Below, piece by piece: positions 1 through 64,000 of a DNA stretch of 64,000 bases. The position numbers and the translations under genes are program-made. The notes under the pieces were generated by a model. It did not search any database. It worked only from the letters and a program-made list of their open reading frames with translations, and was not told where the DNA came from. The stretch is taken from the sequence record NC_042013.1. The stretch is one strand, 5' to 3'. Position 1 is the first letter of the stretch. Each line of letters begins with the position of its first letter.

Positions 1-31
1 TTACTCCTATTGGCGATTGGCCTAACATGTC

Positions 32-84
32 TTGACATTATTTTTGAATAGTGTATAACTGAATCATCGAAACGTTGAAGGAGA
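32..84 (+). promoter_or_regulatory. Early promoter-leader cassette (TTGACA-N16-TATAAC, ATCGAAAC, AAGGAG RBS)
   Basis: TTGACA 32-37, TATAAC 54-59, then catcgaaacgttgaaggag just before ATG 92; same layout recurs 9 more times in the window. Confidence 0.85.
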
Positions 85-91
85 TTTAAAA

Positions 92-274
92 ATGGAAAAT
101 GAAGCTAATACCGTTTGCAAGTTGTACCCTCGTTACGATAATTGTGCAAAATTTGCGGCCAAAATTGAAATGGCAAAGCCTGAAGAACGTCTTTCTCTGA
201 TCTATCAGTACGTCAAAACTAACAAAATAGGTCTTGGTGTTTTTACTAAGATGATCAGCGACTACGTAAAGTAA
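92..274 (+). CDS. Small early hypothetical protein
   Basis: 60 aa ORF directly behind the promoter cassette and AAGGAG RBS. Confidence 0.75.
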   Translation: MENEANTVCKLYPRYDNCAKFAAKIEMAKPEERLSLIYQYVKTNKIGLGVFTKMISDYVK

Positions 275-309
275 TTTATATAAAATATAATAACATTAAG
301 GAGAACGGT

Positions 310-600
310 ATGAGTCGCGGAAAATATAGCCCGAATTGCCCACACGCGGGTGATCGTTCGTATGAATACAAGTATAATGCGGATAAACAAATTCCTCCTG
401 AATTTGATCCAAAAACTGATGTCTACAACGAGCGCCTACATTTCGGTGATTACGATTCGGAAGGTTTTGATAGATACGGTTATTCGTCTTTTGACAGCGA
501 CGGCAAGTTCGTTGGATTGGGTAACGGTGTTGATCGTAACGGATATACCGAAATGGACTATCTCACAATGTCGGACGACGAATTTTTCTACCACCTCTGA
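310..600 (+). CDS. Hypothetical protein with D-x-x-G-F/Y-D-R-x-G-Y repeats
   Basis: 96 aa, GGAG RBS, repeats YDSEGFDRYGY and VDRNGY; ends at a terminator. Confidence 0.75.
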   Translation: MSRGKYSPNCPHAGDRSYEYKYNADKQIPPEFDPKTDVYNERLHFGDYDSEGFDRYGYSSFDSDGKFVGLGNGVDRNGYTEMDYLTMSDDEFFYHL

Positions 601-604
601 TTAT

Positions 605-631
605 AAAAAAGGGCGCTTAAAGCGCCCTTTT
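605..631. terminator. Bidirectional rho-independent terminator
   Basis: aaaaaa-gggcgct-taa-agcgccc-tttt between convergent genes. Confidence 0.85.
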
Positions 632-632
632 G

Positions 633-2456
633 TTATTTGGATTTAACCGATGAAAGTACAAGACCAACTTCCTCAGTTTCCTTATCTTCAAGTGCTCGCC
701 CTACAACCAAGGATTCCTTAATGTCCTCAAGGTATCCACGGTATGCAACCGCAACACCGGGGGTTGAACTTAGTACAAGGCGTTCACCCTTAACTACCGT
801 TCCAACAACTTTAACAGGAACTCGACCTGTAAGTGCAACAGGAAGTGTTACACCTGATTTAGGATGTGAGTTAAGCAAGAAACCGGGCTTTGTAGAAATT
901 ACGCCAAAATAACGCGTATCATCATGACCGTTAGTAATTGTAATTTCCGCTGAACCACCGATAGAAACAAGCGTACCTGCCTCATACTTTTCGTCTGCAT
1001 AATAATTTTCTGCCAAGTCAGCATATCGTGCTTTCGTTACTTCACCGTCAAACACGTTTGCATAGATAGTACCCCAACGCTGCGCGTTGTTACCCATATC
1101 AAACTGACCAGCAGGAACTGATGATGCGTCCAATGGAACAAAGTTATTTTTAATTTGTTCTTCGATAACCTCTTCAACAACGTCTCTCGAGATATCTTTA
1201 ATAGAATCTTGACCAGCCTGCGAGAACGAATATGTCCAAGTATATTCATTTGCACCTGTTGCTGCAAAATCAGTTAGATCACCAGAAAGAACGCCTGCTG
1301 CTGTAATCTTTTTACCGTTTGCAAACATTTCTGCTTTTTCAGCGTAATCTGTTTTTTCTGCATAAGTTGCACGTCCGTGTAGATTGATAGTAGCAATATC
1401 GTCTTGACCATCAGGGTCGCTATCGCCAGCGTAAAAATGCTTGGAGAAAATATAGCGCCATTTACTTTCAGTCGTACCAAGATCAAAAACGTTATCTGTT
1501 CCAACCGGGAAATCTGACTGGTCGCGGCGAAGGAATGCGGTAGAGTCCAAACCGTCAAGGGTTTCAGAATCGAATGCAATACCATTCATTTTCATGCCGA
1601 GAAGATGGTTCATGTTCAAACCGGCTGTAAGAACGGTCGAACCTGATTGTCCCGGTTCGTTAGTGTATGTCAAAAAGTCCATATCATCGATTTTGGAATC
1701 TTCAATATCGAAAGGTTCATTTGTCCAAACTGCAACGAGGTCGCCATTAATAACAATTTTAAGAACGTCTACACTCTGACCTGACTGATTAACAATAGTT
1801 GTATACTGCGTATAGTTATTGTCTGTTTTGCTTCCAACTGGACCAACAAGTACCCAACCATTAGGAACAAGCGACTCATCCGCACGTTTTAGATTAGGAG
1901 GGAATGTTCCAGTATTTGCCAAGGTAGCATCGTATGCCATCAACTGACGTTCAGGAAGCATCCACCACAAATCACCCTCTTGTGGGTCTGGTGGAGGGTT
2001 ATTTGGCTGATTAGGATCACCGCCATTATTACCTTCATTGCCGGTATATGGACCACCAACTTTAACCCATTTGAAACCATCCCAATAGTAAATCTGAGAC
2101 GTTTCCATATTATACCAAAGGTCACCGGGTTCTGGATTTGTTGGCGGGTTTACGCTTGACTGCGCTCCACCAGCGACAACCCAATCGGTTCCGTTAAAAA
2201 CTTTAAGTTTATTAACAACCGATACAGGAGGACCAGCCTCAAAGGTGTGGAACCATAACTGACCAGTCAATGGATTTGAAGGTGCGGAAGGTGCAGCGAA
2301 ATGTTCAAGAAGATGAACAAGGTTTTCAGCCATAGCCTCGCCGTAATTAACGATACCACGACCAAAAAGACTAAGACTTGTTGACGTTGTATCACGCGTA
2401 AATTCTTGCAAATTTACCAACAATGTACCGTCAGATAGGTTGACTGGATAAACCAT
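633..2456 (-). CDS. Tail fibre-like virion protein with C-terminal autoproteolytic/chaperone (Peptidase_G2 IMC-like) domain
   Basis: 607 aa; repeated P-x-x-G-D/Q-L-W-Y motifs; C-terminal YADLAENY...GVISTKPG...VALTGRVPVKV; preceded by ATAAATA late motif. Confidence 0.7.
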   Translation of the reverse strand: MVYPVNLSDGTLLVNLQEFTRDTTSTSLSLFGRGIVNYGEAMAENLVHLLEHFAAPSAPSNPLTGQLWFHTFEAGPPVSVVNKLKVFNGTDWVVAGGAQSSVNPPTNPEPGDLWYNMETSQIYYWDGFKWVKVGGPYTGNEGNNGGDPNQPNNPPPDPQEGDLWWMLPERQLMAYDATLANTGTFPPNLKRADESLVPNGWVLVGPVGSKTDNNYTQYTTIVNQSGQSVDVLKIVINGDLVAVWTNEPFDIEDSKIDDMDFLTYTNEPGQSGSTVLTAGLNMNHLLGMKMNGIAFDSETLDGLDSTAFLRRDQSDFPVGTDNVFDLGTTESKWRYIFSKHFYAGDSDPDGQDDIATINLHGRATYAEKTDYAEKAEMFANGKKITAAGVLSGDLTDFAATGANEYTWTYSFSQAGQDSIKDISRDVVEEVIEEQIKNNFVPLDASSVPAGQFDMGNNAQRWGTIYANVFDGEVTKARYADLAENYYADEKYEAGTLVSIGGSAEITITNGHDDTRYFGVISTKPGFLLNSHPKSGVTLPVALTGRVPVKVVGTVVKGERLVLSSTPGVAVAYRGYLEDIKESLVVGRALEDKETEEVGLVLSSVKSK

Positions 2457-2482
2457 ATAGATGCTCCTGATAGCTTTTCATA

Positions 2483-2489
2483 TATTTAT
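2483..2489 (-). promoter_or_regulatory. T4-type late promoter core (ATAAATA)
   Basis: ATAAATA on the minus strand about 27 nt upstream of the 2456 start. Confidence 0.55.
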
Positions 2490-2508
2490 TTCGTAATAAT
2501 AGTAGTAT

Positions 2509-3105
2509 TTAACTCGTGATGATTCTAATTGTGTAAACAATTTCAATCATTCTATTCAATGATTTTGCCACAGGAGAGAAAATACAATGGGATATTAGAC
2601 TTCCTTGTTCTGGTCCAGCAGGACTATAAGTCTTTAACCCAATTTCATCAAACACAAATGGAGAATCCAAATCATTAGAATCGTCAAATGCCTCTTGACC
2701 TGCTGGTTCGGAATATTCGAGAGTACACTTAATGATAACATCTGAATAAACCGTACCAGTCAAATGTCGAACCTCGATATAATTTTTTGAAGGATCGGTG
2801 TTTAACGGGCTTTGATCATTAACCACTTTATAATATGTTGGATTATAAAGTTCGGCATTGATACCAACTACATTAGGAGGAAAATAAGTGATACCGCCTG
2901 TACCCGAAACAGCAGAACCACCTGAACCAAACTGCATTTCTTGGATATTTCCTTCCGGCCTTCCTGCAAGGCCACGTGCCAAAGCGATACTCATCGTTTC
3001 ATAATTTATCTGGTTGTGTTTATCAACGAGAACTTCACCGGTTGTTACGTCTTTTATCAATACGTGACCGAACATTTCTTGCTTGCTTAAATCTAATGTA
3101 GTCAT
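2509..3105 (-). CDS. Conserved virion structural (tail/baseplate-associated) protein
   Basis: 198 aa within the structural operon; GHVLI...GEVL..K.N.I.YE.MS.ALA, FDEIGL and K.LNR.IEI.YT.RI motifs recalled from jumbo myovirus structural proteins. Confidence 0.65.
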   Translation of the reverse strand: MTTLDLSKQEMFGHVLIKDVTTGEVLVDKHNQINYETMSIALARGLAGRPEGNIQEMQFGSGGSAVSGTGGITYFPPNVVGINAELYNPTYYKVVNDQSPLNTDPSKNYIEVRHLTGTVYSDVIIKCTLEYSEPAGQEAFDDSNDLDSPFVFDEIGLKTYSPAGPEQGSLISHCIFSPVAKSLNRMIEIVYTIRIITS

Positions 3106-3818
3106 TATTGTAATCCTATTAAATCTGTGTTTTTTCCAACTTTGGTAGTTGTAAAACCTTTTCTACTGTGATAAACATCATAAAAATGATATCCGTAAAT
3201 ATCACACCAACGTCTTAGACCGTCATCAATCTGATATTTATTTCCGTCCGGTGTCACTACCTCCCATTTACAAGATTGATAATTTTTCTTTCCTGAACGG
3301 GATTCACTCATACGTTTTTTTGTTTCGTCTGATAATATTCTTCCAAGTTTTTTTGATGCCATCAACTTTTTAGATTCTTCGCTTCTTTTTTGTCCGGTTC
3401 TAACTGCGGCATTAAGAGTATTATCTCTTTTCTTTTTATGCTTCATTCCTTTTTTGCCACCACCTAAAGATGATTTTATATCAATGGCAATATTTGTTAG
3501 TATACCATTTTCATCAAAGGAAATACGACCATATTTTTTAATAAGATTAATTTCCAATTCAGAAGCCACAATGTGAGATAGATTTTCTTCTATTTTAATT
3601 ATCACTGGTTCTAAATTTAAAGAAATAAGTTCTTTTATGACATTCTGTTTTAGTACATTCTTATCATTGCAATTGGATTGTTTTACGCATTTGACATGAT
3701 AATAACATCTTTTGCGAGTTCCCTTTCCAATATAAAAAGGTTTAAATTTAAAAATATCATCTTCAAAAATAACCCGTGGATCACATAATGCATATACGTA
3801 AAATACGTTTTTTGTCAT
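3105..3818 (-). CDS. Free-standing GIY-YIG homing endonuclease with NUMOD3-like repeats
   Basis: FYVYALCDPR...PFYIGKG...R N-terminus; RSEESKKLMA and LSDETKKRMSESRSG repeats; Lys-rich and more AT-rich than its flanks. Confidence 0.85.
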   Translation of the reverse strand: MTKNVFYVYALCDPRVIFEDDIFKFKPFYIGKGTRKRCYYHVKCVKQSNCNDKNVLKQNVIKELISLNLEPVIIKIEENLSHIVASELEINLIKKYGRISFDENGILTNIAIDIKSSLGGGKKGMKHKKKRDNTLNAAVRTGQKRSEESKKLMASKKLGRILSDETKKRMSESRSGKKNYQSCKWEVVTPDGNKYQIDDGLRRWCDIYGYHFYDVYHSRKGFTTTKVGKNTDLIGLQ

Positions 3819-3943
3819 TTTGTATCCTTAATCTTCTTTGGCGTTTGTAACGATTTGTTCACGAAAACCTCGCCGGATTCAGGATCACGTATTAGAACGT
3901 GACCCTGTATTTTAGTTGTTGTATCGTCTTTTACGTTATCCAT
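3815..3943 (-). pseudogene. Truncated 5' remnant (42 aa) of the 2509-3105 gene
   Basis: MDNVKDDTTTKIQGHVLIRDPESGEVFVNK matches the N-terminus MTTLDLSKQEMFGHVLIKDVTTGEVLVDK; its stop overlaps the endonuclease ATG (ATGA). Confidence 0.75.
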
Positions 3944-3977
3944 AATATTATATCCAATATTCTTATGACAATATTTA

Positions 3978-6900
3978 TTACGGTGTGATACCGGGAATAC
4001 CGTCTTCTTGCGCATCTTCAATCCAAGATGTCCAGTTAGCAGTATATTCTTGGACGCTGCTAACTCGCATATCATAAACATTAAATGATTTAAGATTATG
4101 TAAGCTGCTACCGTCAATTACTTCCTCGCCAACAAATGACAACAATGGTCTTGAAGTACCCTTCGTGCCGCGTGTTACACCAGTCAAGGTGTATATGTCA
4201 TTTGCAGATTGGCTATAATCAACGCCAGTGTATACAATACGCTCTGTACCAATCCATACAACACCTTCAACATTGTTGATAATGAAACGATCAATCGCCG
4301 CTTCCACTAGTGATGTAATATCTTCATTATCTGGTTTGCCTTCTATTTCAGCATCCAATCCAAATACAAATGCCATAGAAATAGCTTTGAATTGCTTAAC
4401 AGTAATAGGGCTTGACGTATCAATAGAATACGACAATTTAACCTTGGATCGAACATATTCAATATATGCAGGATCAGTGTTGTTCGGATCGTGAAGTGTT
4501 AATCCACCAGATTGCATAATTACAATTTCATTCGCGGTTGATGTTAAATCTTCAGCGAGTGTAATAACGTTATCCTGTGTATAAGTACCTGTCCAACCAC
4601 CAAATGAATCTTTAAAGAAACGGAATGACAATGGAATAGGTGACTGCATAGAACCTGTTACCGTTGCCTGACGATATACGTTCATGATAATTGGCGAACG
4701 AATATATGCCTTAACCTGTTCGTCTGGATGGTTCGCCTCAAACCAAGGTTGCGCAAGTTCGCCGCCGTTGATTTGAATATCCGCTGGTCCATCTAAATCT
4801 TCATTAAAGCTTACACGGTTTGGATTAATATCAAGATCATCACCGATATAGAATGCATACTCGTTATCCCATCCTGAATTATGATCCCATTCAAACATAT
4901 CCCAAAGACCGGTTGACAAGTTACCACCGTCGATAATCGTTCCGCGATATGAACAACCCTTGATAAGAATGTCCATGTCTTTTTTCTTCATATCGAATGT
5001 TGGTTCATAATATTCATAGATACGATCAGCAGCACCGCCGCCGTGGTTCTTATCCCACTGAACTGACCAGAATTCTACCCACTCGGTTCCAGACCACATA
5101 AAGAAACGGCTATCGTCCGTCTGCGTTATGATATCACCCATATTAACTTTAGGTGGTTCCCCTGCATTAATAAGGTTTTGGTCTGTTCTAATCATATCGT
5201 CACGTTCGATTGAATTTTTAACGATAAAATATTCATATGTACGCGTGTTGTCGGTTTGATATTTTGCAATAAGTTCATCAATACCTTCAAAATATTGATC
5301 CTTTTTCCAACGTGTTTCCGTACCATCCCAAGGCAATTCTAGCTGGTCCCAACCGACAATAGCCTTACATGATACGCGATCAAACAGAATAGTTGTTTCA
5401 TAACGTCTTACAGGATTCCAATTTTCGTCCCATTCATTGAGATTATAATTGGTTTTCTGATAGTTATTATACCACCATTTGAACCTAGAATCATTCTTTA
5501 AGATATTAACATCAAACGGGTCTGATGGATCAAGTTTTCTCCAACCACCTGCACCATTGTTAATTGTTTGATCAAAATACAATGGCTTATCAAAATCGGT
5601 TACGGTTACATTAACTGTATCCATTGGAACTGAAAGCCTACGAACATAATCACGAATTTTCACGTGATATGGCTTCGCGTCTTCAACGAATTCCAAGACG
5701 TTTTCCGTCTGATTTCTCATATTGAACGGCGTTTGCAATAATTCTTCATTATATCCAGCCATATACAAGAACGATGTCTTAAATGCCCAATCGGTATATT
5801 GATGCTGCGATACAGCGGTCTGCACCATAGAGAAGAACAATTCATTTCTTTCTCTATCGGTTAGAACCTTCGTCCATAGGCCATCAATAATTTTTTGAAG
5901 TTCCCAAGAACCATCTCTACGACCAATATTGTTAATGATATGATTACCAAAACCATAAACAAACGTACCCGGCTTATAGAAATCATCCTTAAGCTTGATA
6001 GTCGCCTTTTCACAAGCAACTTCAATCCAGCCATCATTCGTATAGAGATTCCAAACCCAACGAGGATCAGTTTCAGAACGGCGATCTACTTTAACAAGCG
6101 TTCCCTTAAGAAGGCCAATATCGATGTTTCCTGCCGCGTCTCTATCCTTAATAGTTTCGAAACGTCTAATTGGGAAATCATTAGAACTCCAACCTTCCGC
6201 ATACCAATCTACAGCTTCCCATAGTTCGCCTTCTTGCAATCTCCAATTTTGCGCATCAATCATCACAAAACCATTAGTAGATGCAGTTTGGCTTGGCTGA
6301 TATTTCCAAAGAGTCCAGAAACCATAGGTATTTTCTACGCCGTTCATTAGAACAACTTGGCCTTCTTTAATCTCACCAAATGCAACCAAATCATCACGTT
6401 CGTCTTCGCTGTCAACTTCGAAGTTGAATTCTGTTGATTTTGGCTTAGCATCTTCTGTTCTAAAGATATCAACCCATTCAAAACGAGTATTCAAGATAGC
6501 GTCTCTTGAGAAGATATCATTAAGAGTTTCAACAAATGCCTTACGCGCAACCTTTGATGGGTGGAAATAACCATATTCATCAATATCAACTTTAAACCAA
6601 GTCTGAAGAGGAATGTTAAGGTTACCGTAACGTTCTTTTTCACCCAACCATTGGTCTGGTACTTTATTAGGATTGCTAATTGATTGCGTCTGTTCAATAG
6701 TCATACCTGATGGGAATGACAAGTTGCCCAAACCAGAAACTTCCTTAAGAACGTTTCCAACCTTGTAATTATACGTAATCCAATAATCAGTTAATTTAAA
6801 TTCGCCAGAATTTGAAAATTCAGACGCATCTTCAACTAAGATTTCTGTTGTTTCGGCATCAATGCGATTTTTTGTAGTCGTCTTGACTACGCGATTATCA

Positions 6901-9900
6901 ACATTAGTGTTCCATCCAACCAAGCTATCACGCATCTTGTCCCATAGGGTAACGTCAACAACCTTACGGTCGTCTTCGTCACGAACGAGTTGCCATTGCT
7001 TATGGAAAAGTCCATCGTTATCAACGGTTTTCCATTCGAGATGTAATGCGGTGCTTGTATTGTTAACATATACCTTAGAACCACCTACAATAATTTTGTT
7101 TGCAGAAATAACAGCGAACCAAGGAATATCACTTTCAAACGGATTTTGAAGTATTGATGCTACCTGTGTTGCAGTTAGTGTTCTATCAGTTCTTACTGGA
7201 AGTGATGTTGCGTTCTTAACCCAAAAATAATACACGGTTTCCATACGATTATTTTCTTTGTTATATTCTGAACGAACAACATAACTCGGATTTTCGATAT
7301 CTTTCACTTCGCCAGTTGGCTTTTGCTGTGTTCTATCGAAAATAACATTACGATTTAACAATACCGTATCTGCCCAATTATCAGGAGATACCGTACTACG
7401 AGTCCATTCATAGATATCGATAGTGATACCGGGTGCCAAATGGCCCCAATTTCTCCACTTATAATCATCCGAATCAATTTCGTAATCAAGATATCGAGTA
7501 GTACTGATGTCCCACCATAGTGAGCCTTCCTCAATATTGTTCCAAGAATTTTCTTGTGAATTTTCATTAAGAAGAGGACCACGGTTATAAATCGCAGGAT
7601 CATATTCAATAATATATGTCAATTCTTTTTCGACAGAGCCCGGTATAATTCCCTTATAAGGATCAAACAATTGCAATGTTTGAAGAGTTTCTTGTGTATC
7701 AACATCATAAATGTACGCCGATTTAATAAGAGAAGAATCTACCATTGGAGTTTCTTCACGAATAGTATTCCAATCGTCGCCATTGATAACTTTAGTAAAT
7801 TCTTTTACCTTCCACTTAGCTTCAGATTCTGTTGTTGATTCCCAATAACGCTCGTCAAATGTAGACATGCTGTTACGTTCATCCGTGAATGACATAGTCG
7901 CGGTGGTATAATTTTCACCACGATTTTCCATCAAGATATCTTTCACAACCGCAGGGTTAAGAATAACATCAAATTCAACCTTGTTAGTCGATTGATCATT
8001 TTCTATTTCAACTATAGGCGTAGAATCATATCCCCAACCGCTGTTGATAATTGAAACTTCCTTGATAGAACCATCAACAACGCTACTAATAACGGCCTGT
8101 GCATTTCTGCCTGCGCTATGCTTAGGAGTGATGATAATAGTTTCTGTACCAACATATCCACTGTTAGTGTCAGGATTTTTAACGATAATTTTATAAAGAG
8201 ATGTTGGTGCAAGGCGAACAGACGCCTCTGCTCCATTACCGTCACCAGATATCGTAACCTTAGGATCAGCCGTATACTTAGTACCCTTGTTAGTGATGAC
8301 GGGATATGCGAGTGAAGTCTGGCCACTCTTAGGTTCGATTGTCGCCTCGAGACCATAACCGCCTTCAATGCTTCTGTATACGAAACCGTTTACCTTAACC
8401 AAATCGTGGTATGCATAAGGAACGTTAGGCTTCCATTCAACCGCGCTTTCACGTGCGTTGCGGCCATCATCAAGCCATACCTTTGTACCATATGTCCAAC
8501 CGTCAACTGGCAAGTTTCCGATTTCATTCATGACACTCATATCTGCAAAACGAACTGTGTTCCACGCGAATACGTCACCGCCTGTTCCGGTTGAGGCAGA
8601 AATTTGCGGCGTACCATCTTGTTCAAACAATTCGAAACCATTCAAATAATGATAGTCAACAGAAATTGTTAGTAGACCGTTTGTTGCGCCATCGCCGTCA
8701 TAGTAAATGATCATCTTATCATCTTCTAAGATACGATCATTCAAGATAAATGAAGGTAATGTACCTGCAACTTTAAGATCAATATCACGAGAACCAGCAA
8801 CATTATTAACAACGTTAATATAAGCGGTTACTGTGTCACCCATTGTACCATTAGTTACGTTCGGTGTGTCTGTTAATTCAATAACAATACCATCGTCCGT
8901 TTCGGTTACGAGTGAAACAAAATCGGGAATGTTTACTTCATACGTCACGTTCTCTTCTATGTCACCAAGAGGTAACTCGAAGGATTGCAACCAGTATTCA
9001 TTCGTACTTGCATTAGTAGGAGGATTAAATGTTATAGTTTCATCAACATAATCCCAAACACCATAATTTGGATGTGATGGTGGTGAAATTACGCGCTTTC
9101 TCCATTGTGCAATTGTTGTTGGTTCAAGAACTTCAGGAACTGCAATGATTTCAGCAATAGGAGCGCCGCCATTCAATGGAGGTTCGATTAATACTTGACC
9201 GTTTTCGCCAGTCCAAGAACATTTGCCCCAATCATCGATAGTTATTGATGTTACTCTCCACATCATTACAGGCTCGATAATTGCGCCCGCGCCATTACCA
9301 CCACCAACAATGATAGTTGGTTTTGATTTATAACCAATACCAGTCCAAGGATTAATTTTTACGTTTGGTGCGGTCAAATAGCCGCTACCAGCGCCATCAA
9401 TAGTTATGGATGAAATTCCACCATTGGTGTCAAGACTCGCGGTGACAACGCCGTGTGATTGTGGAGCGCCGCCCTCAAACGTAATAATAGGAACCATTTC
9501 CCAACCAGAGCCAGCAACCGCCGTTACTCCTGTTAATGATCCACCTGCAATAGTTGCAGTTGCGGATGATCCAGTTCCTGCACCGGGGATTGTTACGGAT
9601 ACGATTTTACCATTTGAAATATTAGCAACGGCTTTAGCACCCTGACCTTGACCACCAATGACAGATACAGAAGGTGTAGATGTATAGCCATTACCGCCGT
9701 CTACAACGGTATATCCAACAATAGTACCTTCGATATGCGCCGTAGCCTTCACGCCAGTTGGTCCAAGAACGGTTACCTTCGGCATAGAATCGTATGAATA
9801 TCCCCATCCAGAATTTTTAACAACAATAGATGATGGAGTTACAAAGATATTGCCCGTACGAATCAAACGAATAATTGCGTTTTCCTCGCTTTCAAATACG

Positions 9901-12900
9901 GTCATTGTATTATCCCAAATATCAACAGATATCGGTTTAGAATACAAGAATGTAGGTCTTGTTGGTGCCGTACGAACGCTACGAATAGCCTCGTCATTGC
10001 TAACAGAACCAATAAATCTTGAAGGATTTGCACGCGTACCAATCTTAACAGTTGGGTTCACACCAGCCGGATTATTGAACGGACGTACAACGCTTGCTGT
10101 AATTTTGTTAATAACAATTTCAGAAGCACCAATCAAGTCCATAATGTCGATTTGGTTTGAAGTAGCCGTTCCAGAAATTAACTGTTCTGCCGCATCAACA
10201 TAGATGTTAGCCGTATTATTAACTTTTGTTTTATAGGTTCCGCCAAGAATCGCATCACCGCTGGATGTTTCAACCCCATCAAGAACAACACGACTCATAC
10301 GATCTTCAAACTGCGTAAAATCGCTAAAGAAATTAGGATTTACAATAGCAGCATCAGCCGTTGCAATAGGTTCAAACCAATTATGTTCTATACCTAAAAC
10401 AGTGAACATGTTTCGGTCAGTTGCTACAACTGAACCCTGACCTTCAAACGATGCAGGTCGTGCTTCAACTACGTTGGCTGACGTATCACCTAAACGGAAT
10501 ACCGACCAATCACCATTTGCAACATCATAGCACCATGCATTATCACCGGGTAGTACATTTTTCTTGATAACCTCAAGATTTGCCGTAACGGTAAGTTTAC
10601 CGGGCGCTGCTGCAAGACCAGAACGCTGATAAGTGTAAACGAAAATTTCGTTTCCTGAATCATCATTTACAAACAGGTAATTAAACACTTGCTGTGTATG
10701 CGTGTAAATTCTGTCAGTTTTAACGGTATCACGTGACATATACAATTCTGGATTTGAAAGTGTACCAATACTAATTTCAAATTCACGAATATCGTCCGCA
10801 TCAACGTTGAATGCATTTTCAACATCAATAACAAAATTCTTAACGCGGTAAGTACCCTTGCTTAGCTTTTTAATGATAACCGTTTTTGATGTACCAGTGA
10901 CGCCGCCTTTATAAGTAACAGTCAAATCATTAGTGATATCAACTGGTGGGTTTGCGGTCTTCGCATCGCTATAGATTGCTAAGAAATTGTTGTAATCTGT
11001 AGCTGTCCACTGAACGTCGCCAAGATGTACATAACCCGCTGACGGTAAGTTACCCTTGTCATAAGCGGATACGTTCTTCAATGCCCAATCAGGATTATGG
11101 GTATCATGACGCCAAATCCAACGAGGATCACGATATACGAACTGGCCTGTTGTATTATCAAACAAGTCAACAATGTTCAATACATTCGTGTCACGATCAT
11201 CTGTAGCAAAGATTTCGTTATAATAATCAGGCGTAAATTTATACTCGATGTCAATCTGAACATTACCGGAAATGCTCGCATTTTTTACGTACACGTTAAT
11301 ATCAAGATCAAAGTTTGTTGTAATCCCCTCTGCATCCAATTCATAGATATGAATTCCCTTTTCAGAGATTGAAATATTAGAGACATAACGTTCATTATCG
11401 CTTTCGTCACCAACTGACAAAATAGGCTGTATTCCGTTAAATTCTTCAAACACGCTAACAGTTATTTTTTCGATGTTGATACCGTTAGTTCTCTTGAAAG
11501 ATGCCAAATTGATCACACCACTGGTGCTTTCAGTTTGGATTTCAGCTTCAATAGTTGCCTCTTCGGTAGAGTCACCAATCAGTTTCAAGACTGGAGTTGT
11601 TTCAAAACCAGTGCCGGGATTTACAACCTCAACGAAGTTAACTTTTGCACCTGTGGTTGCAACATCAAGAATAGCACCTGTTCCAGTTCCATTAAAAGTA
11701 ATGAAAGTAGAATCATCATATCCTTGACCAGAACTTGTTACTTCAACGCCAGAGATAGCACCTCCAGAAACTCGGAACTTCAAGCCGTCTTGCGCGGACC
11801 AGTTTGTTCCAACGAAAGATACGACAGGATTCGTTTTGGTATATCCACCACCGGGTTGTGTAACGCTAACCTTAAGAATCGCACCTGTTGGTGAAACCTC
11901 AGTCACTTTACCGCGTGCTTGGTTATTACCACCATATACACGAATAGAATCACCTACTTTATAGCCGCTACCTGCGCCAACTTGACCGGCAGGAACGTCA
12001 ACATAAATATCGATAATTTTACTTGATTGATAATTAACGCTGGAAACCTTTGCGGTTGCACCATAACCATTACCATTGATGTTTAACAAGTCACCTTCGA
12101 AGAAACCTGTTCCACCACGAACAACCTGTATGCTTTCAATACCGGTAACTGACCAGTCAAGAGATACATTGAATGTTGCATTATTTGCACCACCAACAAC
12201 TTCAACGCTAGGCGCAGTTCTGTATCCACGACCGGGGTTAGTTACCTTGACGTTAGATATACCACCAATGGTATAACGAACCGTCTGCTTTTCCTTTGGA
12301 TTAATGTAATCCCAATGTTCATCATCCCAACCAAGACGCAAGTCCCATCCACCTTGACCAGCGCCGACGAAATCGATTAGCTGCGGGTTATTGGTGAAAT
12401 CTTCTTGTTTAAGAACGAAATCCATAGATTTGTTAGTAGAGCTATAACCATAATCACCAATACGGAATGCCCATTCTTCCAAGAATTTAGTGCTTTCATT
12501 ATGACGAATAAAGTTGCTTCTAAAAATCTTATGAAGAGCAGACACTGTTCCCTTTTGTTGGATCAAGCCTTGATAGAACTCAAACTGGTTGGTTTTCGTA
12601 ATCAATAGATTATCAAGATATGGTTTTTCATAATAACCAATATTGAGACGTGCACGCTCCATAAGCTCTGAACTTTCAACGGATTCAATATCAAACATAC
12701 GTCTAATATTGTCAGCAGATTTTTCAAAGTTTGGTCGAATAACATTTCCAGTGATCAAGAAGCCGGGAGCGTCAATACGTCCCTTCCAATCGTCGGTTTT
12801 AAATCCTTGTAGACGAACGCGTGTTTGGCGTGAATTGAACAATGGATCATAAATTTTATCACCAAAAATAGTCGTATTATCAATTAAGATGATATGTTCC

Positions 12901-15900
12901 ATTTCACTAACAGACAAACGAACCGAAAGTATTTCTTGATCTGTTCTTGACGTAACTGTTAGTTTGCCATCTTCACGAATGACGTTAGTATTATATGGCT
13001 GAATAGGGAAACCGTTTTGATCAAGAACACTATAAACACCATTAACAGTTTGTTCAATAGGTTCAATAGTACCGTGTTCAGTTTCGAACTTAACAAGGTC
13101 TTTTGAAGGGAACAAGATAATAGTATCAAATTCTTTAGTGTTCTTATTTGCAACCCAACTCATAAATTCGCGAAGGCAACTTCTCCAGTTATATACATCG
13201 CCTTCCTCGTTGGAAACCTTATCAAAAACCCAACCACGTGATTCAAGATATAGCTGATATCCACTCAACAAGACAGACATGTCCTGAACATTACGGATAG
13301 TTGAACCATATTCGAAACGTTCTACGGTCATAGCCTTGTTAGGGGTATGATAGAATGGCACAGTTGTATCATTAGCAAATGATGGGCGAGGGATAGCCTG
13401 CCAATATTGCGTATCGAAAAGACGTCCAGACGTATGAGTTCTTGTGCACGCATAGTATAGATCATTGTAACGAACTTGTGTCGATTTGCTATAATATACT
13501 GATGATTTCCATTCAAGAATGTTAGTTCTTCTTGTTGAATTAATAGAAACGTTAGTAGTTTTACCAGAAAAATCAGGTGGAATAGTTTTGAATACTGGAT
13601 CAAGCAAGTCGTATCCGTATACTTTCCAAGCATTTCCAACACTTTGAACAATAATACCACCAACAAATTCTTCACGAATACTTGGGCTTCTATAAAGTTC
13701 TACTTTGACATTTTCTGTTGGAAGACGGTCTAACGTATCACTGATAACAAACAAGCTGTTCTTATCAGTATAACCACCAATTTTGTATGATAATTTTACA
13801 TCAAGACCACGAACTTTTTTACCCAATACTTCGGTAATATTAATGTTCTTACTATGAATGAAGTCATATAACCATTGCTGTATACCATATGGATAAACGG
13901 TTACACCGAGATTATTTGTTTCACCGTAAACATATTGATCTTTATATGGATAACCGCGACCTGCTGTACCTTCAGTGATAGTAGCGCGTTCGGTATCCCA
14001 AAGCGTTTCTATTACTACAGGAGGCTTCATCAAATAACTTGCTTGAACTTTTGCAAATGGGAACCAATAGCTCTTTCTCCACGCAGCTTCTGCTGGTGCG
14101 CCGTCACCCCATTTCCAATCGTCTCCTGCTTTATCGAGATTCGGTGCAGTTCTGACAATACCGGATGCAACCGGATCAAGAAGTTTACCCTGATCATCGA
14201 CAGGAATCATATTCAACAAGTTAGGAATTGCATAGCGAGCATCTGTACCCTTACGGATACCGTCTGCAATAGTTCCATTCTGGATATCTCTCCAAAGAAT
14301 ATAATTATCTGCACCATAAGGCGCAACGCCATACTTATTCTCCCACCATTCAGGTTTTACTGAAAAACCAAGCATTTCCCAAGGATGGGTGTTAGGTCTA
14401 TCAGTTCCATAATAGAGACGGTAAATCCCTCTCCAATTACCGGGAACAGGGTTATTGTTGAAATCACGTGCTGTAGAATAATTCCACGTAAACGGATCAT
14501 TAGCGTTAAATGATTTATTCTTTTTATATTCAACAGAGAAATTAACACACCATTTTTCAAACATTGAACGGTAGATGTAATTTTCTTCGTTAACAGAATA
14601 AGAACCTGTATAGAATGCTGATGATGTAAAATCTTTATAATCCAAAAATCCGGTTTGTTTATCTTTTACAAACTGCGGCGCAGATTCATAAATTCTCTTT
14701 TCGAGTTCAAGGTTAGCCTGATCGCGAACATCATTGGACAATGGCATATAAGAGCCATCGTGACCTACAATAAAACTTTCGCCAGAAATGCTATCGGTGT
14801 AAACTGATGGTTCTTGGATTGGATATGCACCAATCCAGCTAGGTGTTACCGGGATAAAGTTACGTTCTGGACGTGATGATGTATTAGCCATACGGCTTGT
14901 AAAGAACGGAAATTCTTTAGTGAAACCGCGACTTAGGTCATCAAGAGCAGCGTCTACCCATTTTCCAATAGGATCATTAGAATTGAATTTCCCGTCTACA
15001 ATATATTCCTTGATTTTCTTTTCAAACTTTGAACGGAAACGTGCATATTCCATTTCGGAATAGCGAACAGCTTTAATGAAATCGGTTTCCTCATTAGATG
15101 CAAGAAGCATGGTCAATGGCAGAGGTGCTGTATTGCTAACAATACGTGTACCGATATTCAATGAATGCTTAATGTCTTTCCAGTTATTCGTTGAATATTC
15201 TGTTCCTTTGAAACCAACTTGACCAGCGATCACCTCGCTAATCTGACCAAACAAGTCACCTTTAGTTGCAGTCTCAATTGATTGCCACAATGGGTTTGCT
15301 TGTAGGTTAAGAGGGATTTGATAAAAACCGGGTGTGTCGTTTGCTTTTGACAATGGATTGAATGTATGAATTTCAATCTTGTCACCATCCTCGAGAGTAA
15401 CGAACAGGAATTGATTATATTGACGAATATAATCAGAACCCTCACGGAGTTTCATTCCATTTTTATAAACGAAATAAGGTGTTCCTGCTGCTGGTTCCTG
15501 ACTTGCAGTATAGAGACGTGAGCCATTTGCGGCGACAAAGCGGTCGATTACATACTGCTTTGATAAGCCGTCTGCCAAATACCAATCATTAGTGTAAGTA
15601 TTTTCACCATTTTTAATAATTTTATAGAAAATATTTGGCGTAATATCGTAAGTTGTTACACCAACTTTATACTGGTATGTTTCAGTTGAAAGGTAATTTC
15701 TGAAAATGAAATCACCATTTTCACCGTGTTTAACATAGATACCAAGAACGGTATCAAATGTTGCAGAACCAATGTCATATCCAAAAATTTTCGAACCAGC
15801 GAACGTGCTATTTGGGTAACGCGATTCATCATCGATTGCTACATTATCGTCATCAAATAAAGTAAACAAAGGTGCTTGATTATCTGCCGTCTTTTTCTGT

Positions 15901-17327
15901 GCAATTTTCCAAACAGTTCCGTTCCAGTATAGGTCTGTTCCACCATATGTCGCACCAAACTGAACTTCCATTGTGTCGCCAACAATAGGATATCCAGATG
16001 GGTCTTCGCCATCTGCGTACATGGTAACAACCATTAGGTTCGCACTGTTATAACGGATACGATATACGCGATTGTTAACTTCAGCACGGGAATCGTCTGT
16101 TACAAGAACGCGAATTTCACCATTATCATTATTTTCATCAAACCATTGCTTCGTGATAGTAACGCCATCAAACTTAACAGTTGATGAAGCCAAGCCAGAA
16201 ACGCTTTCAAAGAAATTTTTGTTATTGAAAGAAACTAGTTGTACTTTGTTACGGCGATAGGTGCCGTGATTATACAATTGTGTGTCACGGGCAAATTCAA
16301 TAATCGGACGCTTAGCTTTTGCCGCAGCGAGTGTTGCCTTATCCAGATTACCAACAACTGAGCGATGGAACCAACGGTTAGATGAAGACCAATCGTTTCC
16401 ATCAACTGAACCACGCGCAATAGTGAAATAATCAGGAACTAATGTAAGGTCAGGATTGCTGTCGTTGATAAGAATAATACCAGTTCCAACACCTTCAACG
16501 ATAAAGGTTTTACCAATATTTGCAGGATTCAAATCATTTTTAATGAAAATACGAAGGTTGCTCTGTAGAGTTGTACTTTCAGCAAAAGAAAATGTTTCAA
16601 GACCAACAACAGACATAATATCGATTGCGGTATAAACACGAACATCAGCAAGACGAACAGGTGCCGGATTAAGGGTAATATTACCATTATCATAAGAGAA
16701 CGGGACAGGAATACTATCAACCGTTACAGTAACGTGTTCTTTATCTACCGGGAAAGGTACAACGTCAGTCAACGAATACATTTGTGTTACGCCGTCACCG
16801 ACATACTTCTTGCAATGACCATAGACGTCGACTGCTGGAGCGCCTTCGTTCAACCAGAAATATTCACGGAAGTTAGTGAATTTATCAAGATCAATGCTCG
16901 GACACCAGCTATAATATTTCTGTTCAAACATGCGATTATGGTTATTAACAATACCGCCTTGAAAGCGAACTTTGTTAATGAAATCTGGATAGAACATAAC
17001 AGCCTCGGTGTTACCGGAAACATCGGTAGACACCATTGCTGGATCGAATTGATAAAATTCACGTGTTGGATTCTTATCGACAAGATAATAATCGTCGCTC
17101 TGTTCAGGATAGTCAATATTGCGGCCAATATAACCATTGATCGGCTGGCTTTTACCCGGCTGGAACAAATGGTCGGCAGATGCTGAGAAGAACTTAACCA
17201 ATGTTTCGGTTTGGTTCACTCCCGGTAGAAGCTTGATAACTCGTTTCTTTTCTGGATCAACCGTCAACTTGGTTGGTGAAAAACGAAACTGAGGGCTCAG
17301 TTGTTTGCCAGTAAGCTTATTAGCCAT
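3978..17327 (-). CDS. Giant (4449 aa) baseplate/virion structural protein
   Basis: Uninterrupted 13.35 kb ORF coupled to the gp6-like gene; internal V.V.NPG.GY..P.V.I.G.G.GA repeats typical of myovirus baseplate proteins. Confidence 0.75.
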   Translation of the reverse strand: MANKLTGKQLSPQFRFSPTKLTVDPEKKRVIKLLPGVNQTETLVKFFSASADHLFQPGKSQPINGYIGRNIDYPEQSDDYYLVDKNPTREFYQFDPAMVSTDVSGNTEAVMFYPDFINKVRFQGGIVNNHNRMFEQKYYSWCPSIDLDKFTNFREYFWLNEGAPAVDVYGHCKKYVGDGVTQMYSLTDVVPFPVDKEHVTVTVDSIPVPFSYDNGNITLNPAPVRLADVRVYTAIDIMSVVGLETFSFAESTTLQSNLRIFIKNDLNPANIGKTFIVEGVGTGIILINDSNPDLTLVPDYFTIARGSVDGNDWSSSNRWFHRSVVGNLDKATLAAAKAKRPIIEFARDTQLYNHGTYRRNKVQLVSFNNKNFFESVSGLASSTVKFDGVTITKQWFDENNDNGEIRVLVTDDSRAEVNNRVYRIRYNSANLMVVTMYADGEDPSGYPIVGDTMEVQFGATYGGTDLYWNGTVWKIAQKKTADNQAPLFTLFDDDNVAIDDESRYPNSTFAGSKIFGYDIGSATFDTVLGIYVKHGENGDFIFRNYLSTETYQYKVGVTTYDITPNIFYKIIKNGENTYTNDWYLADGLSKQYVIDRFVAANGSRLYTASQEPAAGTPYFVYKNGMKLREGSDYIRQYNQFLFVTLEDGDKIEIHTFNPLSKANDTPGFYQIPLNLQANPLWQSIETATKGDLFGQISEVIAGQVGFKGTEYSTNNWKDIKHSLNIGTRIVSNTAPLPLTMLLASNEETDFIKAVRYSEMEYARFRSKFEKKIKEYIVDGKFNSNDPIGKWVDAALDDLSRGFTKEFPFFTSRMANTSSRPERNFIPVTPSWIGAYPIQEPSVYTDSISGESFIVGHDGSYMPLSNDVRDQANLELEKRIYESAPQFVKDKQTGFLDYKDFTSSAFYTGSYSVNEENYIYRSMFEKWCVNFSVEYKKNKSFNANDPFTWNYSTARDFNNNPVPGNWRGIYRLYYGTDRPNTHPWEMLGFSVKPEWWENKYGVAPYGADNYILWRDIQNGTIADGIRKGTDARYAIPNLLNMIPVDDQGKLLDPVASGIVRTAPNLDKAGDDWKWGDGAPAEAAWRKSYWFPFAKVQASYLMKPPVVIETLWDTERATITEGTAGRGYPYKDQYVYGETNNLGVTVYPYGIQQWLYDFIHSKNINITEVLGKKVRGLDVKLSYKIGGYTDKNSLFVISDTLDRLPTENVKVELYRSPSIREEFVGGIIVQSVGNAWKVYGYDLLDPVFKTIPPDFSGKTTNVSINSTRRTNILEWKSSVYYSKSTQVRYNDLYYACTRTHTSGRLFDTQYWQAIPRPSFANDTTVPFYHTPNKAMTVERFEYGSTIRNVQDMSVLLSGYQLYLESRGWVFDKVSNEEGDVYNWRSCLREFMSWVANKNTKEFDTIILFPSKDLVKFETEHGTIEPIEQTVNGVYSVLDQNGFPIQPYNTNVIREDGKLTVTSRTDQEILSVRLSVSEMEHIILIDNTTIFGDKIYDPLFNSRQTRVRLQGFKTDDWKGRIDAPGFLITGNVIRPNFEKSADNIRRMFDIESVESSELMERARLNIGYYEKPYLDNLLITKTNQFEFYQGLIQQKGTVSALHKIFRSNFIRHNESTKFLEEWAFRIGDYGYSSTNKSMDFVLKQEDFTNNPQLIDFVGAGQGGWDLRLGWDDEHWDYINPKEKQTVRYTIGGISNVKVTNPGRGYRTAPSVEVVGGANNATFNVSLDWSVTGIESIQVVRGGTGFFEGDLLNINGNGYGATAKVSSVNYQSSKIIDIYVDVPAGQVGAGSGYKVGDSIRVYGGNNQARGKVTEVSPTGAILKVSVTQPGGGYTKTNPVVSFVGTNWSAQDGLKFRVSGGAISGVEVTSSGQGYDDSTFITFNGTGTGAILDVATTGAKVNFVEVVNPGTGFETTPVLKLIGDSTEEATIEAEIQTESTSGVINLASFKRTNGINIEKITVSVFEEFNGIQPILSVGDESDNERYVSNISISEKGIHIYELDAEGITTNFDLDINVYVKNASISGNVQIDIEYKFTPDYYNEIFATDDRDTNVLNIVDLFDNTTGQFVYRDPRWIWRHDTHNPDWALKNVSAYDKGNLPSAGYVHLGDVQWTATDYNNFLAIYSDAKTANPPVDITNDLTVTYKGGVTGTSKTVIIKKLSKGTYRVKNFVIDVENAFNVDADDIREFEISIGTLSNPELYMSRDTVKTDRIYTHTQQVFNYLFVNDDSGNEIFVYTYQRSGLAAAPGKLTVTANLEVIKKNVLPGDNAWCYDVANGDWSVFRLGDTSANVVEARPASFEGQGSVVATDRNMFTVLGIEHNWFEPIATADAAIVNPNFFSDFTQFEDRMSRVVLDGVETSSGDAILGGTYKTKVNNTANIYVDAAEQLISGTATSNQIDIMDLIGASEIVINKITASVVRPFNNPAGVNPTVKIGTRANPSRFIGSVSNDEAIRSVRTAPTRPTFLYSKPISVDIWDNTMTVFESEENAIIRLIRTGNIFVTPSSIVVKNSGWGYSYDSMPKVTVLGPTGVKATAHIEGTIVGYTVVDGGNGYTSTPSVSVIGGQGQGAKAVANISNGKIVSVTIPGAGTGSSATATIAGGSLTGVTAVAGSGWEMVPIITFEGGAPQSHGVVTASLDTNGGISSITIDGAGSGYLTAPNVKINPWTGIGYKSKPTIIVGGGNGAGAIIEPVMMWRVTSITIDDWGKCSWTGENGQVLIEPPLNGGAPIAEIIAVPEVLEPTTIAQWRKRVISPPSHPNYGVWDYVDETITFNPPTNASTNEYWLQSFELPLGDIEENVTYEVNIPDFVSLVTETDDGIVIELTDTPNVTNGTMGDTVTAYINVVNNVAGSRDIDLKVAGTLPSFILNDRILEDDKMIIYYDGDGATNGLLTISVDYHYLNGFELFEQDGTPQISASTGTGGDVFAWNTVRFADMSVMNEIGNLPVDGWTYGTKVWLDDGRNARESAVEWKPNVPYAYHDLVKVNGFVYRSIEGGYGLEATIEPKSGQTSLAYPVITNKGTKYTADPKVTISGDGNGAEASVRLAPTSLYKIIVKNPDTNSGYVGTETIIITPKHSAGRNAQAVISSVVDGSIKEVSIINSGWGYDSTPIVEIENDQSTNKVEFDVILNPAVVKDILMENRGENYTTATMSFTDERNSMSTFDERYWESTTESEAKWKVKEFTKVINGDDWNTIREETPMVDSSLIKSAYIYDVDTQETLQTLQLFDPYKGIIPGSVEKELTYIIEYDPAIYNRGPLLNENSQENSWNNIEEGSLWWDISTTRYLDYEIDSDDYKWRNWGHLAPGITIDIYEWTRSTVSPDNWADTVLLNRNVIFDRTQQKPTGEVKDIENPSYVVRSEYNKENNRMETVYYFWVKNATSLPVRTDRTLTATQVASILQNPFESDIPWFAVISANKIIVGGSKVYVNNTSTALHLEWKTVDNDGLFHKQWQLVRDEDDRKVVDVTLWDKMRDSLVGWNTNVDNRVVKTTTKNRIDAETTEILVEDASEFSNSGEFKLTDYWITYNYKVGNVLKEVSGLGNLSFPSGMTIEQTQSISNPNKVPDQWLGEKERYGNLNIPLQTWFKVDIDEYGYFHPSKVARKAFVETLNDIFSRDAILNTRFEWVDIFRTEDAKPKSTEFNFEVDSEDERDDLVAFGEIKEGQVVLMNGVENTYGFWTLWKYQPSQTASTNGFVMIDAQNWRLQEGELWEAVDWYAEGWSSNDFPIRRFETIKDRDAAGNIDIGLLKGTLVKVDRRSETDPRWVWNLYTNDGWIEVACEKATIKLKDDFYKPGTFVYGFGNHIINNIGRRDGSWELQKIIDGLWTKVLTDRERNELFFSMVQTAVSQHQYTDWAFKTSFLYMAGYNEELLQTPFNMRNQTENVLEFVEDAKPYHVKIRDYVRRLSVPMDTVNVTVTDFDKPLYFDQTINNGAGGWRKLDPSDPFDVNILKNDSRFKWWYNNYQKTNYNLNEWDENWNPVRRYETTILFDRVSCKAIVGWDQLELPWDGTETRWKKDQYFEGIDELIAKYQTDNTRTYEYFIVKNSIERDDMIRTDQNLINAGEPPKVNMGDIITQTDDSRFFMWSGTEWVEFWSVQWDKNHGGGAADRIYEYYEPTFDMKKKDMDILIKGCSYRGTIIDGGNLSTGLWDMFEWDHNSGWDNEYAFYIGDDLDINPNRVSFNEDLDGPADIQINGGELAQPWFEANHPDEQVKAYIRSPIIMNVYRQATVTGSMQSPIPLSFRFFKDSFGGWTGTYTQDNVITLAEDLTSTANEIVIMQSGGLTLHDPNNTDPAYIEYVRSKVKLSYSIDTSSPITVKQFKAISMAFVFGLDAEIEGKPDNEDITSLVEAAIDRFIINNVEGVVWIGTERIVYTGVDYSQSANDIYTLTGVTRGTKGTSRPLLSFVGEEVIDGSSLHNLKSFNVYDMRVSSVQEYTANWTSWIEDAQEDGIPGITP

Positions 17328-20300
17328 TATTTAATCCTTAAACTCAAATGCGTATTGCTTGGAATAATTTCTATATCATCAACTGTAGCGGTTGGAAAGA
17401 ACAATTCGTCTGGATTGCATCGAACTTCGAACAATTCTCCAAAGCTTTGTGTTTCCTTCAACGGAACGATCACGATACTCGCTATTGCGTTAACAAGTTG
17501 TCTATGAACGTATGCGCTCAATTCGGTGTAATAAAAAGTTTCTCCAAAATCCCAATTATTTACATCAAAGAAATCTTGAATAGCGTCAAGTATTCTTGAT
17601 TTTATTTCCCCGTCAGAAACGGTTGTATTTGCTAATTTTACTATTTTAAACTTTGCTCTTAGTTCAAGATCAGCAGAATTACCGAATATCAACTTATATT
17701 TAACAGGACGCCAAGCTATCTGGTCCGTAAACATCTTATATTCTTCTAGACCAGAAAACGTTGTTCTAAGCTGTAATTCGGATGTAGGTGATGGCTTTGT
17801 TAAAATATTTGCGCCAGCATCATACCACTGTCTCATCAAATTATTGTACTCGCGAGTTAATACGAAAATATCAATAATGTTGTTAATTGCAGGATCGATT
17901 CTCTGGTCGAGCGGTGCATAATGCGTCCACTGGAATTTCAAATGATCTCTACCACGATCATACGTGTATTCGCTCTGATCGTTGATTGGTGCAAATTCGC
18001 TAACCTTACCAAGAGTCGGAACGCCTTCGGAATTGCGAAGATAACGATAGAATGTTCCAGTTGTCATTGCCTCGTTGTAAAGGAAAACAATCTGACCGGG
18101 TTTCATGACAGGTAATGCCGATCCTTGCTTTACCGCTAAAACGTCATCGGTAATGACATAAGATGAATAGCCGTAAATATCGAGAACACGTTTATGGAAT
18201 ACCCATTTTCCTTTGTTTACGATTTCATCAAAAGCCTCAGGATTATCTGGCTGACCATCCAAATCACTGTCATTAAAAGTAATTTTAACGCGACGTGGTT
18301 CTTGGAACCCATCGTTATATGTATAATTAGCATTAACTGTCCAATTTACGTCTTTACCCAACCCCGGTGCAACCGATCTCCACGTTTCAATCAACACTGC
18401 TGCTGGTGGTTCAACTTGCGTATTGATAGTAGCGCGATATGGCACAAACTCGGTTGTAGACGTATGATTTAGAACGCATTCCCAATAATTTACTTGCTTA
18501 ATGTTATTAACAACACTTTCAACAGATACGATGTCACCAACCTTATAAGCGGTATTTTTATTCCAGACAGATGCACTTGCAATTAATGGATTATAATTGC
18601 TATCAAGAACTGTAATAGAATCTGTTCCAACTTTACCAGTTTGCGGGTCAATCGCCTTGTATTCGTTTGTGAAGAAAAATTTAACGTCATTCATACTTTC
18701 GAATACATATTTTAGACCACGCGTTGTGAATCTCCAATTTAAGGTACTGTATTCACATTTGATTAACCAACTTGAATCAGCAGATGTATCTTTTGTAATA
18801 TAATCATAATCACCGCCAAGGTTGATATGCGATGAATCCATAAAGTACCATTCTTGCTTGTCAATATCCCAACCCATTCCAAATGTTCTTTTTGCTGCCA
18901 ATCTTGACAACAATTGATTACGTTCATCGACGTTTAGCTCGCGACGATATGATGGAATTAATTGAAGGGCAATGTCACCCGTATTAACGGATTCATTCAA
19001 TCTAACTGGTCCACGACCATTAGTTAAGAAAGAAATACCTGTACCATCTATACTATTAACGGTTGTCCATCCTGCATCGCGGAATTTTATCAATGACAAT
19101 GGTAAAATATGGCGTTCAACTGCATCATCTGGAGCATATCCACCGAGTTCAATTGCCGCGTCATTCCATTCTTGCTCGGTTGTTGGTATCACGTCAGTGC
19201 GTGCCAAACGTCCAGTAGATGAATAGATAGAGTTTGTTGAACGTTCCCAACGTACTGCCTCACCGGTAAATTCAAAATCGTAACCGGGATTGTTTACCTT
19301 TGTAAGCCATTCATTAAACAGAAAATCGCGCAATGAGGTGCCTGCAAGCGCAGGAACAATGTAATTAGAAACGATAAATTCATTTGAATAATTATTATTC
19401 ATCGCAACTTCACGATACGTATTTTCAAACTCGCGATAGATACAACCGTCATCAGAAAAAACGATTGTATTTTGATACGTACCCGTAGGATCATTCAAAT
19501 CAATATAACGCGAGTGACCGGAATATACACGATTAATTGCTTTTACTTTTAGAGCGATTTGATTAGATGCCGGGAATTGGTTATAGTCATCACCAGAAAC
19601 CATACGTCCTTGTGTAGCGTATACACCGGATGCACGGCGACGGATATCATCATTCGACTCGGTAACAACGCTGTTAGAAATAGTTTCCTGAAGAGAGAAA
19701 CTAATCCCTAAAGTATGACGGCGTCCGTTTGAACTCTGATAAGGTAGGGTAATACCAACATTACGCATGTCTTCAGGGCGAATTGTCATATTCACGCCTG
19801 CTGATTGACGATGCCATACACGGACAAGACCGGTTGGAATAGAGCCAAAGCGGCCATCACCAAATCTTACGGAAATACGATCTTGATCACGTGTTACTAC
19901 TTGGTAAATATCGCGAACATTGATAGGAACATCATTATATGAAACGTTTTCACCAGTAATAATAATTTTACGAATATCATCATCAGGTACATACCCAACA
20001 CGAGTCCAGTCTTTTTCAACTGCACCACTCTCAAGAATACTTTGAACCCAAATGTCCGATTCATTGAGGTTAATAACATCGATGTCAAGAACACGATTTT
20101 CAAGTGGTTCTGCGAAAACAACGTCAGTTCTAAGAAGTGCACCTTGCTTAAACATCAAGAAGAAACCGGTATTCGGTGACTGATTACCATTTCCGTCATT
20201 TCTATATAAAATATGAAACGCAGCATTAGGGTCTGGATTTCGTTCAAAGAAACCTTCTTGTGTAGAAAAGTCGATGTTAACAATGTCAAAAGCATACGTC

Positions 20301-20923
20301 GCATTGTTAATAGTCGCGGAAAATGGAACGTTACCAGTTGTAAATGGAATGTTTTCAAGACGGTAAAGTTGTGTTGAAACACCGCTAATGTTAGAGATTT
20401 TCAATGGCGTCCCGAACTGATTCGTAGAAATCAATGACGCATTCATTACCAGAATAAACTGTTCAAACCAGTTAGGGTTATTAGGGTCATCCCAACGAAT
20501 AGTTCTGCTGCTAAGATTGTTTCCAGCAGAATCGTAAATCTCCTGCGTTGTAGTTATTTCGGATAACTTCACAAGACCTTTGCTTGGCAAATTTCTCTTA
20601 GGAGAATATGACAAGAAACGTGCAAGACGAAGAATATTTTCACGCGATCTTGCAATTTCAAGAAAGTTTTCTCGAGCATCAATGTCCATACGAAATGCAA
20701 GAGACTGACCAAGATACGCTAGAAGATCAATCAACATAACAAATTCTGATGATTCAATCCAGTCATTGAAATCTTCAGGATAATTACGTTGAATATATTC
20801 TTTCATAGACTGGCGAATGGTATCGAAGTCATAAGCATTTAGATTTACCTCACTAAATGACTTATAGATAACGGTCCAATCTTGACCAGCAAATAGTTCA
20901 CTTTGACGAATATTACTTGACAT
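17327..20923 (-). CDS. gp6: Baseplate wedge subunit, T4 gp6-like
   Basis: 1198 aa; YDFDTIR..M..YI...YPEDFND.IESSEF.MLIDLLAYLGQSLAFR.D...RENF...A N-terminus and R.V..DDY motif. Confidence 0.8.
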   Translation of the reverse strand: MSSNIRQSELFAGQDWTVIYKSFSEVNLNAYDFDTIRQSMKEYIQRNYPEDFNDWIESSEFVMLIDLLAYLGQSLAFRMDIDARENFLEIARSRENILRLARFLSYSPKRNLPSKGLVKLSEITTTQEIYDSAGNNLSSRTIRWDDPNNPNWFEQFILVMNASLISTNQFGTPLKISNISGVSTQLYRLENIPFTTGNVPFSATINNATYAFDIVNIDFSTQEGFFERNPDPNAAFHILYRNDGNGNQSPNTGFFLMFKQGALLRTDVVFAEPLENRVLDIDVINLNESDIWVQSILESGAVEKDWTRVGYVPDDDIRKIIITGENVSYNDVPINVRDIYQVVTRDQDRISVRFGDGRFGSIPTGLVRVWHRQSAGVNMTIRPEDMRNVGITLPYQSSNGRRHTLGISFSLQETISNSVVTESNDDIRRRASGVYATQGRMVSGDDYNQFPASNQIALKVKAINRVYSGHSRYIDLNDPTGTYQNTIVFSDDGCIYREFENTYREVAMNNNYSNEFIVSNYIVPALAGTSLRDFLFNEWLTKVNNPGYDFEFTGEAVRWERSTNSIYSSTGRLARTDVIPTTEQEWNDAAIELGGYAPDDAVERHILPLSLIKFRDAGWTTVNSIDGTGISFLTNGRGPVRLNESVNTGDIALQLIPSYRRELNVDERNQLLSRLAAKRTFGMGWDIDKQEWYFMDSSHINLGGDYDYITKDTSADSSWLIKCEYSTLNWRFTTRGLKYVFESMNDVKFFFTNEYKAIDPQTGKVGTDSITVLDSNYNPLIASASVWNKNTAYKVGDIVSVESVVNNIKQVNYWECVLNHTSTTEFVPYRATINTQVEPPAAVLIETWRSVAPGLGKDVNWTVNANYTYNDGFQEPRRVKITFNDSDLDGQPDNPEAFDEIVNKGKWVFHKRVLDIYGYSSYVITDDVLAVKQGSALPVMKPGQIVFLYNEAMTTGTFYRYLRNSEGVPTLGKVSEFAPINDQSEYTYDRGRDHLKFQWTHYAPLDQRIDPAINNIIDIFVLTREYNNLMRQWYDAGANILTKPSPTSELQLRTTFSGLEEYKMFTDQIAWRPVKYKLIFGNSADLELRAKFKIVKLANTTVSDGEIKSRILDAIQDFFDVNNWDFGETFYYTELSAYVHRQLVNAIASIVIVPLKETQSFGELFEVRCNPDELFFPTATVDDIEIIPSNTHLSLRIK

Positions 20924-20932
20924 ATATTATCC

Positions 20933-21346
20933 TTAATCGGCTTCTTTAGCGCGGCGGTCAAATTCAATACTGAAGCTATCAACAACGTCTACTGGTTTAT
21001 ACAACAAACTAAATCCAACAATAATACCATGTTCGAATTCAGATACCGTAATGGATTTCATCTCAATTCGTGAATCCATAGCAATAATACGTTTAGAATC
21101 TTCGACAATTAAATCAATATTAGTTTCGGTCAATGGATCAAATAGCAAATCCCACGCAATCGAGCCATATGTAGGCATCATTGGACGTTCGCCCTTAACC
21201 GTGTAAAAAACGTTTAAAAGGTCACGTTTGACTAATTCAATATCAAACAATGTCCAGTCACGATTCTTCTGGTTTTGAGGAGTCGGAAAAGTCGAATATC
21301 CTTTAAAATAGCGTGTTACCACCGGTTTTTCCTTGACTTGTAGCAA
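20933..21346 (-). CDS. gp25: Baseplate wedge subunit, gp25-like
   Basis: 137 aa; LVKRDLLN.F.T.KGER.M.PTYG...WDLLF.P motif; TATAAATA upstream. Confidence 0.85.
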   Translation of the reverse strand: MLQVKEKPVVTRYFKGYSTFPTPQNQKNRDWTLFDIELVKRDLLNVFYTVKGERPMMPTYGSIAWDLLFDPLTETNIDLIVEDSKRIIAMDSRIEMKSITVSEFEHGIIVGFSLLYKPVDVVDSFSIEFDRRAKEAD

Positions 21347-21356
21347 TCTTTAAAGT

Positions 21357-21364
21357 ATTTATAG
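21357..21364 (-). promoter_or_regulatory. T4-type late promoter TATAAATA
   Basis: Exact TATAAATA on the minus strand upstream of the baseplate operon. Confidence 0.75.
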
Positions 21365-21399
21365 GAGCATTATATCTATAGTTTTGAAAGAAGAATTAC

Positions 21400-21972
21400 A
21401 TGAAAGATTTATATTTTAGTTGTGATGCGGAGTTAAACGGACCAGTTTATGGCGTTCATTCTATCTTAAGCTTCGGTTGTGCCGTATATGATATTGAAAA
21501 AAATCTCATTGGAACATTCGAACGTAATTTTGAAGAAATCGAAAATGGGCAACAAGACCCTGACACAATGGATTTTTGGAAACGGAATCAAGCAGCATAT
21601 GATGCAACCCGTATCGATATGGTTTCTCCCTTAGACGGAATGCAAGATTTTTTTGATTTCATCGAAAGTTTTGATAAAAAGAAAGTCTTTATGGGATATC
21701 CTGCCGCATACGATTTTGGATGGATTAATTACTACCTATTACGTTATGTTGGAAAATCACCGTTTGGTCATTCAAATTGCATTGACTTGAAATCAGTAGC
21801 GTATGCACTGTTGAAAAAGAAATCTTTTAGCCATACGACTAAGAGAAACTTTCCCAAGAGATGGTTTGACAATCTCCCACATACACACGTAGCTATCGAT
21901 GATGCCATTGAACAAGGGGCTATGGGAGTAAACATTTTACGTGAAATGTACGGCTTAGAAAAAATCTCTTGA
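21400..21972 (+). CDS. DEDDh 3'-5' exonuclease (Rv2179c/RNase AS-like)
   Basis: YFSCDAELNGP, AYDFGWI and HTHVAIDDAIEQG motifs. Confidence 0.8.
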   Translation: MKDLYFSCDAELNGPVYGVHSILSFGCAVYDIEKNLIGTFERNFEEIENGQQDPDTMDFWKRNQAAYDATRIDMVSPLDGMQDFFDFIESFDKKKVFMGYPAAYDFGWINYYLLRYVGKSPFGHSNCIDLKSVAYALLKKKSFSHTTKRNFPKRWFDNLPHTHVAIDDAIEQGAMGVNILREMYGLEKIS

Positions 21973-22020
21973 CATTTTTATTAATAGGAATAGTATGTAT
22001 CTCAACAAAAGGAGATTAAG

Positions 22021-22719
22021 ATGTCTATTCCTACACAGGTCGAAGCTTATAATTTCATCAACGAATTTCTGAGTGAAATCACGCCCTTTGTCGAGAATGA
22101 ATTCGACATCAAAATCGATTTTACTCCCGTAATCACTAACAAAGACCTCAAATATTATGGTAGAGCGGGATATGTTAATGGCCGTCAGACATTTCGTCTT
22201 AATATCGGTGCTCTCCTAAAATATCAAGTTAACGCATATCGTGAATATAAGGCGTTGGATCGATTCTATGGCATTGGTTCGTTTGCAACCGAAGACTGGC
22301 GCGAGTGGCTTAAAGCCCTCATTCTTCATGAAATGTCGCACGTAATTCAATTTTCTCTACCGAATCAAAAAACGGATTTGCACATTTATGGTAGACGATT
22401 TAAGCGACTTGGATTTTTCGAAAACGGTCACGGTGACTTCTTTCGTAGAATTTATAAAATTCTCAGGAATGAATTTCTTCCCGGCAAAGAACCACTTCGT
22501 GAAGACATAAAGGCGTTTAGTGGAAAAGAATATAAAAGGAAGACCTTTATTCAAAGCCATCCGATGGTAGGTGGCGAGTTCGAAACATCTCTTGGGAAAG
22601 TTGTTGTTCTTTCCTATCATACCAATCGTCCAAAATACCCGTTCGTCATTCGTACTGAAACTGGTAAGAAATACAAAGTTTACGAACATTTTTTACAAAA
22701 TAGCAAAAATGAGGGTTGA
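22021..22719 (+). CDS. SprT-like zinc metalloprotease
   Basis: LILHEMSHVIQ (HExxH) and downstream HGDFF; own TTGACA promoter and AAGGAG RBS. Confidence 0.7.
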   Translation: MSIPTQVEAYNFINEFLSEITPFVENEFDIKIDFTPVITNKDLKYYGRAGYVNGRQTFRLNIGALLKYQVNAYREYKALDRFYGIGSFATEDWREWLKALILHEMSHVIQFSLPNQKTDLHIYGRRFKRLGFFENGHGDFFRRIYKILRNEFLPGKEPLREDIKAFSGKEYKRKTFIQSHPMVGGEFETSLGKVVVLSYHTNRPKYPFVIRTETGKKYKVYEHFLQNSKNEG

Positions 22720-22890
22720 CGATGATTTAGAATTGGAATATACATTAATCATCAACACGAAATCAAATCGAACGAAAACAAATTACAGAATTGAGGAAAT
22801 ATGTAAAAAACGTTTGACAAGAAAACTTAAACAGATTAAAACAGATTGTAACGTAAAAACGAACTAACTTTCTCAACAAGGAGTAATAGA

Positions 22891-23151
22891 ATGTCTGAAC
22901 TGCCTACTATCGAAATCTACCGCGATAACAACGACCGTCATGACTGGAAGGGTCACATTATCGTAGCATTTATGGCACTCCCGCCAGAAGATGTAACGTA
23001 CCTTTGGGAAAAGGTTGAACAGCTTGGTCTCGAGCTTACCTTCAAGAAGGTTCTTTGGTTTGCTTTCGAAAATCCCGACGACATCGTTGGTCTGGTTCTT
23101 GCAACGAGCGACCGTTTCAAGTACAATATCCAGAAGGGTCTTCAGGACTAA
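22891..23151 (+). CDS. Small hypothetical protein on its own transcript
   Basis: 86 aa; AAGGAG RBS; TTGACA-N17-TAAAAC promoter at 22814-22842; structured 3' UTR and terminator. Confidence 0.8.
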   Translation: MSELPTIEIYRDNNDRHDWKGHIIVAFMALPPEDVTYLWEKVEQLGLELTFKKVLWFAFENPDDIVGLVLATSDRFKYNIQKGLQD

Positions 23152-23160
23152 TAACGAATA

Positions 23161-23224
23161 GCCGCCGCAAGTAACTCTTCGTTTTACTCCTTTCACGAAT
23201 TGAGTTAGACCATCTTGCGGCGGC
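23161..23224 (+). ncRNA. Long 3'-UTR hairpin or possible sRNA with an anti-Shine-Dalgarno loop
   Basis: Stems gccgccgcaag/cttgcggcggc, taactc/gagtta and ttcgt/acgaa enclose the loop tttactcctttc. Confidence 0.5.
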
Positions 23225-23242
23225 AAACCAAAAGGAAACATC

Positions 23243-23273
23243 AAAACCGTTCCCGTCAAAAGGAACGGTTTTT
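23243..23273 (+). terminator. Rho-independent terminator
   Basis: aaaaccgttcc-cgtcaaaa-ggaacggtttt followed by T/A tract. Confidence 0.75.
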
Positions 23274-23288
23274 ATTAAGGATTTGTAA

Positions 23289-23564
23289 ATGCTTTTACAC
23301 TCATCAGACCAAAAAGACGACTATATATGTTTTATGGTGTTACTCGATGATTTTGACGAATTCATTGAATGGTTAGAAACTTCAGATTCGACCTTTACTT
23401 TTTTCGGGAAATATTTTAATAATATCAAGGATTACAAAAAAGAGTATAAGGATTGGAATTCAATTGTTCTTTACATAAAGCCGCACGATGACCAACTTTC
23501 CCTTATTATGACATATAGTGATATAATCAATTGGGAGGCTAGTAGTGAAATTTATCGTCAATAA
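23289..23564 (+). CDS. Hypothetical protein
   Basis: 91 aa ORF with AAGGA RBS. Confidence 0.6.
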   Translation: MLLHSSDQKDDYICFMVLLDDFDEFIEWLETSDSTFTFFGKYFNNIKDYKKEYKDWNSIVLYIKPHDDQLSLIMTYSDIINWEASSEIYRQ

Positions 23565-23766
23565 TAGGCAAAACGTGTACCCCGGCACTGTTAGTATTGC
23601 CGATCTTGCATTTAATACTCCCGGCATCGATTCCGTAGAAACCATTAATGATATTGTAAAAACGTTTCTTGAACATTGGAAGTTTGAACTCCAACGTATC
23701 GACAATTTTGAAAAGAAAATCCAAATTATATTCGTTGATAAAACAAAGCTGGTATTCTATAAATAA
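23545..23766 (+). CDS. Hypothetical protein
   Basis: 73 aa, GTG start with GGAGG RBS, overlaps the upstream gene. Confidence 0.6.
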   Translation: MKFIVNNRQNVYPGTVSIADLAFNTPGIDSVETINDIVKTFLEHWKFELQRIDNFEKKIQIIFVDKTKLVFYK

Positions 23767-23796
23767 TAGAAAGAATATCATTCGGAGTTTAAAAAA

Positions 23797-24279
23797 ATGT
23801 CACGTCATGTAGAAGATGCAGTAAAAGAATATTTTGCAGATAAAATTCCACCATATGTTAAGGCTATGGCATCTGCCGTAAAATATGATCTTATGCATGG
23901 TCCTGCCTATGCAGAAATTCCAGAATCTGGAATTGAAAATTTCACGGTTGATGATTATGCATCATACCCTGAAGATTTGAATGATCCAGAGAAAGCGGTT
24001 CTCGTTTTTGATGATATCTATAATCACTTTACAAAGTGGCTTGATGACAATTTCCCATCAGAAATTTACGTTGATGAAGACGGTTATGTATCTGAAAATG
24101 AGCCAACCGGTTATTATCTTGACACGGACGGTGAAGAAACAAGCGATAGCGAATACGAAGATGAAGACGGCGATATCGTCTCTAACGAATACGTCGAACC
24201 CGGTGAATATTGGGCAGTAGATGCGAGAAATATTGCAAACATTCTTTGGGGTAAGGAAGTAGCAAACCAACTTTATTAA
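23797..24279 (+). CDS. Highly acidic hypothetical protein (DNA-mimic candidate)
   Basis: 160 aa with 40 D/E and 9 K/R by my count; GGAG RBS. Confidence 0.7.
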   Translation: MSRHVEDAVKEYFADKIPPYVKAMASAVKYDLMHGPAYAEIPESGIENFTVDDYASYPEDLNDPEKAVLVFDDIYNHFTKWLDDNFPSEIYVDEDGYVSENEPTGYYLDTDGEETSDSEYEDEDGDIVSNEYVEPGEYWAVDARNIANILWGKEVANQLY

Positions 24280-24291
24280 AATTTTAATAAT

Positions 24292-24346
24292 GAAATCTCA
24301 CAAGGTATAGTGATAATCTAATCACATTATTATCTTGTGAGATTTC
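24292..24346. repeat. 13-bp perfect inverted repeat immediately upstream of the MTase
   Basis: gaaatctcacaag (24292-24304) / cttgtgagatttc (24334-24346), with an inner gtgat/atcac stem. Confidence 0.8.
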
Positions 24347-24351
24347 TATCT

Positions 24352-25329
24352 ATGAACTACATTGGCTCAAAAAACAAACTTACTCCGTGGATTAAAAAGT
24401 CCGTTATCAAGCATTACGGAAAAAGTCTCAAAGAAGCAGTTTTCGCTGACTTCTTCGCAGGAACCGGTCAGGTTGCTCGCGGTTTTAAAACATCAGTAAA
24501 AAAAGTCATAACAAACGATCTCGAGGATTATAGTGTTGCATTGAATGCTCACTATATCGGTAACTCAGATGAGATTGAATGGCCGTCTGTTGATAAGTCA
24601 CCTTATCAGGGAATTATCTCAAATAATTTTTCTGAATTATCAAATCCTCCACGTATGTACTATACGGTAGAGAATGCAATGAAAATTGATGGCATTCGTA
24701 AAAATGCCGGTGATGATCTTGCTTCTGGTAAAATTTCTCAAGAACAATATAATTGGCTTATTGCATCATTAATAGAAGCAGCCGACAAAGTCGCAAACAC
24801 GTCATCAGTATACGGTGCATTCTTAAAGAACTACAAGAAAACCGCTATCAAACCATTAGACTTCTATGGCGTTCATCATGACGTTACCAATCAGAAAAAC
24901 GAAGTACTCCAAGGTGATGCGAACGCGAATATCAAAAAGGTATCTGGTGATATACTTTATCTTGATCCTCCATATAACCAGCGCCAATACGGGGCTAACT
25001 ACCACGTACTGAATCATATCGTAAACTGGAAAGAATTTCAGTCAGATAGAATCACTGGCCTCACAGAGGATTATAACAAATCTGACTACTGCTACAAAAA
25101 CAAGGCAGCAGATGTTTTTGATGATCTTATCAAGAATTCAGATTTTGAATTTATTTTCGTTAGCTATAACAACGAAGGTATCATTCCTGAAAACACATTC
25201 AAGGATATTTTAACCAAGTACGGTCGATACGAACTTGAAACGCAAGAATACCAACGTCTGAAGGTTAATTCTGCTGATAACCAAAGTCCAACAACAACAG
25301 AATATCTTCATATCTTGGTGAAAAAATGA
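24352..25329 (+). CDS. D12-class N6-adenine DNA methyltransferase
   Basis: MNYIGSK N-terminus, motif I DFFAGTG, motif IV LYLDPPY, SYNNEG. Confidence 0.9.
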   Translation: MNYIGSKNKLTPWIKKSVIKHYGKSLKEAVFADFFAGTGQVARGFKTSVKKVITNDLEDYSVALNAHYIGNSDEIEWPSVDKSPYQGIISNNFSELSNPPRMYYTVENAMKIDGIRKNAGDDLASGKISQEQYNWLIASLIEAADKVANTSSVYGAFLKNYKKTAIKPLDFYGVHHDVTNQKNEVLQGDANANIKKVSGDILYLDPPYNQRQYGANYHVLNHIVNWKEFQSDRITGLTEDYNKSDYCYKNKAADVFDDLIKNSDFEFIFVSYNNEGIIPENTFKDILTKYGRYELETQEYQRLKVNSADNQSPTTTEYLHILVKK

Positions 25330-26438
25330 AAACATTTCTTAACGAAATGCGCTCGTTTATACCGGGCGCTAAACCCAATACCCGTAATGCGACTAGACAC
25401 GTTAGAGCGACCGTTAATGATATTCAAATAGATGAATTCACAAAACGTTTTAGCTTCACATCAGACAAAGATACTACGTGCAGTAACACGTATCTAACCC
25501 ATCGAGTCGTTTTTGACAACGATGTTATCCCGGTGGTTTTGTCTAACAAACAGTTTAAAACATCTAAAGGTTCCATTCTTCAAAAACAGTTGACGCCAAC
25601 CAAGTTGGGGATTTATGGGGAATATACCAACTTAGATTTTTTTGTCAATAGGGTTTCTGAAGGTTTTTCAAACGTAGATATCGATACTGATACAAGAGAC
25701 ATGCTTCTCAACATTCTCAATCACGTGTCATATGGCGAATCTATCAATAAATTTTCGCTCTATAAAGCATCTAAGCGAGCTATCGACAAAGATTACGGTG
25801 AAATTCTTGCTGGCGCACACGTTATTAGGATGAATGGAAACGTAACCTTTGCGGAGGGCGAGGCATCTGCTTTTTACGATTTGACGTCTATAAAAGATAA
25901 AAATTTAATAAAATACAATGTAAAATCAGGTAGCGGTTCAGGTCAATCATTCAAGTCCGTTATCCCAAGTGGATCAGGTCATTGCGTTGATCTTATACAT
26001 ATTTTACAAGAAAAATTAGTTGGACGAGAAAAGCTACATAAGTATGTCAAACGTGCGAAAGATGAAGATTCACCAATTTATGACATCATGAAAAATTTAC
26101 AGATACAAGAAACAAAAGATCAATTCATTTCAATGATGAATACCATTTCGAAAAAAACTAATGACGAATGCGGGGTGCCTAAAAATTTCGACATATATAA
26201 CGCAGAAGATGCATATCTATTCGCCGGGTGTACACTAATTTCTCATCACTATCCAATCGATCTTGTAACCGATTCTTTGAAAAACAATGACATTAGAATT
26301 CTACATATTCGTTCAGGTAAAGATAATATCTATATACAAGAGCCACATGACATAAAATACAAAATGCACTATTGGGGTAACTATGCCCACCTATATAATA
26401 ATTTTCCCGGCTTCAAAGGTTTGTATTATGATAAATAG
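25326..26438 (+). CDS. Putative PD-(D/E)XK (restriction-like) endonuclease
   Basis: Coupled to the MTase by an ATGA overlap; KDYGEILAG...FYDL...YNVKSG spacing fits an E...D...(N)xK active site. Confidence 0.5.
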   Translation: MKTFLNEMRSFIPGAKPNTRNATRHVRATVNDIQIDEFTKRFSFTSDKDTTCSNTYLTHRVVFDNDVIPVVLSNKQFKTSKGSILQKQLTPTKLGIYGEYTNLDFFVNRVSEGFSNVDIDTDTRDMLLNILNHVSYGESINKFSLYKASKRAIDKDYGEILAGAHVIRMNGNVTFAEGEASAFYDLTSIKDKNLIKYNVKSGSGSGQSFKSVIPSGSGHCVDLIHILQEKLVGREKLHKYVKRAKDEDSPIYDIMKNLQIQETKDQFISMMNTISKKTNDECGVPKNFDIYNAEDAYLFAGCTLISHHYPIDLVTDSLKNNDIRILHIRSGKDNIYIQEPHDIKYKMHYWGNYAHLYNNFPGFKGLYYDK

Positions 26439-26514
26439 AGGTATGGATGACTGCCAATCGTTCTACAAGGTATATTTTTTTCAAATGATTTAAATATAAT
26501 TTGTTCTGTTTAAG

Positions 26515-26541
26515 AAAACCACCCTTCGGGGTGGTTTTTTT
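26515..26541 (+). terminator. Rho-independent terminator with cUUCGg loop
   Basis: aaaaccacc-cttcgg-ggtgg-ttttttt. Confidence 0.85.
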
Positions 26542-26692
26542 GTGTCTAGATAAATAGAAATATAATGATCGTATCAGTAAAATTTGATACAATCTTTAAG
26601 AGTGATTGTGTGGCAACAATCGTGAAGCTCTATTTTCTAAAACAGAACGAATTAATAATATTTTAAATCAACTCGGGTAATTAAACCCTGTA

Positions 26693-28996
26693 ATGAAAAA
26701 AATTAAAATGACAAAAATCTATTACGTCGACGGCCACGCCGGTTCAGGTAAAACACTTCAAACAAGCCATTGGGTTGTTGAGCAAGCATGCAAATTCAAT
26801 AAGAAAATTGTCATCGCGACTCCAACCACACTTCTTCAGTATCAATGGGCTGAAAATATCAACAATCTTCTTATCGATATTCCATCAAAGCCAACTGTTT
26901 TGGTAATCAATTCAGATACCTCTGATACGTCTGCTCGCGGACAGCTAACGAATGCATACAAAGATGGTAGCGCAAATATCATCATCGTGACACAGCAAAA
27001 TCTCATCAATACCGGCATCGTAAAAGGTAGCAATAAGTATCACCTTATTATGGACGAACTTCCAACAATTGAAGGTATCGATATTGTTACCGCGTCTTCA
27101 ACAGAATCAAAAGAACTTATTAAGAGTTCTGTTTCAATTTTAGATACAAAAACCCCATCTTACAAGTTGATCACTTGCGAAAACAAATCATCACTTCGTA
27201 AATTCGTTGATCAAAAAGGTGATGCACATCGCAATGATTCTGCTGTAGATGCATTCAAAAAGATCATCGATAACGATATTGACGTCTTTATCAAATCTTC
27301 TGATTGGAATTCTTTTTATAATAATGAATTAGAACAACTGAATTTCCATCATATCGTAAAGCCAAGCCGCTTTACCCATTTCAAGTCCGTTACATTTATG
27401 GGCGCAAACTTCAAGCATTCTATGCTTTACAATGTTTGGGAACGAGTTTACTCATGCGAATTTACCAAGAGTAACATTGCAAATGTTCGTGAAATTGTTG
27501 AAGAAGAAACCGGAAGACGTGCTACTATTCATTTTTTGATGGACGAACATTTTTCAAAATCAAAAAGAAATATCGTTACTCCAGAAGTATCAACAACTAT
27601 TTTTAACGAGCTTGTTAATGGAAAAGACCATATCTGGCTTGCAAATAATGACGTAAAGGATTCTCAATATACCATCAAGAACGGTAAGAGACTCCCTATC
27701 ATTTCACACGGTATCAACTCTTGGCGCGATCATACTACAGTTGTACATCTTGCTGCTCTAAATGACAAACCCTTTCATATCGCATTCCTAATCGATTATG
27801 TAGGATTTTCTTCCGAAGAAATCAAAAAAGCAAAAATGTCCGAAATCATTTATCAGGGCGTAATGCGTTGCAATCTTCGTGTTAGAAAAAGTGATAAAAA
27901 AGTTGATATCTATGTCATGGATAAGCAAACTGCTCTTGATCTCAAATCATATCTCCCCGGCGCTTCTGTAAAAAAGATCGCACAAGGAATGGTAAACGAT
28001 ACGTATAAGAGAGAAAAACTATCATCGCGTGATACTACAGAACGTCATCGTTTTAAGAATGAATTCATCGAACATCCCGGTATTTTCAATGAACCTGATA
28101 TCAAGGTTTCATTTGAAGAGACTATTTCCTCCACTTGCGTCGGTGAATTCGATTCCCCTACGTTTAGACATTTTCGCGATTTCTTTAAAGCGGAATCATC
28201 AAATGTCGTATCTGGAAAAGAACATAATAATCTTTTTTCTCCCGCTATTTTTGAATCTGAATATACAATTCGGTGTGGTGACGAAGTGGTACATATCGGT
28301 GGAAAGAATAAACAGATTAAGGGTCTTTCACAATTCAAGCAAGCATCAGTTCTTGTCTTTGACATCGATAAAACAACAACGTCTCCTGAGGAAGTTTCAG
28401 CGAGAATTCCTTTCAAGCATTTCATTTATTCCTCATATTCAAACAAAAAAGACGGATTATACAGCTACCGTGTAGTTGTTGGTCTAAAGTATGCAGTTGA
28501 TGAAAAGAATTACAAGCTTCTCTATGATTTTATCTACGAGAAGTTTAAAGATATTGCCTCTGCCGATGCTTCTAAAAGAACACCAGTTTCTTTCTTCTAT
28601 TTCCCATCTCAGTCTCATTTTGGTGAAAATGTATGGATCGATATGGTTGATTGCCGTAAGCATCGCCTCTTAAACCCCATCGACATTATCCCTGCACTTG
28701 AAGAAATGTCAAATGTAGAAAAGCATGACGAAATTGAAAATGTTTATGTTTCAACCGATATGTCTGCTATTCAGAATAATCTTGTTGATCGTAAGCAATT
28801 CCTCATCAATCAATGGCGTGGAATGGGTCGTGGTCGTCATAAGGGATTTTTCAACTTAGGACTTGGCCTATCATATATTGGTGTTAATCCGGTTGAATTG
28901 CATTCAATTCTTACAACCGAATCTAAAACAAATGGACGTGATAGATCAAGGCAAATCCCATCTATTATGTCATCTATCTACAGATATTCAATCTGA
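26693..28996 (+). CDS. SF2-like helicase fused to a primase-like C-terminal region (origin-binding/replication protein)
   Basis: Walker A GHAGSGKT, IVIATPT, Walker B LIMDELP, FMGAN, YQGVMRCNLR; C-terminal VLVFDID...YSSYS...YRVVVGL and GRHKGFF (AEP/PriCT-like); start may be 26708. Confidence 0.65.
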   Translation: MKKIKMTKIYYVDGHAGSGKTLQTSHWVVEQACKFNKKIVIATPTTLLQYQWAENINNLLIDIPSKPTVLVINSDTSDTSARGQLTNAYKDGSANIIIVTQQNLINTGIVKGSNKYHLIMDELPTIEGIDIVTASSTESKELIKSSVSILDTKTPSYKLITCENKSSLRKFVDQKGDAHRNDSAVDAFKKIIDNDIDVFIKSSDWNSFYNNELEQLNFHHIVKPSRFTHFKSVTFMGANFKHSMLYNVWERVYSCEFTKSNIANVREIVEEETGRRATIHFLMDEHFSKSKRNIVTPEVSTTIFNELVNGKDHIWLANNDVKDSQYTIKNGKRLPIISHGINSWRDHTTVVHLAALNDKPFHIAFLIDYVGFSSEEIKKAKMSEIIYQGVMRCNLRVRKSDKKVDIYVMDKQTALDLKSYLPGASVKKIAQGMVNDTYKREKLSSRDTTERHRFKNEFIEHPGIFNEPDIKVSFEETISSTCVGEFDSPTFRHFRDFFKAESSNVVSGKEHNNLFSPAIFESEYTIRCGDEVVHIGGKNKQIKGLSQFKQASVLVFDIDKTTTSPEEVSARIPFKHFIYSSYSNKKDGLYSYRVVVGLKYAVDEKNYKLLYDFIYEKFKDIASADASKRTPVSFFYFPSQSHFGENVWIDMVDCRKHRLLNPIDIIPALEEMSNVEKHDEIENVYVSTDMSAIQNNLVDRKQFLINQWRGMGRGRHKGFFNLGLGLSYIGVNPVELHSILTTESKTNGRDRSRQIPSIMSSIYRYSI

Positions 28997-29050
28997 TATT
29001 AAAAACCGATTCCGGTAACAGAATAACTCTCTCAAAATATTAAAAAACTC

Positions 29051-29179
29051 GAAAACGAACAGCCTAACGGCTTTCGTTTCTATGCTTACATAGAGCAATG
29101 TTGAAAAATCTTGCGATTTTACAGGACATATAAGCCCTTACGGGCCTATATATCCTTTCAACAACTTGCTCTATGTAGC
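29051..29179. other. Multi-branch inverted-repeat structure (candidate origin or ncRNA)
   Basis: tacatagagcaa/ttgctctatgta and tgttgaaa/tttcaaca close two inner hairpins; a separate hairpin lies at 29051-29080. Confidence 0.6.
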
Positions 29180-29365
29180 TTTTTAAAAGTTTTTGGGCCT
29201 AAAACTGATTGACATAGTGATTTTCTTTATAAAGAAATATTCATACAAAATATCACCAAATTGTTTTTCTGTCTTTGGCAATGATAAGACGAAGACCCGA
29301 AACTTGACATCAGAACGTCATAATGATACAACCCCGAATGATAACTAATACAAAGGAGTATTTTT

Positions 29366-29752
29366 ATGAAGTTCATTGAGGACGTCTATCGACAATTTGA
29401 TAGGTTGCCAGATACCATTCGATCTTGTCTTATGGCACTATCAGTATTCGGTCTTGCATACTCTTTGTATCTACTCAACCCTGAAAAGATAATTGCCTAT
29501 TCTATTGTAATTTTTGGTGCAGGTGCGATTATCATTGATATCATGCTGATGAAAGTCGGAAGGGATGTCTTTTATAATACTAAAATTGATACGAGAACCA
29601 GTAAGTTTTCCGTAATATCAAAATTTATTATATTTGGCCTGTTTGTCTTTTCAATGATTTTCTATCCAAGTCTGTATATTTTAACAGCATACGTATCTTA
29701 TGAACTGTTTAAGTTCACATCATATTCACAGTATGTGAGGGTTTCAGAATGA
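29366..29752 (+). CDS. Small multi-pass membrane protein (paralogue 1)
   Basis: 128 aa, about 4 hydrophobic segments; TTGACA-N17-TACAAC promoter and AAGGAG RBS upstream. Confidence 0.75.
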   Translation: MKFIEDVYRQFDRLPDTIRSCLMALSVFGLAYSLYLLNPEKIIAYSIVIFGAGAIIIDIMLMKVGRDVFYNTKIDTRTSKFSVISKFIIFGLFVFSMIFYPSLYILTAYVSYELFKFTSYSQYVRVSE

Positions 29753-30126
29753 ACCGTATTTTTACTTTTCTTGATTCATTACCAAATTATGCTCTATCGA
29801 TATTGTATTACATTGGCGCGGTCATGTTTGCCTATTCGATATACGATAGATACCAAAATGTATATCTTGCTCTTGGCTTGTTTTTTACAACCATTGTGTT
29901 TCGTGTTGGTTTTTGTTTTATGTCTAATAACAAAGATGAACTATATGAACATCTAAAATCTTCCCGTGAATCCAGTGTATTGAAGATGATTATTATCATT
30001 TTCTTATTGCTCGTTGTGGCGGATGTTGTTATTGGAGGTTTTACCACATCACCGTTGCCTCTTATTTCATATTTGATTATGACTCTTGCCCATCACTCTT
30101 ACAATGAAAGGACTCAAGATGCTTAA
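29749..30126 (+). CDS. Small multi-pass membrane protein (paralogue 2)
   Basis: 125 aa, about 4 hydrophobic segments, ATGA coupling. Confidence 0.75.
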   Translation: MNRIFTFLDSLPNYALSILYYIGAVMFAYSIYDRYQNVYLALGLFFTTIVFRVGFCFMSNNKDELYEHLKSSRESSVLKMIIIIFLLLVVADVVIGGFTTSPLPLISYLIMTLAHHSYNERTQDA

Positions 30127-30577
30127 ATTTGATCGTTGGATTTTCAATCATATTGATCGTAGTATTGAATGGTTTCATTCAGCCGGTATCCATAGAAATT
30201 GGGTAATTCGTTTCCTCGTTGCGACAATCATCGCACGCTTTACTTGGTATATGTTTCACCCTGATACTGGTCCATTGGAATTGTCATTTCTTATAAGTCT
30301 ATCTATACTCTTTGCATTAGGGGCATATCGAGATGAAGTCCTTTTCGAAAAGAATCGTGAAGTTCACAATACAACCAAATTGCTTTCGAGAGAATCCATT
30401 ATTGGAACTTCGATTCGATGGTTTGTAGTCGTTCTTACCGTGGTATTTCTACCCACCCAACATATTCTTCTCGCGGCTTCTTGGATTCTCTTTGCCGTAT
30501 TTGTTTACTACGACGATTCCCTTATGCCATCAGAACCACCATCTAAAATTTTTGAACCAAAAGGCGTTACTGCATGA
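30119..30577 (+). CDS. Small multi-pass membrane protein (paralogue 3)
   Basis: About 152 aa from ATG 30119 (AAGGA RBS), about 4 hydrophobic segments. Confidence 0.75.
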   Translation: MLKFDRWIFNHIDRSIEWFHSAGIHRNWVIRFLVATIIARFTWYMFHPDTGPLELSFLISLSILFALGAYRDEVLFEKNREVHNTTKLLSRESIIGTSIRWFVVVLTVVFLPTQHILLAASWILFAVFVYYDDSLMPSEPPSKIFEPKGVTA

Positions 30578-30951
30578 TTTTTTTCCTTGATAATAAAATT
30601 ACCTATATCCAACGACAGCTTCTAATGGCTGTCGTATCAGGTATCTTGATCTACGTTGCATTGTCATCTTCTACAAATCAATGGATGTTCTTATATCTTA
30701 TTGCGGCTGGTTTTCTTAGTTTCGTAACCGTAATGGAAGACTTGATTAGTGTCTGCTCTAAAAAATGTGATGATATTTTTTATTTTCGATATTCGGCACT
30801 TTCGGTGTGCATTATCTCTTTTTCATTAGCAATGTTTATGGTATCATTCTTTTATTCAATTTATGATGTAATTGGGACGGTGTTGGTTTTGCTGTTTTAT
30901 TACATCTATGCAACTAAAGGTAAAAACGATGAAGACCCTATTTCGAGTTGA
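30574..30951 (+). CDS. Small multi-pass membrane protein (paralogue 4)
   Basis: 125 aa, about 4 hydrophobic segments, ATGA coupling. Confidence 0.7.
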   Translation: MIFFLDNKITYIQRQLLMAVVSGILIYVALSSSTNQWMFLYLIAAGFLSFVTVMEDLISVCSKKCDDIFYFRYSALSVCIISFSLAMFMVSFFYSIYDVIGTVLVLLFYYIYATKGKNDEDPISS

Positions 30952-31921
30952 ATCTGGATCGTCTCTTTACGGGACAAGGTTGCCAACGAGCGACACCGAT
31001 TTCAAATCCGTCCATCTACCGCCATATGATGATATCATTCGTATGCGTACAACTGGAGTTGTCAAAAAATCAACGGGTAGCGACAAAGTAAAAAACACCG
31101 TTGATGACATTGACGATGAAAGCTTTGTCTTGCGTAAGTTTTTTGACATGCTTATTGGCGGGGATATGGTTGCGCAAGAACTTTTATTTGTTTCACCTGA
31201 AACCGCACTTGTATTTGAACCTGAATGGAAAAAGGTTTATGACAACCGCCATTCGTTCATTGCGTCGGATATCAAAGGGTTCGTTGGTTATATTCAACGT
31301 CAGACAAACACGTACTCGACAAAAGGTCTTCGTGTTGAATCCGTAAGATCGTTTGTTGAGGTAATGAATAGTTTGATTGACAAATATTCAGCCACTACTA
31401 AGTTGAGGGATATTACAGAAATCAAAGAATACCTTGATCCATTTGTCGAAAAATATGATCATGCGCAGTATGTGTTGATGCCTAAGTCATATGGCAATGA
31501 TGAAATGGAAGAGTATTTTGAGCTTGTGAACCGTAAGGTTTCAATGAATGTTGCTTTGAAAGAAGTTGTAAAACTTTTTGCGGGTGTACTGAAAGACTAT
31601 GGTTCACGTTCTCTTGCAGCAGAACAGAATAAGGGTGTTGATTGGAAATCTGTTTATCATGCAATTCGTGTCTCTGAACAGGCAATCGAATTGTTAAGGG
31701 ATGGAGTCATTACGTTCCCTCGCCCTAATGTTTCTGAATTGCTAGACATTCGTGCAGGAAAGTATCTATATGCGGATATCGGTAGTCGGTTAGAGGATAA
31801 TCTTAACTTGCTTTTGGAACTGCGTGGAACAACATCACTTCCAAAAACCGTTAACGTTAAACTTCTTGAAAACATCCTTTTTGAGTTGCACGAGAATGTA
31901 GTCAAAGAAAAAGGGGGTTAA
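30929..31921 (+). CDS. Pol-beta superfamily nucleotidyltransferase (RlaP/PF10127-like)
   Basis: GSSLYGT...SDTDFKSV (GS...DxD) motif; C-terminal DWK...HAIR...Q..ELL..G.I.FPRP. Confidence 0.8.
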   Translation: MKTLFRVESGSSLYGTRLPTSDTDFKSVHLPPYDDIIRMRTTGVVKKSTGSDKVKNTVDDIDDESFVLRKFFDMLIGGDMVAQELLFVSPETALVFEPEWKKVYDNRHSFIASDIKGFVGYIQRQTNTYSTKGLRVESVRSFVEVMNSLIDKYSATTKLRDITEIKEYLDPFVEKYDHAQYVLMPKSYGNDEMEEYFELVNRKVSMNVALKEVVKLFAGVLKDYGSRSLAAEQNKGVDWKSVYHAIRVSEQAIELLRDGVITFPRPNVSELLDIRAGKYLYADIGSRLEDNLNLLLELRGTTSLPKTVNVKLLENILFELHENVVKEKGG

Positions 31922-31930
31922 AACCCCCTT
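31911..31930. terminator. Bidirectional terminator hairpin
   Basis: aagggggtt-aa-aaccccctt at the junction of convergent genes. Confidence 0.7.
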
Positions 31931-33431
31931 AATTTTCTTCAGTTTCCTCATCAGGCTCTAACTTGAGACCTTTTTTTATCAACAATGGTTTAATCCATGT
32001 GATGAATTTTTGAACTTCAGGTGATGGATCATAAGTAGCTAATATGTTTTTGTAAGATTTTTCTATACCGGGTGTAATTGAAATTTTATTAATAAGGTCA
32101 CGAACACCTATTTTTAATGACGGTGACCAGCTTGAAAAATCAATATTATTTGCATTGTAAATAATATATTGAACAATTTTTTCAGGAGAGGTGTTTGTTG
32201 GTTTAAACCCGGTAAGTTCCTCTATTTGATTTGCTATTATAGTTGAATTATTACCCTTGCTATCTACTTGGTCTTTATCAATAAACTTGGTTAGCTTCTT
32301 GAGATATTCTTGACGATGTGCCTTTTCATCCATAGCAACATCAAGAGCTAAAAGAACTCGCTTAAGAGTGTTCATTACCTGTGGAATTTTATTTAAGTAA
32401 TCACCACCAACCGCACGGAATTCGATGTAGTTGTTATTAATAAGGCGTTCGAAATTAAAGAAACGATACTTTGTCGCTTTATCGATTAACATTGTATTGA
32501 GTTTATATATAGCTCTTTTGTATTTGTCTTTATCTTTCCCGACTGCAAGATAATTTGCAAGGTCCGCAAGATTTGATTCGGCATATGTGTTATCTCGTCT
32601 GTCGAATTCATCAAGAACGTGGCCCTCTCCTGTAAACAATAGTAATTTAAGTAGGTCAACGTCTTCAACACCAAAGGTTCCTATGTTGATGTGGAACCCG
32701 GTTGATCCATTTGTTTCAAAACCATAATTTTCGAACCATTGAGATACATTTTCTATAGCGGTTTCTGCGTCTTCAAAATTCTTGAATATTGGTGAAACAA
32801 GTTCAACACCTAATGGAGAAATAGAACCATCCGGTTCAAAAATCCATTCTTTACCTCTACCGGTGATATTGCCGTGATAGCGATCATCATAAGTTACATC
32901 TGAATCTATTTCATTAGCGAAATAATCTTCAAGTTTTTCGAAATTAATTTCAGACGTTTCATCAGAGGATACATAATGACTATATGAATCTGTTAATTCA
33001 TTCTCGTAATATTCTCTATACACCTCGTCAAAACGTTCTAACCAGTCATTCCCATTTTGAATAAGTTCAGAATACAGTTCGGGTGTTATTTGTGAAATGG
33101 AATAATCATTTCCGTCCGAATCGTAAATCATGTCAGTCATGATATCAAGTTCATATGGGTTGCGATTACCGTTCTCGTCGTATAATGCAATAGTTACCGC
33201 ATCATGTGGTAAAAACTCGTCCCACATATACTCAGTTGGAGAAAGATCAATCTTAAAATCGTCGCTATTTTCGAAGTCTTCTATATCGATTGGTTCAGCA
33301 ATAAAATCATCAGGTAAAACTACCTCGAATTCAAAACCAAGTGTAAAAGGATATTTTGTCTTACCTGTAAGAGTAGACGAATTCATTTTAAGTTCTGTTA
33401 ATTTTTTACTGGAAATATCTTGCCAACGCAT
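31929..33431 (-). CDS. Putative amidoligase (COOH-NH2 ligase, Amidoligase_2-like)
   Basis: LGFEFEV, EPDGSI, GVELVSP, TNGSTGFHINIG, KYRFFN and YIEFR motifs; ATAAATA upstream. Confidence 0.8.
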   Translation of the reverse strand: MRWQDISSKKLTELKMNSSTLTGKTKYPFTLGFEFEVVLPDDFIAEPIDIEDFENSDDFKIDLSPTEYMWDEFLPHDAVTIALYDENGNRNPYELDIMTDMIYDSDGNDYSISQITPELYSELIQNGNDWLERFDEVYREYYENELTDSYSHYVSSDETSEINFEKLEDYFANEIDSDVTYDDRYHGNITGRGKEWIFEPDGSISPLGVELVSPIFKNFEDAETAIENVSQWFENYGFETNGSTGFHINIGTFGVEDVDLLKLLLFTGEGHVLDEFDRRDNTYAESNLADLANYLAVGKDKDKYKRAIYKLNTMLIDKATKYRFFNFERLINNNYIEFRAVGGDYLNKIPQVMNTLKRVLLALDVAMDEKAHRQEYLKKLTKFIDKDQVDSKGNNSTIIANQIEELTGFKPTNTSPEKIVQYIIYNANNIDFSSWSPSLKIGVRDLINKISITPGIEKSYKNILATYDPSPEVQKFITWIKPLLIKKGLKLEPDEETEEN

Positions 33432-33464
33432 AGTTATGACGTCCTGTTACAAATCTTATATCTA

Positions 33465-33471
33465 TATTTAT
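33465..33471 (-). promoter_or_regulatory. Late promoter core upstream of the amidoligase
   Basis: ATAAATA on the minus strand; a divergent TAAATA near 33501 faces the next gene. Confidence 0.55.
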
Positions 33472-33530
33472 GGGATAATAATCAAAGTTAATAAGGTAGT
33501 TAAATACTATATAATATCTGGATTCTTTAC

Positions 33531-36068
33531 ATGGCGACCGAATTTGAACTAGAACAGTTGCGTTCTTTATTCCAAACACTTGCAGATAAGTTGTCTAAAA
33601 CAAAAGGCGATGAGGCTACTCTGTCTCAATTAGAGGCCGTTGAAGATGCAATTCGCAATCTTAATAAAGAGATGGTCAAACAAGCGTCCAAAGGTACAAA
33701 AGGTAAAAATAATTTATCAACGAAAGATATATCACAATCGTTGATTGATGCCTTAAATAAAGCACAGCCTTTTAAAAAGGCAGAAGATGCCTTAAATAAA
33801 ATAGCCGAAAATTCTGCCAATCCATCCTCTGGTATGGACATATCTCTTGATAGTTTACCGGGTGCCAATACTCTTAAAAGTAAATTCGGTGCACTTGCAG
33901 CAGGTATTGGTGCCGTTAATAAATCTACTGCTGGATTTGCAAGAAATTTCACTCGTTTAACCGATGGGTTGAATGGTAGTTTTTCTGGTCTTGCAACTGG
34001 ATTAGGATTAGGTGAAACCGCTTTTGGAACTATGGCGAAAGCGTTAGATGACAATGTTAATGCATATCGCAGTTTGGTAACATCGGCTGAAGGTAGTATT
34101 GGTTCTATCGGTGATATGCGTAAAGCGATGTCTACCGCTGCAATGAGTGCTACCGAATTTGCGGAAGCTATCAAGTCAGGAACTGATGGTACTCGTCTTC
34201 TTGGCGGTCAAAATTGGGCTCAGCTTTACAAGTCTATAAAATTACAATCACAAGATATGGGGTATTATGGTTATACCTTAGAGGGGCTTGCAAAAGCTCA
34301 AAATGAATATCTTGGTATATTGGTTGATCGAGGTGATATCAATAGACTTAGCCAAAAAGGAATAGCTGACGGCCTTCAGAATCTATTACAGGTCAACGAT
34401 CAGGTAGCAACCATTCTTGGAAAAGATCGTGAAGATATGTTGAAACGTTTGGCAGCAGAAAGCCAAGACGTTAACTTTAACACTTTTCTAAAATCGTTAG
34501 GTGATAGACTCGGTGAAACTGGTAAAACAGAACTGGCTGGTATTCAGGCAACGTTGACACAACTTCATCCATTAGTAGCATCCGCATTTAAAGACATGGT
34601 TATGACTGGTGGTGCAATTCTCGACACCGAGGCTGCTAATGCGTTCTCGACTCTTGGACCAGAAATGCAAAAAGTTCTAACCGATACGGCTGGAGCGGTT
34701 CGTGCAGGTAATATTGGTGCCGGTGATGCTGTGGCATTTACGCAAACAGTTAAAAATGCGTCGGCAAGAGACGAACCGTATCGTTCAAATGAGACTATGG
34801 CTATTCTCGGAAGAACTAACGGAGGTGGTTTTGAGGCATCAAACGCAGCATCTATCAACGCAGCAAATCTACGAAATATAACTGACCAAACTAAATTTGG
34901 ATCACAGCAAGATGATGCAGTTACGAAATCTCTGTTACAATTCCAAGGAATGGCAACCGACGCACGAGCGTTGGTGAATGATGCAATTGACGGGTTTGTA
35001 AAACCATTAGTAGATCAATTTGGACCAGCTTTGACTTCATCTGTTGATGCAATGCGTGGTGAAAATGGTTGGATCAACACCCTAAGAGAATCAGTGAATT
35101 CACTTACGCAATTTGATACTGCATTGAAAACAATTTCAGGATATCTTATTGGAGGAACATTTCTTGCAGCGTCGACCGGGATGTTAGGTGTTATTCTAAG
35201 TAAAACCCTCGTTCCAGTATTTAAGAGTGTTGGTCTTGGTATATATGCAGGAGCTAAAGGTGTTGCAGGAGGCGTTGGTCGTGCAGCCGGAGCCGCTGGA
35301 ACAGGAATAGCAAAGTCTGCTGCTGTAGCAAAAGGCGTTGAAGCAATCAAAGCAACGGAGGTTGGTGCTAAAGCGGTTGGTGCAACATCCAAAGTAGGTG
35401 AAATGGCGTCAAAAGCATTGAACTCAGGTGTTGCGTCAAAACTAACAAAAGCTCTTGGACCACTTGCTGTAGTTCTACAAGGTCTTGATACTTATAATCA
35501 AATCGAAACAGATTATGATCGTAAAGAAGCGGGTGAAATTACCGACGAAGAATTCAAAAAACTTATGAGCCAGCACATTGGTGCAGGACTTGGCGGCGTC
35601 GGTGGTGCTATACTTGGTGCTAAAATCCTTGGCGCAGGTGGTGCTGCTGCTGGTTCTGTTGTACCGGGATTAGGAACAGTCGGCGGTGGTGTCGTGGGAG
35701 CGGTTGGTGGTGCTATCGGCGGCGCATTTGCAGGTGATGCTCTTGGTGATGAAATTGGCGCAATGGTATATGATTATATTCTTGCAAAAGATGAGGCTGC
35801 GCCATCGGTTACGCCAGTAGATATTACTCCTCCATTAGTCAATAATCCGGCAGGTATTGAAGATAATAATAATGCAATTGGTCTTCAGAATACGTTATTA
35901 TTAGACGAAATTAAAAATGGCAACTCTTCTTTGCGCGACATTGCATACTTGCTAAGAACAGCAAATGATATGTTGCGTGAACAAATAACGGTTAACAAAA
36001 CCGGTCTTGAAGATTTGAATAATACACAATCCGAACTTGCGAGACGTATCAGAGCCAATTCGTTGTGA
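33531..36068 (+). CDS. Tape-measure-like or ejection-type virion protein
   Basis: 845 aa, Ala/Gly-rich and predicted helical, C-terminal glycine-zipper hydrophobic stretch; lies just upstream of the portal. Confidence 0.5.
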   Translation: MATEFELEQLRSLFQTLADKLSKTKGDEATLSQLEAVEDAIRNLNKEMVKQASKGTKGKNNLSTKDISQSLIDALNKAQPFKKAEDALNKIAENSANPSSGMDISLDSLPGANTLKSKFGALAAGIGAVNKSTAGFARNFTRLTDGLNGSFSGLATGLGLGETAFGTMAKALDDNVNAYRSLVTSAEGSIGSIGDMRKAMSTAAMSATEFAEAIKSGTDGTRLLGGQNWAQLYKSIKLQSQDMGYYGYTLEGLAKAQNEYLGILVDRGDINRLSQKGIADGLQNLLQVNDQVATILGKDREDMLKRLAAESQDVNFNTFLKSLGDRLGETGKTELAGIQATLTQLHPLVASAFKDMVMTGGAILDTEAANAFSTLGPEMQKVLTDTAGAVRAGNIGAGDAVAFTQTVKNASARDEPYRSNETMAILGRTNGGGFEASNAASINAANLRNITDQTKFGSQQDDAVTKSLLQFQGMATDARALVNDAIDGFVKPLVDQFGPALTSSVDAMRGENGWINTLRESVNSLTQFDTALKTISGYLIGGTFLAASTGMLGVILSKTLVPVFKSVGLGIYAGAKGVAGGVGRAAGAAGTGIAKSAAVAKGVEAIKATEVGAKAVGATSKVGEMASKALNSGVASKLTKALGPLAVVLQGLDTYNQIETDYDRKEAGEITDEEFKKLMSQHIGAGLGGVGGAILGAKILGAGGAAAGSVVPGLGTVGGGVVGAVGGAIGGAFAGDALGDEIGAMVYDYILAKDEAAPSVTPVDITPPLVNNPAGIEDNNNAIGLQNTLLLDEIKNGNSSLRDIAYLLRTANDMLREQITVNKTGLEDLNNTQSELARRIRANSL

Positions 36069-36105
36069 TTGCTAAATATGTCATAAGGATTATAAGGAAC
36101 ATCAT

Positions 36106-37860
36106 ATGTCGTGGAAAAAGCATTTACAGACTGTAACAATGAGCACAAAGCTTTCAAGACAGCAGTCTAATTCGGATTATGGTCCTGTGACTAATTCAGC
36201 GATGTCGGGAAAATATTCAAGCTATCTTCCAGAGGTTTATGCAGGAAATCCGCAGCGTATTGAACGTTATGTTCAATATGATAATATGGACATTGACAGC
36301 GAAGTGAACGCTGCGCTTGATACTATTGCAGAATTTTCCACGCGTCCAAACGAAGATAACAATCGTTTGTTTGAATTGAATTTTTCAGAAACACCAAACG
36401 AATCTGAAATGACCGTTATTACAAGACTTCTTGATCAATGGATTAAGATGAATGGTTTCAAAAAGAAACTGTTTAGATTGTTCAGAAACACACTGAAATA
36501 CGGCGACCAGATTTTCATTCGTGATCCATCCACTTTGAAGCTATATTGGATTGATATGTATAAAGTCGAATCCGTTGTGGTTGATGAGGCGAATGGTAAA
36601 GAACCGGTAAGCTATTATATTCGTGATTTGGATTTGAATTTACAAACTGCTGTTGCAACAATCCCAACCCATTACGGTTCTAATGTTATGGGTAATGGAT
36701 TTAGACCAACAATGCAAAATGGTGGTTATGATGTAAATAATACAACCGCGAATGCAGGTCTCCAGCCAGCAACAGTAAATTCTTTGAATGTTGCATCACA
36801 AGCAGTACCCGTTGATGCTGCACACGTTGTTCATTTTTCTCTATCAGAAGGTCTTGATGCGAACTGGCCATTTGGTACTTCTGTTTTGGAATCCATTTTC
36901 AAAGTGTATAAGCAGAAAGAGTTGCTTGAAGATTCAATAGTAATTTATCGTGTTCAGAGAGCACCTGAGCGTCGTGCGTTCTACATTGACGTTGGGGATA
37001 TGAAGCTTACTAAAGCTGGCGCTTACCTTGAAAAAATTAAGATGGAAATTCATCAAAAGCGCATGCCATCAAGAACTGGCGGCGGCGCAAATATTACCGA
37101 CGCACGTTATGACCCGTTATCAATCCTTGATGATTATTTCTTTGCTACAAACAGTGATGGCCGTGGATCACGTGTCGAGATTCTTCCCGGTGGTGAAAAC
37201 TTGGGCAGCATCGATGATTTGAAATATTTTAACAACAAAATGGTTCGCGGCCTACGTGTACCATCATCGTACCTACCTACTGGTCCAGAAGATAGCCAAG
37301 CGGTATATACGGATGGCCGTGTTGGAACAGCGTATATTCAAGAATATCGTTTCTCAAATTATTGTCAACGTATTCAAAACGTTCTAACCGATACGTTTGA
37401 TCAGGAATTTAAACTTTATATTAAACAACGTGGTTATGATAATATCGACGTTTCTATCTTTGAATTGATTCTTAATCCGCCACAGAACTTTAGAAAGTTT
37501 GCTCAAATTGAGCGTGATGCGGCGATGATTAGTTCATTCCAAGCACTTGCAGATACACCATATCTTGCAAAACGTTTCTTGCTTTCACGTTACCTTGGCC
37601 TTTCCGACGAAGAAATCATTGAAAATGAAACTCTCTGGAAAGAAGAAAATGTTGATAAGAATAACAAACTTGGTGAACCAACTACGTCTGAAGGTGATAT
37701 TGGGTTGGATTCGGTTGGCATTAGAAACACCCCTACGGATTTTGACTCAGAAGACCTAAATATTAGTGACGATGAAATGGATTTCGAAGAAACTGAAGGT
37801 GACACCGAGGGTGGCGAAGACTTTGAAACCGAAGAACCCATCGATTTAGGTGAGGAGTGA
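36106..37860 (+). CDS. gp20: Portal protein, T4 gp20-like
   Basis: LLEDSIVIYRVQRAPERRAFYIDVG, DDYFF...GRGSRVEILPGGENLGSIDDLKYFNNK..RGLRVP. Confidence 0.95.
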   Translation: MSWKKHLQTVTMSTKLSRQQSNSDYGPVTNSAMSGKYSSYLPEVYAGNPQRIERYVQYDNMDIDSEVNAALDTIAEFSTRPNEDNNRLFELNFSETPNESEMTVITRLLDQWIKMNGFKKKLFRLFRNTLKYGDQIFIRDPSTLKLYWIDMYKVESVVVDEANGKEPVSYYIRDLDLNLQTAVATIPTHYGSNVMGNGFRPTMQNGGYDVNNTTANAGLQPATVNSLNVASQAVPVDAAHVVHFSLSEGLDANWPFGTSVLESIFKVYKQKELLEDSIVIYRVQRAPERRAFYIDVGDMKLTKAGAYLEKIKMEIHQKRMPSRTGGGANITDARYDPLSILDDYFFATNSDGRGSRVEILPGGENLGSIDDLKYFNNKMVRGLRVPSSYLPTGPEDSQAVYTDGRVGTAYIQEYRFSNYCQRIQNVLTDTFDQEFKLYIKQRGYDNIDVSIFELILNPPQNFRKFAQIERDAAMISSFQALADTPYLAKRFLLSRYLGLSDEEIIENETLWKEENVDKNNKLGEPTTSEGDIGLDSVGIRNTPTDFDSEDLNISDDEMDFEETEGDTEGGEDFETEEPIDLGEE

Positions 37861-37864
37861 TTTT

Positions 37865-38098
37865 ATGAAATTAACAGAATTGTTTAATCCATTGACTGAA
37901 AGTTATTATGATCCAGAACAGGATAAAATTTTTAAGCAGTCAATGGAGGAGAAGCATAAACCTAAGTTAACACTTCGTTCCATTAATAAAATGAAAAAAA
38001 TTCGCGCAACACGTAAGCTTGAAGATGTCAAGCATCAACAAACCGTTTCTGTCATGTATGGTGGCGGAAGCCAAGAAGATGACATGGGTGGTTTTTAA
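37865..38098 (+). CDS. Small head-cluster protein
   Basis: MKLTELF start; RKPKLTL-like KPKLTLRSINKMKK motif directly after the portal. Confidence 0.7.
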   Translation: MKLTELFNPLTESYYDPEQDKIFKQSMEEKHKPKLTLRSINKMKKIRATRKLEDVKHQQTVSVMYGGGSQEDDMGGF

Positions 38099-38333
38099 TA
38101 TAGGTTGAAATTTCATCAACTTTTAGTTTTTCTGATATTGGAAGATTTTTATAATAATCTTCCAATTTTTCTATTACCTTACGTAGCTTTGGTTTGATGG
38201 TTTCTTTGTCAACATTAGAACATAACACATATGCATATAATGGATGCCCATCTGCAATTGATGAAATTCTTCTTACGAAATCATTGCCGTCTGGTGTGTA
38301 GTGATCTTTTAAAAGCTTGTGAAAAGTTGACAT
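38052..38333 (-). CDS. Hypothetical protein
   Basis: 93 aa ORF filling an intergenic gap; overlaps the upstream gene convergently. Confidence 0.4.
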   Translation of the reverse strand: MSTFHKLLKDHYTPDGNDFVRRISSIADGHPLYAYVLCSNVDKETIKPKLRKVIEKLEDYYKNLPISEKLKVDEISTYIKNHPCHLLGFRHHT

Positions 38334-38442
38334 TTACATTCTCGGATTTCAATTTTCAAAACGTTAACATAGTTTTGAAACTGAATCAACCAAAATGTTA
38401 AATACTAACATATACGTATTTTTGCCGCGAGGAAGGGCTACT

Positions 38443-39612
38443 ATGACGAAAAAGATTGAAAAAATCATTAATCATATCATCAATGAGGAAAAATCCCTCG
38501 CAACGGATATGCTTGAAAATTATATCCTTAACATTTCAAAAAAGATCAGCGAACGTTTTGACGAGGAAGATAATATCATTGATGACCGTACGGCGTCTAT
38601 CATCGATGATATGGAAGAAATCGAAGCTGAAGAATTCTATAGTGATATCGATCTTAACGAAGAAGAGGAAGACGTTGATCAGGCGGTTTCCGATCTTGAA
38701 AATGAACTCATTGCACACGAGATTTCTGATATTGATGTTGCAGACCGTGTAACAAGCCTTGAAGATCAGATGCAAGATTTGCGTAATCAGTTTGATGACA
38801 TTATTGGGGCTGAAACTGTTCCTGATTATGGTAATGACGGTTTCGACTCATTGGACGAAATTGAAGGTCTTGCAACATACTATGACGAAATCGAAGGCGA
38901 AGAAGCTGACGAAGACGGTTACGTTGATGCAGAGGTTGAAGTTGAGGATGAACTCGAAGAAGGTAAAACTTTTAAACATTCTTCAAATGATGATTATGAT
39001 GATGACGAAATTCTTTCCCGTATCGCACGTAAAAAAGAAGATCGTGCACGCCGTGACACATCAAGAGAAAAGCGTCATATTGACGATGTTGTAACAGAAT
39101 CTGAAGATGATTTTTATGTTGAAAAAGAAGATGATGACTGGCACGTTTTTTCACCAAAAGGTAAATCTGTTTCATCTTGGTCTTCTAAGGGAGAAGCAGA
39201 GGCTGATGCTAAGACTCGCAACCGCTCTTTAAACGAAGAAGATAGCGGTGACTTCGAACTTGAACCTTTTGAAATTGATCTCGAAGGAGACGAATTTGTA
39301 GGTGATAGTGATGAAAAAATCGAAATCGAAACTGAATCACCTATTGTTGATATTGCACCAGATAAGCGTTGGATGACAAAGCCAGTTGAATATGCTCCAA
39401 GCACCCCCGGTGAATCTGCTGATGATGGTTGGGAAACTGGTCCAATCTACAAAAATATGAACAACACATCAGAAGACTATTTTGATGATTATTTCGAAAC
39501 AGCACGTAAGAAATCAATCATGTCTGATAAGGCGGAAGAAGAAGCATTTCCAGAGGATGATGCAAGACCTTTATTTCCACCAGTAAATGAATCAAGACGC
39601 CGCAAGGCATAA
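38443..39612 (+). CDS. Acidic prohead core/scaffold-associated protein
   Basis: Very D/E-rich; TAAATA motif upstream; shares motifs with 46454-47329. Confidence 0.65.
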   Translation: MTKKIEKIINHIINEEKSLATDMLENYILNISKKISERFDEEDNIIDDRTASIIDDMEEIEAEEFYSDIDLNEEEEDVDQAVSDLENELIAHEISDIDVADRVTSLEDQMQDLRNQFDDIIGAETVPDYGNDGFDSLDEIEGLATYYDEIEGEEADEDGYVDAEVEVEDELEEGKTFKHSSNDDYDDDEILSRIARKKEDRARRDTSREKRHIDDVVTESEDDFYVEKEDDDWHVFSPKGKSVSSWSSKGEAEADAKTRNRSLNEEDSGDFELEPFEIDLEGDEFVGDSDEKIEIETESPIVDIAPDKRWMTKPVEYAPSTPGESADDGWETGPIYKNMNNTSEDYFDDYFETARKKSIMSDKAEEEAFPEDDARPLFPPVNESRRRKA

Positions 39613-39613
39613 T

Positions 39614-39642
39614 AAAAGGGGCTTAAAAGCCCCTTTCTTTTT
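39614..39642. terminator. Bidirectional terminator
   Basis: aaaggggctt-aa-aagccccttt-cttttt. Confidence 0.8.
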
Positions 39643-39814
39643 ATTCAAATTCGATATTACCGCCTTTGATTTGATCAATGATTTCAACTTCTGAAATATC
39701 CACGTTCTGAGAAAGAATTTTCGCCAGATACTTGGAAACATTCAGATCATCATTTTCAACAGACATATAATCGTTGCCGGTTTTCCAGCAAATAAGATAC
39801 TTAAATTTATACAT
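39641..39814 (-). CDS. Small hypothetical protein (57 aa, not in the ORF track)
   Basis: MYKFKYLICWKTGNDYMSVENDDLNV...EFE*, AAGGAG 7 nt upstream. Confidence 0.6.
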   Translation of the reverse strand: MYKFKYLICWKTGNDYMSVENDDLNVSKYLAKILSQNVDISEVEIIDQIKGGNIEFE

Positions 39815-39819
39815 TCATA

Positions 39820-39842
39820 ATCTCCTTAATTCGTTTCGATGA
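39820..39842 (-). repeat. 23-bp direct repeat copy of the cassette core
   Basis: atctccttaattcgtttcgatga, identical to 40184-40206. Confidence 0.9.
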
Positions 39843-40179
39843 CAACAAAATGAAAGAAACCGCTTTCGTTGAGGCTGGAAATAAGAGTCTTGATGTTTTC
39901 TTTCATTTCGGTAGTTGCGCCGTTAAATTCATCAAAAATGATGAGAATGGCCTTGGATGTTTTTTCGGCACGGTTAAGAATAATAGTTTCAATGGTCTTA
40001 AGACCTTTAACACCTTCGATCAACGGGCAACGAAAATCAAGAACGCAGTACTTCTTGTAAGATGTCGTGATTGCATAAACCAAACCGTCGCCAGCGGATT
40101 TTTCGCAAAAAGTGATACCAGTGCAACCGTTAATGTCATTAGCCAAAGTGTTAAGGTTCTGTGCAACGGTCTTGGTCAT
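39826..40179 (-). CDS. Hypothetical protein, degenerate P-loop/AAA-like
   Basis: 117 aa; ILIIFDEF Walker-B-like motif without a clear Walker A; first gene after a cassette. Confidence 0.65.
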   Translation of the reverse strand: MTKTVAQNLNTLANDINGCTGITFCEKSAGDGLVYAITTSYKKYCVLDFRCPLIEGVKGLKTIETIILNRAEKTSKAILIIFDEFNGATTEMKENIKTLISSLNESGFFHFVVIETN

Positions 40180-40183
40180 TGGT

Positions 40184-40238
40184 ATCTCCTTAATTCGTTT
40201 CGATGATTAAGTTATACATCATTTGAAAATAATGTCAA
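40184..40238 (-). promoter_or_regulatory. Early promoter-leader cassette
   Basis: TTGACA-N16-TATAAC-ttaatc-ATCGAAAC-gaatt-AAGGAG. Confidence 0.85.
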
Positions 40239-40256
40239 CTGATTTTTAAAATATCA

Positions 40257-40484
40257 TCAGAAAGGATGTGTTTTTCTTTCACCCTTTTCAAGAATATGAG
40301 TAACCGAAGGCATTTCTGCCGGATATTCTATGCCTCTAGAATGAGCGGCATCGATGGCTTTGTTTTTTGTAGGATATGTATTCGCAGAATTCTCATCTCG
40401 AGTTATCCCATATCCAAAACACGTAGGATTTTTGTCAGTGACAAAATAACCATTTCCTACGTATATAACGAAATCTTTTTTCAT
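40257..40484 (-). CDS. Hypothetical protein
   Basis: 75 aa ORF with GAGGA RBS. Confidence 0.55.
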   Translation of the reverse strand: MKKDFVIYVGNGYFVTDKNPTCFGYGITRDENSANTYPTKNKAIDAAHSRGIEYPAEMPSVTHILEKGERKTHPF

Positions 40485-40544
40485 ATTAAATCCTCTGATT
40501 AAAAGAAATCCATATCATATAAACTCCGTATTTTCAATAAAAAA

Positions 40545-40552
40545 TATAAATA
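40545..40552 (+). promoter_or_regulatory. T4-type late promoter TATAAATA
   Basis: Exact match upstream of the prohead protease. Confidence 0.8.
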
Positions 40553-40584
40553 CTTATATACATTTTTCACGCGGGAAAATAACT

Positions 40585-41217
40585 ATGAGTACTAAACTTA
40601 CCGAACATTCTACTTTTGATTCGGCAAAGATTGTCGTTGAAGGCGGTGGTCTTAATGCTGATGGTAAACCAAAAGACCTTTATCTAAAAGGAACATTCAT
40701 TCAGGGTGGATCACGTAACCAAAACGGACGTATCTATTCTGTAGAAGAAATCAGAAAAGCTGTTGACGATATCAACAACGTCTTGAAAACAAATTCAGTT
40801 CTTGGTGAATTAGACCATCCACCAGAATTAACCATCAACCTCGACCGTGTTTCCCATATGATTACAGAAATGTATATGGATGGTCCTAATGGTATTGGTA
40901 AACTCAAAATTATTCCAACGCCAATGGGTAATATTGCAAAGGTTCTTATCGAATCTGGTTTCAAAATGGGTGTTAGCTCACGCGGTTCCGGTGATGTTGA
41001 TCATAACGGACACGTTCACGGTTTTATGATCAAGACCGTTGACCTTGTATCTGACCCTTCTTGCGTTGCGTCTGTTCCTGTTCCAATTTATGAATCCTTC
41101 TTGAATCATGGTCAAAGAGGTGCTATTCGTTATGATATGGCGCAAAATGCTAATAACGATTCCGCAGCACAAAGATACCTTCGCGAAGAATTACTTCGCT
41201 TCATTGATAGCCTATAA
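40585..41217 (+). CDS. gp21: Prohead core protease, T4 gp21-like
   Basis: NQNGRIY, LGELDHP, NLDRVSH, GVSSRGSG, DLVSDPS. Confidence 0.95.
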   Translation: MSTKLTEHSTFDSAKIVVEGGGLNADGKPKDLYLKGTFIQGGSRNQNGRIYSVEEIRKAVDDINNVLKTNSVLGELDHPPELTINLDRVSHMITEMYMDGPNGIGKLKIIPTPMGNIAKVLIESGFKMGVSSRGSGDVDHNGHVHGFMIKTVDLVSDPSCVASVPVPIYESFLNHGQRGAIRYDMAQNANNDSAAQRYLREELLRFIDSL

Positions 41218-41222
41218 GGATT

Positions 41223-41981
41223 ATGATTATGGATTTTAGACAGATTAGAGCACTTCTTGAAGGCGCGGGTAAAACATTTTATAATGATTATCGTGAAGGT
41301 TACATTCAATTTGAATCACCTGTAGATGAAAAAGTATTCACCGATTATCTGGTATCGTTATCAGATGGTATTGATGAAACCGGTGAATATGTGGTTCTTG
41401 ATAAAAAAGTACCGGCTGGAACTCTCGAGGCGTTTCTAAACGCAGATATTCCAGATGATGAATTTGAAGAAGTTCTTATGAAAATGGATGAACGTCTTAT
41501 CCCTTATTATGTTGATCTCACCCACGTCAAGAAAGACGGTGAAAGTGTAATTGACGATAACGATGACGTTGTTATTACATTTGAATTGCCAGATGGTAAT
41601 TTCTATGCATTTGAATCTATTGAAGATCAAACATACCTTGAGGAACTATTTCAACAGTTGGGAATGGATTACAAAATTGGTGCAATCAATAATGATGAAA
41701 GCATTCAGTATGTTCCAGCAGATTCACTTTTATCGTTTGACATCACCACTGATGACGACCGTGCAGAGTACGATTGGGAACAAGTTTCAAAATTGATTGG
41801 AAAATATCTAAATAAAGTTGTTGTTCGTGAACATCTTAGTAAGAAAGATGCTACCGCTGGTGAATATATCCGAGATTTCGAAAAGTCTAAAAACTGGCGT
41901 TTTAAAGGCGACGATATTGAAAAGCGTAAACAACGCGCTGTTGCTGCTTATATGCAGTCACGTGGAAGGGATGACAACTAA
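41223..41981 (+). CDS. Prohead core/internal head protein
   Basis: C-terminal DATAGEYIRDFEKSK..RFKG....KRKQRAVAAY motif recalled from T4-like head proteins; acidic. Confidence 0.6.
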   Translation: MIMDFRQIRALLEGAGKTFYNDYREGYIQFESPVDEKVFTDYLVSLSDGIDETGEYVVLDKKVPAGTLEAFLNADIPDDEFEEVLMKMDERLIPYYVDLTHVKKDGESVIDDNDDVVITFELPDGNFYAFESIEDQTYLEELFQQLGMDYKIGAINNDESIQYVPADSLLSFDITTDDDRAEYDWEQVSKLIGKYLNKVVVREHLSKKDATAGEYIRDFEKSKNWRFKGDDIEKRKQRAVAAYMQSRGRDDN

Positions 41982-42637
41982 TGTCTATTCGCAAGTTCTT
42001 AAACATTATTAATGAGTCTTATGTAATTGAAGCTGTTGGTCATTATGCTCTTCGTTACGGCGACAAGTATGTTCAGTTTGAATCTAAATCTGATTTTGAT
42101 TATGCTTACAATATCTTGAATTTATATAAGGCACGCGTTTCTAAAGTAGATGACGTTCTACCTAAACAAGTACCAGCAAATACATTTTCAAAGTTTTATA
42201 AATTGAACCTTGACGAATTGCACGATGAAACTGATGATGAATGGTATGACATTCTTCATGATCTTACAATGAATGTTTTGAAAAAGATTAAGCCATATGA
42301 AATGGCTAAATCTGAATTTGAAAAAGTTTATCCTATTTTCAAATATAGTGAAACAGATGGTTTACATTCAGAGGCAAAAGATGATCTTTATTTTGCATTT
42401 GAAAACGACGCTGATAAAGAGTTGTTTGATAAAATCATAGCTCACGCACACGGTTCAGTATCTGAGCCAACAGGAGACGAATCGTCAACGGTTGTTCCAA
42501 ACGGTTTCTTTGATAATTACAGCGATTTAGTAAATGAATTTGAACAATACGTAGAAAAAGATGAAGACATTGCTACAGAAATTGCAATTGATCTATACGT
42601 AAAAATGTTTAATAAACTTAAGAAATACGCAAGTTAA
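41981..42637 (+). CDS. Head-cluster protein, paralogue of 41223-41981
   Basis: MSIRKFLNIINE start; two repeats of F-E-[SN]-x-x-D...VP like the upstream gene. Confidence 0.6.
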   Translation: MSIRKFLNIINESYVIEAVGHYALRYGDKYVQFESKSDFDYAYNILNLYKARVSKVDDVLPKQVPANTFSKFYKLNLDELHDETDDEWYDILHDLTMNVLKKIKPYEMAKSEFEKVYPIFKYSETDGLHSEAKDDLYFAFENDADKELFDKIIAHAHGSVSEPTGDESSTVVPNGFFDNYSDLVNEFEQYVEKDEDIATEIAIDLYVKMFNKLKKYAS

Positions 42638-43029
42638 GTCCAAAAAACCCTCTTGAATTTATAATGGTCAATCGCCTTCTGGCAACCCACACAAGGTTTG
42701 CTGTTGGCGATTTTTCCATTTCTACCGATCCGCATAACATACAAATCACACGATTCAAGAAACTCCTCTCCGTGTATATTAATAGCACGCTTAATAGCAT
42801 CGATTTCAGCATGACGAAAAATCTTATGCTCATTGGTTTGAAAATTGAGCATAAACGTGTCTGTTTTCATTTGACAACTACCAATAGATACTATCTTTCG
42901 TTTATATACAACAGCAGATATATGTCGACTATTGCTAACATAATCAACATCCTGACAAGCATCAAAAAGTTTATCAAAAATTCTTTTAGACGATTTAGAC
43001 TTTACAATCGTATTCCACATTAATCCCAT
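42634..43029 (-). CDS. Zinc-dependent cytidine/dCMP deaminase-family protein
   Basis: HAEIDAI and SKPCVGC zinc-binding motifs. Confidence 0.85.
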   Translation of the reverse strand: MGLMWNTIVKSKSSKRIFDKLFDACQDVDYVSNSRHISAVVYKRKIVSIGSCQMKTDTFMLNFQTNEHKIFRHAEIDAIKRAINIHGEEFLESCDLYVMRIGRNGKIANSKPCVGCQKAIDHYKFKRVFWT

Positions 43030-43577
43030 AGTCCATCGTAATATTTCGAAAACAACCGCATACCATTTTCAATTCTTGCCATCTTAGCTCGAGAATCTTT
43101 AGTATTATCAAAAAGATCATCTTCCAATTTGCATTCAAACGCATATATCATTTCATCAATAACATATTCCCAACGTGAATGAACTAATTCATCGCTGAGG
43201 TTGGTATCCCGAAGAAAAAGAGGTACGTCTGATGGATCAATAGATGGAGAACCATTTTTGGTATTTTTAAGTTCTTTTAAACAAGGAATGATTATCAATG
43301 CAAGAGTTTCATACAAATTCCAAACATCGTAATTGTCAACCTTGATTTTGACTTTTCTCTCGCGCTTGTTCAAAAGATCAAGAATTTTCTGCAACGGAGA
43401 TTCAAACAAATAATCAGAAATTTTATTAATGGTGTCAGTGGTCATCCCGAATGATTTAAAATTCAACAAAAATCCATAAAAGGAATAATGTCTAGGCCAT
43501 TTCGATATACGAATTTTCATTTCTTCAACTCCAGAATAAAGGAGGATATTACCCCCTTTATTCGTAAAAAACAACAA
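43020..43577 (-). CDS. Conserved phage hypothetical protein
   Basis: VKVDNYDVWNLYETLALIIIPCLKELK..KNGSP...RWEYVIDEMIYAF...ENGMRLF.KYY.GLWD motif recalled from phages. Confidence 0.7.
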   Translation of the reverse strand: MLFFTNKGGNILLYSGVEEMKIRISKWPRHYSFYGFLLNFKSFGMTTDTINKISDYLFESPLQKILDLLNKRERKVKIKVDNYDVWNLYETLALIIIPCLKELKNTKNGSPSIDPSDVPLFLRDTNLSDELVHSRWEYVIDEMIYAFECKLEDDLFDNTKDSRAKMARIENGMRLFSKYYDGLWD

Positions 43578-44396
43578 TTAAATGGCTTTTGCGTAATTAA
43601 CAATAGTCTGGTCTGCATTGTTATAAACAGAATGCTTGGAAATTCGCCCCTTAAGAACAAAAACGTCACCTTCGTTCTTTTTAAACTTTGGAGACATTAC
43701 AACAATCTGCTTATTTTCTTCATTCGCCATGATGGTAACGTGTACCGTTTCCATACCACCAACGAAATGATTTTCGCGAATAAACGAGGTTGCCTTGATA
43801 ACTCGTACCCGCGTTTCAATGTTACCCTTTTCCACTCCAACAAAACCGGGTTCGAAAGAGAAATTGACACGATCAAAAAGTTCGGGAGTATTGATAATAT
43901 GATGAGCAACTGCCTTCATGATGTTCTCTTCATCAAAGGTATCGACATTCTCAACAACCCATTTCAAATAAGACGTCTTGATATCGGAAAATACTTCACC
44001 GCGATAATAACCAACCGGCATAATACCAGAATGTATCATTGCAATACGTTCGTCATACTGCTGACGGCATACGCGCTTATATTCAGCTTCGCGTTCCGCA
44101 ATTTGACGGGCGCGTTCTTCACGCTCATCTTTCTTCATACGGGTAATGGTTCGCATCTCAGCCTCGAGAGTTTCCTTGGAAGGCTGCTTGCACATAATAC
44201 CCCACTTAAGAGAAATCATCAGAGCCTTGGCAATAACATCGTCAATGTCCTGACCAAGATTAAAATGATGAAACGAACGGATTTCTTTATGTGCACAGTT
44301 GCCATAATGGGAAACGTGTTCGTAGGTTTCACGAAGGGTGTACATTGCGCCTGTTTCACCAATACCAATGTAAAGATTGGGAACAAAATTCGTCAT
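43578..44396 (-). CDS. Early protein with a probable C-terminal OB fold
   Basis: First gene after a cassette; C-terminal GDVFVLKGRISKHSVYNNADQTIV OB-fold-like segment. Confidence 0.65.
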   Translation of the reverse strand: MTNFVPNLYIGIGETGAMYTLRETYEHVSHYGNCAHKEIRSFHHFNLGQDIDDVIAKALMISLKWGIMCKQPSKETLEAEMRTITRMKKDEREERARQIAEREAEYKRVCRQQYDERIAMIHSGIMPVGYYRGEVFSDIKTSYLKWVVENVDTFDEENIMKAVAHHIINTPELFDRVNFSFEPGFVGVEKGNIETRVRVIKATSFIRENHFVGGMETVHVTIMANEENKQIVVMSPKFKKNEGDVFVLKGRISKHSVYNNADQTIVNYAKAI

Positions 44397-44400
44397 AACA

Positions 44401-44454
44401 ATCTCCTTCAACGTTTCGATGGGATAGTTATAACTCTTCTATAAAATAAGTCAA
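44401..44454 (-). promoter_or_regulatory. Early promoter-leader cassette
   Basis: TTGACT-N16-TATAAC-tatccc-ATCGAAAC-gttg-AAGGAG. Confidence 0.85.
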
Positions 44455-44458
44455 TAAC

Positions 44459-44767
44459 TTATTTGTCAATTATATATAAAAGATGTTCAGGAATTAATGA
44501 CTTGTAATCATAGTATTCTTTGGTAGTGATAATCAATTCATGGTATTTTCCCATATATCGAAAATCTACAAATTTTGTGGCATCTACTATAAAAGGAAAA
44601 ACATCAGTTACATCAAAGCATACCTGATAATGGTTACCATGCTCAATTAACCAAAAATATTTTTTGATAACAGCCATTTCACGAATCTCGTCGGATACGT
44701 CAATATCCTTAAACAATTGGTCGAAATCACCGTGATCGTTAGCGGACCATAAATCTATAAAATACAT
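44459..44767 (-). CDS. Hypothetical protein
   Basis: 102 aa ORF. Confidence 0.55.
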   Translation of the reverse strand: MYFIDLWSANDHGDFDQLFKDIDVSDEIREMAVIKKYFWLIEHGNHYQVCFDVTDVFPFIVDATKFVDFRYMGKYHELIITTKEYYDYKSLIPEHLLYIIDK

Positions 44768-44833
44768 TCATATATAACCTTGAATAACACTCCACATAAT
44801 GGTATATTATCCCGTTTTCAACGGAGAAGCAAT

Positions 44834-45073
44834 ATGACTGTAAATATAATTATGGGAAAGAAAAAAGAAACACGTCAGAAAAAAATTGCTGCTTTGGCAA
44901 AAAGATATAATGCATCTCTTGAAGGTGAAGTGTTAACTGTGCCTTATAGTGATGGTAATTTTGACGAGAACATAATCGTTAACCTTGAAAAAATTCCGGC
45001 AAAATTTTGGAAAGAATTGGTTGTAAAATCAATCGTTAAACATTTCTACAATAAAGGATTGCAAGATGCATAA
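44834..45073 (+). CDS. Hypothetical protein
   Basis: GGAG RBS before ATG 44834; ends at a terminator. Confidence 0.65.
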   Translation: MTVNIIMGKKKETRQKKIAALAKRYNASLEGEVLTVPYSDGNFDENIIVNLEKIPAKFWKELVVKSIVKHFYNKGLQDA

Positions 45074-45076
45074 ATT

Positions 45077-45101
45077 AAAAAGCCCGCTTTTGGCGGGCTT
45101 T
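45077..45101. terminator. Bidirectional terminator
   Basis: aaaaagcccgc-tttt-ggcgggcttt. Confidence 0.75.
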
Positions 45102-45107
45102 GATCTT

Positions 45108-45347
45108 TTAAGAATTCTGCAACAGGTGGTTTACGAGTTGACGCATTGCAGGGAATGAATTTACCGAATGCATATCGTTTTCATCCGAGTTTTTAGCAGA
45201 TTCGAAAATGACCTTGTAGGTAACCGTAGCCATCAAAACGGAGGTAATGATCTTGACAATAACCGTATTACCAGCAGCCGTTTTACCGGAAAATGCGATG
45301 TTTTCAAATACAAGACCATTGAAGTCGTCGCGGGAAATCTCTTTCAT
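45108..45347 (-). CDS. Small early hypothetical protein
   Basis: 79 aa, directly behind a cassette. Confidence 0.75.
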   Translation of the reverse strand: MKEISRDDFNGLVFENIAFSGKTAAGNTVIVKIITSVLMATVTYKVIFESAKNSDENDMHSVNSFPAMRQLVNHLLQNS

Positions 45348-45353
45348 AAAAAT

Positions 45354-45407
45354 ACTCCTTAATTCGTTTCGATGATTAAGTTATATACTATTTGGAAAAA
45401 TTGTCAA
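45354..45407 (-). promoter_or_regulatory. Early promoter-leader cassette
   Basis: TTGACA-N16-TATAAC-ttaatc-ATCGAAAC-gaatt-AAGGAG. Confidence 0.85.
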
Positions 45408-45425
45408 TAGATTTTTTTATTTAAG

Positions 45426-45509
45426 TGGTACGCCGCCCCGGACTCGAACCGGGATGCTTTCGCGGAACCTTTTGAGGATTCTGTGTCTAACCAATTTCAC
45501 CAGCGGCGC
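45426..45509 (-). tRNA. tRNA-Leu(CAA)
   Basis: Acceptor GCGCCGC/GCGGCGT, anticodon arm GAATC-CTCAAAA-GGTTC, long variable arm, T arm CCCGG-TTCGAGT-CCGGG, encoded CCA. Confidence 0.92.
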
Positions 45510-45520
45510 ATATAGAAATT

Positions 45521-45596
45521 TGGTAGGCGGGGTCGGGATCGAACCGACGATAAACCTGTTATGAGCAGGTGGCCTTAACCACTTGGCTACCCGCCT
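45521..45596 (-). tRNA. tRNA with CAT anticodon (elongator Met or Ile2)
   Basis: Acceptor AGGCGGG/CCCGCCT, anticodon arm ACCTG-CTCATAA-CAGGT, T arm GTCGG-TTCGATC-CCGAC, encoded CCA. Confidence 0.9.
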
Positions 45597-45649
45597 GAAT
45601 TTCTATGATCTAACTATATGATATTTACTGCTGGTTCGCAAGTTTTATT

Positions 45650-45958
45650 TTACGTTAAGGATGATATTTTTTCTATTATCTCTTGCATTGTATCGGCGCG
45701 ATGTATACCGGTATCATTTTCAAAATACGAAAAATCTCCGATGTATATTTTACTAATATCATTTGGATTTGGTAAACTCATTGGAAGTATTTGTGAAAAC
45801 GACTCCATTGTTGTTGCGAAAAATGTGTATGATTCACCATTAAAGATATCATATAATATATCTATGGTATAACCGATTTCATTTTCGGTATCTAACAAAT
45901 ATATTACGTTGTTTGTGTTCCTTATAAAATCTAAGTATTGTTTACGTATTGTGATCAT
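45650..45958 (-). CDS. Hypothetical protein
   Basis: 102 aa ORF overlapping the upstream gene. Confidence 0.55.
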   Translation of the reverse strand: MITIRKQYLDFIRNTNNVIYLLDTENEIGYTIDILYDIFNGESYTFFATTMESFSQILPMSLPNPNDISKIYIGDFSYFENDTGIHRADTMQEIIEKISSLT

Positions 45959-46307
45959 TGTTAATCTCTAGTATTAGTTCATCTATACTTGTTGTGTTTT
46001 TCCTAAAAAGTTCCAATTCATATTCTGACATATCTTTAGATATATTGAAACCAACTCTCTCGTGATTTTTGTAAAAAACGAATGGAAATACATCTGAAAT
46101 ATTATGGATGTTTGCAACATAGGTTGCTCTTAAAAGTAACAGGTTTGACCCGTATTTTTTAGATATGATTATTCCCCAACCTTCTTTGCCGTTGAACGTG
46201 TCGTGTTCCACATATTCACCAAATTTTGTTAATGATGCAAAACTTAAATATGATGACACTTTTGAAAAGAATACGGTGTAAGTTTCTAAAAAATTTTTCA
46301 ATATCAT
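45942..46307 (-). CDS. Hypothetical protein
   Basis: 121 aa with AAGGAG RBS. Confidence 0.6.
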   Translation of the reverse strand: MILKNFLETYTVFFSKVSSYLSFASLTKFGEYVEHDTFNGKEGWGIIISKKYGSNLLLLRATYVANIHNISDVFPFVFYKNHERVGFNISKDMSEYELELFRKNTTSIDELILEINNDHNT

Positions 46308-46453
46308 CTCCTTATAAATATATCAAACGATACCTTAAAAATGGTCAAAAATAAAGAAAAAAAGCATAAACTACGGCCTTTTAAAAGTGATTTGTTAAAT
46401 AGTTTTAGAAACAAAAAAGTTTCTAATCCGAGGACATTTAAAGGATAAACAAT

Positions 46454-47329
46454 ATGAAGAGTGAACTACATAAAGCATTAACGCTGCTCATCAATGAAGA
46501 TCGCGAAGCCGCTGTAAGCGTTCTTCGTGATGCTATTCTTGAAGCTGCAAAAGATATCAAGCAGAAGCTTGATGAAGAAGACGACCTTGAAATCGTTGCA
46601 CCTGAAGATGATCTTGACGACATCGAAGTTGACGAAGTTGAAGGCGCGGAATTTGACGGCGACGAAGTCGAAGTTGATGACGAAGTTGAAGTTGAAGAAG
46701 AACCTGAAATTGAAGACGTTGTAGATCGTATCGAAGATGTTGAAGCACATATTGCTGAACTTCAGGCTGAAATGGACCGCCTCCGTGGTGAGGAAGTTCT
46801 TGATGACGTTGACGGCGAAGAAGAAATCGAAGTTGAAGATGAAATCGTTTCTGAAGAAGATTTCACAAGCGAATTCGAAACTCTTGATGCTGATTTTGAT
46901 GACTTTGACATGGACGCTGAAATTGATTTTGATATCGATCTCGAAGAAGGCAAGTCATTCCGTCATTCAGAAGATGACGATGAAGAAATTGATTTCACCG
47001 CGAAGCGTAAAGCTTCTAAGGAAGATCGTGCAGCACGCCGTCGCGAATATGACCACGAACGTGAAGACGAACTCGTTGAGTCTGTTGGCGAAAAGGTAGC
47101 AATTCCAGCTAATAAGGAAGGACGCCTTGCAGGAACAAATAAAACTGTTGCTGTTAAGAAAAATTCCACATTGCCTAAGCAGGAACCAGTAATCAAGACT
47201 GAAGCTGAGCCAATCAAGACTGTTGGTGGTAAGACTAAGAACCCAACCGCTCCTAAGAAGCCAAAGCTTGACGTTGAAATTAAGAACGTTAAGAACGCTC
47301 CTCACGTTAAGGTTATTGGTAAAAAGTAA
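46454..47329 (+). CDS. Acidic prohead core protein
   Basis: 291 aa, D/E-rich centre and Lys/Pro-rich tail; TAAATA upstream; lies before gp22 and gp23. Confidence 0.7.
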   Translation: MKSELHKALTLLINEDREAAVSVLRDAILEAAKDIKQKLDEEDDLEIVAPEDDLDDIEVDEVEGAEFDGDEVEVDDEVEVEEEPEIEDVVDRIEDVEAHIAELQAEMDRLRGEEVLDDVDGEEEIEVEDEIVSEEDFTSEFETLDADFDDFDMDAEIDFDIDLEEGKSFRHSEDDDEEIDFTAKRKASKEDRAARRREYDHEREDELVESVGEKVAIPANKEGRLAGTNKTVAVKKNSTLPKQEPVIKTEAEPIKTVGGKTKNPTAPKKPKLDVEIKNVKNAPHVKVIGKK

Positions 47330-47336
47330 TAAAATG

Positions 47337-47362
47337 TTTTGGGAGGCATTGTCCTCCCAAAA
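47337..47362. terminator. Hairpin, possible terminator
   Basis: ttttgggagg-cattgt-cctcccaaaa. Confidence 0.5.
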
Positions 47363-47405
47363 TTTCGATTTTTTCGTTAAAAATTAAACTAAATTTTCGA
47401 AAAAG

Positions 47406-47413
47406 TATAAATA
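47406..47413 (+). promoter_or_regulatory. T4-type late promoter TATAAATA
   Basis: Exact match upstream of the scaffold and MCP genes. Confidence 0.8.
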
Positions 47414-47474
47414 TTTTTGAAAGCAATTATTAACCAAATACTTAATGATTGCGGTAATCAGGGAGTACCCACAT

Positions 47475-48719
47475 ATGGAAACTGGATTTGAAAAGCTGCT
47501 CGAAGGTGCCGTTCTTAGTGAAGATACTAAGGCTGCATTGTCGACCGCTTGGAAAAGAAAGTTGGATGAGGCTCGTTCTGAAATTCGTGATGAGGAAGCA
47601 TATAAACTTCGTGAAGAATTTGCAAGTCGCTTTGAAAGCGATAAGTCAGATTTGGTCGAAGCAATGAATCTTATGATCACGGATTCTCTTTCTGAAACCT
47701 TCAAGGAAATTGAAGATGAAAAGAAAGAACTCGTTTCAGAACGTAAAGCACTTGCCGACAAACTTTCTAAAGCAGACGCAGAAAAAGAAAAGTCTATTTC
47801 CGAACACGCTAAAGTAATGGAGCAATTCATTCTTAATGTTCTATCTAAGGAAATTAGAGAACTTAATGAAAGCGTTAAGGAAATCGGTGCAGAAAAAGAC
47901 AAGTTCATCTCTGAATCGAAAGAAGCAGAAGCAAAACGTGAAGAAGAAAGCGAAAAGAAACTTGAAGTTCTTGAAAGCTTTGTTCGTAAGCAACTTGCAA
48001 AAGAACTTAATGAATTCCAACAGGACAAGCGTCAGCTTGTTGAAACACGCGTTAAACTCATCACTGAGGGTCGCGCAAAGATGGCTGAAACACGTAAGGC
48101 ATTTATCGAAAGAGCAAGCCGTATCGTTGAATCAACTATCGAAGAAAGACTTACATCTGAACTTACACAGTTGCGTAGCGACCTTAAGGAAGCAAAGCAG
48201 TTGCACTTTGGCCGTAAGCTTTTCGAAGCATTCCAAGAAGAGTTTCTTTCAAGCCACCTTTCCGAAGGTACTAAGGTTAAGAAGCTTATGACTGAACTTG
48301 ACGTTGCAAAGCGCACAATCTCAGAATCTGCAACAAGAATTGCTGAATCTAAAAAGGTTGTTGAAAATATGCAGCGCCGCATCAATCTCGCTGAAGACAA
48401 AATTCAGCGCGAAAAAACACTCAACACCTTGCTTGCACCGCTTAACCGCGAAAATCGCAAGATTATGAGTGAATTGCTTGAAAGTGTTCAAACACCAGCA
48501 CTCAAAGCAGCTTTTGATCGCAACTTGCCCCATCTAATGGAATCAGGTGCATCATCACAGGGTCGCCGTATGTTATCCGAGACCTCTGCAAAAACCAAGC
48601 CTGTAGAAGTTACAGGTAACAGAACTACACGACTCGTTGAATCAACCCAACAAAAAGACGTCGATACATTTGAACTTGAAATCAATGATCTAAAGCGTCT
48701 TGCAGGGATTAAAAAGTAA
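47475..48719 (+). CDS. gp22: Prohead core scaffold protein, T4 gp22-like
   Basis: Coiled-coil E/K-rich; LSEDTK..LSTAW..KL..AR...R..EA..LREEFA.RFE.DK..LVEA; GGAG RBS before ATG 47475; precedes the MCP. Confidence 0.85.
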   Translation: METGFEKLLEGAVLSEDTKAALSTAWKRKLDEARSEIRDEEAYKLREEFASRFESDKSDLVEAMNLMITDSLSETFKEIEDEKKELVSERKALADKLSKADAEKEKSISEHAKVMEQFILNVLSKEIRELNESVKEIGAEKDKFISESKEAEAKREEESEKKLEVLESFVRKQLAKELNEFQQDKRQLVETRVKLITEGRAKMAETRKAFIERASRIVESTIEERLTSELTQLRSDLKEAKQLHFGRKLFEAFQEEFLSSHLSEGTKVKKLMTELDVAKRTISESATRIAESKKVVENMQRRINLAEDKIQREKTLNTLLAPLNRENRKIMSELLESVQTPALKAAFDRNLPHLMESGASSQGRRMLSETSAKTKPVEVTGNRTTRLVESTQQKDVDTFELEINDLKRLAGIKK

Positions 48720-48732
48720 GGAATTTTAAACT

Positions 48733-49962
48733 ATGAGTAAACTTTTTGAAAGCAATTGGGATACGGCAAAAGCTGCTCTCTTGGAAGGTAAGGACTTGAC
48801 CCGCAATTTTGACGGTTCTTACAACGACAACAAGAAGCGCGTTATGAACGCTGTCCTTGAAAACGTCCGTAAAGACATTGCAGCACGTTCTGCACCTCTT
48901 ATGGAAAATGCAACCGCAGGCGCAACCTCATCTGGTAACGTAGCTGTCCTTAATCAGGTCATCCTACCTATCATCCGCCGTGTTATGCCTACAATCATCG
49001 CTAACGAAATCGTTGGTGTTCAGCCTATTTCTGGCCCCGTTGCACAGATCTCCACCCTTCGCGTTCGTTATGCGGACTCAGTTGGTGGCGTTAATGGTGT
49101 AACTGCAGGTGCAGAAGCGCTTTCACCTTTCGATATCGCACGTTACTATTCTGGTAACGAAAACCCTGCTAACCCCGGCGCAGCAACAACTTCAGTTCTT
49201 GAAGGTCGCCCCGGTAACCGTCTTAACGTTGAACTCGTTCGTCAGACCGTTGAAGCAAAGACTCGCCGTCTTTCCAGCCGTTGGACGTTCGAAGCAGCGC
49301 AGGACATGCAGTCACAGTATGGCGTTGACCTCGAAGCAGAAGTAATGAACGCTGTTGCTACCGAAATCACAACCGAAATCGACCAAGAAATTCTTGGCGT
49401 TCTTCGTGCGCTTCCCGGTACACCAGCAGCAGTTTACGATCAGGCTAACGTTTCCGGTACGGCTACGTTCGTTGGTGACGAATTCGCGGCACTCGCAATC
49501 CTCATCAACCGTCAGTCAAACCTCATCGCGTCACGCACGAAGCGTGGTCCTGCGAATTGGGCAGTTGTTTCTAACACCGCGCTTACAATTCTTCAGGCTG
49601 CTACAACTTCAGCGTTCGCACGTACGACTGTTGGCACGTTCGAAGCACCTACCAACGTTAAGTACGCTGGTATGCTTAACAACAGCCTTCGCGTTTATGT
49701 TGACACATACGCATCCGACTCTACACCAGTTCTCGTTGGTTATAAGGGTCAGGGCGAAACGGACGCAGCGGCATACTTCTGCCCTTACGTTCCATTGACA
49801 TCAACCGGCGTTGTTATTGACCCACAGACCCTCGAGCCACTCTTGGGCTTCATGTCACGTAACGCTATTCTTACGTTCACCAACTCTGCATCATCCTTCG
49901 GTAACTCTGCGGACTACCTCGGCTTGATCGGTATTGACGCATCAACATTGAAGTTCCTCTAA
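48733..49962 (+). CDS. gp23: Major capsid protein, T4 gp23-like
   Basis: LPIIRRVMPTIIANEIVGVQPISGP, VEAKTRRLSSRWTFEAAQD, EIDQEIL, AYFCPYVPL; strongly biased codons. Confidence 0.97.
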   Translation: MSKLFESNWDTAKAALLEGKDLTRNFDGSYNDNKKRVMNAVLENVRKDIAARSAPLMENATAGATSSGNVAVLNQVILPIIRRVMPTIIANEIVGVQPISGPVAQISTLRVRYADSVGGVNGVTAGAEALSPFDIARYYSGNENPANPGAATTSVLEGRPGNRLNVELVRQTVEAKTRRLSSRWTFEAAQDMQSQYGVDLEAEVMNAVATEITTEIDQEILGVLRALPGTPAAVYDQANVSGTATFVGDEFAALAILINRQSNLIASRTKRGPANWAVVSNTALTILQAATTSAFARTTVGTFEAPTNVKYAGMLNNSLRVYVDTYASDSTPVLVGYKGQGETDAAAYFCPYVPLTSTGVVIDPQTLEPLLGFMSRNAILTFTNSASSFGNSADYLGLIGIDASTLKFL

Positions 49963-49989
49963 GTCATTGATTTGAAAGAACTTTTTAAG

Positions 49990-50015
49990 AAGCCGGGGTT
50001 CTCCCCGGCTTTTTT
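49990..50015 (+). terminator. Rho-independent terminator after the MCP
   Basis: aagccgggg-ttct-ccccggctt-tttt. Confidence 0.85.
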
Positions 50016-50069
50016 ATTTGTTAGACATCCATAATTTTATTTTCGTATACTTACTTTATGTATAAGATA

Positions 50070-50429
50070 TCAATCCTTTTCGTAAAACTTATTACTATTA
50101 AGAGGTGTATTCCAAGCGCCTCTCCAAACCAGAAACTTTTTCATCTTTTTTACATATTTGCCATTATGAAAAGATGCTCTCTGTTTTAGTTTTCTAAGTG
50201 TTGGCATTGGAATCCATAGAGAAATCATGAAATCAAGATTTGACGGGCTGGTATACTTATATTCCCATTTCCCGTTATAATCTACTTTTTCAAGTCTTGA
50301 AATGAATGTAAGATAGACCTCGCCTTTGGTATTGATCCACAATGCACGGTCACCGATAATTCGAACGATTCGACCATAAAAAGAGAAATACTTTTCATCT
50401 TTCAAATAAACAACGTCATTCCTTTTCAT
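50070..50429 (-). CDS. Hypothetical basic protein
   Basis: 119 aa, coupled to the upstream gene. Confidence 0.6.
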   Translation of the reverse strand: MKRNDVVYLKDEKYFSFYGRIVRIIGDRALWINTKGEVYLTFISRLEKVDYNGKWEYKYTSPSNLDFMISLWIPMPTLRKLKQRASFHNGKYVKKMKKFLVWRGAWNTPLNSNKFYEKD

Positions 50430-50430
50430 A

Positions 50431-50820
50431 TTATGCCTCGGTTACTTCGTATGGCTTGTCCCATTTTCCAACATTAACGTCGACATAATGACCAACGTCG
50501 AAATAATCTGTCTGGATATCGCTATTGTTATAATTGTCGGTGTTCATAACTTCGATAACTTCGCGAAGATAGTCGAGTGCTTCTGCGGAAAAATGCTCCT
50601 TGTAGTAATAGACATTAACGTCAATATTGGTTTCCACAATCCGATCATTCCGGCTGGTTTCGTTGTAGTTTTTGATGAAGTCGATTTTACCAGATGTGAT
50701 ATTGAGAACGAGGGTTGAATGATGGCGGATTCCAAGGCGTGCCTTAATACCATACTTCTTGTTGATTTCCTTGATCTTGGGTTCAAGAGCTTTCTTTTTT
50801 TCCTGCGAAATGTAAGCCAT
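50431..50820 (-). CDS. Conserved phage early protein
   Basis: MAYISQEKK...KKYGIK..L.IRHHSTLVLNI.SGKIDF...DIQTDYFDVGHYVDVNVG.WDKPY family recalled from phages; follows a cassette. Confidence 0.8.
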   Translation of the reverse strand: MAYISQEKKKALEPKIKEINKKYGIKARLGIRHHSTLVLNITSGKIDFIKNYNETSRNDRIVETNIDVNVYYYKEHFSAEALDYLREVIEVMNTDNYNNSDIQTDYFDVGHYVDVNVGKWDKPYEVTEA

Positions 50821-50825
50821 TGGAA

Positions 50826-50880
50826 ATCTCCTTCATTCGTTTCGATGATTAAGTTATACACTATCGAAAAATAAAGTCAA
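50826..50880 (-). promoter_or_regulatory. Early promoter-leader cassette
   Basis: TTGACT-N16-TATAAC-ttaatc-ATCGAAAC-gaatg-AAGGAG; TTCGAT in the spacer forms an IR with ATCGAA. Confidence 0.85.
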
Positions 50881-50884
50881 CTGA

Positions 50885-51085
50885 TTATTCTGGTATATTG
50901 GAGAGAAAAACGGTTGTAGATTCTTCAAGACCGTTTTTATAAAAAGAGAAAATATCGCTTACTTGCATCATAGGCCAATCCTCGATGCCAAATATTTTTT
51001 CGTTGAAATATGGAATTCTGGATAAAAAGATTGGCTTTGAATCACCGTGTTCACTTGTGAATACAACTTTATGGAGTGTTGACAT
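50885..51085 (-). CDS. Hypothetical protein
   Basis: 66 aa with GGAG RBS. Confidence 0.55.
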   Translation of the reverse strand: MSTLHKVVFTSEHGDSKPIFLSRIPYFNEKIFGIEDWPMMQVSDIFSFYKNGLEESTTVFLSNIPE

Positions 51086-51102
51086 CGAAAAGCTCCGATT
51101 GG

Positions 51103-51753
51103 TTATCTTAGACCTATTTTCATTTTTACATATTCGGCAACATCGATTGATAAATTATCAATACTGTCCATTGCGACTATTTCATCGAATACCGCTGCTA
51201 ATTGTACCTCAGTAGATGGGTTTTCTATATATGTTATAACCGCACCTCTATTTTTTACTGCTATCAATTTCATTTCCTCGGTTGGGTTTTCTATACATTC
51301 AATTGCCCAACCGCTATTTTTCACAGCAGCTAATTTTACTACATCGGATGGATTCTTGATATGTTCAATGTTTGTACCCTCGTAGTTTACGGATAACAAT
51401 TGCATTTCTTCTGTAGGGTTGTCTACAAATTGTATTGCATGGCCACTTGACCGAATAGCCGCTAACTTAACAGTTTCGGATGGATTTTTTATATGTTCTA
51501 ATACCATTCCATCTTCACTAACCGCTGCTAATTGAACGTTCTCAGAAGGTTCGTTTATATATCGTATAGACGAACCATAATATTTCACAGATTCTAGTTG
51601 TAATTTTTCAGACGGATTTTTGATAAATTTTATAACATTATATCCGTAACGAACTGCTGATAAGAGCATTTCCTCGGTTGGATTTTCTATGAACCGTATT
51701 GCGGTTGGATTATAACTTAATAATTCCAAAATTTCTTCATTTGATTGTTTCAT
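51103..51753 (-). CDS. Tandem 24-aa repeat protein (DUF4116-like)
   Basis: About 8 repeats of I.NP(S/T)E.VQL.AV..NG..I. Confidence 0.8.
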   Translation of the reverse strand: MKQSNEEILELLSYNPTAIRFIENPTEEMLLSAVRYGYNVIKFIKNPSEKLQLESVKYYGSSIRYINEPSENVQLAAVSEDGMVLEHIKNPSETVKLAAIRSSGHAIQFVDNPTEEMQLLSVNYEGTNIEHIKNPSDVVKLAAVKNSGWAIECIENPTEEMKLIAVKNRGAVITYIENPSTEVQLAAVFDEIVAMDSIDNLSIDVAEYVKMKIGLR

Positions 51754-51762
51754 AGCTATCCT

Positions 51763-52545
51763 CTAGAATGAAAACAAATCGTTACCGATGCTTGGATTAT
51801 TGTCTTTGACTCGTTCTACTGCTTTTTCATAATACTCATCATTTTGTTCCATGCAAATCCATTGACGTTTTGTATTTTCGGCAGCAATAGCTGTTGTGCC
51901 AGAACCAGCGGTATTATCCAGAACCATTTCGCCGGGATTGGTATATGTTTTGATAATATATTCAAAAAGGGCGACGGGTTTTTGTGTTGGATGAAAACCG
52001 GTTTCGCGACTTATTTCAATTCGTTGTTTTGGAAAATTGGTGAATTCTTGACGATGCTCTTTACCGGCAGTTCTGAGTGAACCTTTTCCGTTAGAGATAT
52101 GCTCACCTTTGAGTGTAGCACCACCTTGGGAGGCGCTATTTTTACGAACGACACTTGCCATTTGAACGCCTTGAGGATTGTATGTGGGTTGCTTCTTATA
52201 GAAAACACAAACGTCCTCAAGGTGTCGCAATGGTTGTTTAGAGGCATTTGCGAAACCAGTAACGCTAATCTTGTCCCATACCCACGTGTATTTGAAGTGC
52301 TTTATTTGGCTTGAAATAAGGGCTGTGGTGAACGGTTGTGCGCTGGTTAGTACGATAGCACCGTTTGCTTTAATAACGCGCCAGTATTGTTCCCAAAGCG
52401 GTTCAAAGGGTATTATGCTATCCCACGCGCAAGATGTTGTACCATAAGGAAGGTCGCAGAGGATAAGATCAACGGTTCCTTGTGGAATATCTTTCATTAA
52501 TTCAAGGCAATCACCTTTTAAGAACGTACCATTACCTAATTTCAT
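51763..52545 (-). CDS. N4-cytosine/N6-adenine DNA methyltransferase (beta class), orphan
   Basis: GDCLELM, motif IV CDLPY, HPTQKPV, motif I LDNTAGSGTT. Confidence 0.9.
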   Translation of the reverse strand: MKLGNGTFLKGDCLELMKDIPQGTVDLILCDLPYGTTSCAWDSIIPFEPLWEQYWRVIKANGAIVLTSAQPFTTALISSQIKHFKYTWVWDKISVTGFANASKQPLRHLEDVCVFYKKQPTYNPQGVQMASVVRKNSASQGGATLKGEHISNGKGSLRTAGKEHRQEFTNFPKQRIEISRETGFHPTQKPVALFEYIIKTYTNPGEMVLDNTAGSGTTAIAAENTKRQWICMEQNDEYYEKAVERVKDNNPSIGNDLFSF

Positions 52546-52546
52546 A

Positions 52547-52771
52547 TTATTTCCATTTAATGTTTTTAATAATCTTCGTATTTCTTATGTAATCAAAAAT
52601 TCCCATAACAATAACATACCCAATCAGTATAGGAATAATGAAAAACCATCCGAATATTTCACGGACGGTTTTGTTTTTATGCAAAATTTTTGAATCATTT
52701 CTGGTGATATAGACACACGTTGCCATAAAACAACCATATAATATTACCGGAATAATCAATAACCAAATCAT
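52547..52771 (-). CDS. Small membrane protein
   Basis: 74 aa with two hydrophobic segments. Confidence 0.6.
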   Translation of the reverse strand: MIWLLIIPVILYGCFMATCVYITRNDSKILHKNKTVREIFGWFFIIPILIGYVIVMGIFDYIRNTKIIKNIKWK

Positions 52772-53814
52772 TTTTCGCCTTTTTTAAACAGCGTGATAGC
52801 TGCCATTTTTCTCCAGTCACCACCGGATTTGTAGATACTTGCCAACTGTACAACACGTCGCATCGTAATACCATTAAATTTTTCAATATTGGTCTTGAAA
52901 AAATCAAAAACTTCGATTTGTTCATCAACACTGATACCGTGCTTTCGAAGAAATCCCGTTTCGATGACCTGTTCGATACGAGCGAGTCGTTCCGTTGTGC
53001 CATACATGTCAAGATCGAGAACTAGGCAACGATCTTGAATTGCAGATAGATGTTTGGAAAGGCGATTGTCTTTTTCAATAAGGGCGGTGAAATCAAGGTT
53101 GGTAAGAAAGATAACAGAACCCTCGAATTTGAAGGAACTCGGAACGGATTTATTGGTGGCCGACGATACCCTCCAAGAAACAATACGTTCGTCAGATGTA
53201 TCCATTGCAGCTTTCAAAAGATTCAATGCGTCCTCGTCACCAAATACCGCATCGCAGTCATCGATTGCGAGAACTTGACCGGCTTCTTTGTGATCAAATA
53301 GGAGTTCATAAAGCGCCGCAGCGGTAGAACGACCGGCAACGATACTGAAACGAGAACCAATACGCGAGGCGTCTTCGCTTTCTTTTACATCAAAGTTTTC
53401 TTCGGAGATGGTTGTGAAAACATTTTTGACTTCGTATGTTTTGCCGATACCGGGAGGGCCAGATACGATCAAACCGCGAATGGTCCCTTCACAAACAGAC
53501 GTTGTCAGGTGCGTTAGGGCATTAAACCGTTCGGTAATGCGGTTCTTGATATCGTTATACGTTTCTACCTTATTTTCTGGTGCTGGATTCAGAACAATCG
53601 CCTCATTGTTGTTGTAATCTACAAGCACGTTTTCTGGAGAAACGTGAATGCGAAACTTCCTCTGAAGATAGTTAGGATTGGACGTTCCATCAACAAGAAT
53701 GAACGTGCCATCTTGACCGTTACGGAAAAGTGAACCTTTAAGGAGTTCGGCGGTGTATACTTCGTTACGAATAACGTGATTGCCGTGTTTTCCGTCGATG
53801 ATTTTAACTTGCAC
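52768..53814 (-). CDS. AAA+ ATPase
   Basis: Walker A SGPPGIGKT, Walker B VLAIDDCD, FLTN sensor motif, QDR arginine finger; GTG start with AAGGAG RBS. Confidence 0.85.
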   Translation of the reverse strand: MQVKIIDGKHGNHVIRNEVYTAELLKGSLFRNGQDGTFILVDGTSNPNYLQRKFRIHVSPENVLVDYNNNEAIVLNPAPENKVETYNDIKNRITERFNALTHLTTSVCEGTIRGLIVSGPPGIGKTYEVKNVFTTISEENFDVKESEDASRIGSRFSIVAGRSTAAALYELLFDHKEAGQVLAIDDCDAVFGDEDALNLLKAAMDTSDERIVSWRVSSATNKSVPSSFKFEGSVIFLTNLDFTALIEKDNRLSKHLSAIQDRCLVLDLDMYGTTERLARIEQVIETGFLRKHGISVDEQIEVFDFFKTNIEKFNGITMRRVVQLASIYKSGGDWRKMAAITLFKKGEK

Positions 53815-53825
53815 GTTCGTTCTCC

Positions 53826-54035
53826 TTAGTTAAAAGTATCAAATTTACGGTCAGCCTCGGAAACGGCTTCTTCCAGTGTGTTGTATTTTGCTGGCTTGCG
53901 GTCGGTCATTGGGATATAGAAACGCCACGTTTTATTATCATGCTGTTCCTGAATATGGAAGCCACCATTTACGTTGGATACTACGCGGTTATTGTAAAAT
54001 CCGGTTCCGATATTTTCCTTGACTACGTTGCTCAT
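53826..54035 (-). CDS. Small early hypothetical protein
   Basis: 69 aa directly behind a cassette. Confidence 0.7.
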   Translation of the reverse strand: MSNVVKENIGTGFYNNRVVSNVNGGFHIQEQHDNKTWRFYIPMTDRKPAKYNTLEEAVSEADRKFDTFN

Positions 54036-54041
54036 AAAAAT

Positions 54042-54094
54042 AACTCCCTTACGTTTCGATAAGGGAGTTATATATCATTCAAAAATAATGTCAA
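54042..54094 (-). promoter_or_regulatory. Early cassette with an RBS-sequestering hairpin
   Basis: TTGACA-N16-TATAAC; AACTCCCTTA-TCGAAACG-TAAGGGAGTT perfect 10-bp stem. Confidence 0.85.
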
Positions 54095-54098
54095 CTCT

Positions 54099-54299
54099 TT
54101 ATTTTACGAATTTCCAACCTTCTTGTTGGTATCGTCCAACAACACCGGTTTTAATGCATTTCATATCATACACGTACCTACGGGTTTTTTCACTCCATAG
54201 TTTATCAACACATTCAAACTTTTTTCCGGTTTCGAAAACATCTTTGTAAATGCTACCGACAACCGGTTCGTCTACTATTGTCCAACTCCCTTTTTCCAT
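54099..54299 (-). CDS. Hypothetical protein
   Basis: 66 aa, coupled to the upstream gene. Confidence 0.65.
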   Translation of the reverse strand: MEKGSWTIVDEPVVGSIYKDVFETGKKFECVDKLWSEKTRRYVYDMKCIKTGVVGRYQQEGWKFVK

Positions 54300-54892
54300 T
54301 ACGCATTTTCCCTTTCGCGCTTGATAACATCAATAGCAGCCATGATGTGGTTGAAAGGAACTTTCCGGCCCCGAAGATACCAATCATAACGAATCCACTT
54401 TGTGCCGAAATAGTTCTGGCAGTAATGACCTTGAACGCCAACACCCTTGACGAACGTTTCGTCACCAACGAAAGTAACGAGGGCCTCCATCGTAGCCTTA
54501 ACGATGTCGAAATTTTCGCGATTCTTTTCGATCATTTCGATAACCGATTTACGGATTACCTGTTCAGGGTTAACCTTTGCTTCGCGCTTCACAATTGGCA
54601 TAGCCTTGATTTCTTCGCGCATATCAACAAGCTTCTGAACCTGTTCCCAATGTTCAGCCGTGAAGAATTCCTGATGCTTTGGCCGGATTTGATGAAGACC
54701 GAATGGGCGGTTCCAGCAATCCTTCATGTTGTCAGCATCGTTAGCGCGTTCGGTGATTTCTTCATAGAAACGATTAAGGGCGTCGGTTGCTTCCTTAATC
54801 TTGGTCTTGGAACCTTCGCCCGCTTCCATAACGGCGTTAACGCGTGCGGTGTACATTTCGCGGGCCTTGTCGGAAAGGTCTCTGTAACCCAT
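54299..54892 (-). CDS. Early hypothetical protein
   Basis: Likely start MGYRDLSD at 54892 behind the cassette RBS. Confidence 0.75.
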   Translation of the reverse strand: MGYRDLSDKAREMYTARVNAVMEAGEGSKTKIKEATDALNRFYEEITERANDADNMKDCWNRPFGLHQIRPKHQEFFTAEHWEQVQKLVDMREEIKAMPIVKREAKVNPEQVIRKSVIEMIEKNRENFDIVKATMEALVTFVGDETFVKGVGVQGHYCQNYFGTKWIRYDWYLRGRKVPFNHIMAAIDVIKRERENA

Positions 54893-54899
54893 TTGAAAG

Positions 54900-54953
54900 T
54901 CTCCTTTGTTCGTTTCGATGATTAAGTTATACACCATCGAAAAATAAAGTCAA
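54900..54953 (-). promoter_or_regulatory. Early promoter-leader cassette
   Basis: TTGACT-N16-TATAAC-ttaatc-ATCGAAAC-gaaca-AAGGAG; TTCGAT/ATCGAA IR flanks the -10. Confidence 0.85.
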
Positions 54954-54971
54954 CTGAATATTTTGATTATT

Positions 54972-55265
54972 TTAACGTGCGTATACCGCCCCATATTCGG
55001 TTACGGCGCTGAGACCCTTGTCATCCGAATAGATAGACCCGCGCACACCTTTTGCTGGTGCTTTCCAGCTTGCTGCCTTGAGGATATGACCGGTTGCGAT
55101 TTCTACAAAGCAATAAACAGAACGCTGACCATACGATTCGGAAATGACCTTAACGTTTTTCCTACCACGTTCAGTTTGTAGATCGGGTTGATTGACACCA
55201 CGTGCCGCCCGCATAGAACTTGCAACATTGATAAAGTTTTCAAGGGCGGTTTCAAAATCGGTCAT
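54972..55265 (-). CDS. Conserved phage early protein
   Basis: SVYCFV...TG.ILKAASWKAPAKGVRGSI motif recalled from many phages. Confidence 0.8.
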   Translation of the reverse strand: MTDFETALENFINVASSMRAARGVNQPDLQTERGRKNVKVISESYGQRSVYCFVEIATGHILKAASWKAPAKGVRGSIYSDDKGLSAVTEYGAVYAR

Positions 55266-55271
55266 TTATCA

Positions 55272-55324
55272 ACTCCTGTAATGTTTCGATGATGTAGTTA
55301 TACACCATCGAAAAATAATGTCAA
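55272..55324 (-). promoter_or_regulatory. Early promoter-leader cassette
   Basis: TTGACA-N16-TATAAC-tacatc-ATCGAAAC-attac-AGGAG. Confidence 0.85.
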
Positions 55325-55331
55325 CTGATTT

Positions 55332-55532
55332 TTAAATTGCGTTGTATGCGTTATGTTCGCTAACCTCGTCACACGCCTCGAGAATGGCCTTTGCGACGAT
55401 TTCGGAAATGCCAAGAGTCTCAATAAGCATCGTTAGCTTACGATCATCTGTCCTTCCACCAACGGAACCAAAACGTTCATCAACCAGATTCGCGATGGCG
55501 ATCTTAAGAATATTAACTTCATTGATAGGCAT
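55332..55532 (-). CDS. Small early hypothetical protein
   Basis: 66 aa behind a cassette. Confidence 0.7.
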   Translation of the reverse strand: MPINEVNILKIAIANLVDERFGSVGGRTDDRKLTMLIETLGISEIVAKAILEACDEVSEHNAYNAI

Positions 55533-55540
55533 AATAAAAA

Positions 55541-55594
55541 CTCCCTTATATGTTTCGATAAGGGAGGTATATATTATTCCAAATTGGATGTCAA
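55541..55594 (-). promoter_or_regulatory. Early cassette with an RBS-sequestering hairpin
   Basis: TTGACA-N17-TATACC; CTCCCTTAT-CGAAACAT-ATAAGGGAG stem-loop. Confidence 0.8.
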
Positions 55595-55848
55595 ATGCCT
55601 AATTGAAGAATTCGGCAACTATTTACTAGATACCGATTCCCTTCAAGTTCGTATGTGTTTAAAATATCTGTTTCCAAGCCATACACTGAATAGCCAGCAT
55701 GATTGGATGCACATCTAATTGCATCAGAAATATTTTTAAACACTATACCGCCTTTATAATCTTTTGACCTACCTAATTTTTTGAATTCATAACCGAATTC
55801 ATAAATTCCTTGATCATACGATTCTTTATGGCCGACAGTAAACATCAT
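55591..55848 (-). CDS. Hypothetical protein
   Basis: 85 aa, ATGA-coupled to the Thg1-like gene. Confidence 0.65.
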   Translation of the reverse strand: MMFTVGHKESYDQGIYEFGYEFKKLGRSKDYKGGIVFKNISDAIRCASNHAGYSVYGLETDILNTYELEGNRYLVNSCRILQLGI

Positions 55849-56636
55849 TGGCTTGAATAAACCAATTCCATTCTTTCTTCGAAGGGCATGTTTCTAAAAT
55901 CAACATTGAGATTAACATACCTTGATCGAATAACAGAATCATTTTCATATTCGCCGGTAGTATCGATTTCGTAGTTTTCGCGTTTCACAAAATTACCGAA
56001 CGTTTTAAGAATGTTTTCTTCAAAATCTGGAACGCTGTTTTTTACGAGTTCAAGTTTGTCACGTGTACTCATATTCATAAGTTTAGAATGACCAAACAAA
56101 TGATGTGCGTAATCCTGAATAACGTTTCTCGTAGCATCTTGCCAACGCCATACAAGCATGTTCACCGCTTCGAATTTTTCTTTAAAAACAACGAAACGAC
56201 AATCAAACGATACCTCAGGTACATACTTATACGCCTCGTTAAAATGGTAAATCCAACGAGCAGTAAAATATGACGCCAAAACAGAATTCAACTTAGTCAG
56301 ATTTCCGTTGAAAGGTAGCTGAGAAACGCCGCCCTTTACAAGTGGTTGGAAAAACAAACTAATTTCGTCTGATTGATGAAAACCGATAGTTAGGTTGAAC
56401 TCTTTAACGGTGTCTTTAACTGCTTCCACAAAAACATTTTCAAATGCATAATCTCTTGGTTTTACCAACATATTTGAAGATGCCATTTTCTTTGTAAATT
56501 TAGAAAAAGACCGACCATCAAGCCTTGCATATAGATACAAAGTGTCGGTTTCGTCATCATCCTTAAATTCTACAAACGAACGAAGTTCTCTTTCATAACA
56601 CTTCATCCGGTCGCCAAAATCATCATTTTTCATCAT
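55845..56636 (-). CDS. thg1: tRNA(His) guanylyltransferase Thg1-like 3'-5' polymerase
   Basis: DFGDRMK.YE, YARLDGRSFSKFTK, HQSDEISL, FDCRF, WRWQDATRN. Confidence 0.9.
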   Translation of the reverse strand: MMKNDDFGDRMKCYERELRSFVEFKDDDETDTLYLYARLDGRSFSKFTKKMASSNMLVKPRDYAFENVFVEAVKDTVKEFNLTIGFHQSDEISLFFQPLVKGGVSQLPFNGNLTKLNSVLASYFTARWIYHFNEAYKYVPEVSFDCRFVVFKEKFEAVNMLVWRWQDATRNVIQDYAHHLFGHSKLMNMSTRDKLELVKNSVPDFEENILKTFGNFVKRENYEIDTTGEYENDSVIRSRYVNLNVDFRNMPFEERMELVYSSQ

Positions 56637-56955
56637 TTTTACTTTCTTGAATTTCAGACGCGACCAAGATGATAGTGTCGCCATCCTCGATTACATTTAC
56701 CTTAAGACCGTTTCGTGTGAACAAACGTTCTTTAAGAGTATTATAAGTGCTTGCTTTGTTAAGGATATTTTTAGTCTCGAGGTACAACGCCTTGTTAACA
56801 CGTACCGCAGGAACTTTACCCTTTTTGATCATCTTGTGGAATTCAAGAAGAACACTAGTGACGTTATCAGCGTACGGATTGAAGGTGATACGTGATTTTT
56901 GTTTGTCCTTGATCTTCTTAACACGCTTTGAAAGTTTGTCGAAATCGAAGCCCAT
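56623..56955 (-). CDS. Basic hypothetical protein
   Basis: 110 aa, Lys-rich, in the operon. Confidence 0.65.
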   Translation of the reverse strand: MGFDFDKLSKRVKKIKDKQKSRITFNPYADNVTSVLLEFHKMIKKGKVPAVRVNKALYLETKNILNKASTYNTLKERLFTRNGLKVNVIEDGDTIILVASEIQESKNDEK

Positions 56956-57233
56956 TATTTTCTTCCTCCTTTGAGACTTAAAATCTTATCATACAACACA
57001 TCGTCTCCTGAAGCAAGTGTCAATAGTTCATCAATTGAATCTTCGTCAACGATATATTTTACTTCAGGGGTTGATAATGCATCAACAATTTTTGTTGAAA
57101 TGCCTAATGAAGGTCCACCTGATCCACTTAAAATTTCACCGGTTGCAACACACGTAATAATGGCGGCAGTTGCGAAACCGAAACCCTCTTGTGGATATAC
57201 AGGTGAAAGAATATAATATTCTGGTTTTTTCAT
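56955..57233 (-). CDS. Hypothetical protein
   Basis: 92 aa, in the operon. Confidence 0.6.
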   Translation of the reverse strand: MKKPEYYILSPVYPQEGFGFATAAIITCVATGEILSGSGGPSLGISTKIVDALSTPEVKYIVDEDSIDELLTLASGDDVLYDKILSLKGGRK

Positions 57234-57236
57234 TAA

Positions 57237-58430
57237 TTAATCCTCGTAATCAACTTCTATAAGGTTAAGTCTTACATTTTCTAACAAGTCTTGATAATCA
57301 GGATACACTAATTGTTCCTGATTTCCAAACAGATTTGTCATTGTTATATCAAGTTCATTTACTCTATCAAACTTTCTAATGAACCTCGTTGCGTTCTTTT
57401 TAAACAACTTTTCAAACATTCTGTTATGAAGTTTTTCAGCCTTTTGTTCAATAAGATTTCTATCTGTTTGGCGTTGAGTGATTACCACACGCTTCTCTTC
57501 TGGAAGTTTTGAATAATCAGCACACGTCATTACGTTGCTTTCTTTTATGATCAAATCCTCCATTCCTGCTTTACAATGAAATATGATAGAGACCATATGA
57601 TCAAAAACAGTAACGTTAGGGCTATAAACACAAATCTTGGCAATGAAATTCCCGGTGGTGGCATCCAATACAGTTGTACTACACGCACCGTGCGACATCG
57701 TAACTGAACTCGTTTTTTTAAGAACAAAAATGTATTTCTTGCCGGTAATCCTTATTTCCTCACCAGACAAAAATAGACCAGTTGAACCATCGCCCGCATA
57801 TGTTTCAAAAAGTTTTGCACTTCTTTTCAATGCTTTCTTTGTTTCCTTTTTAATTTCTGTTTTCTTTGGAACTGGAATTTGTACTTGACTTGGTGTTTGC
57901 GTCGACCGCTTATATTCGTGTGTTATTTTAAATTCACGAATCGTGTCTTTATGTTCAAACTCATTCCATTGACGTTCAATTCTGTCCCAAAAAGAAAAGT
58001 ATCTCTCGTTTCTTTTCAACTCGTCATATGGATTATAAATGTGGATTCCATTCTTTTTGATGGCGCGTGGCATATCACGCACGAATGAGCTTTCAGGTAT
58101 GGCCAGTTGACCAACCAACTCTCGTAATTCATGACGAATGTTTTTTGGACGATTAAACACCGCATATGCAAGGCAGAATGCAACGTGTTCAACTGGTGCG
58201 TTTTTTTGCCATTCAATATATTTTTCTTCTAACCAAATAGATTGCCCTGATATTGTTTGGTCTAAAGTTTCTCGTGAATTATCGTATGAATCAATCAATC
58301 CATTTGTATCTTCGTTGAACCATATAAGCCACGCATAAACATCTGGTGGAAGTGTTTTGAATTCCATCAGTGAGTCTATACAATATTGGATATCAGGTGC
58401 AATGTAGCACATAAGATTGATTTTAATCAT
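57237..58430 (-). CDS. Hypothetical protein with a conserved-looking ICVYSP...FD segment, partner of the GG-tailed protein
   Basis: 397 aa; starts 4 nt after the stop of 58435-58788. Confidence 0.75.
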   Translation of the reverse strand: MIKINLMCYIAPDIQYCIDSLMEFKTLPPDVYAWLIWFNEDTNGLIDSYDNSRETLDQTISGQSIWLEEKYIEWQKNAPVEHVAFCLAYAVFNRPKNIRHELRELVGQLAIPESSFVRDMPRAIKKNGIHIYNPYDELKRNERYFSFWDRIERQWNEFEHKDTIREFKITHEYKRSTQTPSQVQIPVPKKTEIKKETKKALKRSAKLFETYAGDGSTGLFLSGEEIRITGKKYIFVLKKTSSVTMSHGACSTTVLDATTGNFIAKICVYSPNVTVFDHMVSIIFHCKAGMEDLIIKESNVMTCADYSKLPEEKRVVITQRQTDRNLIEQKAEKLHNRMFEKLFKKNATRFIRKFDRVNELDITMTNLFGNQEQLVYPDYQDLLENVRLNLIEVDYED

Positions 58431-58434
58431 ATTA

Positions 58435-58788
58435 TTAACCGCCAGCGAACTGCTTCATACCAACCGAGTGATTAGTTGCAATTTCAGTTGCAGTGGTTGA
58501 CGGGCGAATTGTATCAATCATATTGGTGAGGCGGCTTACAATTCCAACCTTTCCGTCTGTGAACATCTTAGCAATGTCATCATCAGGAATATTAATGGTT
58601 CGGCTGGTAACGTCCTTAAGGGAATTAACCGGAATCTCGTCTCCCGTAAACGGTGCTACAATGAAAAATCGGACACCAGCATCCAGTTTTTTCTGGATGA
58701 TTTGTTCCATTTCTTTATCTTTAGCGGCGTCCCACGTTACTACAAGGTGTCCCATTTCATTTAAAAGAGTAAGGCTTCGTTCAATCAT
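58435..58788 (-). CDS. Small protein ending in Gly-Gly (ubiquitin-like modifier candidate)
   Basis: 117 aa, AGGAG RBS, C-terminus HSVGMKQFAGG-stop; beta-strand-like N-terminus. Confidence 0.75.
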   Translation of the reverse strand: MIERSLTLLNEMGHLVVTWDAAKDKEMEQIIQKKLDAGVRFFIVAPFTGDEIPVNSLKDVTSRTINIPDDDIAKMFTDGKVGIVSRLTNMIDTIRPSTTATEIATNHSVGMKQFAGG

Positions 58789-58837
58789 TATACACTCCTA
58801 AAGTAAAAGGCCACCGTAAACGATGGCCTTGATATTG

Positions 58838-59185
58838 TCAAGAACGCTTTTTGTTCTTTCTGGCAAGCTTTGGTCGCTTGATAGCAATATCCGAAAGAGA
58901 ATATCGAAGGGCGAGCATAAGGGAGTCTTCATCATTCTGAAGATAAACCTTATCAACGTAAACGATCTTTTCGGCATAAGAACCGTCGTCGTTACGAATG
59001 GACTTTTCGTGGGTGTAGCAAGTTACCTTGTAATAACCGGAACAATTTTCGCGGCACCAAGAAAGAATATCATCAGGGGCAACCTGATGTTCATTTACCC
59101 AAAACTTATGGGTGAAAACGTAATAATACGAAATGTCACCAAAACGTTCGCTATGACGACCGAAATCCTTAATGGTTGTAGACAT
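58838..59185 (-). CDS. Early hypothetical protein (small expanded phage domain)
   Basis: DDILSWCRENCSG...VYLQNDEDSLMLALRY; first gene after a cassette. Confidence 0.7.
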   Translation of the reverse strand: MSTTIKDFGRHSERFGDISYYYVFTHKFWVNEHQVAPDDILSWCRENCSGYYKVTCYTHEKSIRNDDGSYAEKIVYVDKVYLQNDEDSLMLALRYSLSDIAIKRPKLARKNKKRS

Positions 59186-59192
59186 TCAAAAC

Positions 59193-59249
59193 ACTCCTTT
59201 GCTTCGTTATCGATGCAAAAGGTATATCATTCGTGATTTAAGATGTCAA
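59193..59249 (-). promoter_or_regulatory. Variant early cassette (ATCGATAAC)
   Basis: TTGACA-N17-TATACC-ttttgc-ATCGATAAC-gaagca-AAGGAG; ccttttgc/gcaaagg stem. Confidence 0.7.
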
Positions 59250-59253
59250 CTGA

Positions 59254-59712
59254 TTATAGTCGCAAAAAAATAATTTCGTTGGTTAGTAGCAATTGGAGAA
59301 TTGTACTTTCATCATCATCATTTTCACTGCAAAACAATGCCCAATTACCGCGAATTTCAATTTTGGTTTTTCTGCTGAATTCGTTAACAAAATTGACTAT
59401 ATCTTTGTCATAAAATGCATAATTTGGAATGAACGGGCAATCGATTATAAAATTCGATAATTCAGGATGATCATTATATACTTTGGCAGCTAGTGATGTT
59501 ATCTGATCAAATGCATCCATTCTAATGTCATATTGACCATCCCCGTGGTATATTAATGCATTTTCCAAGTTTAACCCCCCATTGGCTTTCTTGAAAATGA
59601 CTTTTTCGGTGAGGTCTCGCAGATTTGTACACGCCTTTGAAACAAAATCTTTAGAATATGAATCCAGCGGGATTAGATTATTATCGGAGTCATACAATGT
59701 ATAATCAGCCAT
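59254..59712 (-). CDS. Hypothetical protein
   Basis: 152 aa, coupled in the operon. Confidence 0.6.
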   Translation of the reverse strand: MADYTLYDSDNNLIPLDSYSKDFVSKACTNLRDLTEKVIFKKANGGLNLENALIYHGDGQYDIRMDAFDQITSLAAKVYNDHPELSNFIIDCPFIPNYAFYDKDIVNFVNEFSRKTKIEIRGNWALFCSENDDDESTILQLLLTNEIIFLRL

Positions 59713-60352
59713 TTCTTTTTAATTCCTCTAAATCAATCATAGTCCAATTTATTTTATCTGAATGTGCTAATACAAACGGTAGAATATCCTCTTTATCTTT
59801 GAATGAAAAACAGTGATACTGCTGTTTATAATCAATCTTGTTTTCCTTACAAAAAGCCGTCAAACGATCCTGCGTATTCTGGTTTTGTTTTTGAACAATA
59901 GGAAATGCATTGTAGTGGACGGACGAGGTATCATTAATGATTATTCCAATTTTGAAATTTATGGAATTAGATATTAGAAACCTAACGTCATGTGGATTAA
60001 CCCACACGCTATTTTCTTTTATTTTATTCCAAACAGCATCATAGAGACTAATATCTGGAACGTTGTCCTCTCCACAAATTGATTCGGTAATCTCTAATTT
60101 GTTTTTGATGATTTCCCAATTATTTCTATTTTCCAAAAGATCGAGAAAATCAGGACTGATTTTCACTACGTCACATTCTTCTAGTTGATGGTTCCGCCGC
60201 AACGTTTCTTTGATTTTAAACAAAAAACGTTCTATATTTTTCATGCCTGTAAATTCAGTAATCGACTTAGATGACGATAACGTGACCTTGGACCCACAGA
60301 GAAACTTTTTTGTTTCTTTATGGCGAATAGTATAGAACGTTTTAACTGGCAT
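59705..60352 (-). CDS. Hypothetical protein
   Basis: 215 aa, coupled in the operon. Confidence 0.6.
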   Translation of the reverse strand: MPVKTFYTIRHKETKKFLCGSKVTLSSSKSITEFTGMKNIERFLFKIKETLRRNHQLEECDVVKISPDFLDLLENRNNWEIIKNKLEITESICGEDNVPDISLYDAVWNKIKENSVWVNPHDVRFLISNSINFKIGIIINDTSSVHYNAFPIVQKQNQNTQDRLTAFCKENKIDYKQQYHCFSFKDKEDILPFVLAHSDKINWTMIDLEELKRNG

Positions 60353-61161
60353 TAGTCATCCCCGAAATCAAATAAACCATTATTATGAATGGTAATTTTG
60401 TTTTGGTCAATAGTCTTTTGTATGCGTTGGACACTTGGCGTGTAATATTTTTCATCCATTTCCATACAAATCCATTTACGACCAGTGTTCTCGGATGCAA
60501 CAGCAGTTGTACCGGAACCTGACGTATTATCCAAAACAGTGTCGCCTTTATTGGTATATGTTTTGATCAAATATTCAAAAAGTTCAACAGGCTTTTGTGT
60601 TGGATGAACCGCTGATGTTTCTGAACCAATGTCAATAACTGACGTTGGATAACCGGTTTGGGTTTGAATGTAAGTATCCCCCGGTTGACCAGACAACTGA
60701 CCATAGTTCGATGTGGACTTGCCGGTCGCCTTTGATTTCTGTACGCCACAAACTTTTTGAATGTGACGAACACCTTGCGGATTATATGTTGGCTGACTTT
60801 TATAAAACACCAAAACACTCTCATGTGAACGGAGAGGTTGTTTCTTAGCATTTAGAAATCCAGTTACTTTCGACTTGTGCCAAATCCATTCGTACTTAAA
60901 ATACTTAAGCTGTGATTGCACAAGGGCGCTTGTAAACGGTTGTGCAGACGTTAATACGATTGCAGCATTTGGTTTAGTGATACGCCAGTACTGTTCCCAT
61001 AAAGGTTCAAATGGGATGATTTCTTTATCAAATTCATTTTGCGTTGTTCCATACGGAAGATCACAAAGAATCATATCCACGGAACCATCCGGTAATGTAG
61101 CCATAAGGTCAAGACAATTCCCGTTATAGATGGTTCCGTTATCAAAATCGTGTTTAATCAT
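60352..61161 (-). CDS. N4-cytosine/N6-adenine DNA methyltransferase (beta class), orphan
   Basis: GNCLDLM, CDLPYGTT, HPTQKPV, LDNTSGSGTT. Confidence 0.9.
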   Translation of the reverse strand: MIKHDFDNGTIYNGNCLDLMATLPDGSVDMILCDLPYGTTQNEFDKEIIPFEPLWEQYWRITKPNAAIVLTSAQPFTSALVQSQLKYFKYEWIWHKSKVTGFLNAKKQPLRSHESVLVFYKSQPTYNPQGVRHIQKVCGVQKSKATGKSTSNYGQLSGQPGDTYIQTQTGYPTSVIDIGSETSAVHPTQKPVELFEYLIKTYTNKGDTVLDNTSGSGTTAVASENTGRKWICMEMDEKYYTPSVQRIQKTIDQNKITIHNNGLFDFGDD

Positions 61162-61172
61162 GTTTGCAATCC

Positions 61173-61781
61173 TTATGCGATAGTTAGCATACCAGATGCA
61201 ATATGATCCTTAAAGAAAATTCTTGGATTGGTATCGGCCTCGCCATTACCCGTATCAATTGCCGCAGTTAGGCTTTCAATAAGAGTAACTTTTACGCCAT
61301 TCTTAATGAAACCATTAATTGCTGTTGCTACGCAAAAATTCATTGCTACACCGACAACAACCACCTCATCACCAGCGTGCTTGATAGATTCAAGAATTTC
61401 GTCTCTATCAAAGAAAACAGCGCGAGTTCCATCTCTGAAACGTACGTCTACGTCATTCTCCCACATATCAAACACGTCTTTTCTCAAGGTGAGAACGTCA
61501 ATACCGCCATTAACAATGTGTGGATTAATCACGTTTTCCCAACCGCGTGTACCATATTCACAATGCAGAGGAAACATCTTACTTTCCTCATAATCTGAAT
61601 ATGTATCCGCATGGTGGGTATCAAACGTGAATAGAACACCGCTGGTTTCTGTTGGACTTAGATTTGAAAGGTACTTGTTGAGCGGTACGATCAAATCCTC
61701 CGATCCGTTAACGTAAAGAATGCCATCGGACATCATAAAATCATACTGCGTATCAACAACTACAACATATTTTTTTGCCAT
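61173..61781 (-). CDS. pncA: Nicotinamidase (isochorismatase family)
   Basis: VVVDTQYDF, TFDTH, PLHCEYGTRGW, RKDVF, VGVAMNFCV catalytic motifs. Confidence 0.88.
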   Translation of the reverse strand: MAKKYVVVVDTQYDFMMSDGILYVNGSEDLIVPLNKYLSNLSPTETSGVLFTFDTHHADTYSDYEESKMFPLHCEYGTRGWENVINPHIVNGGIDVLTLRKDVFDMWENDVDVRFRDGTRAVFFDRDEILESIKHAGDEVVVVGVAMNFCVATAINGFIKNGVKVTLIESLTAAIDTGNGEADTNPRIFFKDHIASGMLTIA

Positions 61782-61785
61782 TTCA

Positions 61786-62412
61786 TTACCTCATTATAAA
61801 TTTCTTTGGGTATGTATTAAGGATAATATCATGGTTTACGCGGGGAATCCATTTTTTCCATTCTTTTACTTCACCCAAACTGATTAAAGTTCGAATTTCA
61901 GTTGCAGATGGGCAATCGTTTTTCTCGCGGTCGATGATATGAAGAAGGCGTTCCTCCCCGTTAGGAGCGATAAAACCATCCTCATCATCAAACGGTGGAA
62001 GGTCTGAGTAACTTTCAACCATAGGATCAACCATCATTTCGTTATAAAAACGTTCGGCGTACCATACAGCGTCTGCTTTGCTTCCAGAATAATAATCGGT
62101 TACATTTTCGTAACCGTACTTTTTACACATATCGAGTACGTAATCAACCCAATCATTTTTGGAACGATTTTTATCTTTTTTCGGTAAATCTTCCAATGGA
62201 ATAATTACCAGACGATCACCAAAAACATTTCTAAACATTTCGGTTCTAATGACCTGTGTCCAAGGATTTGATTCGTCAATATCATTGCCAGTAGAACCAA
62301 GTCCAAGAATAGCGGTATCACATTCGCGTGTAATACGTGTTAAGATATCAAGGTGGCCGATATGCGGGGGTTGACCTCGCATTACGGCAAAACCAATTCT
62401 TTTACTTGCCAT
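61786..62412 (-). CDS. NMN/NaMN adenylyltransferase (NadM/NadR-like cytidylyltransferase fold)
   Basis: RGQPPHIGH (HxGH), ILGLGS, NPWT..IR.EM, SATEIR; likely start MASKRIG at 62412. Confidence 0.82.
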   Translation of the reverse strand: MASKRIGFAVMRGQPPHIGHLDILTRITRECDTAILGLGSTGNDIDESNPWTQVIRTEMFRNVFGDRLVIIPLEDLPKKDKNRSKNDWVDYVLDMCKKYGYENVTDYYSGSKADAVWYAERFYNEMMVDPMVESYSDLPPFDDEDGFIAPNGEERLLHIIDREKNDCPSATEIRTLISLGEVKEWKKWIPRVNHDIILNTYPKKFIMR

Positions 62413-62899
62413 TAATAATCTCCCATACATCATCAACGATTTCATTGTGATTAAATGCGAGGGTCATATTGGAAATTTCGTGATGAGTAAAAGTTGACAA
62501 CTCAGCAAGATCGTCACCGGCACGAGAATCGTCTTCCTCTTGTGCGGTAAGGCGAACATAATAACAAATATTAACCACGTGGCAGCGTGGGTCCGTTTTT
62601 GGCTTGGATTTTACTTTTGCAAGCTGGAGGCGATCTTCGGTAATAACAATTCCGGTTTCTTCAAAAATCTCGCGGATTGCAGTTTCTTCGATGGTTTCGC
62701 CTTCAGACAATAGGCTTTCATCAAATTCCACCATATCACCTTCTTCGACCAATGGGTCCATAAAACCACCCGGTATACAATAATAGCCGGAAAATGCACT
62801 GTCCTTACGACCACGAAGCCCACATAGAAAATGATTGTCGTGGGTAACAAGTACAATCGTTGCCGTAACAGCCGGTCGTGGATGAGCATATTTGAACAT
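62402..62899 (-). CDS. Nudix hydrolase (ADP-ribose pyrophosphatase-like)
   Basis: HPRPAVTATIV, YCIPGGF, Nudix box GETIEETAIREIFEETG, R.DPR, LAFNH; TTTACA-N17-TATATT promoter upstream. Confidence 0.88.
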   Translation of the reverse strand: MFKYAHPRPAVTATIVLVTHDNHFLCGLRGRKDSAFSGYYCIPGGFMDPLVEEGDMVEFDESLLSEGETIEETAIREIFEETGIVITEDRLQLAKVKSKPKTDPRCHVVNICYYVRLTAQEEDDSRAGDDLAELSTFTHHEISNMTLAFNHNEIVDDVWEIINGK

Positions 62900-62979
62900 A
62901 GTATCTCCTTTTAATTTGATTTGTAAAAAATATACCAGAAAAAGGCAAACGTGTAAATACATAAAAAGGAGTGTTTTTC

Positions 62980-63411
62980 ATGTTAAAACTTAAAGGGTTG
63001 GTAGGGAAAAGTTTTAAAATTTTTGGATTATTACCCCAAATAAGATGGGATACCCCATCAACATTACCACCACATTATTATAATTATAATTTCACACAAA
63101 ACATTTCTATTTCAAGTAAATATCCAATAACTAAGGTAGTTGTTACCAATGGTTCATTGCCAACTGGAGTATTTGTAACTCAAAGCGGTATGATATTTGG
63201 TAGATTAAATGGATCAGGCTCGCCAACTACGAGCACCTTTACTTTAACTGCAACAGATTCAACTGGTTTTAGTGATAGTAAAGAATATATACTTACTATA
63301 GAGGAATATATAACTGAAGTTGTATGGATAACCGATCCAATTATTACTGAAGAATATGGTATTGGTCAAGGTGTTTATAATAAAGTTATTGCGGAAAGTG
63401 AAATAAAATGA
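62980..63411 (+). CDS. Ig-like (He_PIG-type) repeat virion protein
   Basis: W.T...GSLPTG...G.I.G...TFTLTATDS motif; TAAATA and AAGGAG upstream. Confidence 0.7.
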   Translation: MLKLKGLVGKSFKIFGLLPQIRWDTPSTLPPHYYNYNFTQNISISSKYPITKVVVTNGSLPTGVFVTQSGMIFGRLNGSGSPTTSTFTLTATDSTGFSDSKEYILTIEEYITEVVWITDPIITEEYGIGQGVYNKVIAESEIK

Positions 63412-64000
63412 CAACATTACCTTCACCATATCCTATAAAATATTCATTAATAAATGGAGAATTGCCGGAAGGTTTACATCTTATGCAAGATGGATCGATT
63501 CGTGGTATCGTTGCATATGGTAATTTTTATCCAGCACCAGAATGGCAAACTGCCGCAGGCCGTTTATTACTAACCAGTGAATTAGAAACAATAGAACCTA
63601 TTACGCTTGATTGCACACCATCGGTTGGAGCTACCAGCGTAGTATATTCACTGGTCCCGTCACCCATTTCTGGCGAAGTTTTGCCGTGGGGCATATCTCT
63701 AGATTGGGAAAATGGGATAATTTCTGGAACAGTAGCAGATTATTTACCACCAAATGAACCGAGTTGGCTACCAGAGGAAGAACCAGTATGGGTAACACCG
63801 CCCGGTTCAATTGGAACGTATAACGAACAACAAACAGTTTCATTTACATTTAATGCTACTCCATATGAGGATAATACCATAAAATATGCGATAGTTGAAG
63901 GTAATATACCATTTGGTATATCACTGAATACAGTAACCGGTTTATTGAGCGGTACGTTATCACGCTTGCCATTTAACGAGGATAATAATGATCCTTTGCC
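63408..64000 (+). CDS. Ig-like repeat virion protein (partial, runs off the window)
   Basis: Open frame MTTLPSPYPIKYSLINGELPEGL... with several W.T..G...YSL..G.LP.G.SL...G.ISG repeats; no stop before the window end. Confidence 0.75.
   Translation, partial: MTTLPSPYPIKYSLINGELPEGLHLMQDGSIRGIVAYGNFYPAPEWQTAAGRLLLTSELETIEPITLDCTPSVGATSVVYSLVPSPISGEVLPWGISLDWENGIISGTVADYLPPNEPSWLPEEEPVWVTPPGSIGTYNEQQTVSFTFNATPYEDNTIKYAIVEGNIPFGISLNTVTGLLSGTLSRLPFNEDNNDPL

Follow-up and report, generated by a model that had tools for sequence, protein, structure and literature searches.

The window analyzed here, a stretch of 64,000 nucleotides corresponding to bases 124001 to 188000 of the Agrobacterium jumbo phage Atu_ph07 (100% match to GenBank accession number MF403008.1), carries ten copies of a compact promoter-leader cassette. 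The earlier note on this DNA had described ten sites of the form TTGAC(A/T)-N16-TATAAC (N17-TATACC in two), and a scan for TTGACW-N16/17-TATAMC returned exactly ten, against 0.08 expected from shuffled sequences, with the N16-TATAAC form in 8 of 10. It had further claimed a near-invariant 8-mer just after the start site, followed by an A(A)GGAG ribosome-binding site. This 8-mer, ATCGAAAC, is indeed found 6 nt past the −10 box in 9 of 10 sites, the exception being the site at 59249, which has ATCGATAAC instead, and an AAGGAG-type ribosome-binding site and an ATG follow in all ten, with the ATGs matching the GenBank CDS starts. The copies are listed below; on the minus strand, the position given for the −35 box is that of its first base.

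20..94, plus strand: cassette 1; −35 box at 32-37, TATAAC at 54-59, ATCGAAAC at 66-73, AAGGAG, ATG at 92; A-rich tract upstream; heads a 60-aa ORF
39818..39842, minus strand: leader-only copy; ATCGAAAC at 39833-39840, the bases preceding the ribosome-binding site, and AAGGAG; promoter absent
40177..40250, minus strand: cassette 2; −35 box at 40238, ATCGAAAC at 40197-40204, ATG at 40179; heads a 117-aa ORF
44394..44466, minus strand: cassette 3; −35 box at 44454, ATCGAAAC at 44413-44420, ATG at 44396; heads a 272-aa ORF
45345..45419, minus strand: cassette 4; −35 box at 45407, ATCGAAAC at 45366-45373, ATG at 45347; directly behind tRNA-Leu (45426-45509)
50818..50892, minus strand: cassette 5; −35 box at 50880, ATCGAAAC at 50839-50846, ATG at 50820; 7-bp inverted repeat around the −10 box; heads two ORFs
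54033..54106, minus strand: cassette 6; −35 box at 54094, ATCGAAAC at 54053-54060, ATG at 54035
54890..54965, minus strand: cassette 7; −35 box at 54953, ATCGAAAC at 54912-54919, ATG at 54892; 8-bp inverted repeat (TTTCGATG/CATCGAAA) on both sides of the −10 box
55263..55336, minus strand: cassette 8; −35 box at 55324, ATCGAAAC at 55283-55290, ATG at 55265; 13-bp palindrome centered on the −10 box
55530..55606, minus strand: cassette 9; −35 box at 55594, N17 spacer, TATACC, ATCGAAAC at 55552-55559, ATG at 55532
59183..59261, minus strand: cassette 10; −35 box at 59249, N17 spacer, TATACC, variant ATCGATAAC, ATG at 59185; heads an operon with homologues in phage Phosso

The ORF headed by cassette 2 belongs to an island on the minus strand that separates the portal region from the prohead-core genes, and the two ORFs behind cassette 5 lie tail-to-tail with the major capsid gene. 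The leader-only copy, whose nhmmer match is limited to model positions 53-77, sits in the 3′ end of the upstream ORF, contains the stop codon of that ORF, and precedes a 57-aa ORF. A motif scan of the whole Atu_ph07 genome revealed about 45 complete cassettes, plus 5 copies with the promoter alone and the 1 leader-only copy.

Each cassette takes up the entire intergenic gap. It begins with the stop codon of the upstream gene, embedded in an A-rich tract, and continues through TTGACa, a T-rich 16-nt spacer, and TATAAC, followed by 6 nt, ATCGAAAC (predicted positions +1 to +8), AAGGAG, and ATG. In 40 aligned copies, TTGAC is invariant, TATAAC is nearly invariant, and AAAtAAt recurs at −44 to −40. 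ATCGAAAC carries as much information as the −35 and −10 boxes, and conservation falls to zero beyond approximately −45 to +20. The longest identical run between cassette copies has a median length of 12 nt, rising to 22 nt for the best partner. A generic promoter scan misses this family because the scanner demands a T at the last position of the −10 box; promoters are nowhere mentioned in the 2018 genome paper on Atu_ph07, and an Rfam search of the window returned just one tRNA. Four other occurrences of ATCGAAAC in the window represent background, except for the one in the leader-only copy. Genome-wide, ATCGAAAC occurs 39 times outside the cassettes, a count that composition-matched control 8-mers also reach (median, 19; maximum, 65), so that the 8-mer is special only as part of the cassette.

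As had been proposed, the cassettes head small accessory genes. The first genes behind them (n = 42) have a median length of 99 aa and, in an all-against-all comparison, are unrelated to each other, apart from one weak pair. Within 2 kb of a cassette, 24% of the bases lie in genes conserved in Phosso, the closest sequenced relative (73% capsid identity), versus 43% genome-wide, and none of 2,000 random draws gave a value as low. Structural genes are preceded by TATAAATA-type late motifs and weaker ribosome-binding sites, and the cassettes, judging from these sequence features, are a promoter class separate from that of the late genes. Their boxes would make them strong early promoters of the host-sigma70 type, each fused to a short conserved leader that would extend from ATCGAAAC at the predicted start, with transcription probably beginning at its A, to the strong AAGGAG and the ATG of a small orphan gene. 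PA5oct, a related jumbo phage whose capsid protein is 60% identical to that of Atu_ph07, relies on the RNA polymerase of its host, and its mapped transcription starts have TTGAC/TATAATA promoters (PMC7318152). The sigma70-type promoters of PA5oct and the early promoters of T4 resemble the cassettes in their TTGAC and TATAAT-like boxes, AT-rich intergenic location, and host RNA polymerase; however, neither a conserved initial transcribed 8-mer nor a role in recombination has been reported for PA5oct (Lood et al. 2020, PMC7318152).

Stem-loops are found in some of these cassettes. In a fold test, 18 of 45 (∼40%), including 5 of the 10 in the window, had a z score below −2, and over half are without a convincing stem-loop. 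The stems occupy three positions: a palindrome on the −10 box, a pairing of the bases after the −10 box with the ribosome-binding site, and a pairing of the spacer with the ribosome-binding site. For the stem-loops, an arm-swap permutation gave P = 0.0005. An inverted repeat of at least 6 bp across the −10 box is present in 14 of 45 cassettes, versus 2.9 expected; in the window, the TTCGAT/ATCGAA repeat that the earlier note had seen around the −10 box in three copies is there at 50880, 54953, and 55324, with arms of 7 to 8 bp. The palindromic copies (class A) share one spacer variant and may descend from a single ancestor, in which case they are not independent. The 13-bp palindrome of cassette 8 folds at −15.6 kcal/mol (z = −4.3), and the hairpin of cassette 2 is weak. 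Three hairpins in the window look terminator-like: in cassette 6, in a hairpin at 54040-54071, the bases right after the −10 box pair with the ribosome-binding site and a T-run follows (−17 kcal/mol; z = −5.2); in cassette 9, the hairpin at 55541-55566 spans the ribosome-binding site and is again followed by a T-run; and cassette 10 likewise has a hairpin and a T-run. An independent terminator scan called two cassettes terminator-like, cassette 6 among them.

The 5′ arm of these stem-loops lies in the promoter spacer or in the six bases after the −10 box, i.e., upstream of the predicted start. The hairpin would thus form only in read-through transcripts coming from upstream, in which it might attenuate transcription and hide the ribosome-binding site, and transcripts begun at the cassette itself would have no 5′ arm and would remain translatable. 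Such an arrangement is familiar from the T4 genes e, soc, 49, and I-TevI: there, read-through transcripts fold a hairpin over the ribosome-binding site, and translatable ones come from a promoter located within that hairpin. The ribosome-site hairpins of Atu_ph07 have the same geometry, with the 5′ arm upstream of the start and the ribosome-binding site in the 3′ arm, although the internal promoter is late in T4 and, by its sequence, would be early in Atu_ph07. We infer that the hairpins act as attenuators.

Variation among wild relatives bears on the mobility of the cassettes. An exact-protein look-up with a 97-aa protein from the window returned Atu_ph07 alone, and close wild relatives in public assemblies were reached via protein cluster members; 104 kb was compared with Atu_ph07. 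The earlier note had asked whether presence/absence breakpoints fall at cassettes; 8 of 27 structural differences have a junction there, against ∼5.6% expected (binomial P = 7.7e-5), with the cassette footprint (cassette plus 20 nt on each side) making up 2.8% of the compared bases. Read joints between cassettes, which have short sides and derive from other cassette copies, were left out of the deletion count. The remaining 19 indels proceed without cassette involvement and include homing endonucleases, an IS605-type insertion, and others. In four events, 54 to 62 nt of overlapping homology accompany one cassette on one side of the comparison and two cassettes flanking extra genes on the other, the signature of cassette-by-cassette recombination, which bears out the modular shuffling put forward earlier. 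One of these four clean cases involves cassette 1, the natural recombination partner of a cassette 319 bp upstream (genome position 123713): in relatives L127 and L131, a single chimeric cassette replaces these two and the intervening 87-aa ORF is missing.

Chimeric cassettes could be resolved at the base level. The crossover between the copies at genome positions 291703 and 292227 falls in the upstream tract and −35 box, that between 123713 and 124032 falls between the −35 box and position −4, and that between 71957 and 73648 falls near the −35 box. None of the mapped crossovers is at ATCGAAAC; they are located in the A-rich tract upstream, in the −35 box, or in the spacer. Two further window cassettes mark differences from the relatives: relatives carry an 822-bp insertion between the end of tRNA-Leu and the upstream edge of cassette 4, and cassette 5 forms a mosaic boundary, with 13.5% divergence on its gene side versus 1 to 3% on the other. 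Substitution rates between orthologous cassettes are 0.4% in the −10 box, 1.4% in the ribosome-binding site, 1.6% in the −35 box, 1.7% in ATCGAAAC, 3.3% in the flanks, and 12% in the variable part of the spacer, 3.6 times the flank rate. The fast change of the variable spacer fits, as a sequence pattern, exchange between paralogous cassettes; in a four-gamete test of cassette segments, the haplotypes were too diverse to be informative.

Taken together, the crossover positions and the cassette-bounded indels support gene shuffling. Atu_ph07 encodes a RecA-fold recombinase and Rad50-like proteins of general recombination, and its 490-kb genome has neither a Phage_integrase (PF00589) nor a Resolvase (PF00239) domain in searches in which control genomes were positive. 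Because 20 to 48 bp are identical between copies, the cassettes serve the general homologous recombination of the phage as portable homology, by which ORF-plus-cassette modules are lost, gained, and replaced between cassettes in nature.

The distribution of the family is narrow, as the suggestion of a lineage-specific element implied. The cassette is present in the near-identical wild relatives and absent from Phosso, and a search for its pattern in 50,697 phage records, IMG/VR, and 185,579 species genomes found Atu_ph07 itself and nothing else; IMG/VR relatives sought via the capsid protein did not exceed 66% identity. In JGI metagenomes, the pattern was detected in one contig from an unrelated phage, which keeps ATCGAAAC though its spacer differs. 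Phosso and a metagenome contig have cassettes that are built alike but differ in sequence, and in these the −10 box and ribosome-binding site are covered by long hairpins; ATCGAA recurs between the ribosome-binding site and the ATG of Phosso early leaders. With crude gene calls, cassettes are found at the edges of Phosso-conserved blocks in 7 of 45 cases versus 23% expected, i.e., with no enrichment.

The closest known counterparts are the promoter-early stem-loop (PeSL) cassettes of T4-type phages, described in the pairs RB49/phi1, T4/PST, and KVP40/nt-1 (Arbiol et al. 2010, PMC2839356; Comeau et al. 2014, PMC4122927), a resemblance pointed out in the earlier note and substantiated here in architecture, placement, and indel junctions. 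In both systems, the element fills the intergenic gap and includes the stop codon of the upstream gene at its 5′ end, an AT-rich tract followed by sigma70-like −35 and −10 boxes, and a ribosome-binding site and start codon at its 3′ end. In both, it stands mainly ahead of orphan genes in hyperplastic regions, and close relatives differ by insertions, deletions, and replacements with junctions inside the elements and no dedicated recombinase. The PeSL stem-loop occupies one of several positions relative to the promoter, as do the Atu_ph07 stems where present. The differences are that Atu_ph07 is a 490-kb Polybotosvirus of Agrobacterium whose capsid protein is less than 60% identical to those of T4-type phages; that only ∼40% of its copies have a clear stem-loop, with AT-rich rather than polyG/polyC stems; and that it has an additional block, the invariant 8-mer at the predicted start, which is undescribed for PeSLs. 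Promoter and terminator activity and mini-circles have been shown experimentally for PeSLs; for the Atu_ph07 cassettes, promoter and attenuator activity are predicted from sequence and analogy, and a look through RNA runs turned up none containing the phage. They are, by these features, a new example of the already described PeSL kind. Our main reading, to which we assign a probability of about 0.7, is that some 45 early-promoter and ribosome-site cassettes are shuffled by general recombination, the PeSL mechanism at work in a distant jumbo-phage lineage.

As to the 8-mer, we think it most likely that ATCGAAAC is an initial transcribed sequence and 5′ leader under constraint, which would act in cis on initiation or promoter escape and on the 5′ end of the mRNA. 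Between orthologous cassettes, it shows the same degree of constraint as the −35 box and the ribosome-binding site. Its slow substitution is by itself marginal, with 6 differences in 344 sites versus ∼11 expected from the flank rate. In very strong coliphage early promoters, such as T5 N25 and T7 A1 (transcript AUCGA...), the sequence just past +1 is conserved and aids strength or escape, and the start is likewise an A followed by U; however, these are few promoters of loose similarity, whereas Atu_ph07 has at least 40 copies of the exact 8-mer. A purely cis role does not readily account for eight near-invariant consecutive bases.

A more tentative view, which we hold to have well below even odds, is that ATCGAAAC is the site of a lineage-specific factor, recognized in the DNA at +1 to +8 or at the mRNA 5′ end, that would switch the ∼45 early promoters together, with the palindromic copies as high-affinity sites. 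In its DNA version, ATCGAAAC would be an operator half-site for a phage or host DNA-binding protein at every early promoter, by which the regulon is shut off or held until a signal, and the copies with TTTCGAT mirrored in the spacer would be two-half-site operators bracketing the −10 box. In favor, eight consecutive near-invariant bases sit at a fixed place that overlaps the predicted start; the inverted repeat that 14 of 45 cassettes have across the −10 box reaches 11 bp in the copy at genome position 453142, with matching changes on both arms; and the 8-mer is also retained in the unrelated metagenome phage. A homologue of AsiA, the T4-type early-shutoff factor, is absent from Atu_ph07, so another shutoff route is needed. 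However, conservation of the upstream arm is much lower than that of the 8-mer, the central CG of the arm occurring in only about one-quarter of the copies, and the half-site centers are ∼23 bp apart, not two exact helical turns. PeSL-type stem-loops explain the same inverted repeats equally well, the Phosso stems co-vary freely in sequence, which points to structure rather than protein recognition, and no candidate binding protein was identified. We consider the operator unlikely.

Also doubtful is the RNA version, in which every early mRNA would begin with AUCGAAAC, and this sequence would serve as a translation enhancer or be recognized by a translational repressor, nuclease, or 5′-end-modifying enzyme of the phage for regulon-wide posttranscriptional control. 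The 8-mer begins at the predicted +1, 4 to 6 nt before the ribosome-binding site, and the promoter-less copy retains both ahead of an ORF, although this copy may be a mere deletion remnant. The ATCGAA of the Phosso leaders would place the motif in the mRNAs of both phages, but this match is just a 6-mer, and searches of Atu_ph07 for homologues of RegA (PF01818) and RegB (PF10715) gave no match.

A rival to the shuffling reading itself is that the likeness of the cassettes reflects selection toward one promoter optimum, with no role in genome rearrangement. Strong phage early promoters, as in T4, are more alike than host promoters, and the exact identities between cassette copies are mostly short; nevertheless, the four indels with both ends in cassettes, the chimeric junction cassettes, the junction enrichment, and the spacer substitution rate make this explanation very improbable. 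Still weaker, and largely refuted, is the proposal of the earlier note that ATCGAAAC is a recombination core, i.e., that of a dedicated, integron-like site-specific system excising and inserting gene cassettes: the cassettes do bound gene modules, and the junction of the one leader-only copy coincides exactly with the 5′ edge of the 8-mer, but the crossovers fall in differing segments upstream of it with no fixed point, the five promoter-only copies lack it, and the genome encodes general recombination proteins and no tyrosine or serine recombinase. Integrons and attC sites likewise exchange small promoter-associated orphan-gene modules as units but depend on an integrase and on crossover at a defined point; neither was found in Atu_ph07.

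Shuffled early-promoter cassettes, our preferred reading, would give Atu_ph07 its early-promoter regulon, comprising ∼45 transcription units, and extend PeSL-type shuffling to a jumbo phage of 490 kb that is distant from the classical T4-like phages, with the shuffling documented by natural variants rather than by one laboratory pair. The cassettes are a possible mechanism for the turnover of small orphan genes, which are abundant in jumbo phages, and may serve in Agrobacterium as a portable module that combines a strong promoter with a ribosome-binding site. At the start site, the invariant 8-mer offers a testable handle on early-gene control in a phage without AsiA; were it a factor site, early genes would be shut off by a mechanism other than the AsiA route of T4.

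The window is identical (100% match) to bases 124001-188000 of Agrobacterium phage Atu_ph07 (MF403008.1, 490,380 bp, genus Polybotosvirus). The pattern TTGACW-N16/17-TATAMC has exactly 10 matches in the window (0.08 expected), and these are precisely the ten promoter-type sites listed in the earlier note. ATCGAAAC begins 6 nt past the -10 box in 9 of these 10 cassettes and is replaced by ATCGATAAC in the tenth, and all ten continue into an AAGGAG-type ribosome site and an ATG agreeing with the annotated CDS start, which bears out the near-invariant 8-mer and the ribosome site claimed behind it; the inverted repeat of spacer with 8-mer claimed in three copies was confirmed in all three. A profile made from exact cassette copies gave 50 hits in the Atu_ph07 genome at E < 1e-3, the family comprising ~45 full cassettes, 5 promoters without the 8-mer, and 1 leader without a promoter. 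A promoter-less leader copy (8-mer plus ribosome site) at window 39818-39842 (-) sits inside the 3'-terminal part of the ORF upstream and includes that ORF's stop codon; it is either left over from a deletion or a translation-start module that has been reused.

When 40 cassette copies were aligned in register, conservation was found to start near -45, in an A-rich tract where the upstream stop codon often lies, to run through invariant TTGAC, the spacer segment TTATTTTT, TATAACT, (C)ATCGAAAC(G), and AAGGAG, and to drop to zero beyond the latter. Outside the cassettes, ATCGAAAC occurs at background frequency. Substitution rates were obtained from 43 orthologous cassette pairs.

Substitution rates in cassette segments
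-10 box, 0.4%
ribosome site, 1.4%
-35 box, 1.6%
ATCGAAAC, 1.7%
flanks, 3.3%
bases -6 to -1, 6.2%
variable half of the spacer, 12%

Since its rate of 1.7% compares with 0.4 to 1.6% in the accepted promoter and ribosome-site blocks, ATCGAAAC is conserved about as well as these. As a third conserved block of the cassette, the 8-mer is genuine. The hypervariable spacer fits exchange among paralogous cassettes.

Near-identical relatives of Atu_ph07 are present in public sequencing runs. Through proteins clustering with the capsid protein or with cassette-headed proteins, we obtained 20-kb stretches around six regions from contigs of 497,883, 492,394, 56,195, and 45,862 bp, among others, and compared them with Atu_ph07, counting differences of at least 100 bp and taking a junction no more than 20 nt from a cassette as a cassette junction. 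The ~104 kb that could be compared contain 27 distinct structural differences, 8 of them with a junction at a cassette, although the cassettes with their 20-nt margins make up only 2.8% of the compared bases (P = 7.7e-5). In four events, two direct cassettes flank extra ORFs in one genome, whereas the other has a single chimeric cassette.

Events with one versus two cassettes (genome coordinates)
71957 x 73648, 1.7 kb with five ORFs, absent in relative L135
123713 x 124032 (the latter being the cassette at window position 32), 87-aa ORF, absent in relatives L127 and L131, replaced by another ORF in L128
115613, extra cassette and 80-aa ORF, present in L127
291703 x 292227, ~460 bp, absent in relative L137

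In a fifth event, at genome position 294494, a cassette is split around a 135-aa ORF, and an 822-bp insertion in the relatives adjoins the upstream edge of window cassette 45407. At cassette 50880 divergence changes abruptly, from 111 differences over 825 bases towards the gene to 1 to 3% on the other side. Contigs of the relatives aligned to window 50001-56000 also end at cassettes, which is a repeat effect. The chimeric cassettes and the excess of junctions uphold the proposed cassette-mediated gene shuffling.

Some crossovers lie in the upstream tract and -35 box, others between this box and position -4; they fall wherever partner cassettes have 20 to 32 identical bases in common, and none maps to the 8-mer. 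We found no integrase or resolvase in the Atu_ph07 genome. To the extent that sequence can tell, the crossover positions and the lack of these enzymes rule out the suggested role of ATCGAAAC as a recombination core. Because six bases separate the -10 box from the 8-mer, with a C-A junction, the expected +1 would be the A of ATCGAAAC. We favor a cis-acting initial transcribed sequence or leader, with a probability of about one half. A DNA operator appears unlikely, as does, to a similar degree, an RNA site recognized by a factor; RegA, RegB, and AsiA were not found in Atu_ph07.

The remaining 19 of the 27 events involve NUMOD3 homing-endonuclease genes, an IS605-type insertion, and miscellaneous indels. 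A NUMOD3 insertion hotspot directly follows the major capsid gene, at window 49958-50070, where this gene faces convergent minus-strand genes; a 12-bp GC-rich terminator behind the capsid gene lies at window 49987-50014.

Hotspot loci in relatives
L111, 11281-13546
L115, 5470-6462
L117, 1880-4365

The endonuclease gene (~330 aa) is found in at least 5 assemblies and is absent in Atu_ph07 and L113; L111 has two further ORFs, and L117 carries a 595-aa DUF7487 protein and a 230-aa ORF instead. An IS605 OrfB/TnpB-type gene (429 aa) is found in one relative beside a gp13-like neck gene (L127 17989-19278, on a 497,955-bp contig) and is absent at genome position ~107,300 of Atu_ph07. A 205-bp in-frame length difference at genome 77853-78059 (L134 ~13650-13856), probably an internal repeat, lies within a large ORF of 863 aa in Atu_ph07 and 785 aa in four relatives.

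For 42 cassettes, the first gene downstream is small (median 99 aa, maximum 272 aa), in agreement with the small accessory genes ascribed to them. These genes are mutually unrelated, and 9 of the 42 have a Phosso homologue. Cassettes are located in poorly conserved DNA (24% conserved bases nearby versus 43% genome-wide, with 0 of 2,000 random draws equally low). Three ORFs without GenBank annotation are open in Atu_ph07 and called in the relatives' assemblies.

Unannotated ORFs in the window
44459-44767 (-), 102 aa
52547-52771 (-), 74 aa
55591-55848 (-), 85 aa

Cassette 45407 is immediately preceded by the genes for tRNA-Leu(CAA) and tRNA-Met(CAT), at window 45426-45596 (-); at the Rfam gathering threshold, the Met gene alone is reported.

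In a fold test spanning just past the -35 box to the ATG, 18 of 45 cassette copies had z < -2, with three types of stem-loop.

Stem-loop classes
Class A, 13-bp palindrome centered on the -10 box, in which the spacer pairs with the segment holding ATCGAAA; window 55324 and, partly, 54953
Class B, ribosome site paired to the bases just past the -10 box, then a T-run; window 54094, 55594, and 59249
Class C, spacer and ribosome site paired across the entire promoter

One genome copy has the class A palindrome lengthened to 18 bp, with matching changes in both arms. Arm swapping between copies abolishes class B pairing (P = 0.0005), a terminator scan detects the class B hairpins 54094 and 55594, and inverted repeats of at least 6 bp span the -10 box in 14 copies (2.9 expected). 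Since all three types have their 5' arm upstream of the predicted start, the hairpin could exist only in read-through RNA or single-stranded DNA. A strong two-way terminator hairpin separates convergent genes at window 45079-45101, where L111 has a 320-bp insertion.

The word "promoter" is never used in the 2018 Atu_ph07 genome paper. In place of cassettes, structural genes have T4-type TATAAATA motifs, which occur 41 times genome-wide, and weaker ribosome sites.

Late-promoter motifs TATAAATA in the window
~40540, before the prohead-core gene at 40585
~47410, before 47475
~21360, before 21322 (-)

Because of this arrangement, the gp55-like late sigma factor of Atu_ph07, and the use of host RNA polymerase by the related phage PA5oct, whose TTGAC/TATAATA promoters were mapped at transcript starts (PMC7318152), the cassettes are best read as a putative early, host-sigma70 promoter class.

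The PeSLs of T4-type phages form five subclasses by stem-loop position; each begins at its 5' end with the upstream stop codon and finishes at the 3' end with a ribosome site and ATG (PMC2839356). The Atu_ph07 cassettes have this layout, with a stem-loop in 18 of 45 copies by the fold test, and the claimed resemblance holds for both ends. Phosso, the closest sequenced relative, and the metagenome phage contig Ga0247741_1016132 have their own cassette families, which have the architecture in common with Atu_ph07 but differ in sequence and form much longer stems. The early family of Phosso numbers ~50 copies (e.g., PV764938.1 positions 14679, 9459, 143317, and 382244; loci L004 to L027), with GGTTGAC, a spacer, TTCCTATGTTA, and then GGAGATCGAAnATG; its hairpins, of up to 16 bp, lie around the -10 box, the ribosome site can form the 3' arm, and ATCGAA recurs between ribosome site and ATG. 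The metagenome contig, unrelated to Atu_ph07 and encoding tRNA-Lys and tRNA-Arg, has features at 29-101 and 2934-3005: one cassette matches those of Atu_ph07 in -10 box, 8-mer, and ribosome site but has a different spacer, and a second promoter has a 12-bp inverted repeat linking spacer and ribosome site. The Atu_ph07 cassettes represent the established PeSL type in a distant lineage where it is new, and they add evidence from natural populations and an invariant 8-mer at the predicted start site.

Follow-up and report, generated by a model that had tools for sequence, protein, structure and literature searches.

The locus lies in the Agrobacterium jumbo phage Atu_ph07 (NC_042013.1), within a 64-kb window that is the whole stretch of DNA analysed here and in which a position equals the record position minus 124000. 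Two overlapping genes, gp189 and gp190, follow a conserved intergenic element and precede an intrinsic terminator, in the following arrangement:

24273..24290, no strand assigned: perfect 18-bp A+T palindrome that overlaps the gp188 stop codon and forms the first part of the conserved intergenic element
24292..24346, plus strand: large inverted repeat with 16-nt arms (24292-24307 and 24331-24346) and an inner 5-bp stem
24352..25329, plus strand: gp189, 325 aa, alpha-class (D12) N6-adenine DNA methyltransferase
25326..26438, plus strand: gp190, 370 aa, predicted Type II restriction endonuclease, starting with MKTFLNE
25800..25925, plus strand: putative catalytic codons of gp190, namely E159 (25800-25802), D185 (25878-25880) and N198-V-K200 (25917-25925)
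26512..26541, plus strand: intrinsic terminator with a G+C-rich stem, a UUCG loop and a T run, which closes the two-gene unit

The gp190 start codon and the gp189 stop codon share an ATGA, as read from the sequence, and through this overlap gp190 is translationally coupled to gp189. A GTG at 24337 was considered as the gp189 start and rejected, since the homologues all begin with MNYIGSK, matching the ATG at 24352. The terminator, with a folding energy of -22.6 kcal/mol (z -5.0), is kept in the related phages L039 and L040, and the sequence just 5' of it diverges. With dS at about 1, dN/dS is 0.02 for gp189 and 0.06 for gp190; by this measure, the gp190 gene is under strong purifying selection. 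We also considered gp191 as a third component and set it aside, its synteny being limited to the Atu_ph07 clade. Sequence runs matching this locus were found in DNA metagenomes only. A first-pass annotation, made from the letters of the window and a list of its open reading frames, had described a D12-class adenine methyltransferase coupled to a 370-aa ORF that begins with MKTFLNE, a terminator at the end of the pair and a gp21 homologue within the window. Each of these elements is in place, the gp21 homologue being the product of gp204 at 40585-41217 (also PMC6102473 Table S3).

The 72-nt intergenic region between gp188 and gp189 differs at one position from that of L039, though the flanking genes have dS values of 0.6-1.2. 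Its computed fold reaches -28.3 kcal/mol (z -6.4), with the palindrome, identical in L040 and L039, as the first hairpin. The inverted repeat that follows ranks among the best in the window and encloses two sigma-70-like -10 boxes, TATAGT at 24306-24311 and GATAAT at 24312-24317. The repeat may act as an operator, as a terminator for transcription coming from upstream, or as both. As a known RNA family, the upstream hairpin was rejected, no Rfam match reaching threshold. The earlier remark that a late promoter is not found directly upstream of the pair holds: TATAAATA precedes gp188, gp204 and gp214, and neither gp189 nor gp190 has a copy of its own, the nearest one 5' of gp189 lying at 23758-23765, 32 nt before the gp188 start. 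The hairpin stands between gp188 and gp189, and transcription could still read through from gp188.

Both Pfam PF02086 MethyltransfD12 (E 7.6e-41) and the PADLOC Type II methyltransferase model PDLC03257 (MTase_II; E 1.5e-106) match gp189, in which motif I, FAGTG, is encoded at approximately 24454-24468 and motif IV, DPPY, at 24964-24975. Over its full length of 325 aa, gp189 is 49% identical to the methylase of the H. pylori cysE-iceA locus (M.HpyI). Its identity to a C. concisus methylase that adjoins an ICEA/NlaIII-family nuclease is 48%, and a neighbour of that nuclease family occurs at 12 related methylase loci. The similarity of gp189 to the H. pylori and C. concisus enzymes includes its middle, target-recognition part, in which conservation is high; the block LASLIE.ADKVANT.SVYGAFLK is conserved. 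By these comparisons of sequence, gp189 is a member of the M.HpyI/M.NlaIII clade. The hpyIM product of H. pylori is CATG-specific (PMC13340068), and the most likely target of gp189 is the adenine of CATG on the phage DNA. Two further adenine methylases, gp220 and gp235, are encoded in the window.

As a single sequence, gp190 has no match in Pfam, PHROG, NCBIfam, PADLOC or the PDB sequences. A profile of 61 family members likewise gave no match to PDB sequences, Pfam scans of each of these 61 sequences returned nothing, the homologues have no match among PHROGs, and the nuclease alignment found none in 185,579 reference genomes. Judged by these searches, the gp190 family is undescribed, and 156 distant homologues of gp190 were found in phages and bacteria. 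In an alignment of 61 diverse homologues, the sole invariant columns are E159, D185 and K200 (61/61), a conservation beyond chance that upholds the PD-(D/E)XK-like E...D...NVK arrangement claimed at first reading. Position 198, on the other hand, varies: 33 of the 61 sequences have S, 20 have N, 8 have A, and none has D or E.

The AlphaFold model of gp190 (pLDDT 93.2, pTM 0.83) opens with an alpha/beta domain (residues ~1-84), which bears a weak resemblance to nucleotidyltransferase-fold domains; a helical linker joins it to the nuclease core, which occupies the chain from ~150 to the end. The core runs helix, three strands, helix, strand, a topology that fits the PD-(D/E)XK fold; E159 is located in the helix 150-170, D185 directly before the strand 186-190, and N198 and K200 in the strand 193-201. 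In four structure libraries, the C-terminal half gave weak matches, all of them to PD-(D/E)XK nucleases of the restriction or resolvase type, with I-Ssp6803I as the best (Z 5.6), followed by HhaI (Z 5.4) and also including EcoRV, Hjc, MspI, BsuRI and HaeIII; a Foldseek search of the model against the PDB returned nothing below about E 0.45. Modelling, which the first-pass annotation had proposed as a check on the nuclease fold, yields a fitting topology with matches of Z 5.6 or lower. Taken together, gp190 is predicted to be a PD-(D/E)XK-type nuclease with the catalytic set E159, D185 and N198-x-K200, and we infer that it has nuclease activity. The catalytic chemistry is assigned by analogy only, because the acid of the classical (D/E)xK is N in gp190 and S, N or A family-wide.

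The lack of D or E at position 198 would suit a gp190 that has lost its catalysis and persists as a relic or serves as a DNA-binding partner, with N replacing the acidic residue. Enzymes such as Cfr10I and NgoMIV, however, combine S-x-K with an acidic residue moved elsewhere and are active, and the invariance of E159, D185 and K200 across some 60 very divergent sequences, along with the strong purifying selection on the gene, makes loss of activity extremely unlikely.

A gp189-type methyltransferase adjoins the gp190 homologue in 9 of the 11 lineages of the close subfamily, in three gene orders. The methyltransferase gene comes first in the Atu_ph07 clade (with L039 and L040), L007, L008, L033/L034, L035 and L121/L122, the two genes diverge in L036/L037, and the nuclease gene comes first in L038 and L105, the latter being the single match of a methyltransferase-alignment scan of the reference genomes. 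The linked set includes bacterial contigs that have no other neighbours in common. Where the paired nucleases are 28-31% identical to gp190, the methyltransferases are still 59-60% identical to gp189, and a methylase better conserved than its nuclease is the usual situation in restriction-modification pairs. These data support gp189 and gp190 as a restriction-modification pair, as the first-pass annotation had proposed on the basis of their adjacency. The same annotation had named a gene that usually occurs apart from the methyltransferase as evidence against its reading; in the close subfamily, the gene usually occurs with it, whereas it occurs alone in the more distant part of the family.

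Specifically, no methyltransferase lies near 2 close and approximately 25 distant phage homologues of gp190. The distant ones belong to a wider family of ~460-aa phage proteins (L010-L032, L123-L127), which are never found near a methyltransferase and around which CATG frequency is normal. The two close ones, P0003 and P0004, are the exceptions to the linkage within the close subfamily; both are lone genes on the strand opposite to their neighbours, and they form a clade with gp190 with 100/100 support. In the P0004 and P0003 contigs, CATG occurs 0 times against 101.8 expected (36.8 kb) and 0 times against 10.3 expected, and it is the only 4-mer wholly missing from these contigs. This void around the solitary homologues points to gp190-type proteins being sequence-specific cutters.

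These observations bear on whether gp190 could instead be a recombination, repair or homing-type nuclease, with gp189 an anti-restriction methylase that is its neighbour by chance. The best fold matches do include the homing endonuclease I-Ssp6803I and Holliday-junction resolvases, and the ~460-aa relatives and the lone P0003 and P0004 genes are what such a role would lead one to expect. However, adjacency to the methyltransferase clade survives three gene orders and nine lineages, bacterial contigs among them, gp189 and gp190 are translationally coupled, and the absence of CATG around the solitary homologues speaks for a sequence-specific enzyme. We regard a role outside restriction as quite unlikely.

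In the window, CATG is observed 77 times against 234 expected (O/E 0.33), which places it among the most depleted 4-bp palindromes and agrees with the motif depletion that had been suggested as a check. The corresponding O/E is 0.40 in both L039 and L040. Sinorhizobium phage Phosso is the nearest relative of Atu_ph07 and lacks both genes; over its syntenic 50 kb, O/E is 0.79, a comparison confounded by the different host. From the 49% methylase identity and these site statistics, the specificity is probably for CATG, and we infer that CATG is also the site at which gp190 cleaves. Avoidance of CATG could also stem from restriction enzymes of the host rather than from the phage's own nuclease.

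A true restriction-modification pair with a site other than CATG would be compatible with an identity to M.HpyI of only 49%, with the depletion of GATC (O/E 0.65) and CTAG (O/E 0.32) in the same window, and with the pooled bacterial loci that carry both genes (41 kb), where the depletion of CATG is mild (O/E 0.74) and AATT and GTAC are more depleted. Against this, conservation between gp189 and the H. pylori and C. concisus methylases is high in the target-recognition part, CATG is both strongly depleted in Atu_ph07 and the one 4-mer purged from the solitary-nuclease contigs, and the adenine methylases gp220 and gp235 could explain the depletion of GATC. Another site is therefore unlikely.

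From the arrangement of the two genes, the assignment of gp189 to its family, the three invariant residues of gp190, the linkage kept across lineages and the CATG counts, we propose that gp189-gp190 is a Type II restriction-modification module of a lytic jumbo phage, consisting of a CATG-specific m6A methylase and a PD-(D/E)XK nuclease made in the infected cell, and we consider this reading probable. In this proposal, gp189 would methylate the adenine of CATG on the phage DNA and gp190 would cut unmethylated CATG. Because the incoming phage genome would already be methylated, the nuclease could be made at once and harmlessly to the phage, whereas host DNA and the DNA of co-infecting phages, unmethylated at CATG, would be cut. 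Such cutting may shut off the host, supply nucleotides, exclude competitors, or do several of these at once. Both the DNA targets and the timing of expression are part of this proposal. More tentatively, and with slightly less than even confidence, we suggest that gp190 founds a new family of CATG endonucleases that phages use offensively, sparing themselves either by a cognate methylase, as in the Atu_ph07 clade, or by a total purge of CATG without a methylase, as in P0003 and P0004.

Synthesis in the infected cell differs from the route that the first-pass annotation had favoured, in which MKTFLNE is a T4-like capsid-targeting sequence, gp190 is loaded into the prohead, trimmed after L5-N6-E7 by the gp21 homologue, and injected to cut host or competitor DNA. 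M-K-T-F and an [LI]xE are indeed common to the gp190 N-terminus and the T4 sequences, the gp21 homologue gp204 is encoded in the window, and the gp190 gene is located inside a cluster of virion genes (CDS 170-215), whose upstream member gp188 is a virion protein with the late-promoter motif before its start. Moreover, chloroviruses package restriction enzymes, according to PMC7248222 (citing Agarkova 2006). Yet none of gp189, gp190 and gp191 is listed among the 131 proteins of the published virion proteome (Supplementary Table S5, PMC6102473), a file that nowhere contains the string '190', and although low-copy proteins can be missed by virion proteomics, this proteome includes the neighbours gp183, gp185 and gp188 and even non-structural proteins represented by a single peptide (PMC6102473). 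As for the virion-proteomics check that had been proposed, the published data show no gp190. In addition, the gp190 gene lacks its own late-promoter motif, and the strong hairpin lies between it and gp188.

The peptide itself fares no better. Even the phage homologues nearest to gp190 start differently (MKPALLTL, MKQFISL), and P0003 and P0004, in which the N-terminus is likewise unconserved, have no E among their first 10 residues. Bacterial restriction-modification homologues, which have no capsid to be targeted to, share the first helix of gp190 followed by an FP.AK motif, and in the AlphaFold model residues 2-9 form a helix (pLDDT 97) inside the N-terminal domain. Such starts are also locally frequent: of 58 annotated genes in the window, 12 (21%) start with MK and 16 (28%) have [LI]xE within the first 15 residues. 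The capsid-targeting-like start of gp190 therefore looks coincidental, and delivery of the nuclease from the phage head is very unlikely. Attractive but unsupported, the idea that the nuclease is injected by way of a T4-like targeting peptide is removed from the annotation of Atu_ph07.

Phage-borne restriction-modification systems are known, and to our knowledge few have been characterised. If the proposed module is confirmed, it would provide a new family of CATG restriction enzymes, for which a good structural model exists and the catalytic residues can be named, and an annotation for approximately 150 hypothetical proteins of phages and bacteria. Atu_ph07 and its CATG-free sister phages would then form a natural contrast between marking the DNA and having no sites to cut.

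Among known systems, the HpyI/NlaIII modules (hpyIM and iceA1; CATG) are closest on the methylase side: they are two-gene Type II modules whose methyltransferase is of the same clade as gp189, and the site predicted for gp189-gp190 is the same. The nucleases, by contrast, differ. ICEA enzymes have ~230 aa, whereas gp190 has 370 aa and two domains. An hhalign test of kinship covering the ICEA cluster, a family of 43 loci and ~216 aa, and the gp190 family was negative, with a probability of 0.1 for the gp190 family against the ICEA cluster. The gp189-gp190 module also differs in being carried by a lytic phage.

In this last respect, the pair resembles M.CviAII (A251R) and R.CviAII (A252R) of PBCV-1, which PMC7248222 describes as a CATG adenine methylase and a neighbouring nuclease in a virus whose DNA is methylated. 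Both are neighbouring methylase and nuclease genes of a lytic virus. PBCV-1, however, infects a eukaryotic alga, and its restriction enzymes are reported to be packaged in the virion, whereas the virion proteome of Atu_ph07 does not include gp190; the 30 best Swiss-Prot fold matches of the gp190 model did not include R.CviAII.

With the PD-(D/E)XK Type II enzymes (HhaI, EcoRV, MspI and HaeIII/BsuRI, and the S-x-K enzymes Cfr10I and NgoMIV), the gp190 model shares the core topology and the placement of Glu on the first helix, Asp before strand 2 and x-K on strand 3. Sequence similarity between them is undetectable and structural similarity is low (Z 5.6 or lower), and gp190 adds the N-terminal alpha/beta domain (1-84) and large helical insertions.

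Phage T4 offers two comparisons. With its M-K-T-F start and an [LI]xE among residues 1-10, gp190 recalls the T4 internal proteins and Alt with their capsid-targeting sequence, but in gp190 this stretch is unconserved and part of a folded helix that bacterial proteins share, and the protein is missing from the virion proteome. The other comparison is with EndoII (denA) and EndoIV (denB), with which gp189-gp190 would share the logic of destroying host DNA while phage DNA is marked as self. T4 marks its DNA with hydroxymethylcytosine and degrades host DNA with cytosine-specific nucleases, whereas the mark of gp189-gp190 would be site-specific m6A or, in the solitary-nuclease relatives, the absence of the site itself.

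The methylase gene gp189 and the predicted nuclease gene gp190 form a translationally coupled operon, with a palindromic element upstream and a terminator downstream. Of the 490-kb record of Agrobacterium phage Atu_ph07 (NC_042013.1), the window covers 64 kb, and its coordinates equal the record coordinates minus 124000.

Features of the gp189-gp190 unit
24273-24351: conserved region before gp189, holding an 18-bp A+T palindrome and an inverted repeat with 16-nt arms around sigma-70-like -10 boxes
24352-25329: gp189, D12-class N6-adenine methyltransferase (Pfam PF02086, PADLOC)
25326-26438: gp190, 370 aa, starting MKTFLNE and overlapping the gp189 stop codon in ATGA
26512-26541: strong intrinsic terminator (-22.6 kcal/mol, z -5.0), closing the unit

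For the methylase, the PF02086 match has E 7.6e-41 and the PADLOC match, to a Type II MTase model, E 1.5e-106; its DPPY motif lies at 24964-24975. The terminator is kept in two related phages. The first-pass annotation, which had seen a D12-class adenine methylase coupled to a 370-aa ORF starting MKTFLNE and a terminator behind the pair, was correct in all its sequence observations. The 72-nt intergenic stretch 24280-24351 differs at a single position from that of an 86% relative, while the flanking genes have a dS of about 1; we take the conserved region to be a regulatory site, acting as an operator, as a terminator of late gp188 transcription, or as both. The pair lacks a controller (C) protein gene. 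Directly upstream of the methylase gene, gp188 (23797-24279) encodes a very acidic 160-aa protein that mass spectrometry detects in virions, with 4 peptides covering 26% of it; its only family match is a weak choline-binding-repeat one. Just past the terminator, 26542-26625 is conserved in relatives, holds AGATAAATAG as well as an inverted repeat with a 10-bp stem (26567-26594), and is probably a promoter or regulatory region of gp191. The latter (26693-28996, 767 aa) carries a DEAD-like P-loop at its N-terminus (PF00270, E 5.8e-07) and falls into phrog_2467, a PHROG without known function; its synteny with the pair is confined to the Atu_ph07 clade, so that it probably does not belong to the module.

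Searches of Pfam, PHROGs, NCBIfam, PADLOC and PDB sequences gave no match to gp190. Only six relatives came out of a word-indexed search covering 5.8 billion proteins; an exhaustive profile search gave 156. When 61 full-length members (mean identity about 20%) are aligned, the sole invariant columns are E159, D185 and K200, which bears out the E...D...NVK arrangement noted earlier, with position 198 being S, N or A. The AlphaFold2 model built from this alignment (pLDDT 93.2, pTM 0.83) places E159 in helix 150-170, D185 just ahead of strand 186-190, and N198-V-K200 within strand 193-201, followed by helices and one more strand; as modelled, this is the canonical order of a PD-(D/E)XK core. Structural matches are weak (best Z 5.6 to I-Ssp6803I and 5.4 to HhaI), and Foldseek against the PDB gave nothing significant. 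For the C-terminal half, all matches across four libraries are PD-(D/E)XK nucleases, among them EcoRV, Hjc, MspI, NhoI, BsuRI, HaeIII, HpaII, SmaI, SfsA, Mrr, RecB and HamA. Residues 1-84 make up an alpha/beta domain of their own, which weakly resembles nucleotidyltransferase folds and lacks their catalytic motif; it may serve in DNA binding or dimerisation. Comparison with the 86%-identical relative gives dN/dS values of 0.02 (gp189) and 0.06 (gp190) at dS 0.8-1.2, a sign of strong purifying selection on the two genes. Taken together, gp190 is predicted to belong to an undescribed PD-(D/E)XK family. In four viral contigs (L010-L013), a distant family gene is split into adjacent ORFs of about 240 and 225 aa, either a disrupted gene or a genuine two-part form.

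Across the genomic contexts of every reachable close homologue, a gp189-type D12 methylase adjoins the gp190 homologue in nine lineages. The order is methylase then nuclease in the Atu_ph07 clade (L039, L040) and in loci L007, L008, L033/L034, L035 and L121/L122, divergent in L036/L037, and nuclease then methylase in L038 and L105; no third gene is common to the nine. In L007 and L008, the methylases are 59-60% identical to gp189 and the nucleases 28-31% identical to gp190. A linkage kept through rearrangement, in which the methylase is conserved and the nuclease evolves fast, is the hallmark of Type II restriction-modification, and on this basis gp189-gp190 is quite probably a phage-borne system of that type, in line with the restriction-modification-like pair first proposed. 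Exceptions are two close homologues, P0003 and P0004, each about 40% identical to gp190 and standing alone in a phage-like contig, and a distant subfamily of about 460 aa (some 25 phage contigs, no methylase within 5-10 kb). Maximum-likelihood phylogeny groups gp190 with P0003/P0004 in one phage clade (support 100/100) among methylase-linked members.

Scanning reference genomes with the methylase alignment yielded 80 loci at 46-50% identity. Six are H. pylori loci in which the methylase gene follows cysE and a short gap, the iceA position; this methylase is hpyIM, which is CATG-specific and partnered by the NlaIII homologue iceA1 (PMC13340068). Upstream of the methylase lies a gene for a Pfam ICEA nuclease (E 4e-121) in 12 loci, an unrelated ORF of about 216 aa without a family in 43, and a gp190-family member in L105; no relatedness among the three families is detectable. 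Unrelated nuclease families beside one methylase clade are usual for isospecific systems. By sequence, gp189 is an ordinary HpyI/NlaIII-clade methylase. The ~216-aa ORF, at L041:9242-9925 and 42 other loci, directly precedes CATG-type methylase genes of Flavobacteriia and other bacteria. It shows a conserved FDHKT motif and no Pfam or PHROG match, which makes it a candidate for a third family of CATG restriction enzymes, unrelated to the other two. In the window, gp220 (51763-52545, minus strand) and gp235 (60352-61161, minus strand) are likewise annotated as adenine-specific methyltransferases, and neither has an obvious nuclease partner.

CATG counts against maximal-order Markov expectation
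Atu_ph07 window, nuclease and methylase: 77 observed, 234 expected, O/E 0.33 (z -10)
L039 and L040 (related phages), nuclease and methylase: O/E 0.40
Phosso, syntenic 50 kb, neither gene: 156 observed, 197 expected, O/E 0.79
P0004 contig, 36.8 kb, nuclease only: 0 observed, 101.8 expected, O/E 0.00
P0003 contig, 4.6 kb, nuclease only: 0 observed, 10.3 expected, O/E 0.00

These counts, a kind of check suggested at first, agree with CATG as the site; among the sixteen 4-bp palindromes, it ranks as most depleted in the window. Although the compared phages differ in host, the counts form a series: nearly normal CATG without the nuclease (Sinorhizobium phage Phosso, the nearest cultured relative, 73% major-capsid identity), three-fold depletion with nuclease and methylase, and zero with the nuclease alone. 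In the P0004 contig, the next lowest 4-mer is GATC (O/E 0.47), and its 36.8 kb hold no methylase-like ORF. CATG avoidance could also be driven by host enzymes. GATC (O/E 0.65 in the window) and CTAG are low in Atu_ph07 too, and CTCGAG is over-represented in the window (13 versus 4.2 expected); pooled bacterial contigs with both genes reach a CATG O/E of only 0.74; and the median O/E across the 80 methylase loci is lowest for CATG (0.48), closely followed by GGCC (0.49) and CTAG (0.55). We consider CATG a reasonably likely recognition site of the pair. Around hpyIM in H. pylori (L073, L085, L089, L093, L104, L111), CATG is not depleted (O/E about 1.3), in keeping with the literature, according to which most iceA1 genes are inactivated; in many other genomes that carry a methylase of this clade, CATG O/E is 0.05-0.2. 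The P0004 contig (L128 and L129; Logan SRR32944848 contig 24890, record 28399-65199; 36,801 bp) is phage-like and independent of the P0003 contig (L006), and in both the nuclease is a lone plus-strand gene amid minus-strand small ORFs. This CATG-free sister phage with a solitary nuclease is the most interesting by-product of the analysis.

In the proposed mechanism, gp189 would methylate CATG on replicating phage DNA; because incoming genomes would then arrive methylated, gp190 could immediately attack host or rival DNA, which lacks the methylation, and the phage's CATG sites may nonetheless have been thinned by long-term selection.

The first-pass annotation further proposed that gp190 is packaged in the head through a capsid-targeting-like N-terminus and injected. 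Virion nucleases have a precedent in chloroviruses, but gp189, gp190 and gp191 are absent from the 131-protein Atu_ph07 virion proteome, whose listing passes from gp188 straight to gp196, and which includes gp183, gp185 and gp188 directly upstream as well as single-peptide non-structural proteins such as a RecA-like protein and ribonucleotide reductase (PMC6102473, Supplementary Table S5). Nor is MKTFLNE conserved: other members start MKPALLTL, MKQFISL, MQTILKDF or MYDLQNNYKKFLLE, and what they have in common, bacterial restriction-modification homologues included, is that the first helix is amphipathic and FP.AK comes after it. In the AlphaFold2 model, residues 2-9 are a helix (pLDDT 97) belonging to the N-terminal domain. 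Likeness to the T4 targeting sequences says little, because among 58 annotated window genes 12 start with MK, two with MKT, and 16 have [LI]xE within 15 residues. The T4 late-promoter consensus is TATAAATA. It is not enriched in the window (5 found, 6 expected) but is well placed: the copies at 23758, 40545 and 47406 (another lies at 46313) stand 32-69 nt before the starts of gp188 (a virion protein), gp204 (the gp21 prohead-protease homologue already noted) and gp214 (scaffold-like), the distance being 32-33 nt for gp188 and gp204 and 62 nt for gp214, so T4-like late promoters seem to be in use. Neither gp189 nor gp190 has its own TATAAATA, as was also recognised at first. Head packaging and injection of gp190 are very improbable. 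Separately, all six head-module proteins (gp204-206, gp213-215; 40585-49962) carry [LI]xE within their first 15 residues (...ALLE/GAG, ...KLLE/GAV, LFE/S), candidate prohead-protease cleavage sites that look unlike the gp190 N-terminus.

Restriction-modification systems of phages and giant viruses are already known. According to PMC7248222, the CATG system CviAII of chloroviruses is virus-encoded, like gp189-gp190, and chlorovirus nucleases are virion-associated, whereas gp190 is absent from the published Atu_ph07 virion proteome. HpyI/NlaIII has a methylase of the same clade as gp189, whereas its ICEA nuclease is not detectably related to the gp190 family.

Follow-up and report, generated by a model that had tools for sequence, protein, structure and literature searches.

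A two-gene module of the jumbo phage Atu_ph07 and of many uncultured phages: a small protein with a conserved terminal glycine and a partner with an invariant cysteine

Gene layout in Atu_ph07

The window considered here, a stretch of 64,000 nucleotides from sequence record NC_042013.1, belongs to the genome of the Agrobacterium jumbo phage Atu_ph07. CDS 231 and CDS 230 are both located on its minus strand, 4 nt apart, and their products (AUZ95013 and AUZ95012, respectively) are annotated as hypothetical proteins. The first gene encodes a small protein and the second a larger one, named the partner throughout this work. The features of the region are the following:

58807..58830, minus strand: terminator-like hairpin predicted by a consensus scan (10-bp stem, 6 G-C pairs, T-rich tail)
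58795..58799, minus strand: Shine-Dalgarno-like AGGAG, read from the sequence, 6 nt before the ATG of the small gene
58435..58788, minus strand: small protein gene, from open reading frame and translation (117 aa; CDS 231, AUZ95013)
58438..58443, minus strand: codons of Gly116-Gly117, with the TAA stop immediately after them (58435-58437), so that the protein ends in KQFAGG
57237..58430, minus strand: partner gene (397 aa; CDS 230, AUZ95012, UniProt A0A2L0UZL2), starting 4 nt past the stop of the small gene
57495..57851, minus strand: catalytic-like core of the partner (residues ~194-312), conserved in the alignment
57690..57692, minus strand: codon of His247 (present in 29 of the 32 partners), the H of an H-G motif that precedes strand 3 of the core
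57630..57632, minus strand: TGT codon of Cys267, the proposed nucleophile, invariant in 32/32 non-redundant partners
57600..57602, minus strand: codon of Asp277, the residue with which the helix after the Cys loop starts in the model, invariant in 32/32
57534..57536, minus strand: codon of Asn299, invariant in 32/32
56955..57233, minus strand: downstream 92-aa gene (CDS 229), neighbour of the pair in close jumbo-phage relatives only

This layout agrees with an earlier note made from the letters of the window, which had described a 117-aa frame with its own ribosome-binding site and a terminal Ala-Gly-Gly, a 397-aa frame beginning 4 nt later, and a Cys codon at 57630-57632 (TGT when read on the minus strand). 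The same note had placed both genes in an early operon driven by a promoter-like cassette, and this part is not supported. The cassette is repeated in the window at 32 (plus strand) and at 50853, 54926 and 55297 (minus strand), and none was found upstream of the pair on its own strand between 55600 and 64000, where the best match has 10 mismatches out of 24. What immediately precedes the small gene is the terminator-like hairpin, located between it and an upstream gene of 115 aa. On the downstream side, CDS 229 shares 31-34% identity with the gene that follows the partner in two related loci (L003 and L005) and has no match in Pfam; it is absent from the wider locus set and lies outside the universal module.

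The small protein and its terminal glycine

A Gly-Gly end in one genome is unremarkable, since this ending is shared by 3 of the 211 open reading frames (60 aa or longer) called mechanically in the window. As judged from the sequences, the signal lies instead in its conservation among relatives. The family of the small protein is large and lacks annotation, with 363 clusters at 50% identity. Among the 150 relatives listed, which are mutually diverse (sharing 50% identity or less), 132 end in Gly-Gly and 14 more in Ala-Gly (11), Ser-Gly (2) or Arg-Gly (1), that is 146/150, and the alignments extend through the very last residue. In the 32 non-redundant loci the ends are Gly-Gly in 28 cases, Ala-Gly in three and Ser-Gly in one. 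The Gly-Gly tail that had first been noticed in a single sequence is therefore conserved among homologues.

Invariant columns in an alignment of 81 members are G13, W19, G38, D69, G116 and G117, with D69 placed in an acidic loop. The predicted layout begins with an N-terminal beta-grasp-like domain (residues ~1-85); a linker that varies among members comes next, and then a conserved tail of about 25 residues that leads to the Gly-Gly. One bacterial relative carries two extra residues beyond the Gly-Gly; one chromosomal copy was found, lacking the partner gene, and no plasmid copies were found.

Both proteins were modelled from shallow alignments that predate the finding of the large family. 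The AlphaFold2 model of the small protein is of low confidence (pLDDT 49.9) and shows the order strand-strand-helix-strand-strand-strand. When this low-confidence model was compared with the PDB by means of Foldseek, nearly all the matches were beta-grasp proteins (PB1, SUMO, ubiquitin, UBX), the highest probability being 0.97 and every E value 0.03 or more. Sequence methods gave no Pfam match (including no ThiS or MoaD among 81 members) and no usable match in PDB profile searches of the family. A match to the ubiquitin-like domain of BAG6 (E = 0.018) was rejected as an artefact because the alignment depends on the acidic tag of the construct and does not keep register with the predicted elements. 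This low-confidence model would suggest a beta-grasp fold, and it is only with this model that the short beta-strand-like segments and the flexible tail described in the earlier note agree.

The partner protein

The conserved alpha/beta core of the partner is preceded by a basic linker helix and, at the N-terminus, by a helical domain that varies; the C-terminus is again helical and variable. In the short partners (L032, L033) the core is the only part kept. Gly223, Cys267, Asp277 and Asn299 are invariant in all 32 non-redundant partners. Glu291 is nearly invariant, and so is His247, which is not strictly invariant: the three partners in which it is not aligned have a His a few residues upstream, inside an insertion. 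The conserved Cys, which might have proved variable, is found in every partner and is the only conserved Cys of the protein. At the sequence level, these residues would make up a Cys-His (plus Asp/Asn) set of the kind present in thiol peptidases and deubiquitinases.

No recurrent Pfam match was obtained for 23 partner members at E values up to 1, and PDB sequence profile searches of the family returned nothing (those of both families were run with five alignments: A1, A2, A5, A7 and A9). By Foldseek, the best match of the partner model in the PDB had an E value of 1.2, none being significant, and in BFVD only the partner itself was returned. The two models of this protein, ours and that of BFVD, superpose with a TM score of 0.36, so the arrangement of the domains is uncertain. 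No resemblance was detected to any model or structure of an E1, E2, E3 or peptidase. The partner looks like an enzyme of new fold, in which the candidate catalytic residues are clear.

Pairing and genomic neighbourhood

The partner gene lies directly 3' of the small gene in every informative phage or metagenome locus, mostly overlapping it: in 23/23 loci of a first set and in 19/19 informative loci of a second set, which overall provide 32 non-redundant pairs. The co-occurrence of both genes, on which the earlier proposal of a functional pair depended, is accordingly general. The intergenic gap is between -8 and +9 nt in 22 of the 32 non-redundant pairs, which is consistent with translational coupling, and both genes co-diverge (r = 0.80, a value reached in 0 of 2000 permutations). 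The pair is found in many uncultured phages, both in jumbo phages, including lytic ones, and in mid-sized phage contigs of 40-108 kb. The statement in the earlier note that other large phages carry similar pairs is hence borne out, and it is extended to phage contigs of medium size.

There is no third gene conserved within about 6-7 kb of the pair in the 23 loci. Neither E1, E2, JAB nor ATP-grasp genes are conserved beside it at any locus, and no adenylating or ATP-using domain was found in the partner, beside the pair or in the published function table of Atu_ph07; the absence of E1 and JAB genes noticed within the window is therefore matched by the other loci and by the genome-wide table. 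The neighbours that could be identified are methyltransferases, helicases, a polymerase and NUDIX proteins. The setting of the pair is that of replication and DNA-modification genes, and not of virion genes.

Other observations concern particular genomes. In Atu_ph07 a tRNA-His guanylyltransferase is encoded near the pair, and the phage encodes Clp proteases of its own. The one bacterial relative is adjoined by an operon of ATP-grasp, MATCAP and FGase genes. C-terminal amino-acid ligation of the ATP-grasp type was considered and rejected for the phage module because such genes are absent from all the phage loci.

Database searches with the two window proteins and diverse relatives gave no match for either family in Pfam, PHROGs, PADLOC, NCBIfam or PDB sequences; for PADLOC, the absence of any relevant match refers to both proteins and eight diverse relatives. 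The N-terminal extensions of fused relatives, the genes located between the two, and the long and short variants of the partner yielded no informative domain.

Comparison with known systems

The small protein shares with ThiS, MoaD, Urm1 and the ubiquitin-like modifiers a conserved C-terminal Gly-Gly (or Ala/Ser-Gly) and a gene placed beside that of a working partner; according to the low-confidence model, it may also have their beta-grasp domain at its N-terminus. The small protein differs from these families in the lack of any sequence match and in the presence of about 40 residues of linker and tail between the globular part and the Gly-Gly, whereas in ThiS and MoaD the Gly-Gly comes directly after the last strand. 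Furthermore, neither the neighbourhood of the pair nor the genome annotation includes an E1-like adenylating enzyme (ThiF/MoeB/Uba).

By analogy, the pair may also be likened to BilABCD, Bub, 6E and type II CBASS (Cap2/Cap3, with the tail of the CD-NTase), in which a terminal Gly on a flexible tail, a Cys enzyme and the conflict between phage and host come together. To our knowledge, the Bil, Bub, 6E and type II CBASS systems are cellular, always include E1 and E2 domains and usually a JAB or other deconjugating peptidase. The pair, unlike those bacterial defence operons, is borne by phages, consists of two genes only and has no match in PADLOC; since there is no Pfam match at all, no Prok-E2, ThiF or JAB family is present in the module.

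A precedent among phages is found in lambda and T1, where TAPI is a ubiquitin-like protein with a conserved C-terminal glycine and TAPK combines JAB and NlpC/P60 domains (PMC1779556). As in that case, the module would join a ubiquitin-like protein, as modelled, to a protein of the thiol-enzyme type, with no E1. On the other hand, TAPI and TAPK belong to tail-assembly clusters and another C-terminal domain follows the Gly of TAPI, whereas the Atu_ph07 protein ends at the Gly-Gly, the pair is surrounded by genes of replication and DNA modification, and neither JAB nor NlpC/P60 is matched by the partner.

The partner model, as regards the order of its elements only, would recall the UBC fold of E2 enzymes: the invariant Cys comes after a four-strand meander and is flanked by helices, with a His upstream and polar invariant residues downstream. 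The spacing of the E2 motifs is different from that in the partner, there is no Pfam match to E2 families and no Foldseek match is significant. Membership of the E2 family is not supported.

Possible functions of the pair

The reading tentatively preferred here, to which somewhat less than an even chance is given, starts from the observed pairing, tight spacing, conservation of the terminal Gly, invariant residues, co-divergence and phage distribution. It holds that the small protein and its partner form a self-contained phage module, in which the Cys centre of the partner engages the terminal Gly in an acyl transfer of the ubiquitin type. The small protein would be a beta-grasp-like carrier or modifier whose conserved and probably flexible tail delivers the terminal glycine to the partner. 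The catalytic-type centre of the latter would be made up of Cys267 with His247, Asp277 and Asn299; the carboxyl group of the terminal Gly would be held on Cys267 as a thioester and then passed to an amine of a target protein, which the fast-evolving N-terminal domain of the partner may choose. Thioester formation from a free carboxylate requires activation. Because no ATP-binding signature or E1 was found, this step would depend either on an E1-type enzyme of the host (MoeB or ThiF, for example) or on an activity that has gone unrecognised in the partner itself. The location among replication and DNA-modification genes rather than virion genes suggests that the pair acts within the infected cell, e.g. 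in host takeover or counter-defence; that host or defence proteins are the targets is speculation.

The same invariant residues also allow the partner to be read as a cysteine peptidase or isopeptidase of new fold for Gly-Gly tails, the small protein being then a substrate mimic, a product-state regulator or a decoy. For instance, the small protein could jam or titrate host ubiquitin-like defence enzymes of the Bil, Bub or CBASS-Cap2 type, and the partner could strip host modifiers from phage proteins. Thiol peptidases typically have a Cys/His/Asp/Asn set, which works without ATP, the module is carried by phages in non-structural regions, the bacterial relative with two residues beyond the Gly-Gly looks like a precursor, and the association of a ubiquitin-like protein ending in Gly with peptidase domains has its phage precedent in TAPI and TAPK (PMC1779556). 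Nevertheless, the phage copies already end at the Gly-Gly, so that processing is unnecessary, and the searches revealed no known peptidase family or fold; none of the peptidase clans tested fits the order His-Cys-Asp-Asn and the spacing of 20 residues from His to Cys. A decoy, besides, would require neither the strict 1:1 pairing nor the co-divergence, and the small protein has no likeness to the PADLOC models of defence modifiers. This reading is considered unlikely.

A quite improbable alternative is that the small protein is a sulfur carrier similar to ThiS or MoaD, adenylated and thiocarboxylated by a shared E1-like enzyme of the host, and that the partner thiolates a nucleic acid or a metabolite, with Cys267 acting as persulfide or relay, as part of phage DNA or RNA modification. 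TtuB/TtuC and MoaD/MoeB are carrier systems in which the shared E1 is encoded elsewhere. A terminal Gly-Gly is the hallmark of thiocarboxylate carriers, which are often encoded beside the sulfur-using enzyme and share an E1 located at another site (PMC1779556). This would account for the missing dedicated E1, and the neighbourhood rich in DNA methyltransferases, plus the tRNA-His guanylyltransferase in Atu_ph07, would suit such a role. Yet the partner has a single conserved Cys and no PP-loop, rhodanese, Fe-S cluster motif or other known sulfurtransferase signature, no ThiS or MoaD match appears in Pfam among the 81 members of the small family, and the tail of about 40 residues that follows the modelled globular domain is unlike ThiS and MoaD.

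The least probable of the readings weighed is a non-covalent complex in which the small protein is a regulatory subunit, a chaperone or an antitoxin-like inhibitor whose tail plugs the active site of the partner, the glycines being kept solely to fill a narrow pocket and the true substrate of the partner being something else. The Gly-Gly tail of MoaD can occupy the active site of MoaE non-covalently, which sets a precedent, and a small upstream gene overlapping that of a larger enzyme, together with a disordered tail, resembles inhibitor-enzyme and type II toxin-antitoxin layouts; the basic linker helix of the partner and the invariant acidic D69 loop of the small protein could also favour binding. 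Against it, the terminal glycine is conserved almost absolutely, beyond what steric fit usually demands, and the traits of a type II toxin-antitoxin system are missing: no DNA-binding domain was detected in the small protein, no plasmid copies were found, the one chromosomal copy found has no partner, and the pair is found in lytic jumbo phages.

Returning to acyl transfer by the Cys centre, its fullest version is a minimal phage tagging system: the partner would be a cysteine ligase of new fold that charges itself with the Gly-Gly-tailed modifier, either with no canonical E1 or by hijacking MoeB or ThiF of the host, and that tags host proteins, e.g. defence proteins, or substrates meant for the Clp proteases of Atu_ph07 itself. 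This version is doubtful, though not far-fetched.

Significance

Recent work has shown that ubiquitin-like conjugation in bacteria (Bil, Bub, CBASS Cap2) serves as a weapon against phages. In the literature searched there is no description of a counterpart on the phage side. As a candidate, the pair is concrete, compact (two genes only) and widespread (363 clusters at 50% identity), and both families are unannotated. If it conjugates, it would represent a new way of activating or transferring ubiquitin-like proteins; if it proves to be a sulfur carrier system or a peptidase, the two protein families would still be new, and so would the phage function that they serve among the genes of DNA metabolism. 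Should the minimal tagging system be true, it would be the first case of phages turning ubiquitin-like conjugation machinery against bacteria.

The gene pair in Atu_ph07

Over bases 57000-59200 the window matches Agrobacterium phage Atu_ph07 (MF403008.1, 490,380 bp) at 100% identity, the coordinates of this record being those of the window plus 124,000. The numbering of the genome paper, in which CDS 227 is the tRNA-His guanylyltransferase and CDS 235 the methyltransferase, makes the small-protein gene CDS 231 and its partner CDS 230.

Genes of the pair (window coordinates)
58435..58788, (-), small-protein gene, 117 aa, AUZ95013, annotated as hypothetical protein
57237..58430, (-), partner gene, 397 aa, AUZ95012, annotated as hypothetical protein

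The reading of both genes in the earlier note was reproduced: the small protein ends in KQFAGG followed by TAA, the claimed ribosome-binding site (AGGAG) lies 6 nt ahead of its ATG, the 397-aa ORF starts 4 nt past the stop of the small gene and the Cys codon at 57630-57632 is that of Cys267 of the partner. GG ends are found in 3 of the 211 mechanical ORFs (at least 60 aa) of the window, so such an end is not unusual in a single genome and the weight of the finding falls on conservation. The two further ORFs ending in GG, at 30872-31921 (+; 349 aa) and 62159-62374 (+; 71 aa), were not matched by the small-protein profile.

The small-protein family

The close relatives of the small protein (55-97% identity), from Sinorhizobium phage Phosso and metagenomic jumbo-phage contigs, all end in GG. 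A profile search against 1.84 billion representative proteins revealed a family of 363 clusters at E <= 0.001 (159 at E <= 1e-10), whose members are mostly 115-135 aa long and whose alignments reach the very last residue. GG is the C-terminus in 132 of the 150 members listed from these 363 clusters, which does not refute the ubiquitin-like modifier that had been proposed; other ends are AG (11), SG (2) and RG (1), and the remaining four members are apparently truncated or extended, one of them having two residues after GG. In an alignment of 81 members G13, W19, G38, D69, G116 and G117 are invariant, and a conserved tail spans the final ~25 residues, behind a variable linker.

No match was found in Pfam, PHROG, NCBIfam, PADLOC or PDB sequences. 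Confidence in the AlphaFold2 model is low (pLDDT 49.9, below 50 in the tail). The model has the order strand-strand-helix-strand-strand-strand; its Foldseek matches are nearly all beta-grasp domains (PB1, SUMO, ubiquitin, UBX, CIDE), with E of at least 0.03. On this model, a beta-grasp fold is probable. A marginal profile match to the BAG6 ubiquitin-like domain was rejected as an artefact of the acidic tag of the construct, and was also out of register.

Some members carry extensions of 110-135 aa ahead of the GG-tailed domain, among them P0163 (1-122), P0155 (1-111) and P0124 (1-135). Those of P0163 and P0155 are mutually homologous (E = 7e-8) and match no Pfam family; the extensions could also be gene-start miscalls.

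A relative with 42% identity is encoded in a Rhizobiales bacterial genome (UBXM01000020.1; locus L008:5968-6339, +). It ends in GG plus two residues (MQ), and there is no partner gene in this locus. Divergently upstream (L008:1899-5757, -) lies an ATP-grasp/MATCAP/FGase operon, coding for an ATP-grasp ligase (GSH-S/RimK type), a MATCAP/DUF1704 carboxypeptidase and an FGase amidohydrolase. This relative may be a phage gene that was captured, or it may belong to another kind of C-terminal modification system.

The partner family

Close relatives of the partner show 31-99% identity. The Cys singled out in the earlier note, C267, is invariant in all 32 partners, as are G223, D277 and N299; H247 is present in 29 of the 32, with a His a few residues upstream in the other three, and E291 also in 29, whereas C86 and C286 are conserved among close relatives but not in the wider set. 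Two of the partners are short, with 262 and 298 aa, and retain the core alone, approximately residues 194-312 of the window protein.

In 23 members, searched at E up to 1, no Pfam family recurred, and PDB sequence profiles gave no match. The partner model (pLDDT 71.7) consists of an N-terminal helical domain, a disordered basic linker, the core and a long helix, in that order. Foldseek with this model found nothing in PDB (best E = 1.2) and, in BFVD, only the partner itself (A0A2L0UZL2). The model stored there superposes poorly on the one made here (at 100% identity, TM is 0.36 and rmsd 32 A), so the relative placement of domains is unreliable. The modelled core comprises a helix, four strands, a loop, two helices and a strand. 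H247-G248 immediately precede the third strand and C267 ends the fourth, so that H247 and C267 could be neighbours across a hairpin.

Pairing and co-divergence

With profiles built in this analysis, the small gene was seen to be followed downstream by the partner in the window, in three close relatives, in 19/19 viral loci of a first scan and in all 19 informative loci of a second viral scan and a metagenome scan, four more loci being too short. Conservation around the pair extends to no further gene family; the two other recurrent "families" proved to be shadow ORFs antisense to the small gene.

Among 32 non-redundant pairs, gene spacing is -8 to +9 nt in 22, four show apparent large overlaps that are start-call artefacts, and six have 155-753 nt with small ORFs inserted, so tight coupling is not absolute. 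In these six (L018:7377-8128, L021:7360-8059, L026:7350-8110, L017, L025 and L046) the inserts are one or two small unrelated ORFs, one of which, in L026, carries a DUF4926 domain. The two proteins diverge together, their pairwise identities being correlated (r = 0.80; 0 of 2000 permutations that high), and the partner is the less conserved (mean identity 22%, versus 36% for the small protein). These data reveal two phage genes that are strictly paired and co-evolve as a module. Selection keeps the terminal glycine of the small protein and, in the partner, a set of polar residues centred on the Cys.

Distribution, neighbourhood and transcription signals

The statement that similar unannotated pairs occur in other large phages was borne out by viral loci on contigs of up to 608 kb. 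The carriers are viral contigs of between 8 and 608 kb, several being of 40-108 kb, so phages other than jumbo phages also have the module. In a set of 50,697 deposited phage genomes it was seen in Atu_ph07 and Phosso only, none was found on plasmids, and a jumbo-phage survey (PMC7824862) makes no mention of such a system.

Identified neighbours include MT-A70 and N6/N4 methyltransferases, DUF4942, AAA ATPase, NUDIX, homing endonuclease, DnaB-type and HerA-type helicases and family A DNA polymerase. Within the window, the pair has an adenine methyltransferase gene on either side, with genes for a Thg1-like enzyme, a thioredoxin and a NUDIX hydrolase close by, and it falls in none of the three virion gene clusters that have been reported for Atu_ph07. 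The Thg1-like tRNA-His guanylyltransferase gene (55845-56684, -) belongs to the same leftward block; its start is uncertain because it is annotated as 789 bp and the longest ORF has 840 bp, overlapping the upstream 110-aa gene.

Promoter-like and terminator-like elements (window coordinates)
32-59, (+), repeated promoter-like cassette
50853-50880, (-), repeated promoter-like cassette
54926-54953, (-), repeated promoter-like cassette
55297-55324, (-), repeated promoter-like cassette
58807-58830, terminator-like hairpin directly upstream of the small gene

The cassette, of ~50 nt and intergenic, has a sigma-70-like TTGAC...TATAAC arrangement (4 matches versus 0 expected by chance) and probably represents a phage promoter family. 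Weaker copies occur near 40211, 54067 and 55549, and small genes downstream of the pair are preceded by it. The pair had been placed in an early cassette-driven operon; this was not upheld, no repeated cassette being found ahead of it on its strand (55.6-64 kb). Sigma-70-like matches around the pair are not above chance.

Possible function of the module

The pair would work most like the C-terminal-glycine ubiquitin-like or carrier systems, and the closest phage precedent is TAPI plus TAPK of lambda/T1 (PMC1779556). The E1 of ubiquitin-like systems was not found in the module, and membership tests for E2, JAB, NlpC and PADLOC were negative. Just as the earlier note saw no E1/ThiF or JAB gene in the window, the published function table of Atu_ph07 lists no ThiF/MoeB/E1 or JAB gene. 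The module has no demonstrable membership in any known family, both of its families are unannotated, and it is classed as a putative carrier or modifier of the C-terminal-Gly type whose partner is novel.

In the simplest reading, the tail of the small protein would deliver its terminal glycine to the Cys centre of the partner. Ubiquitin-like acyl transfer, in which a thioester would form on Cys267 and then be handed over to a target, is ranked first and tentatively preferred; its main weakness is the missing activation step. The partner might instead be a Gly-Gly-specific thiol peptidase and the small protein its cognate or decoy ubiquitin-like protein. This option is ranked second and judged unlikely; its main weakness is that processing is not needed and no peptidase fold is seen. 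Ranked third and rather more doubtful is a thiocarboxylate sulfur carrier serving a sulfur-using enzyme, whose main weakness is again activation: like acyl transfer, it would depend on an unrecognised activity or on an E1-like enzyme of the host. In the fourth reading, which seems the least probable, the two proteins would be a non-covalent pair of the regulator or inhibitor type.

Atu_ph07 encodes its own ClpX, ClpA, ClpB, ClpP and ClpS homologues, outside the window (PMC6102473, Table S1). An attractive connection to these genes would be a tagging system that supplies a protease of the phage's own.
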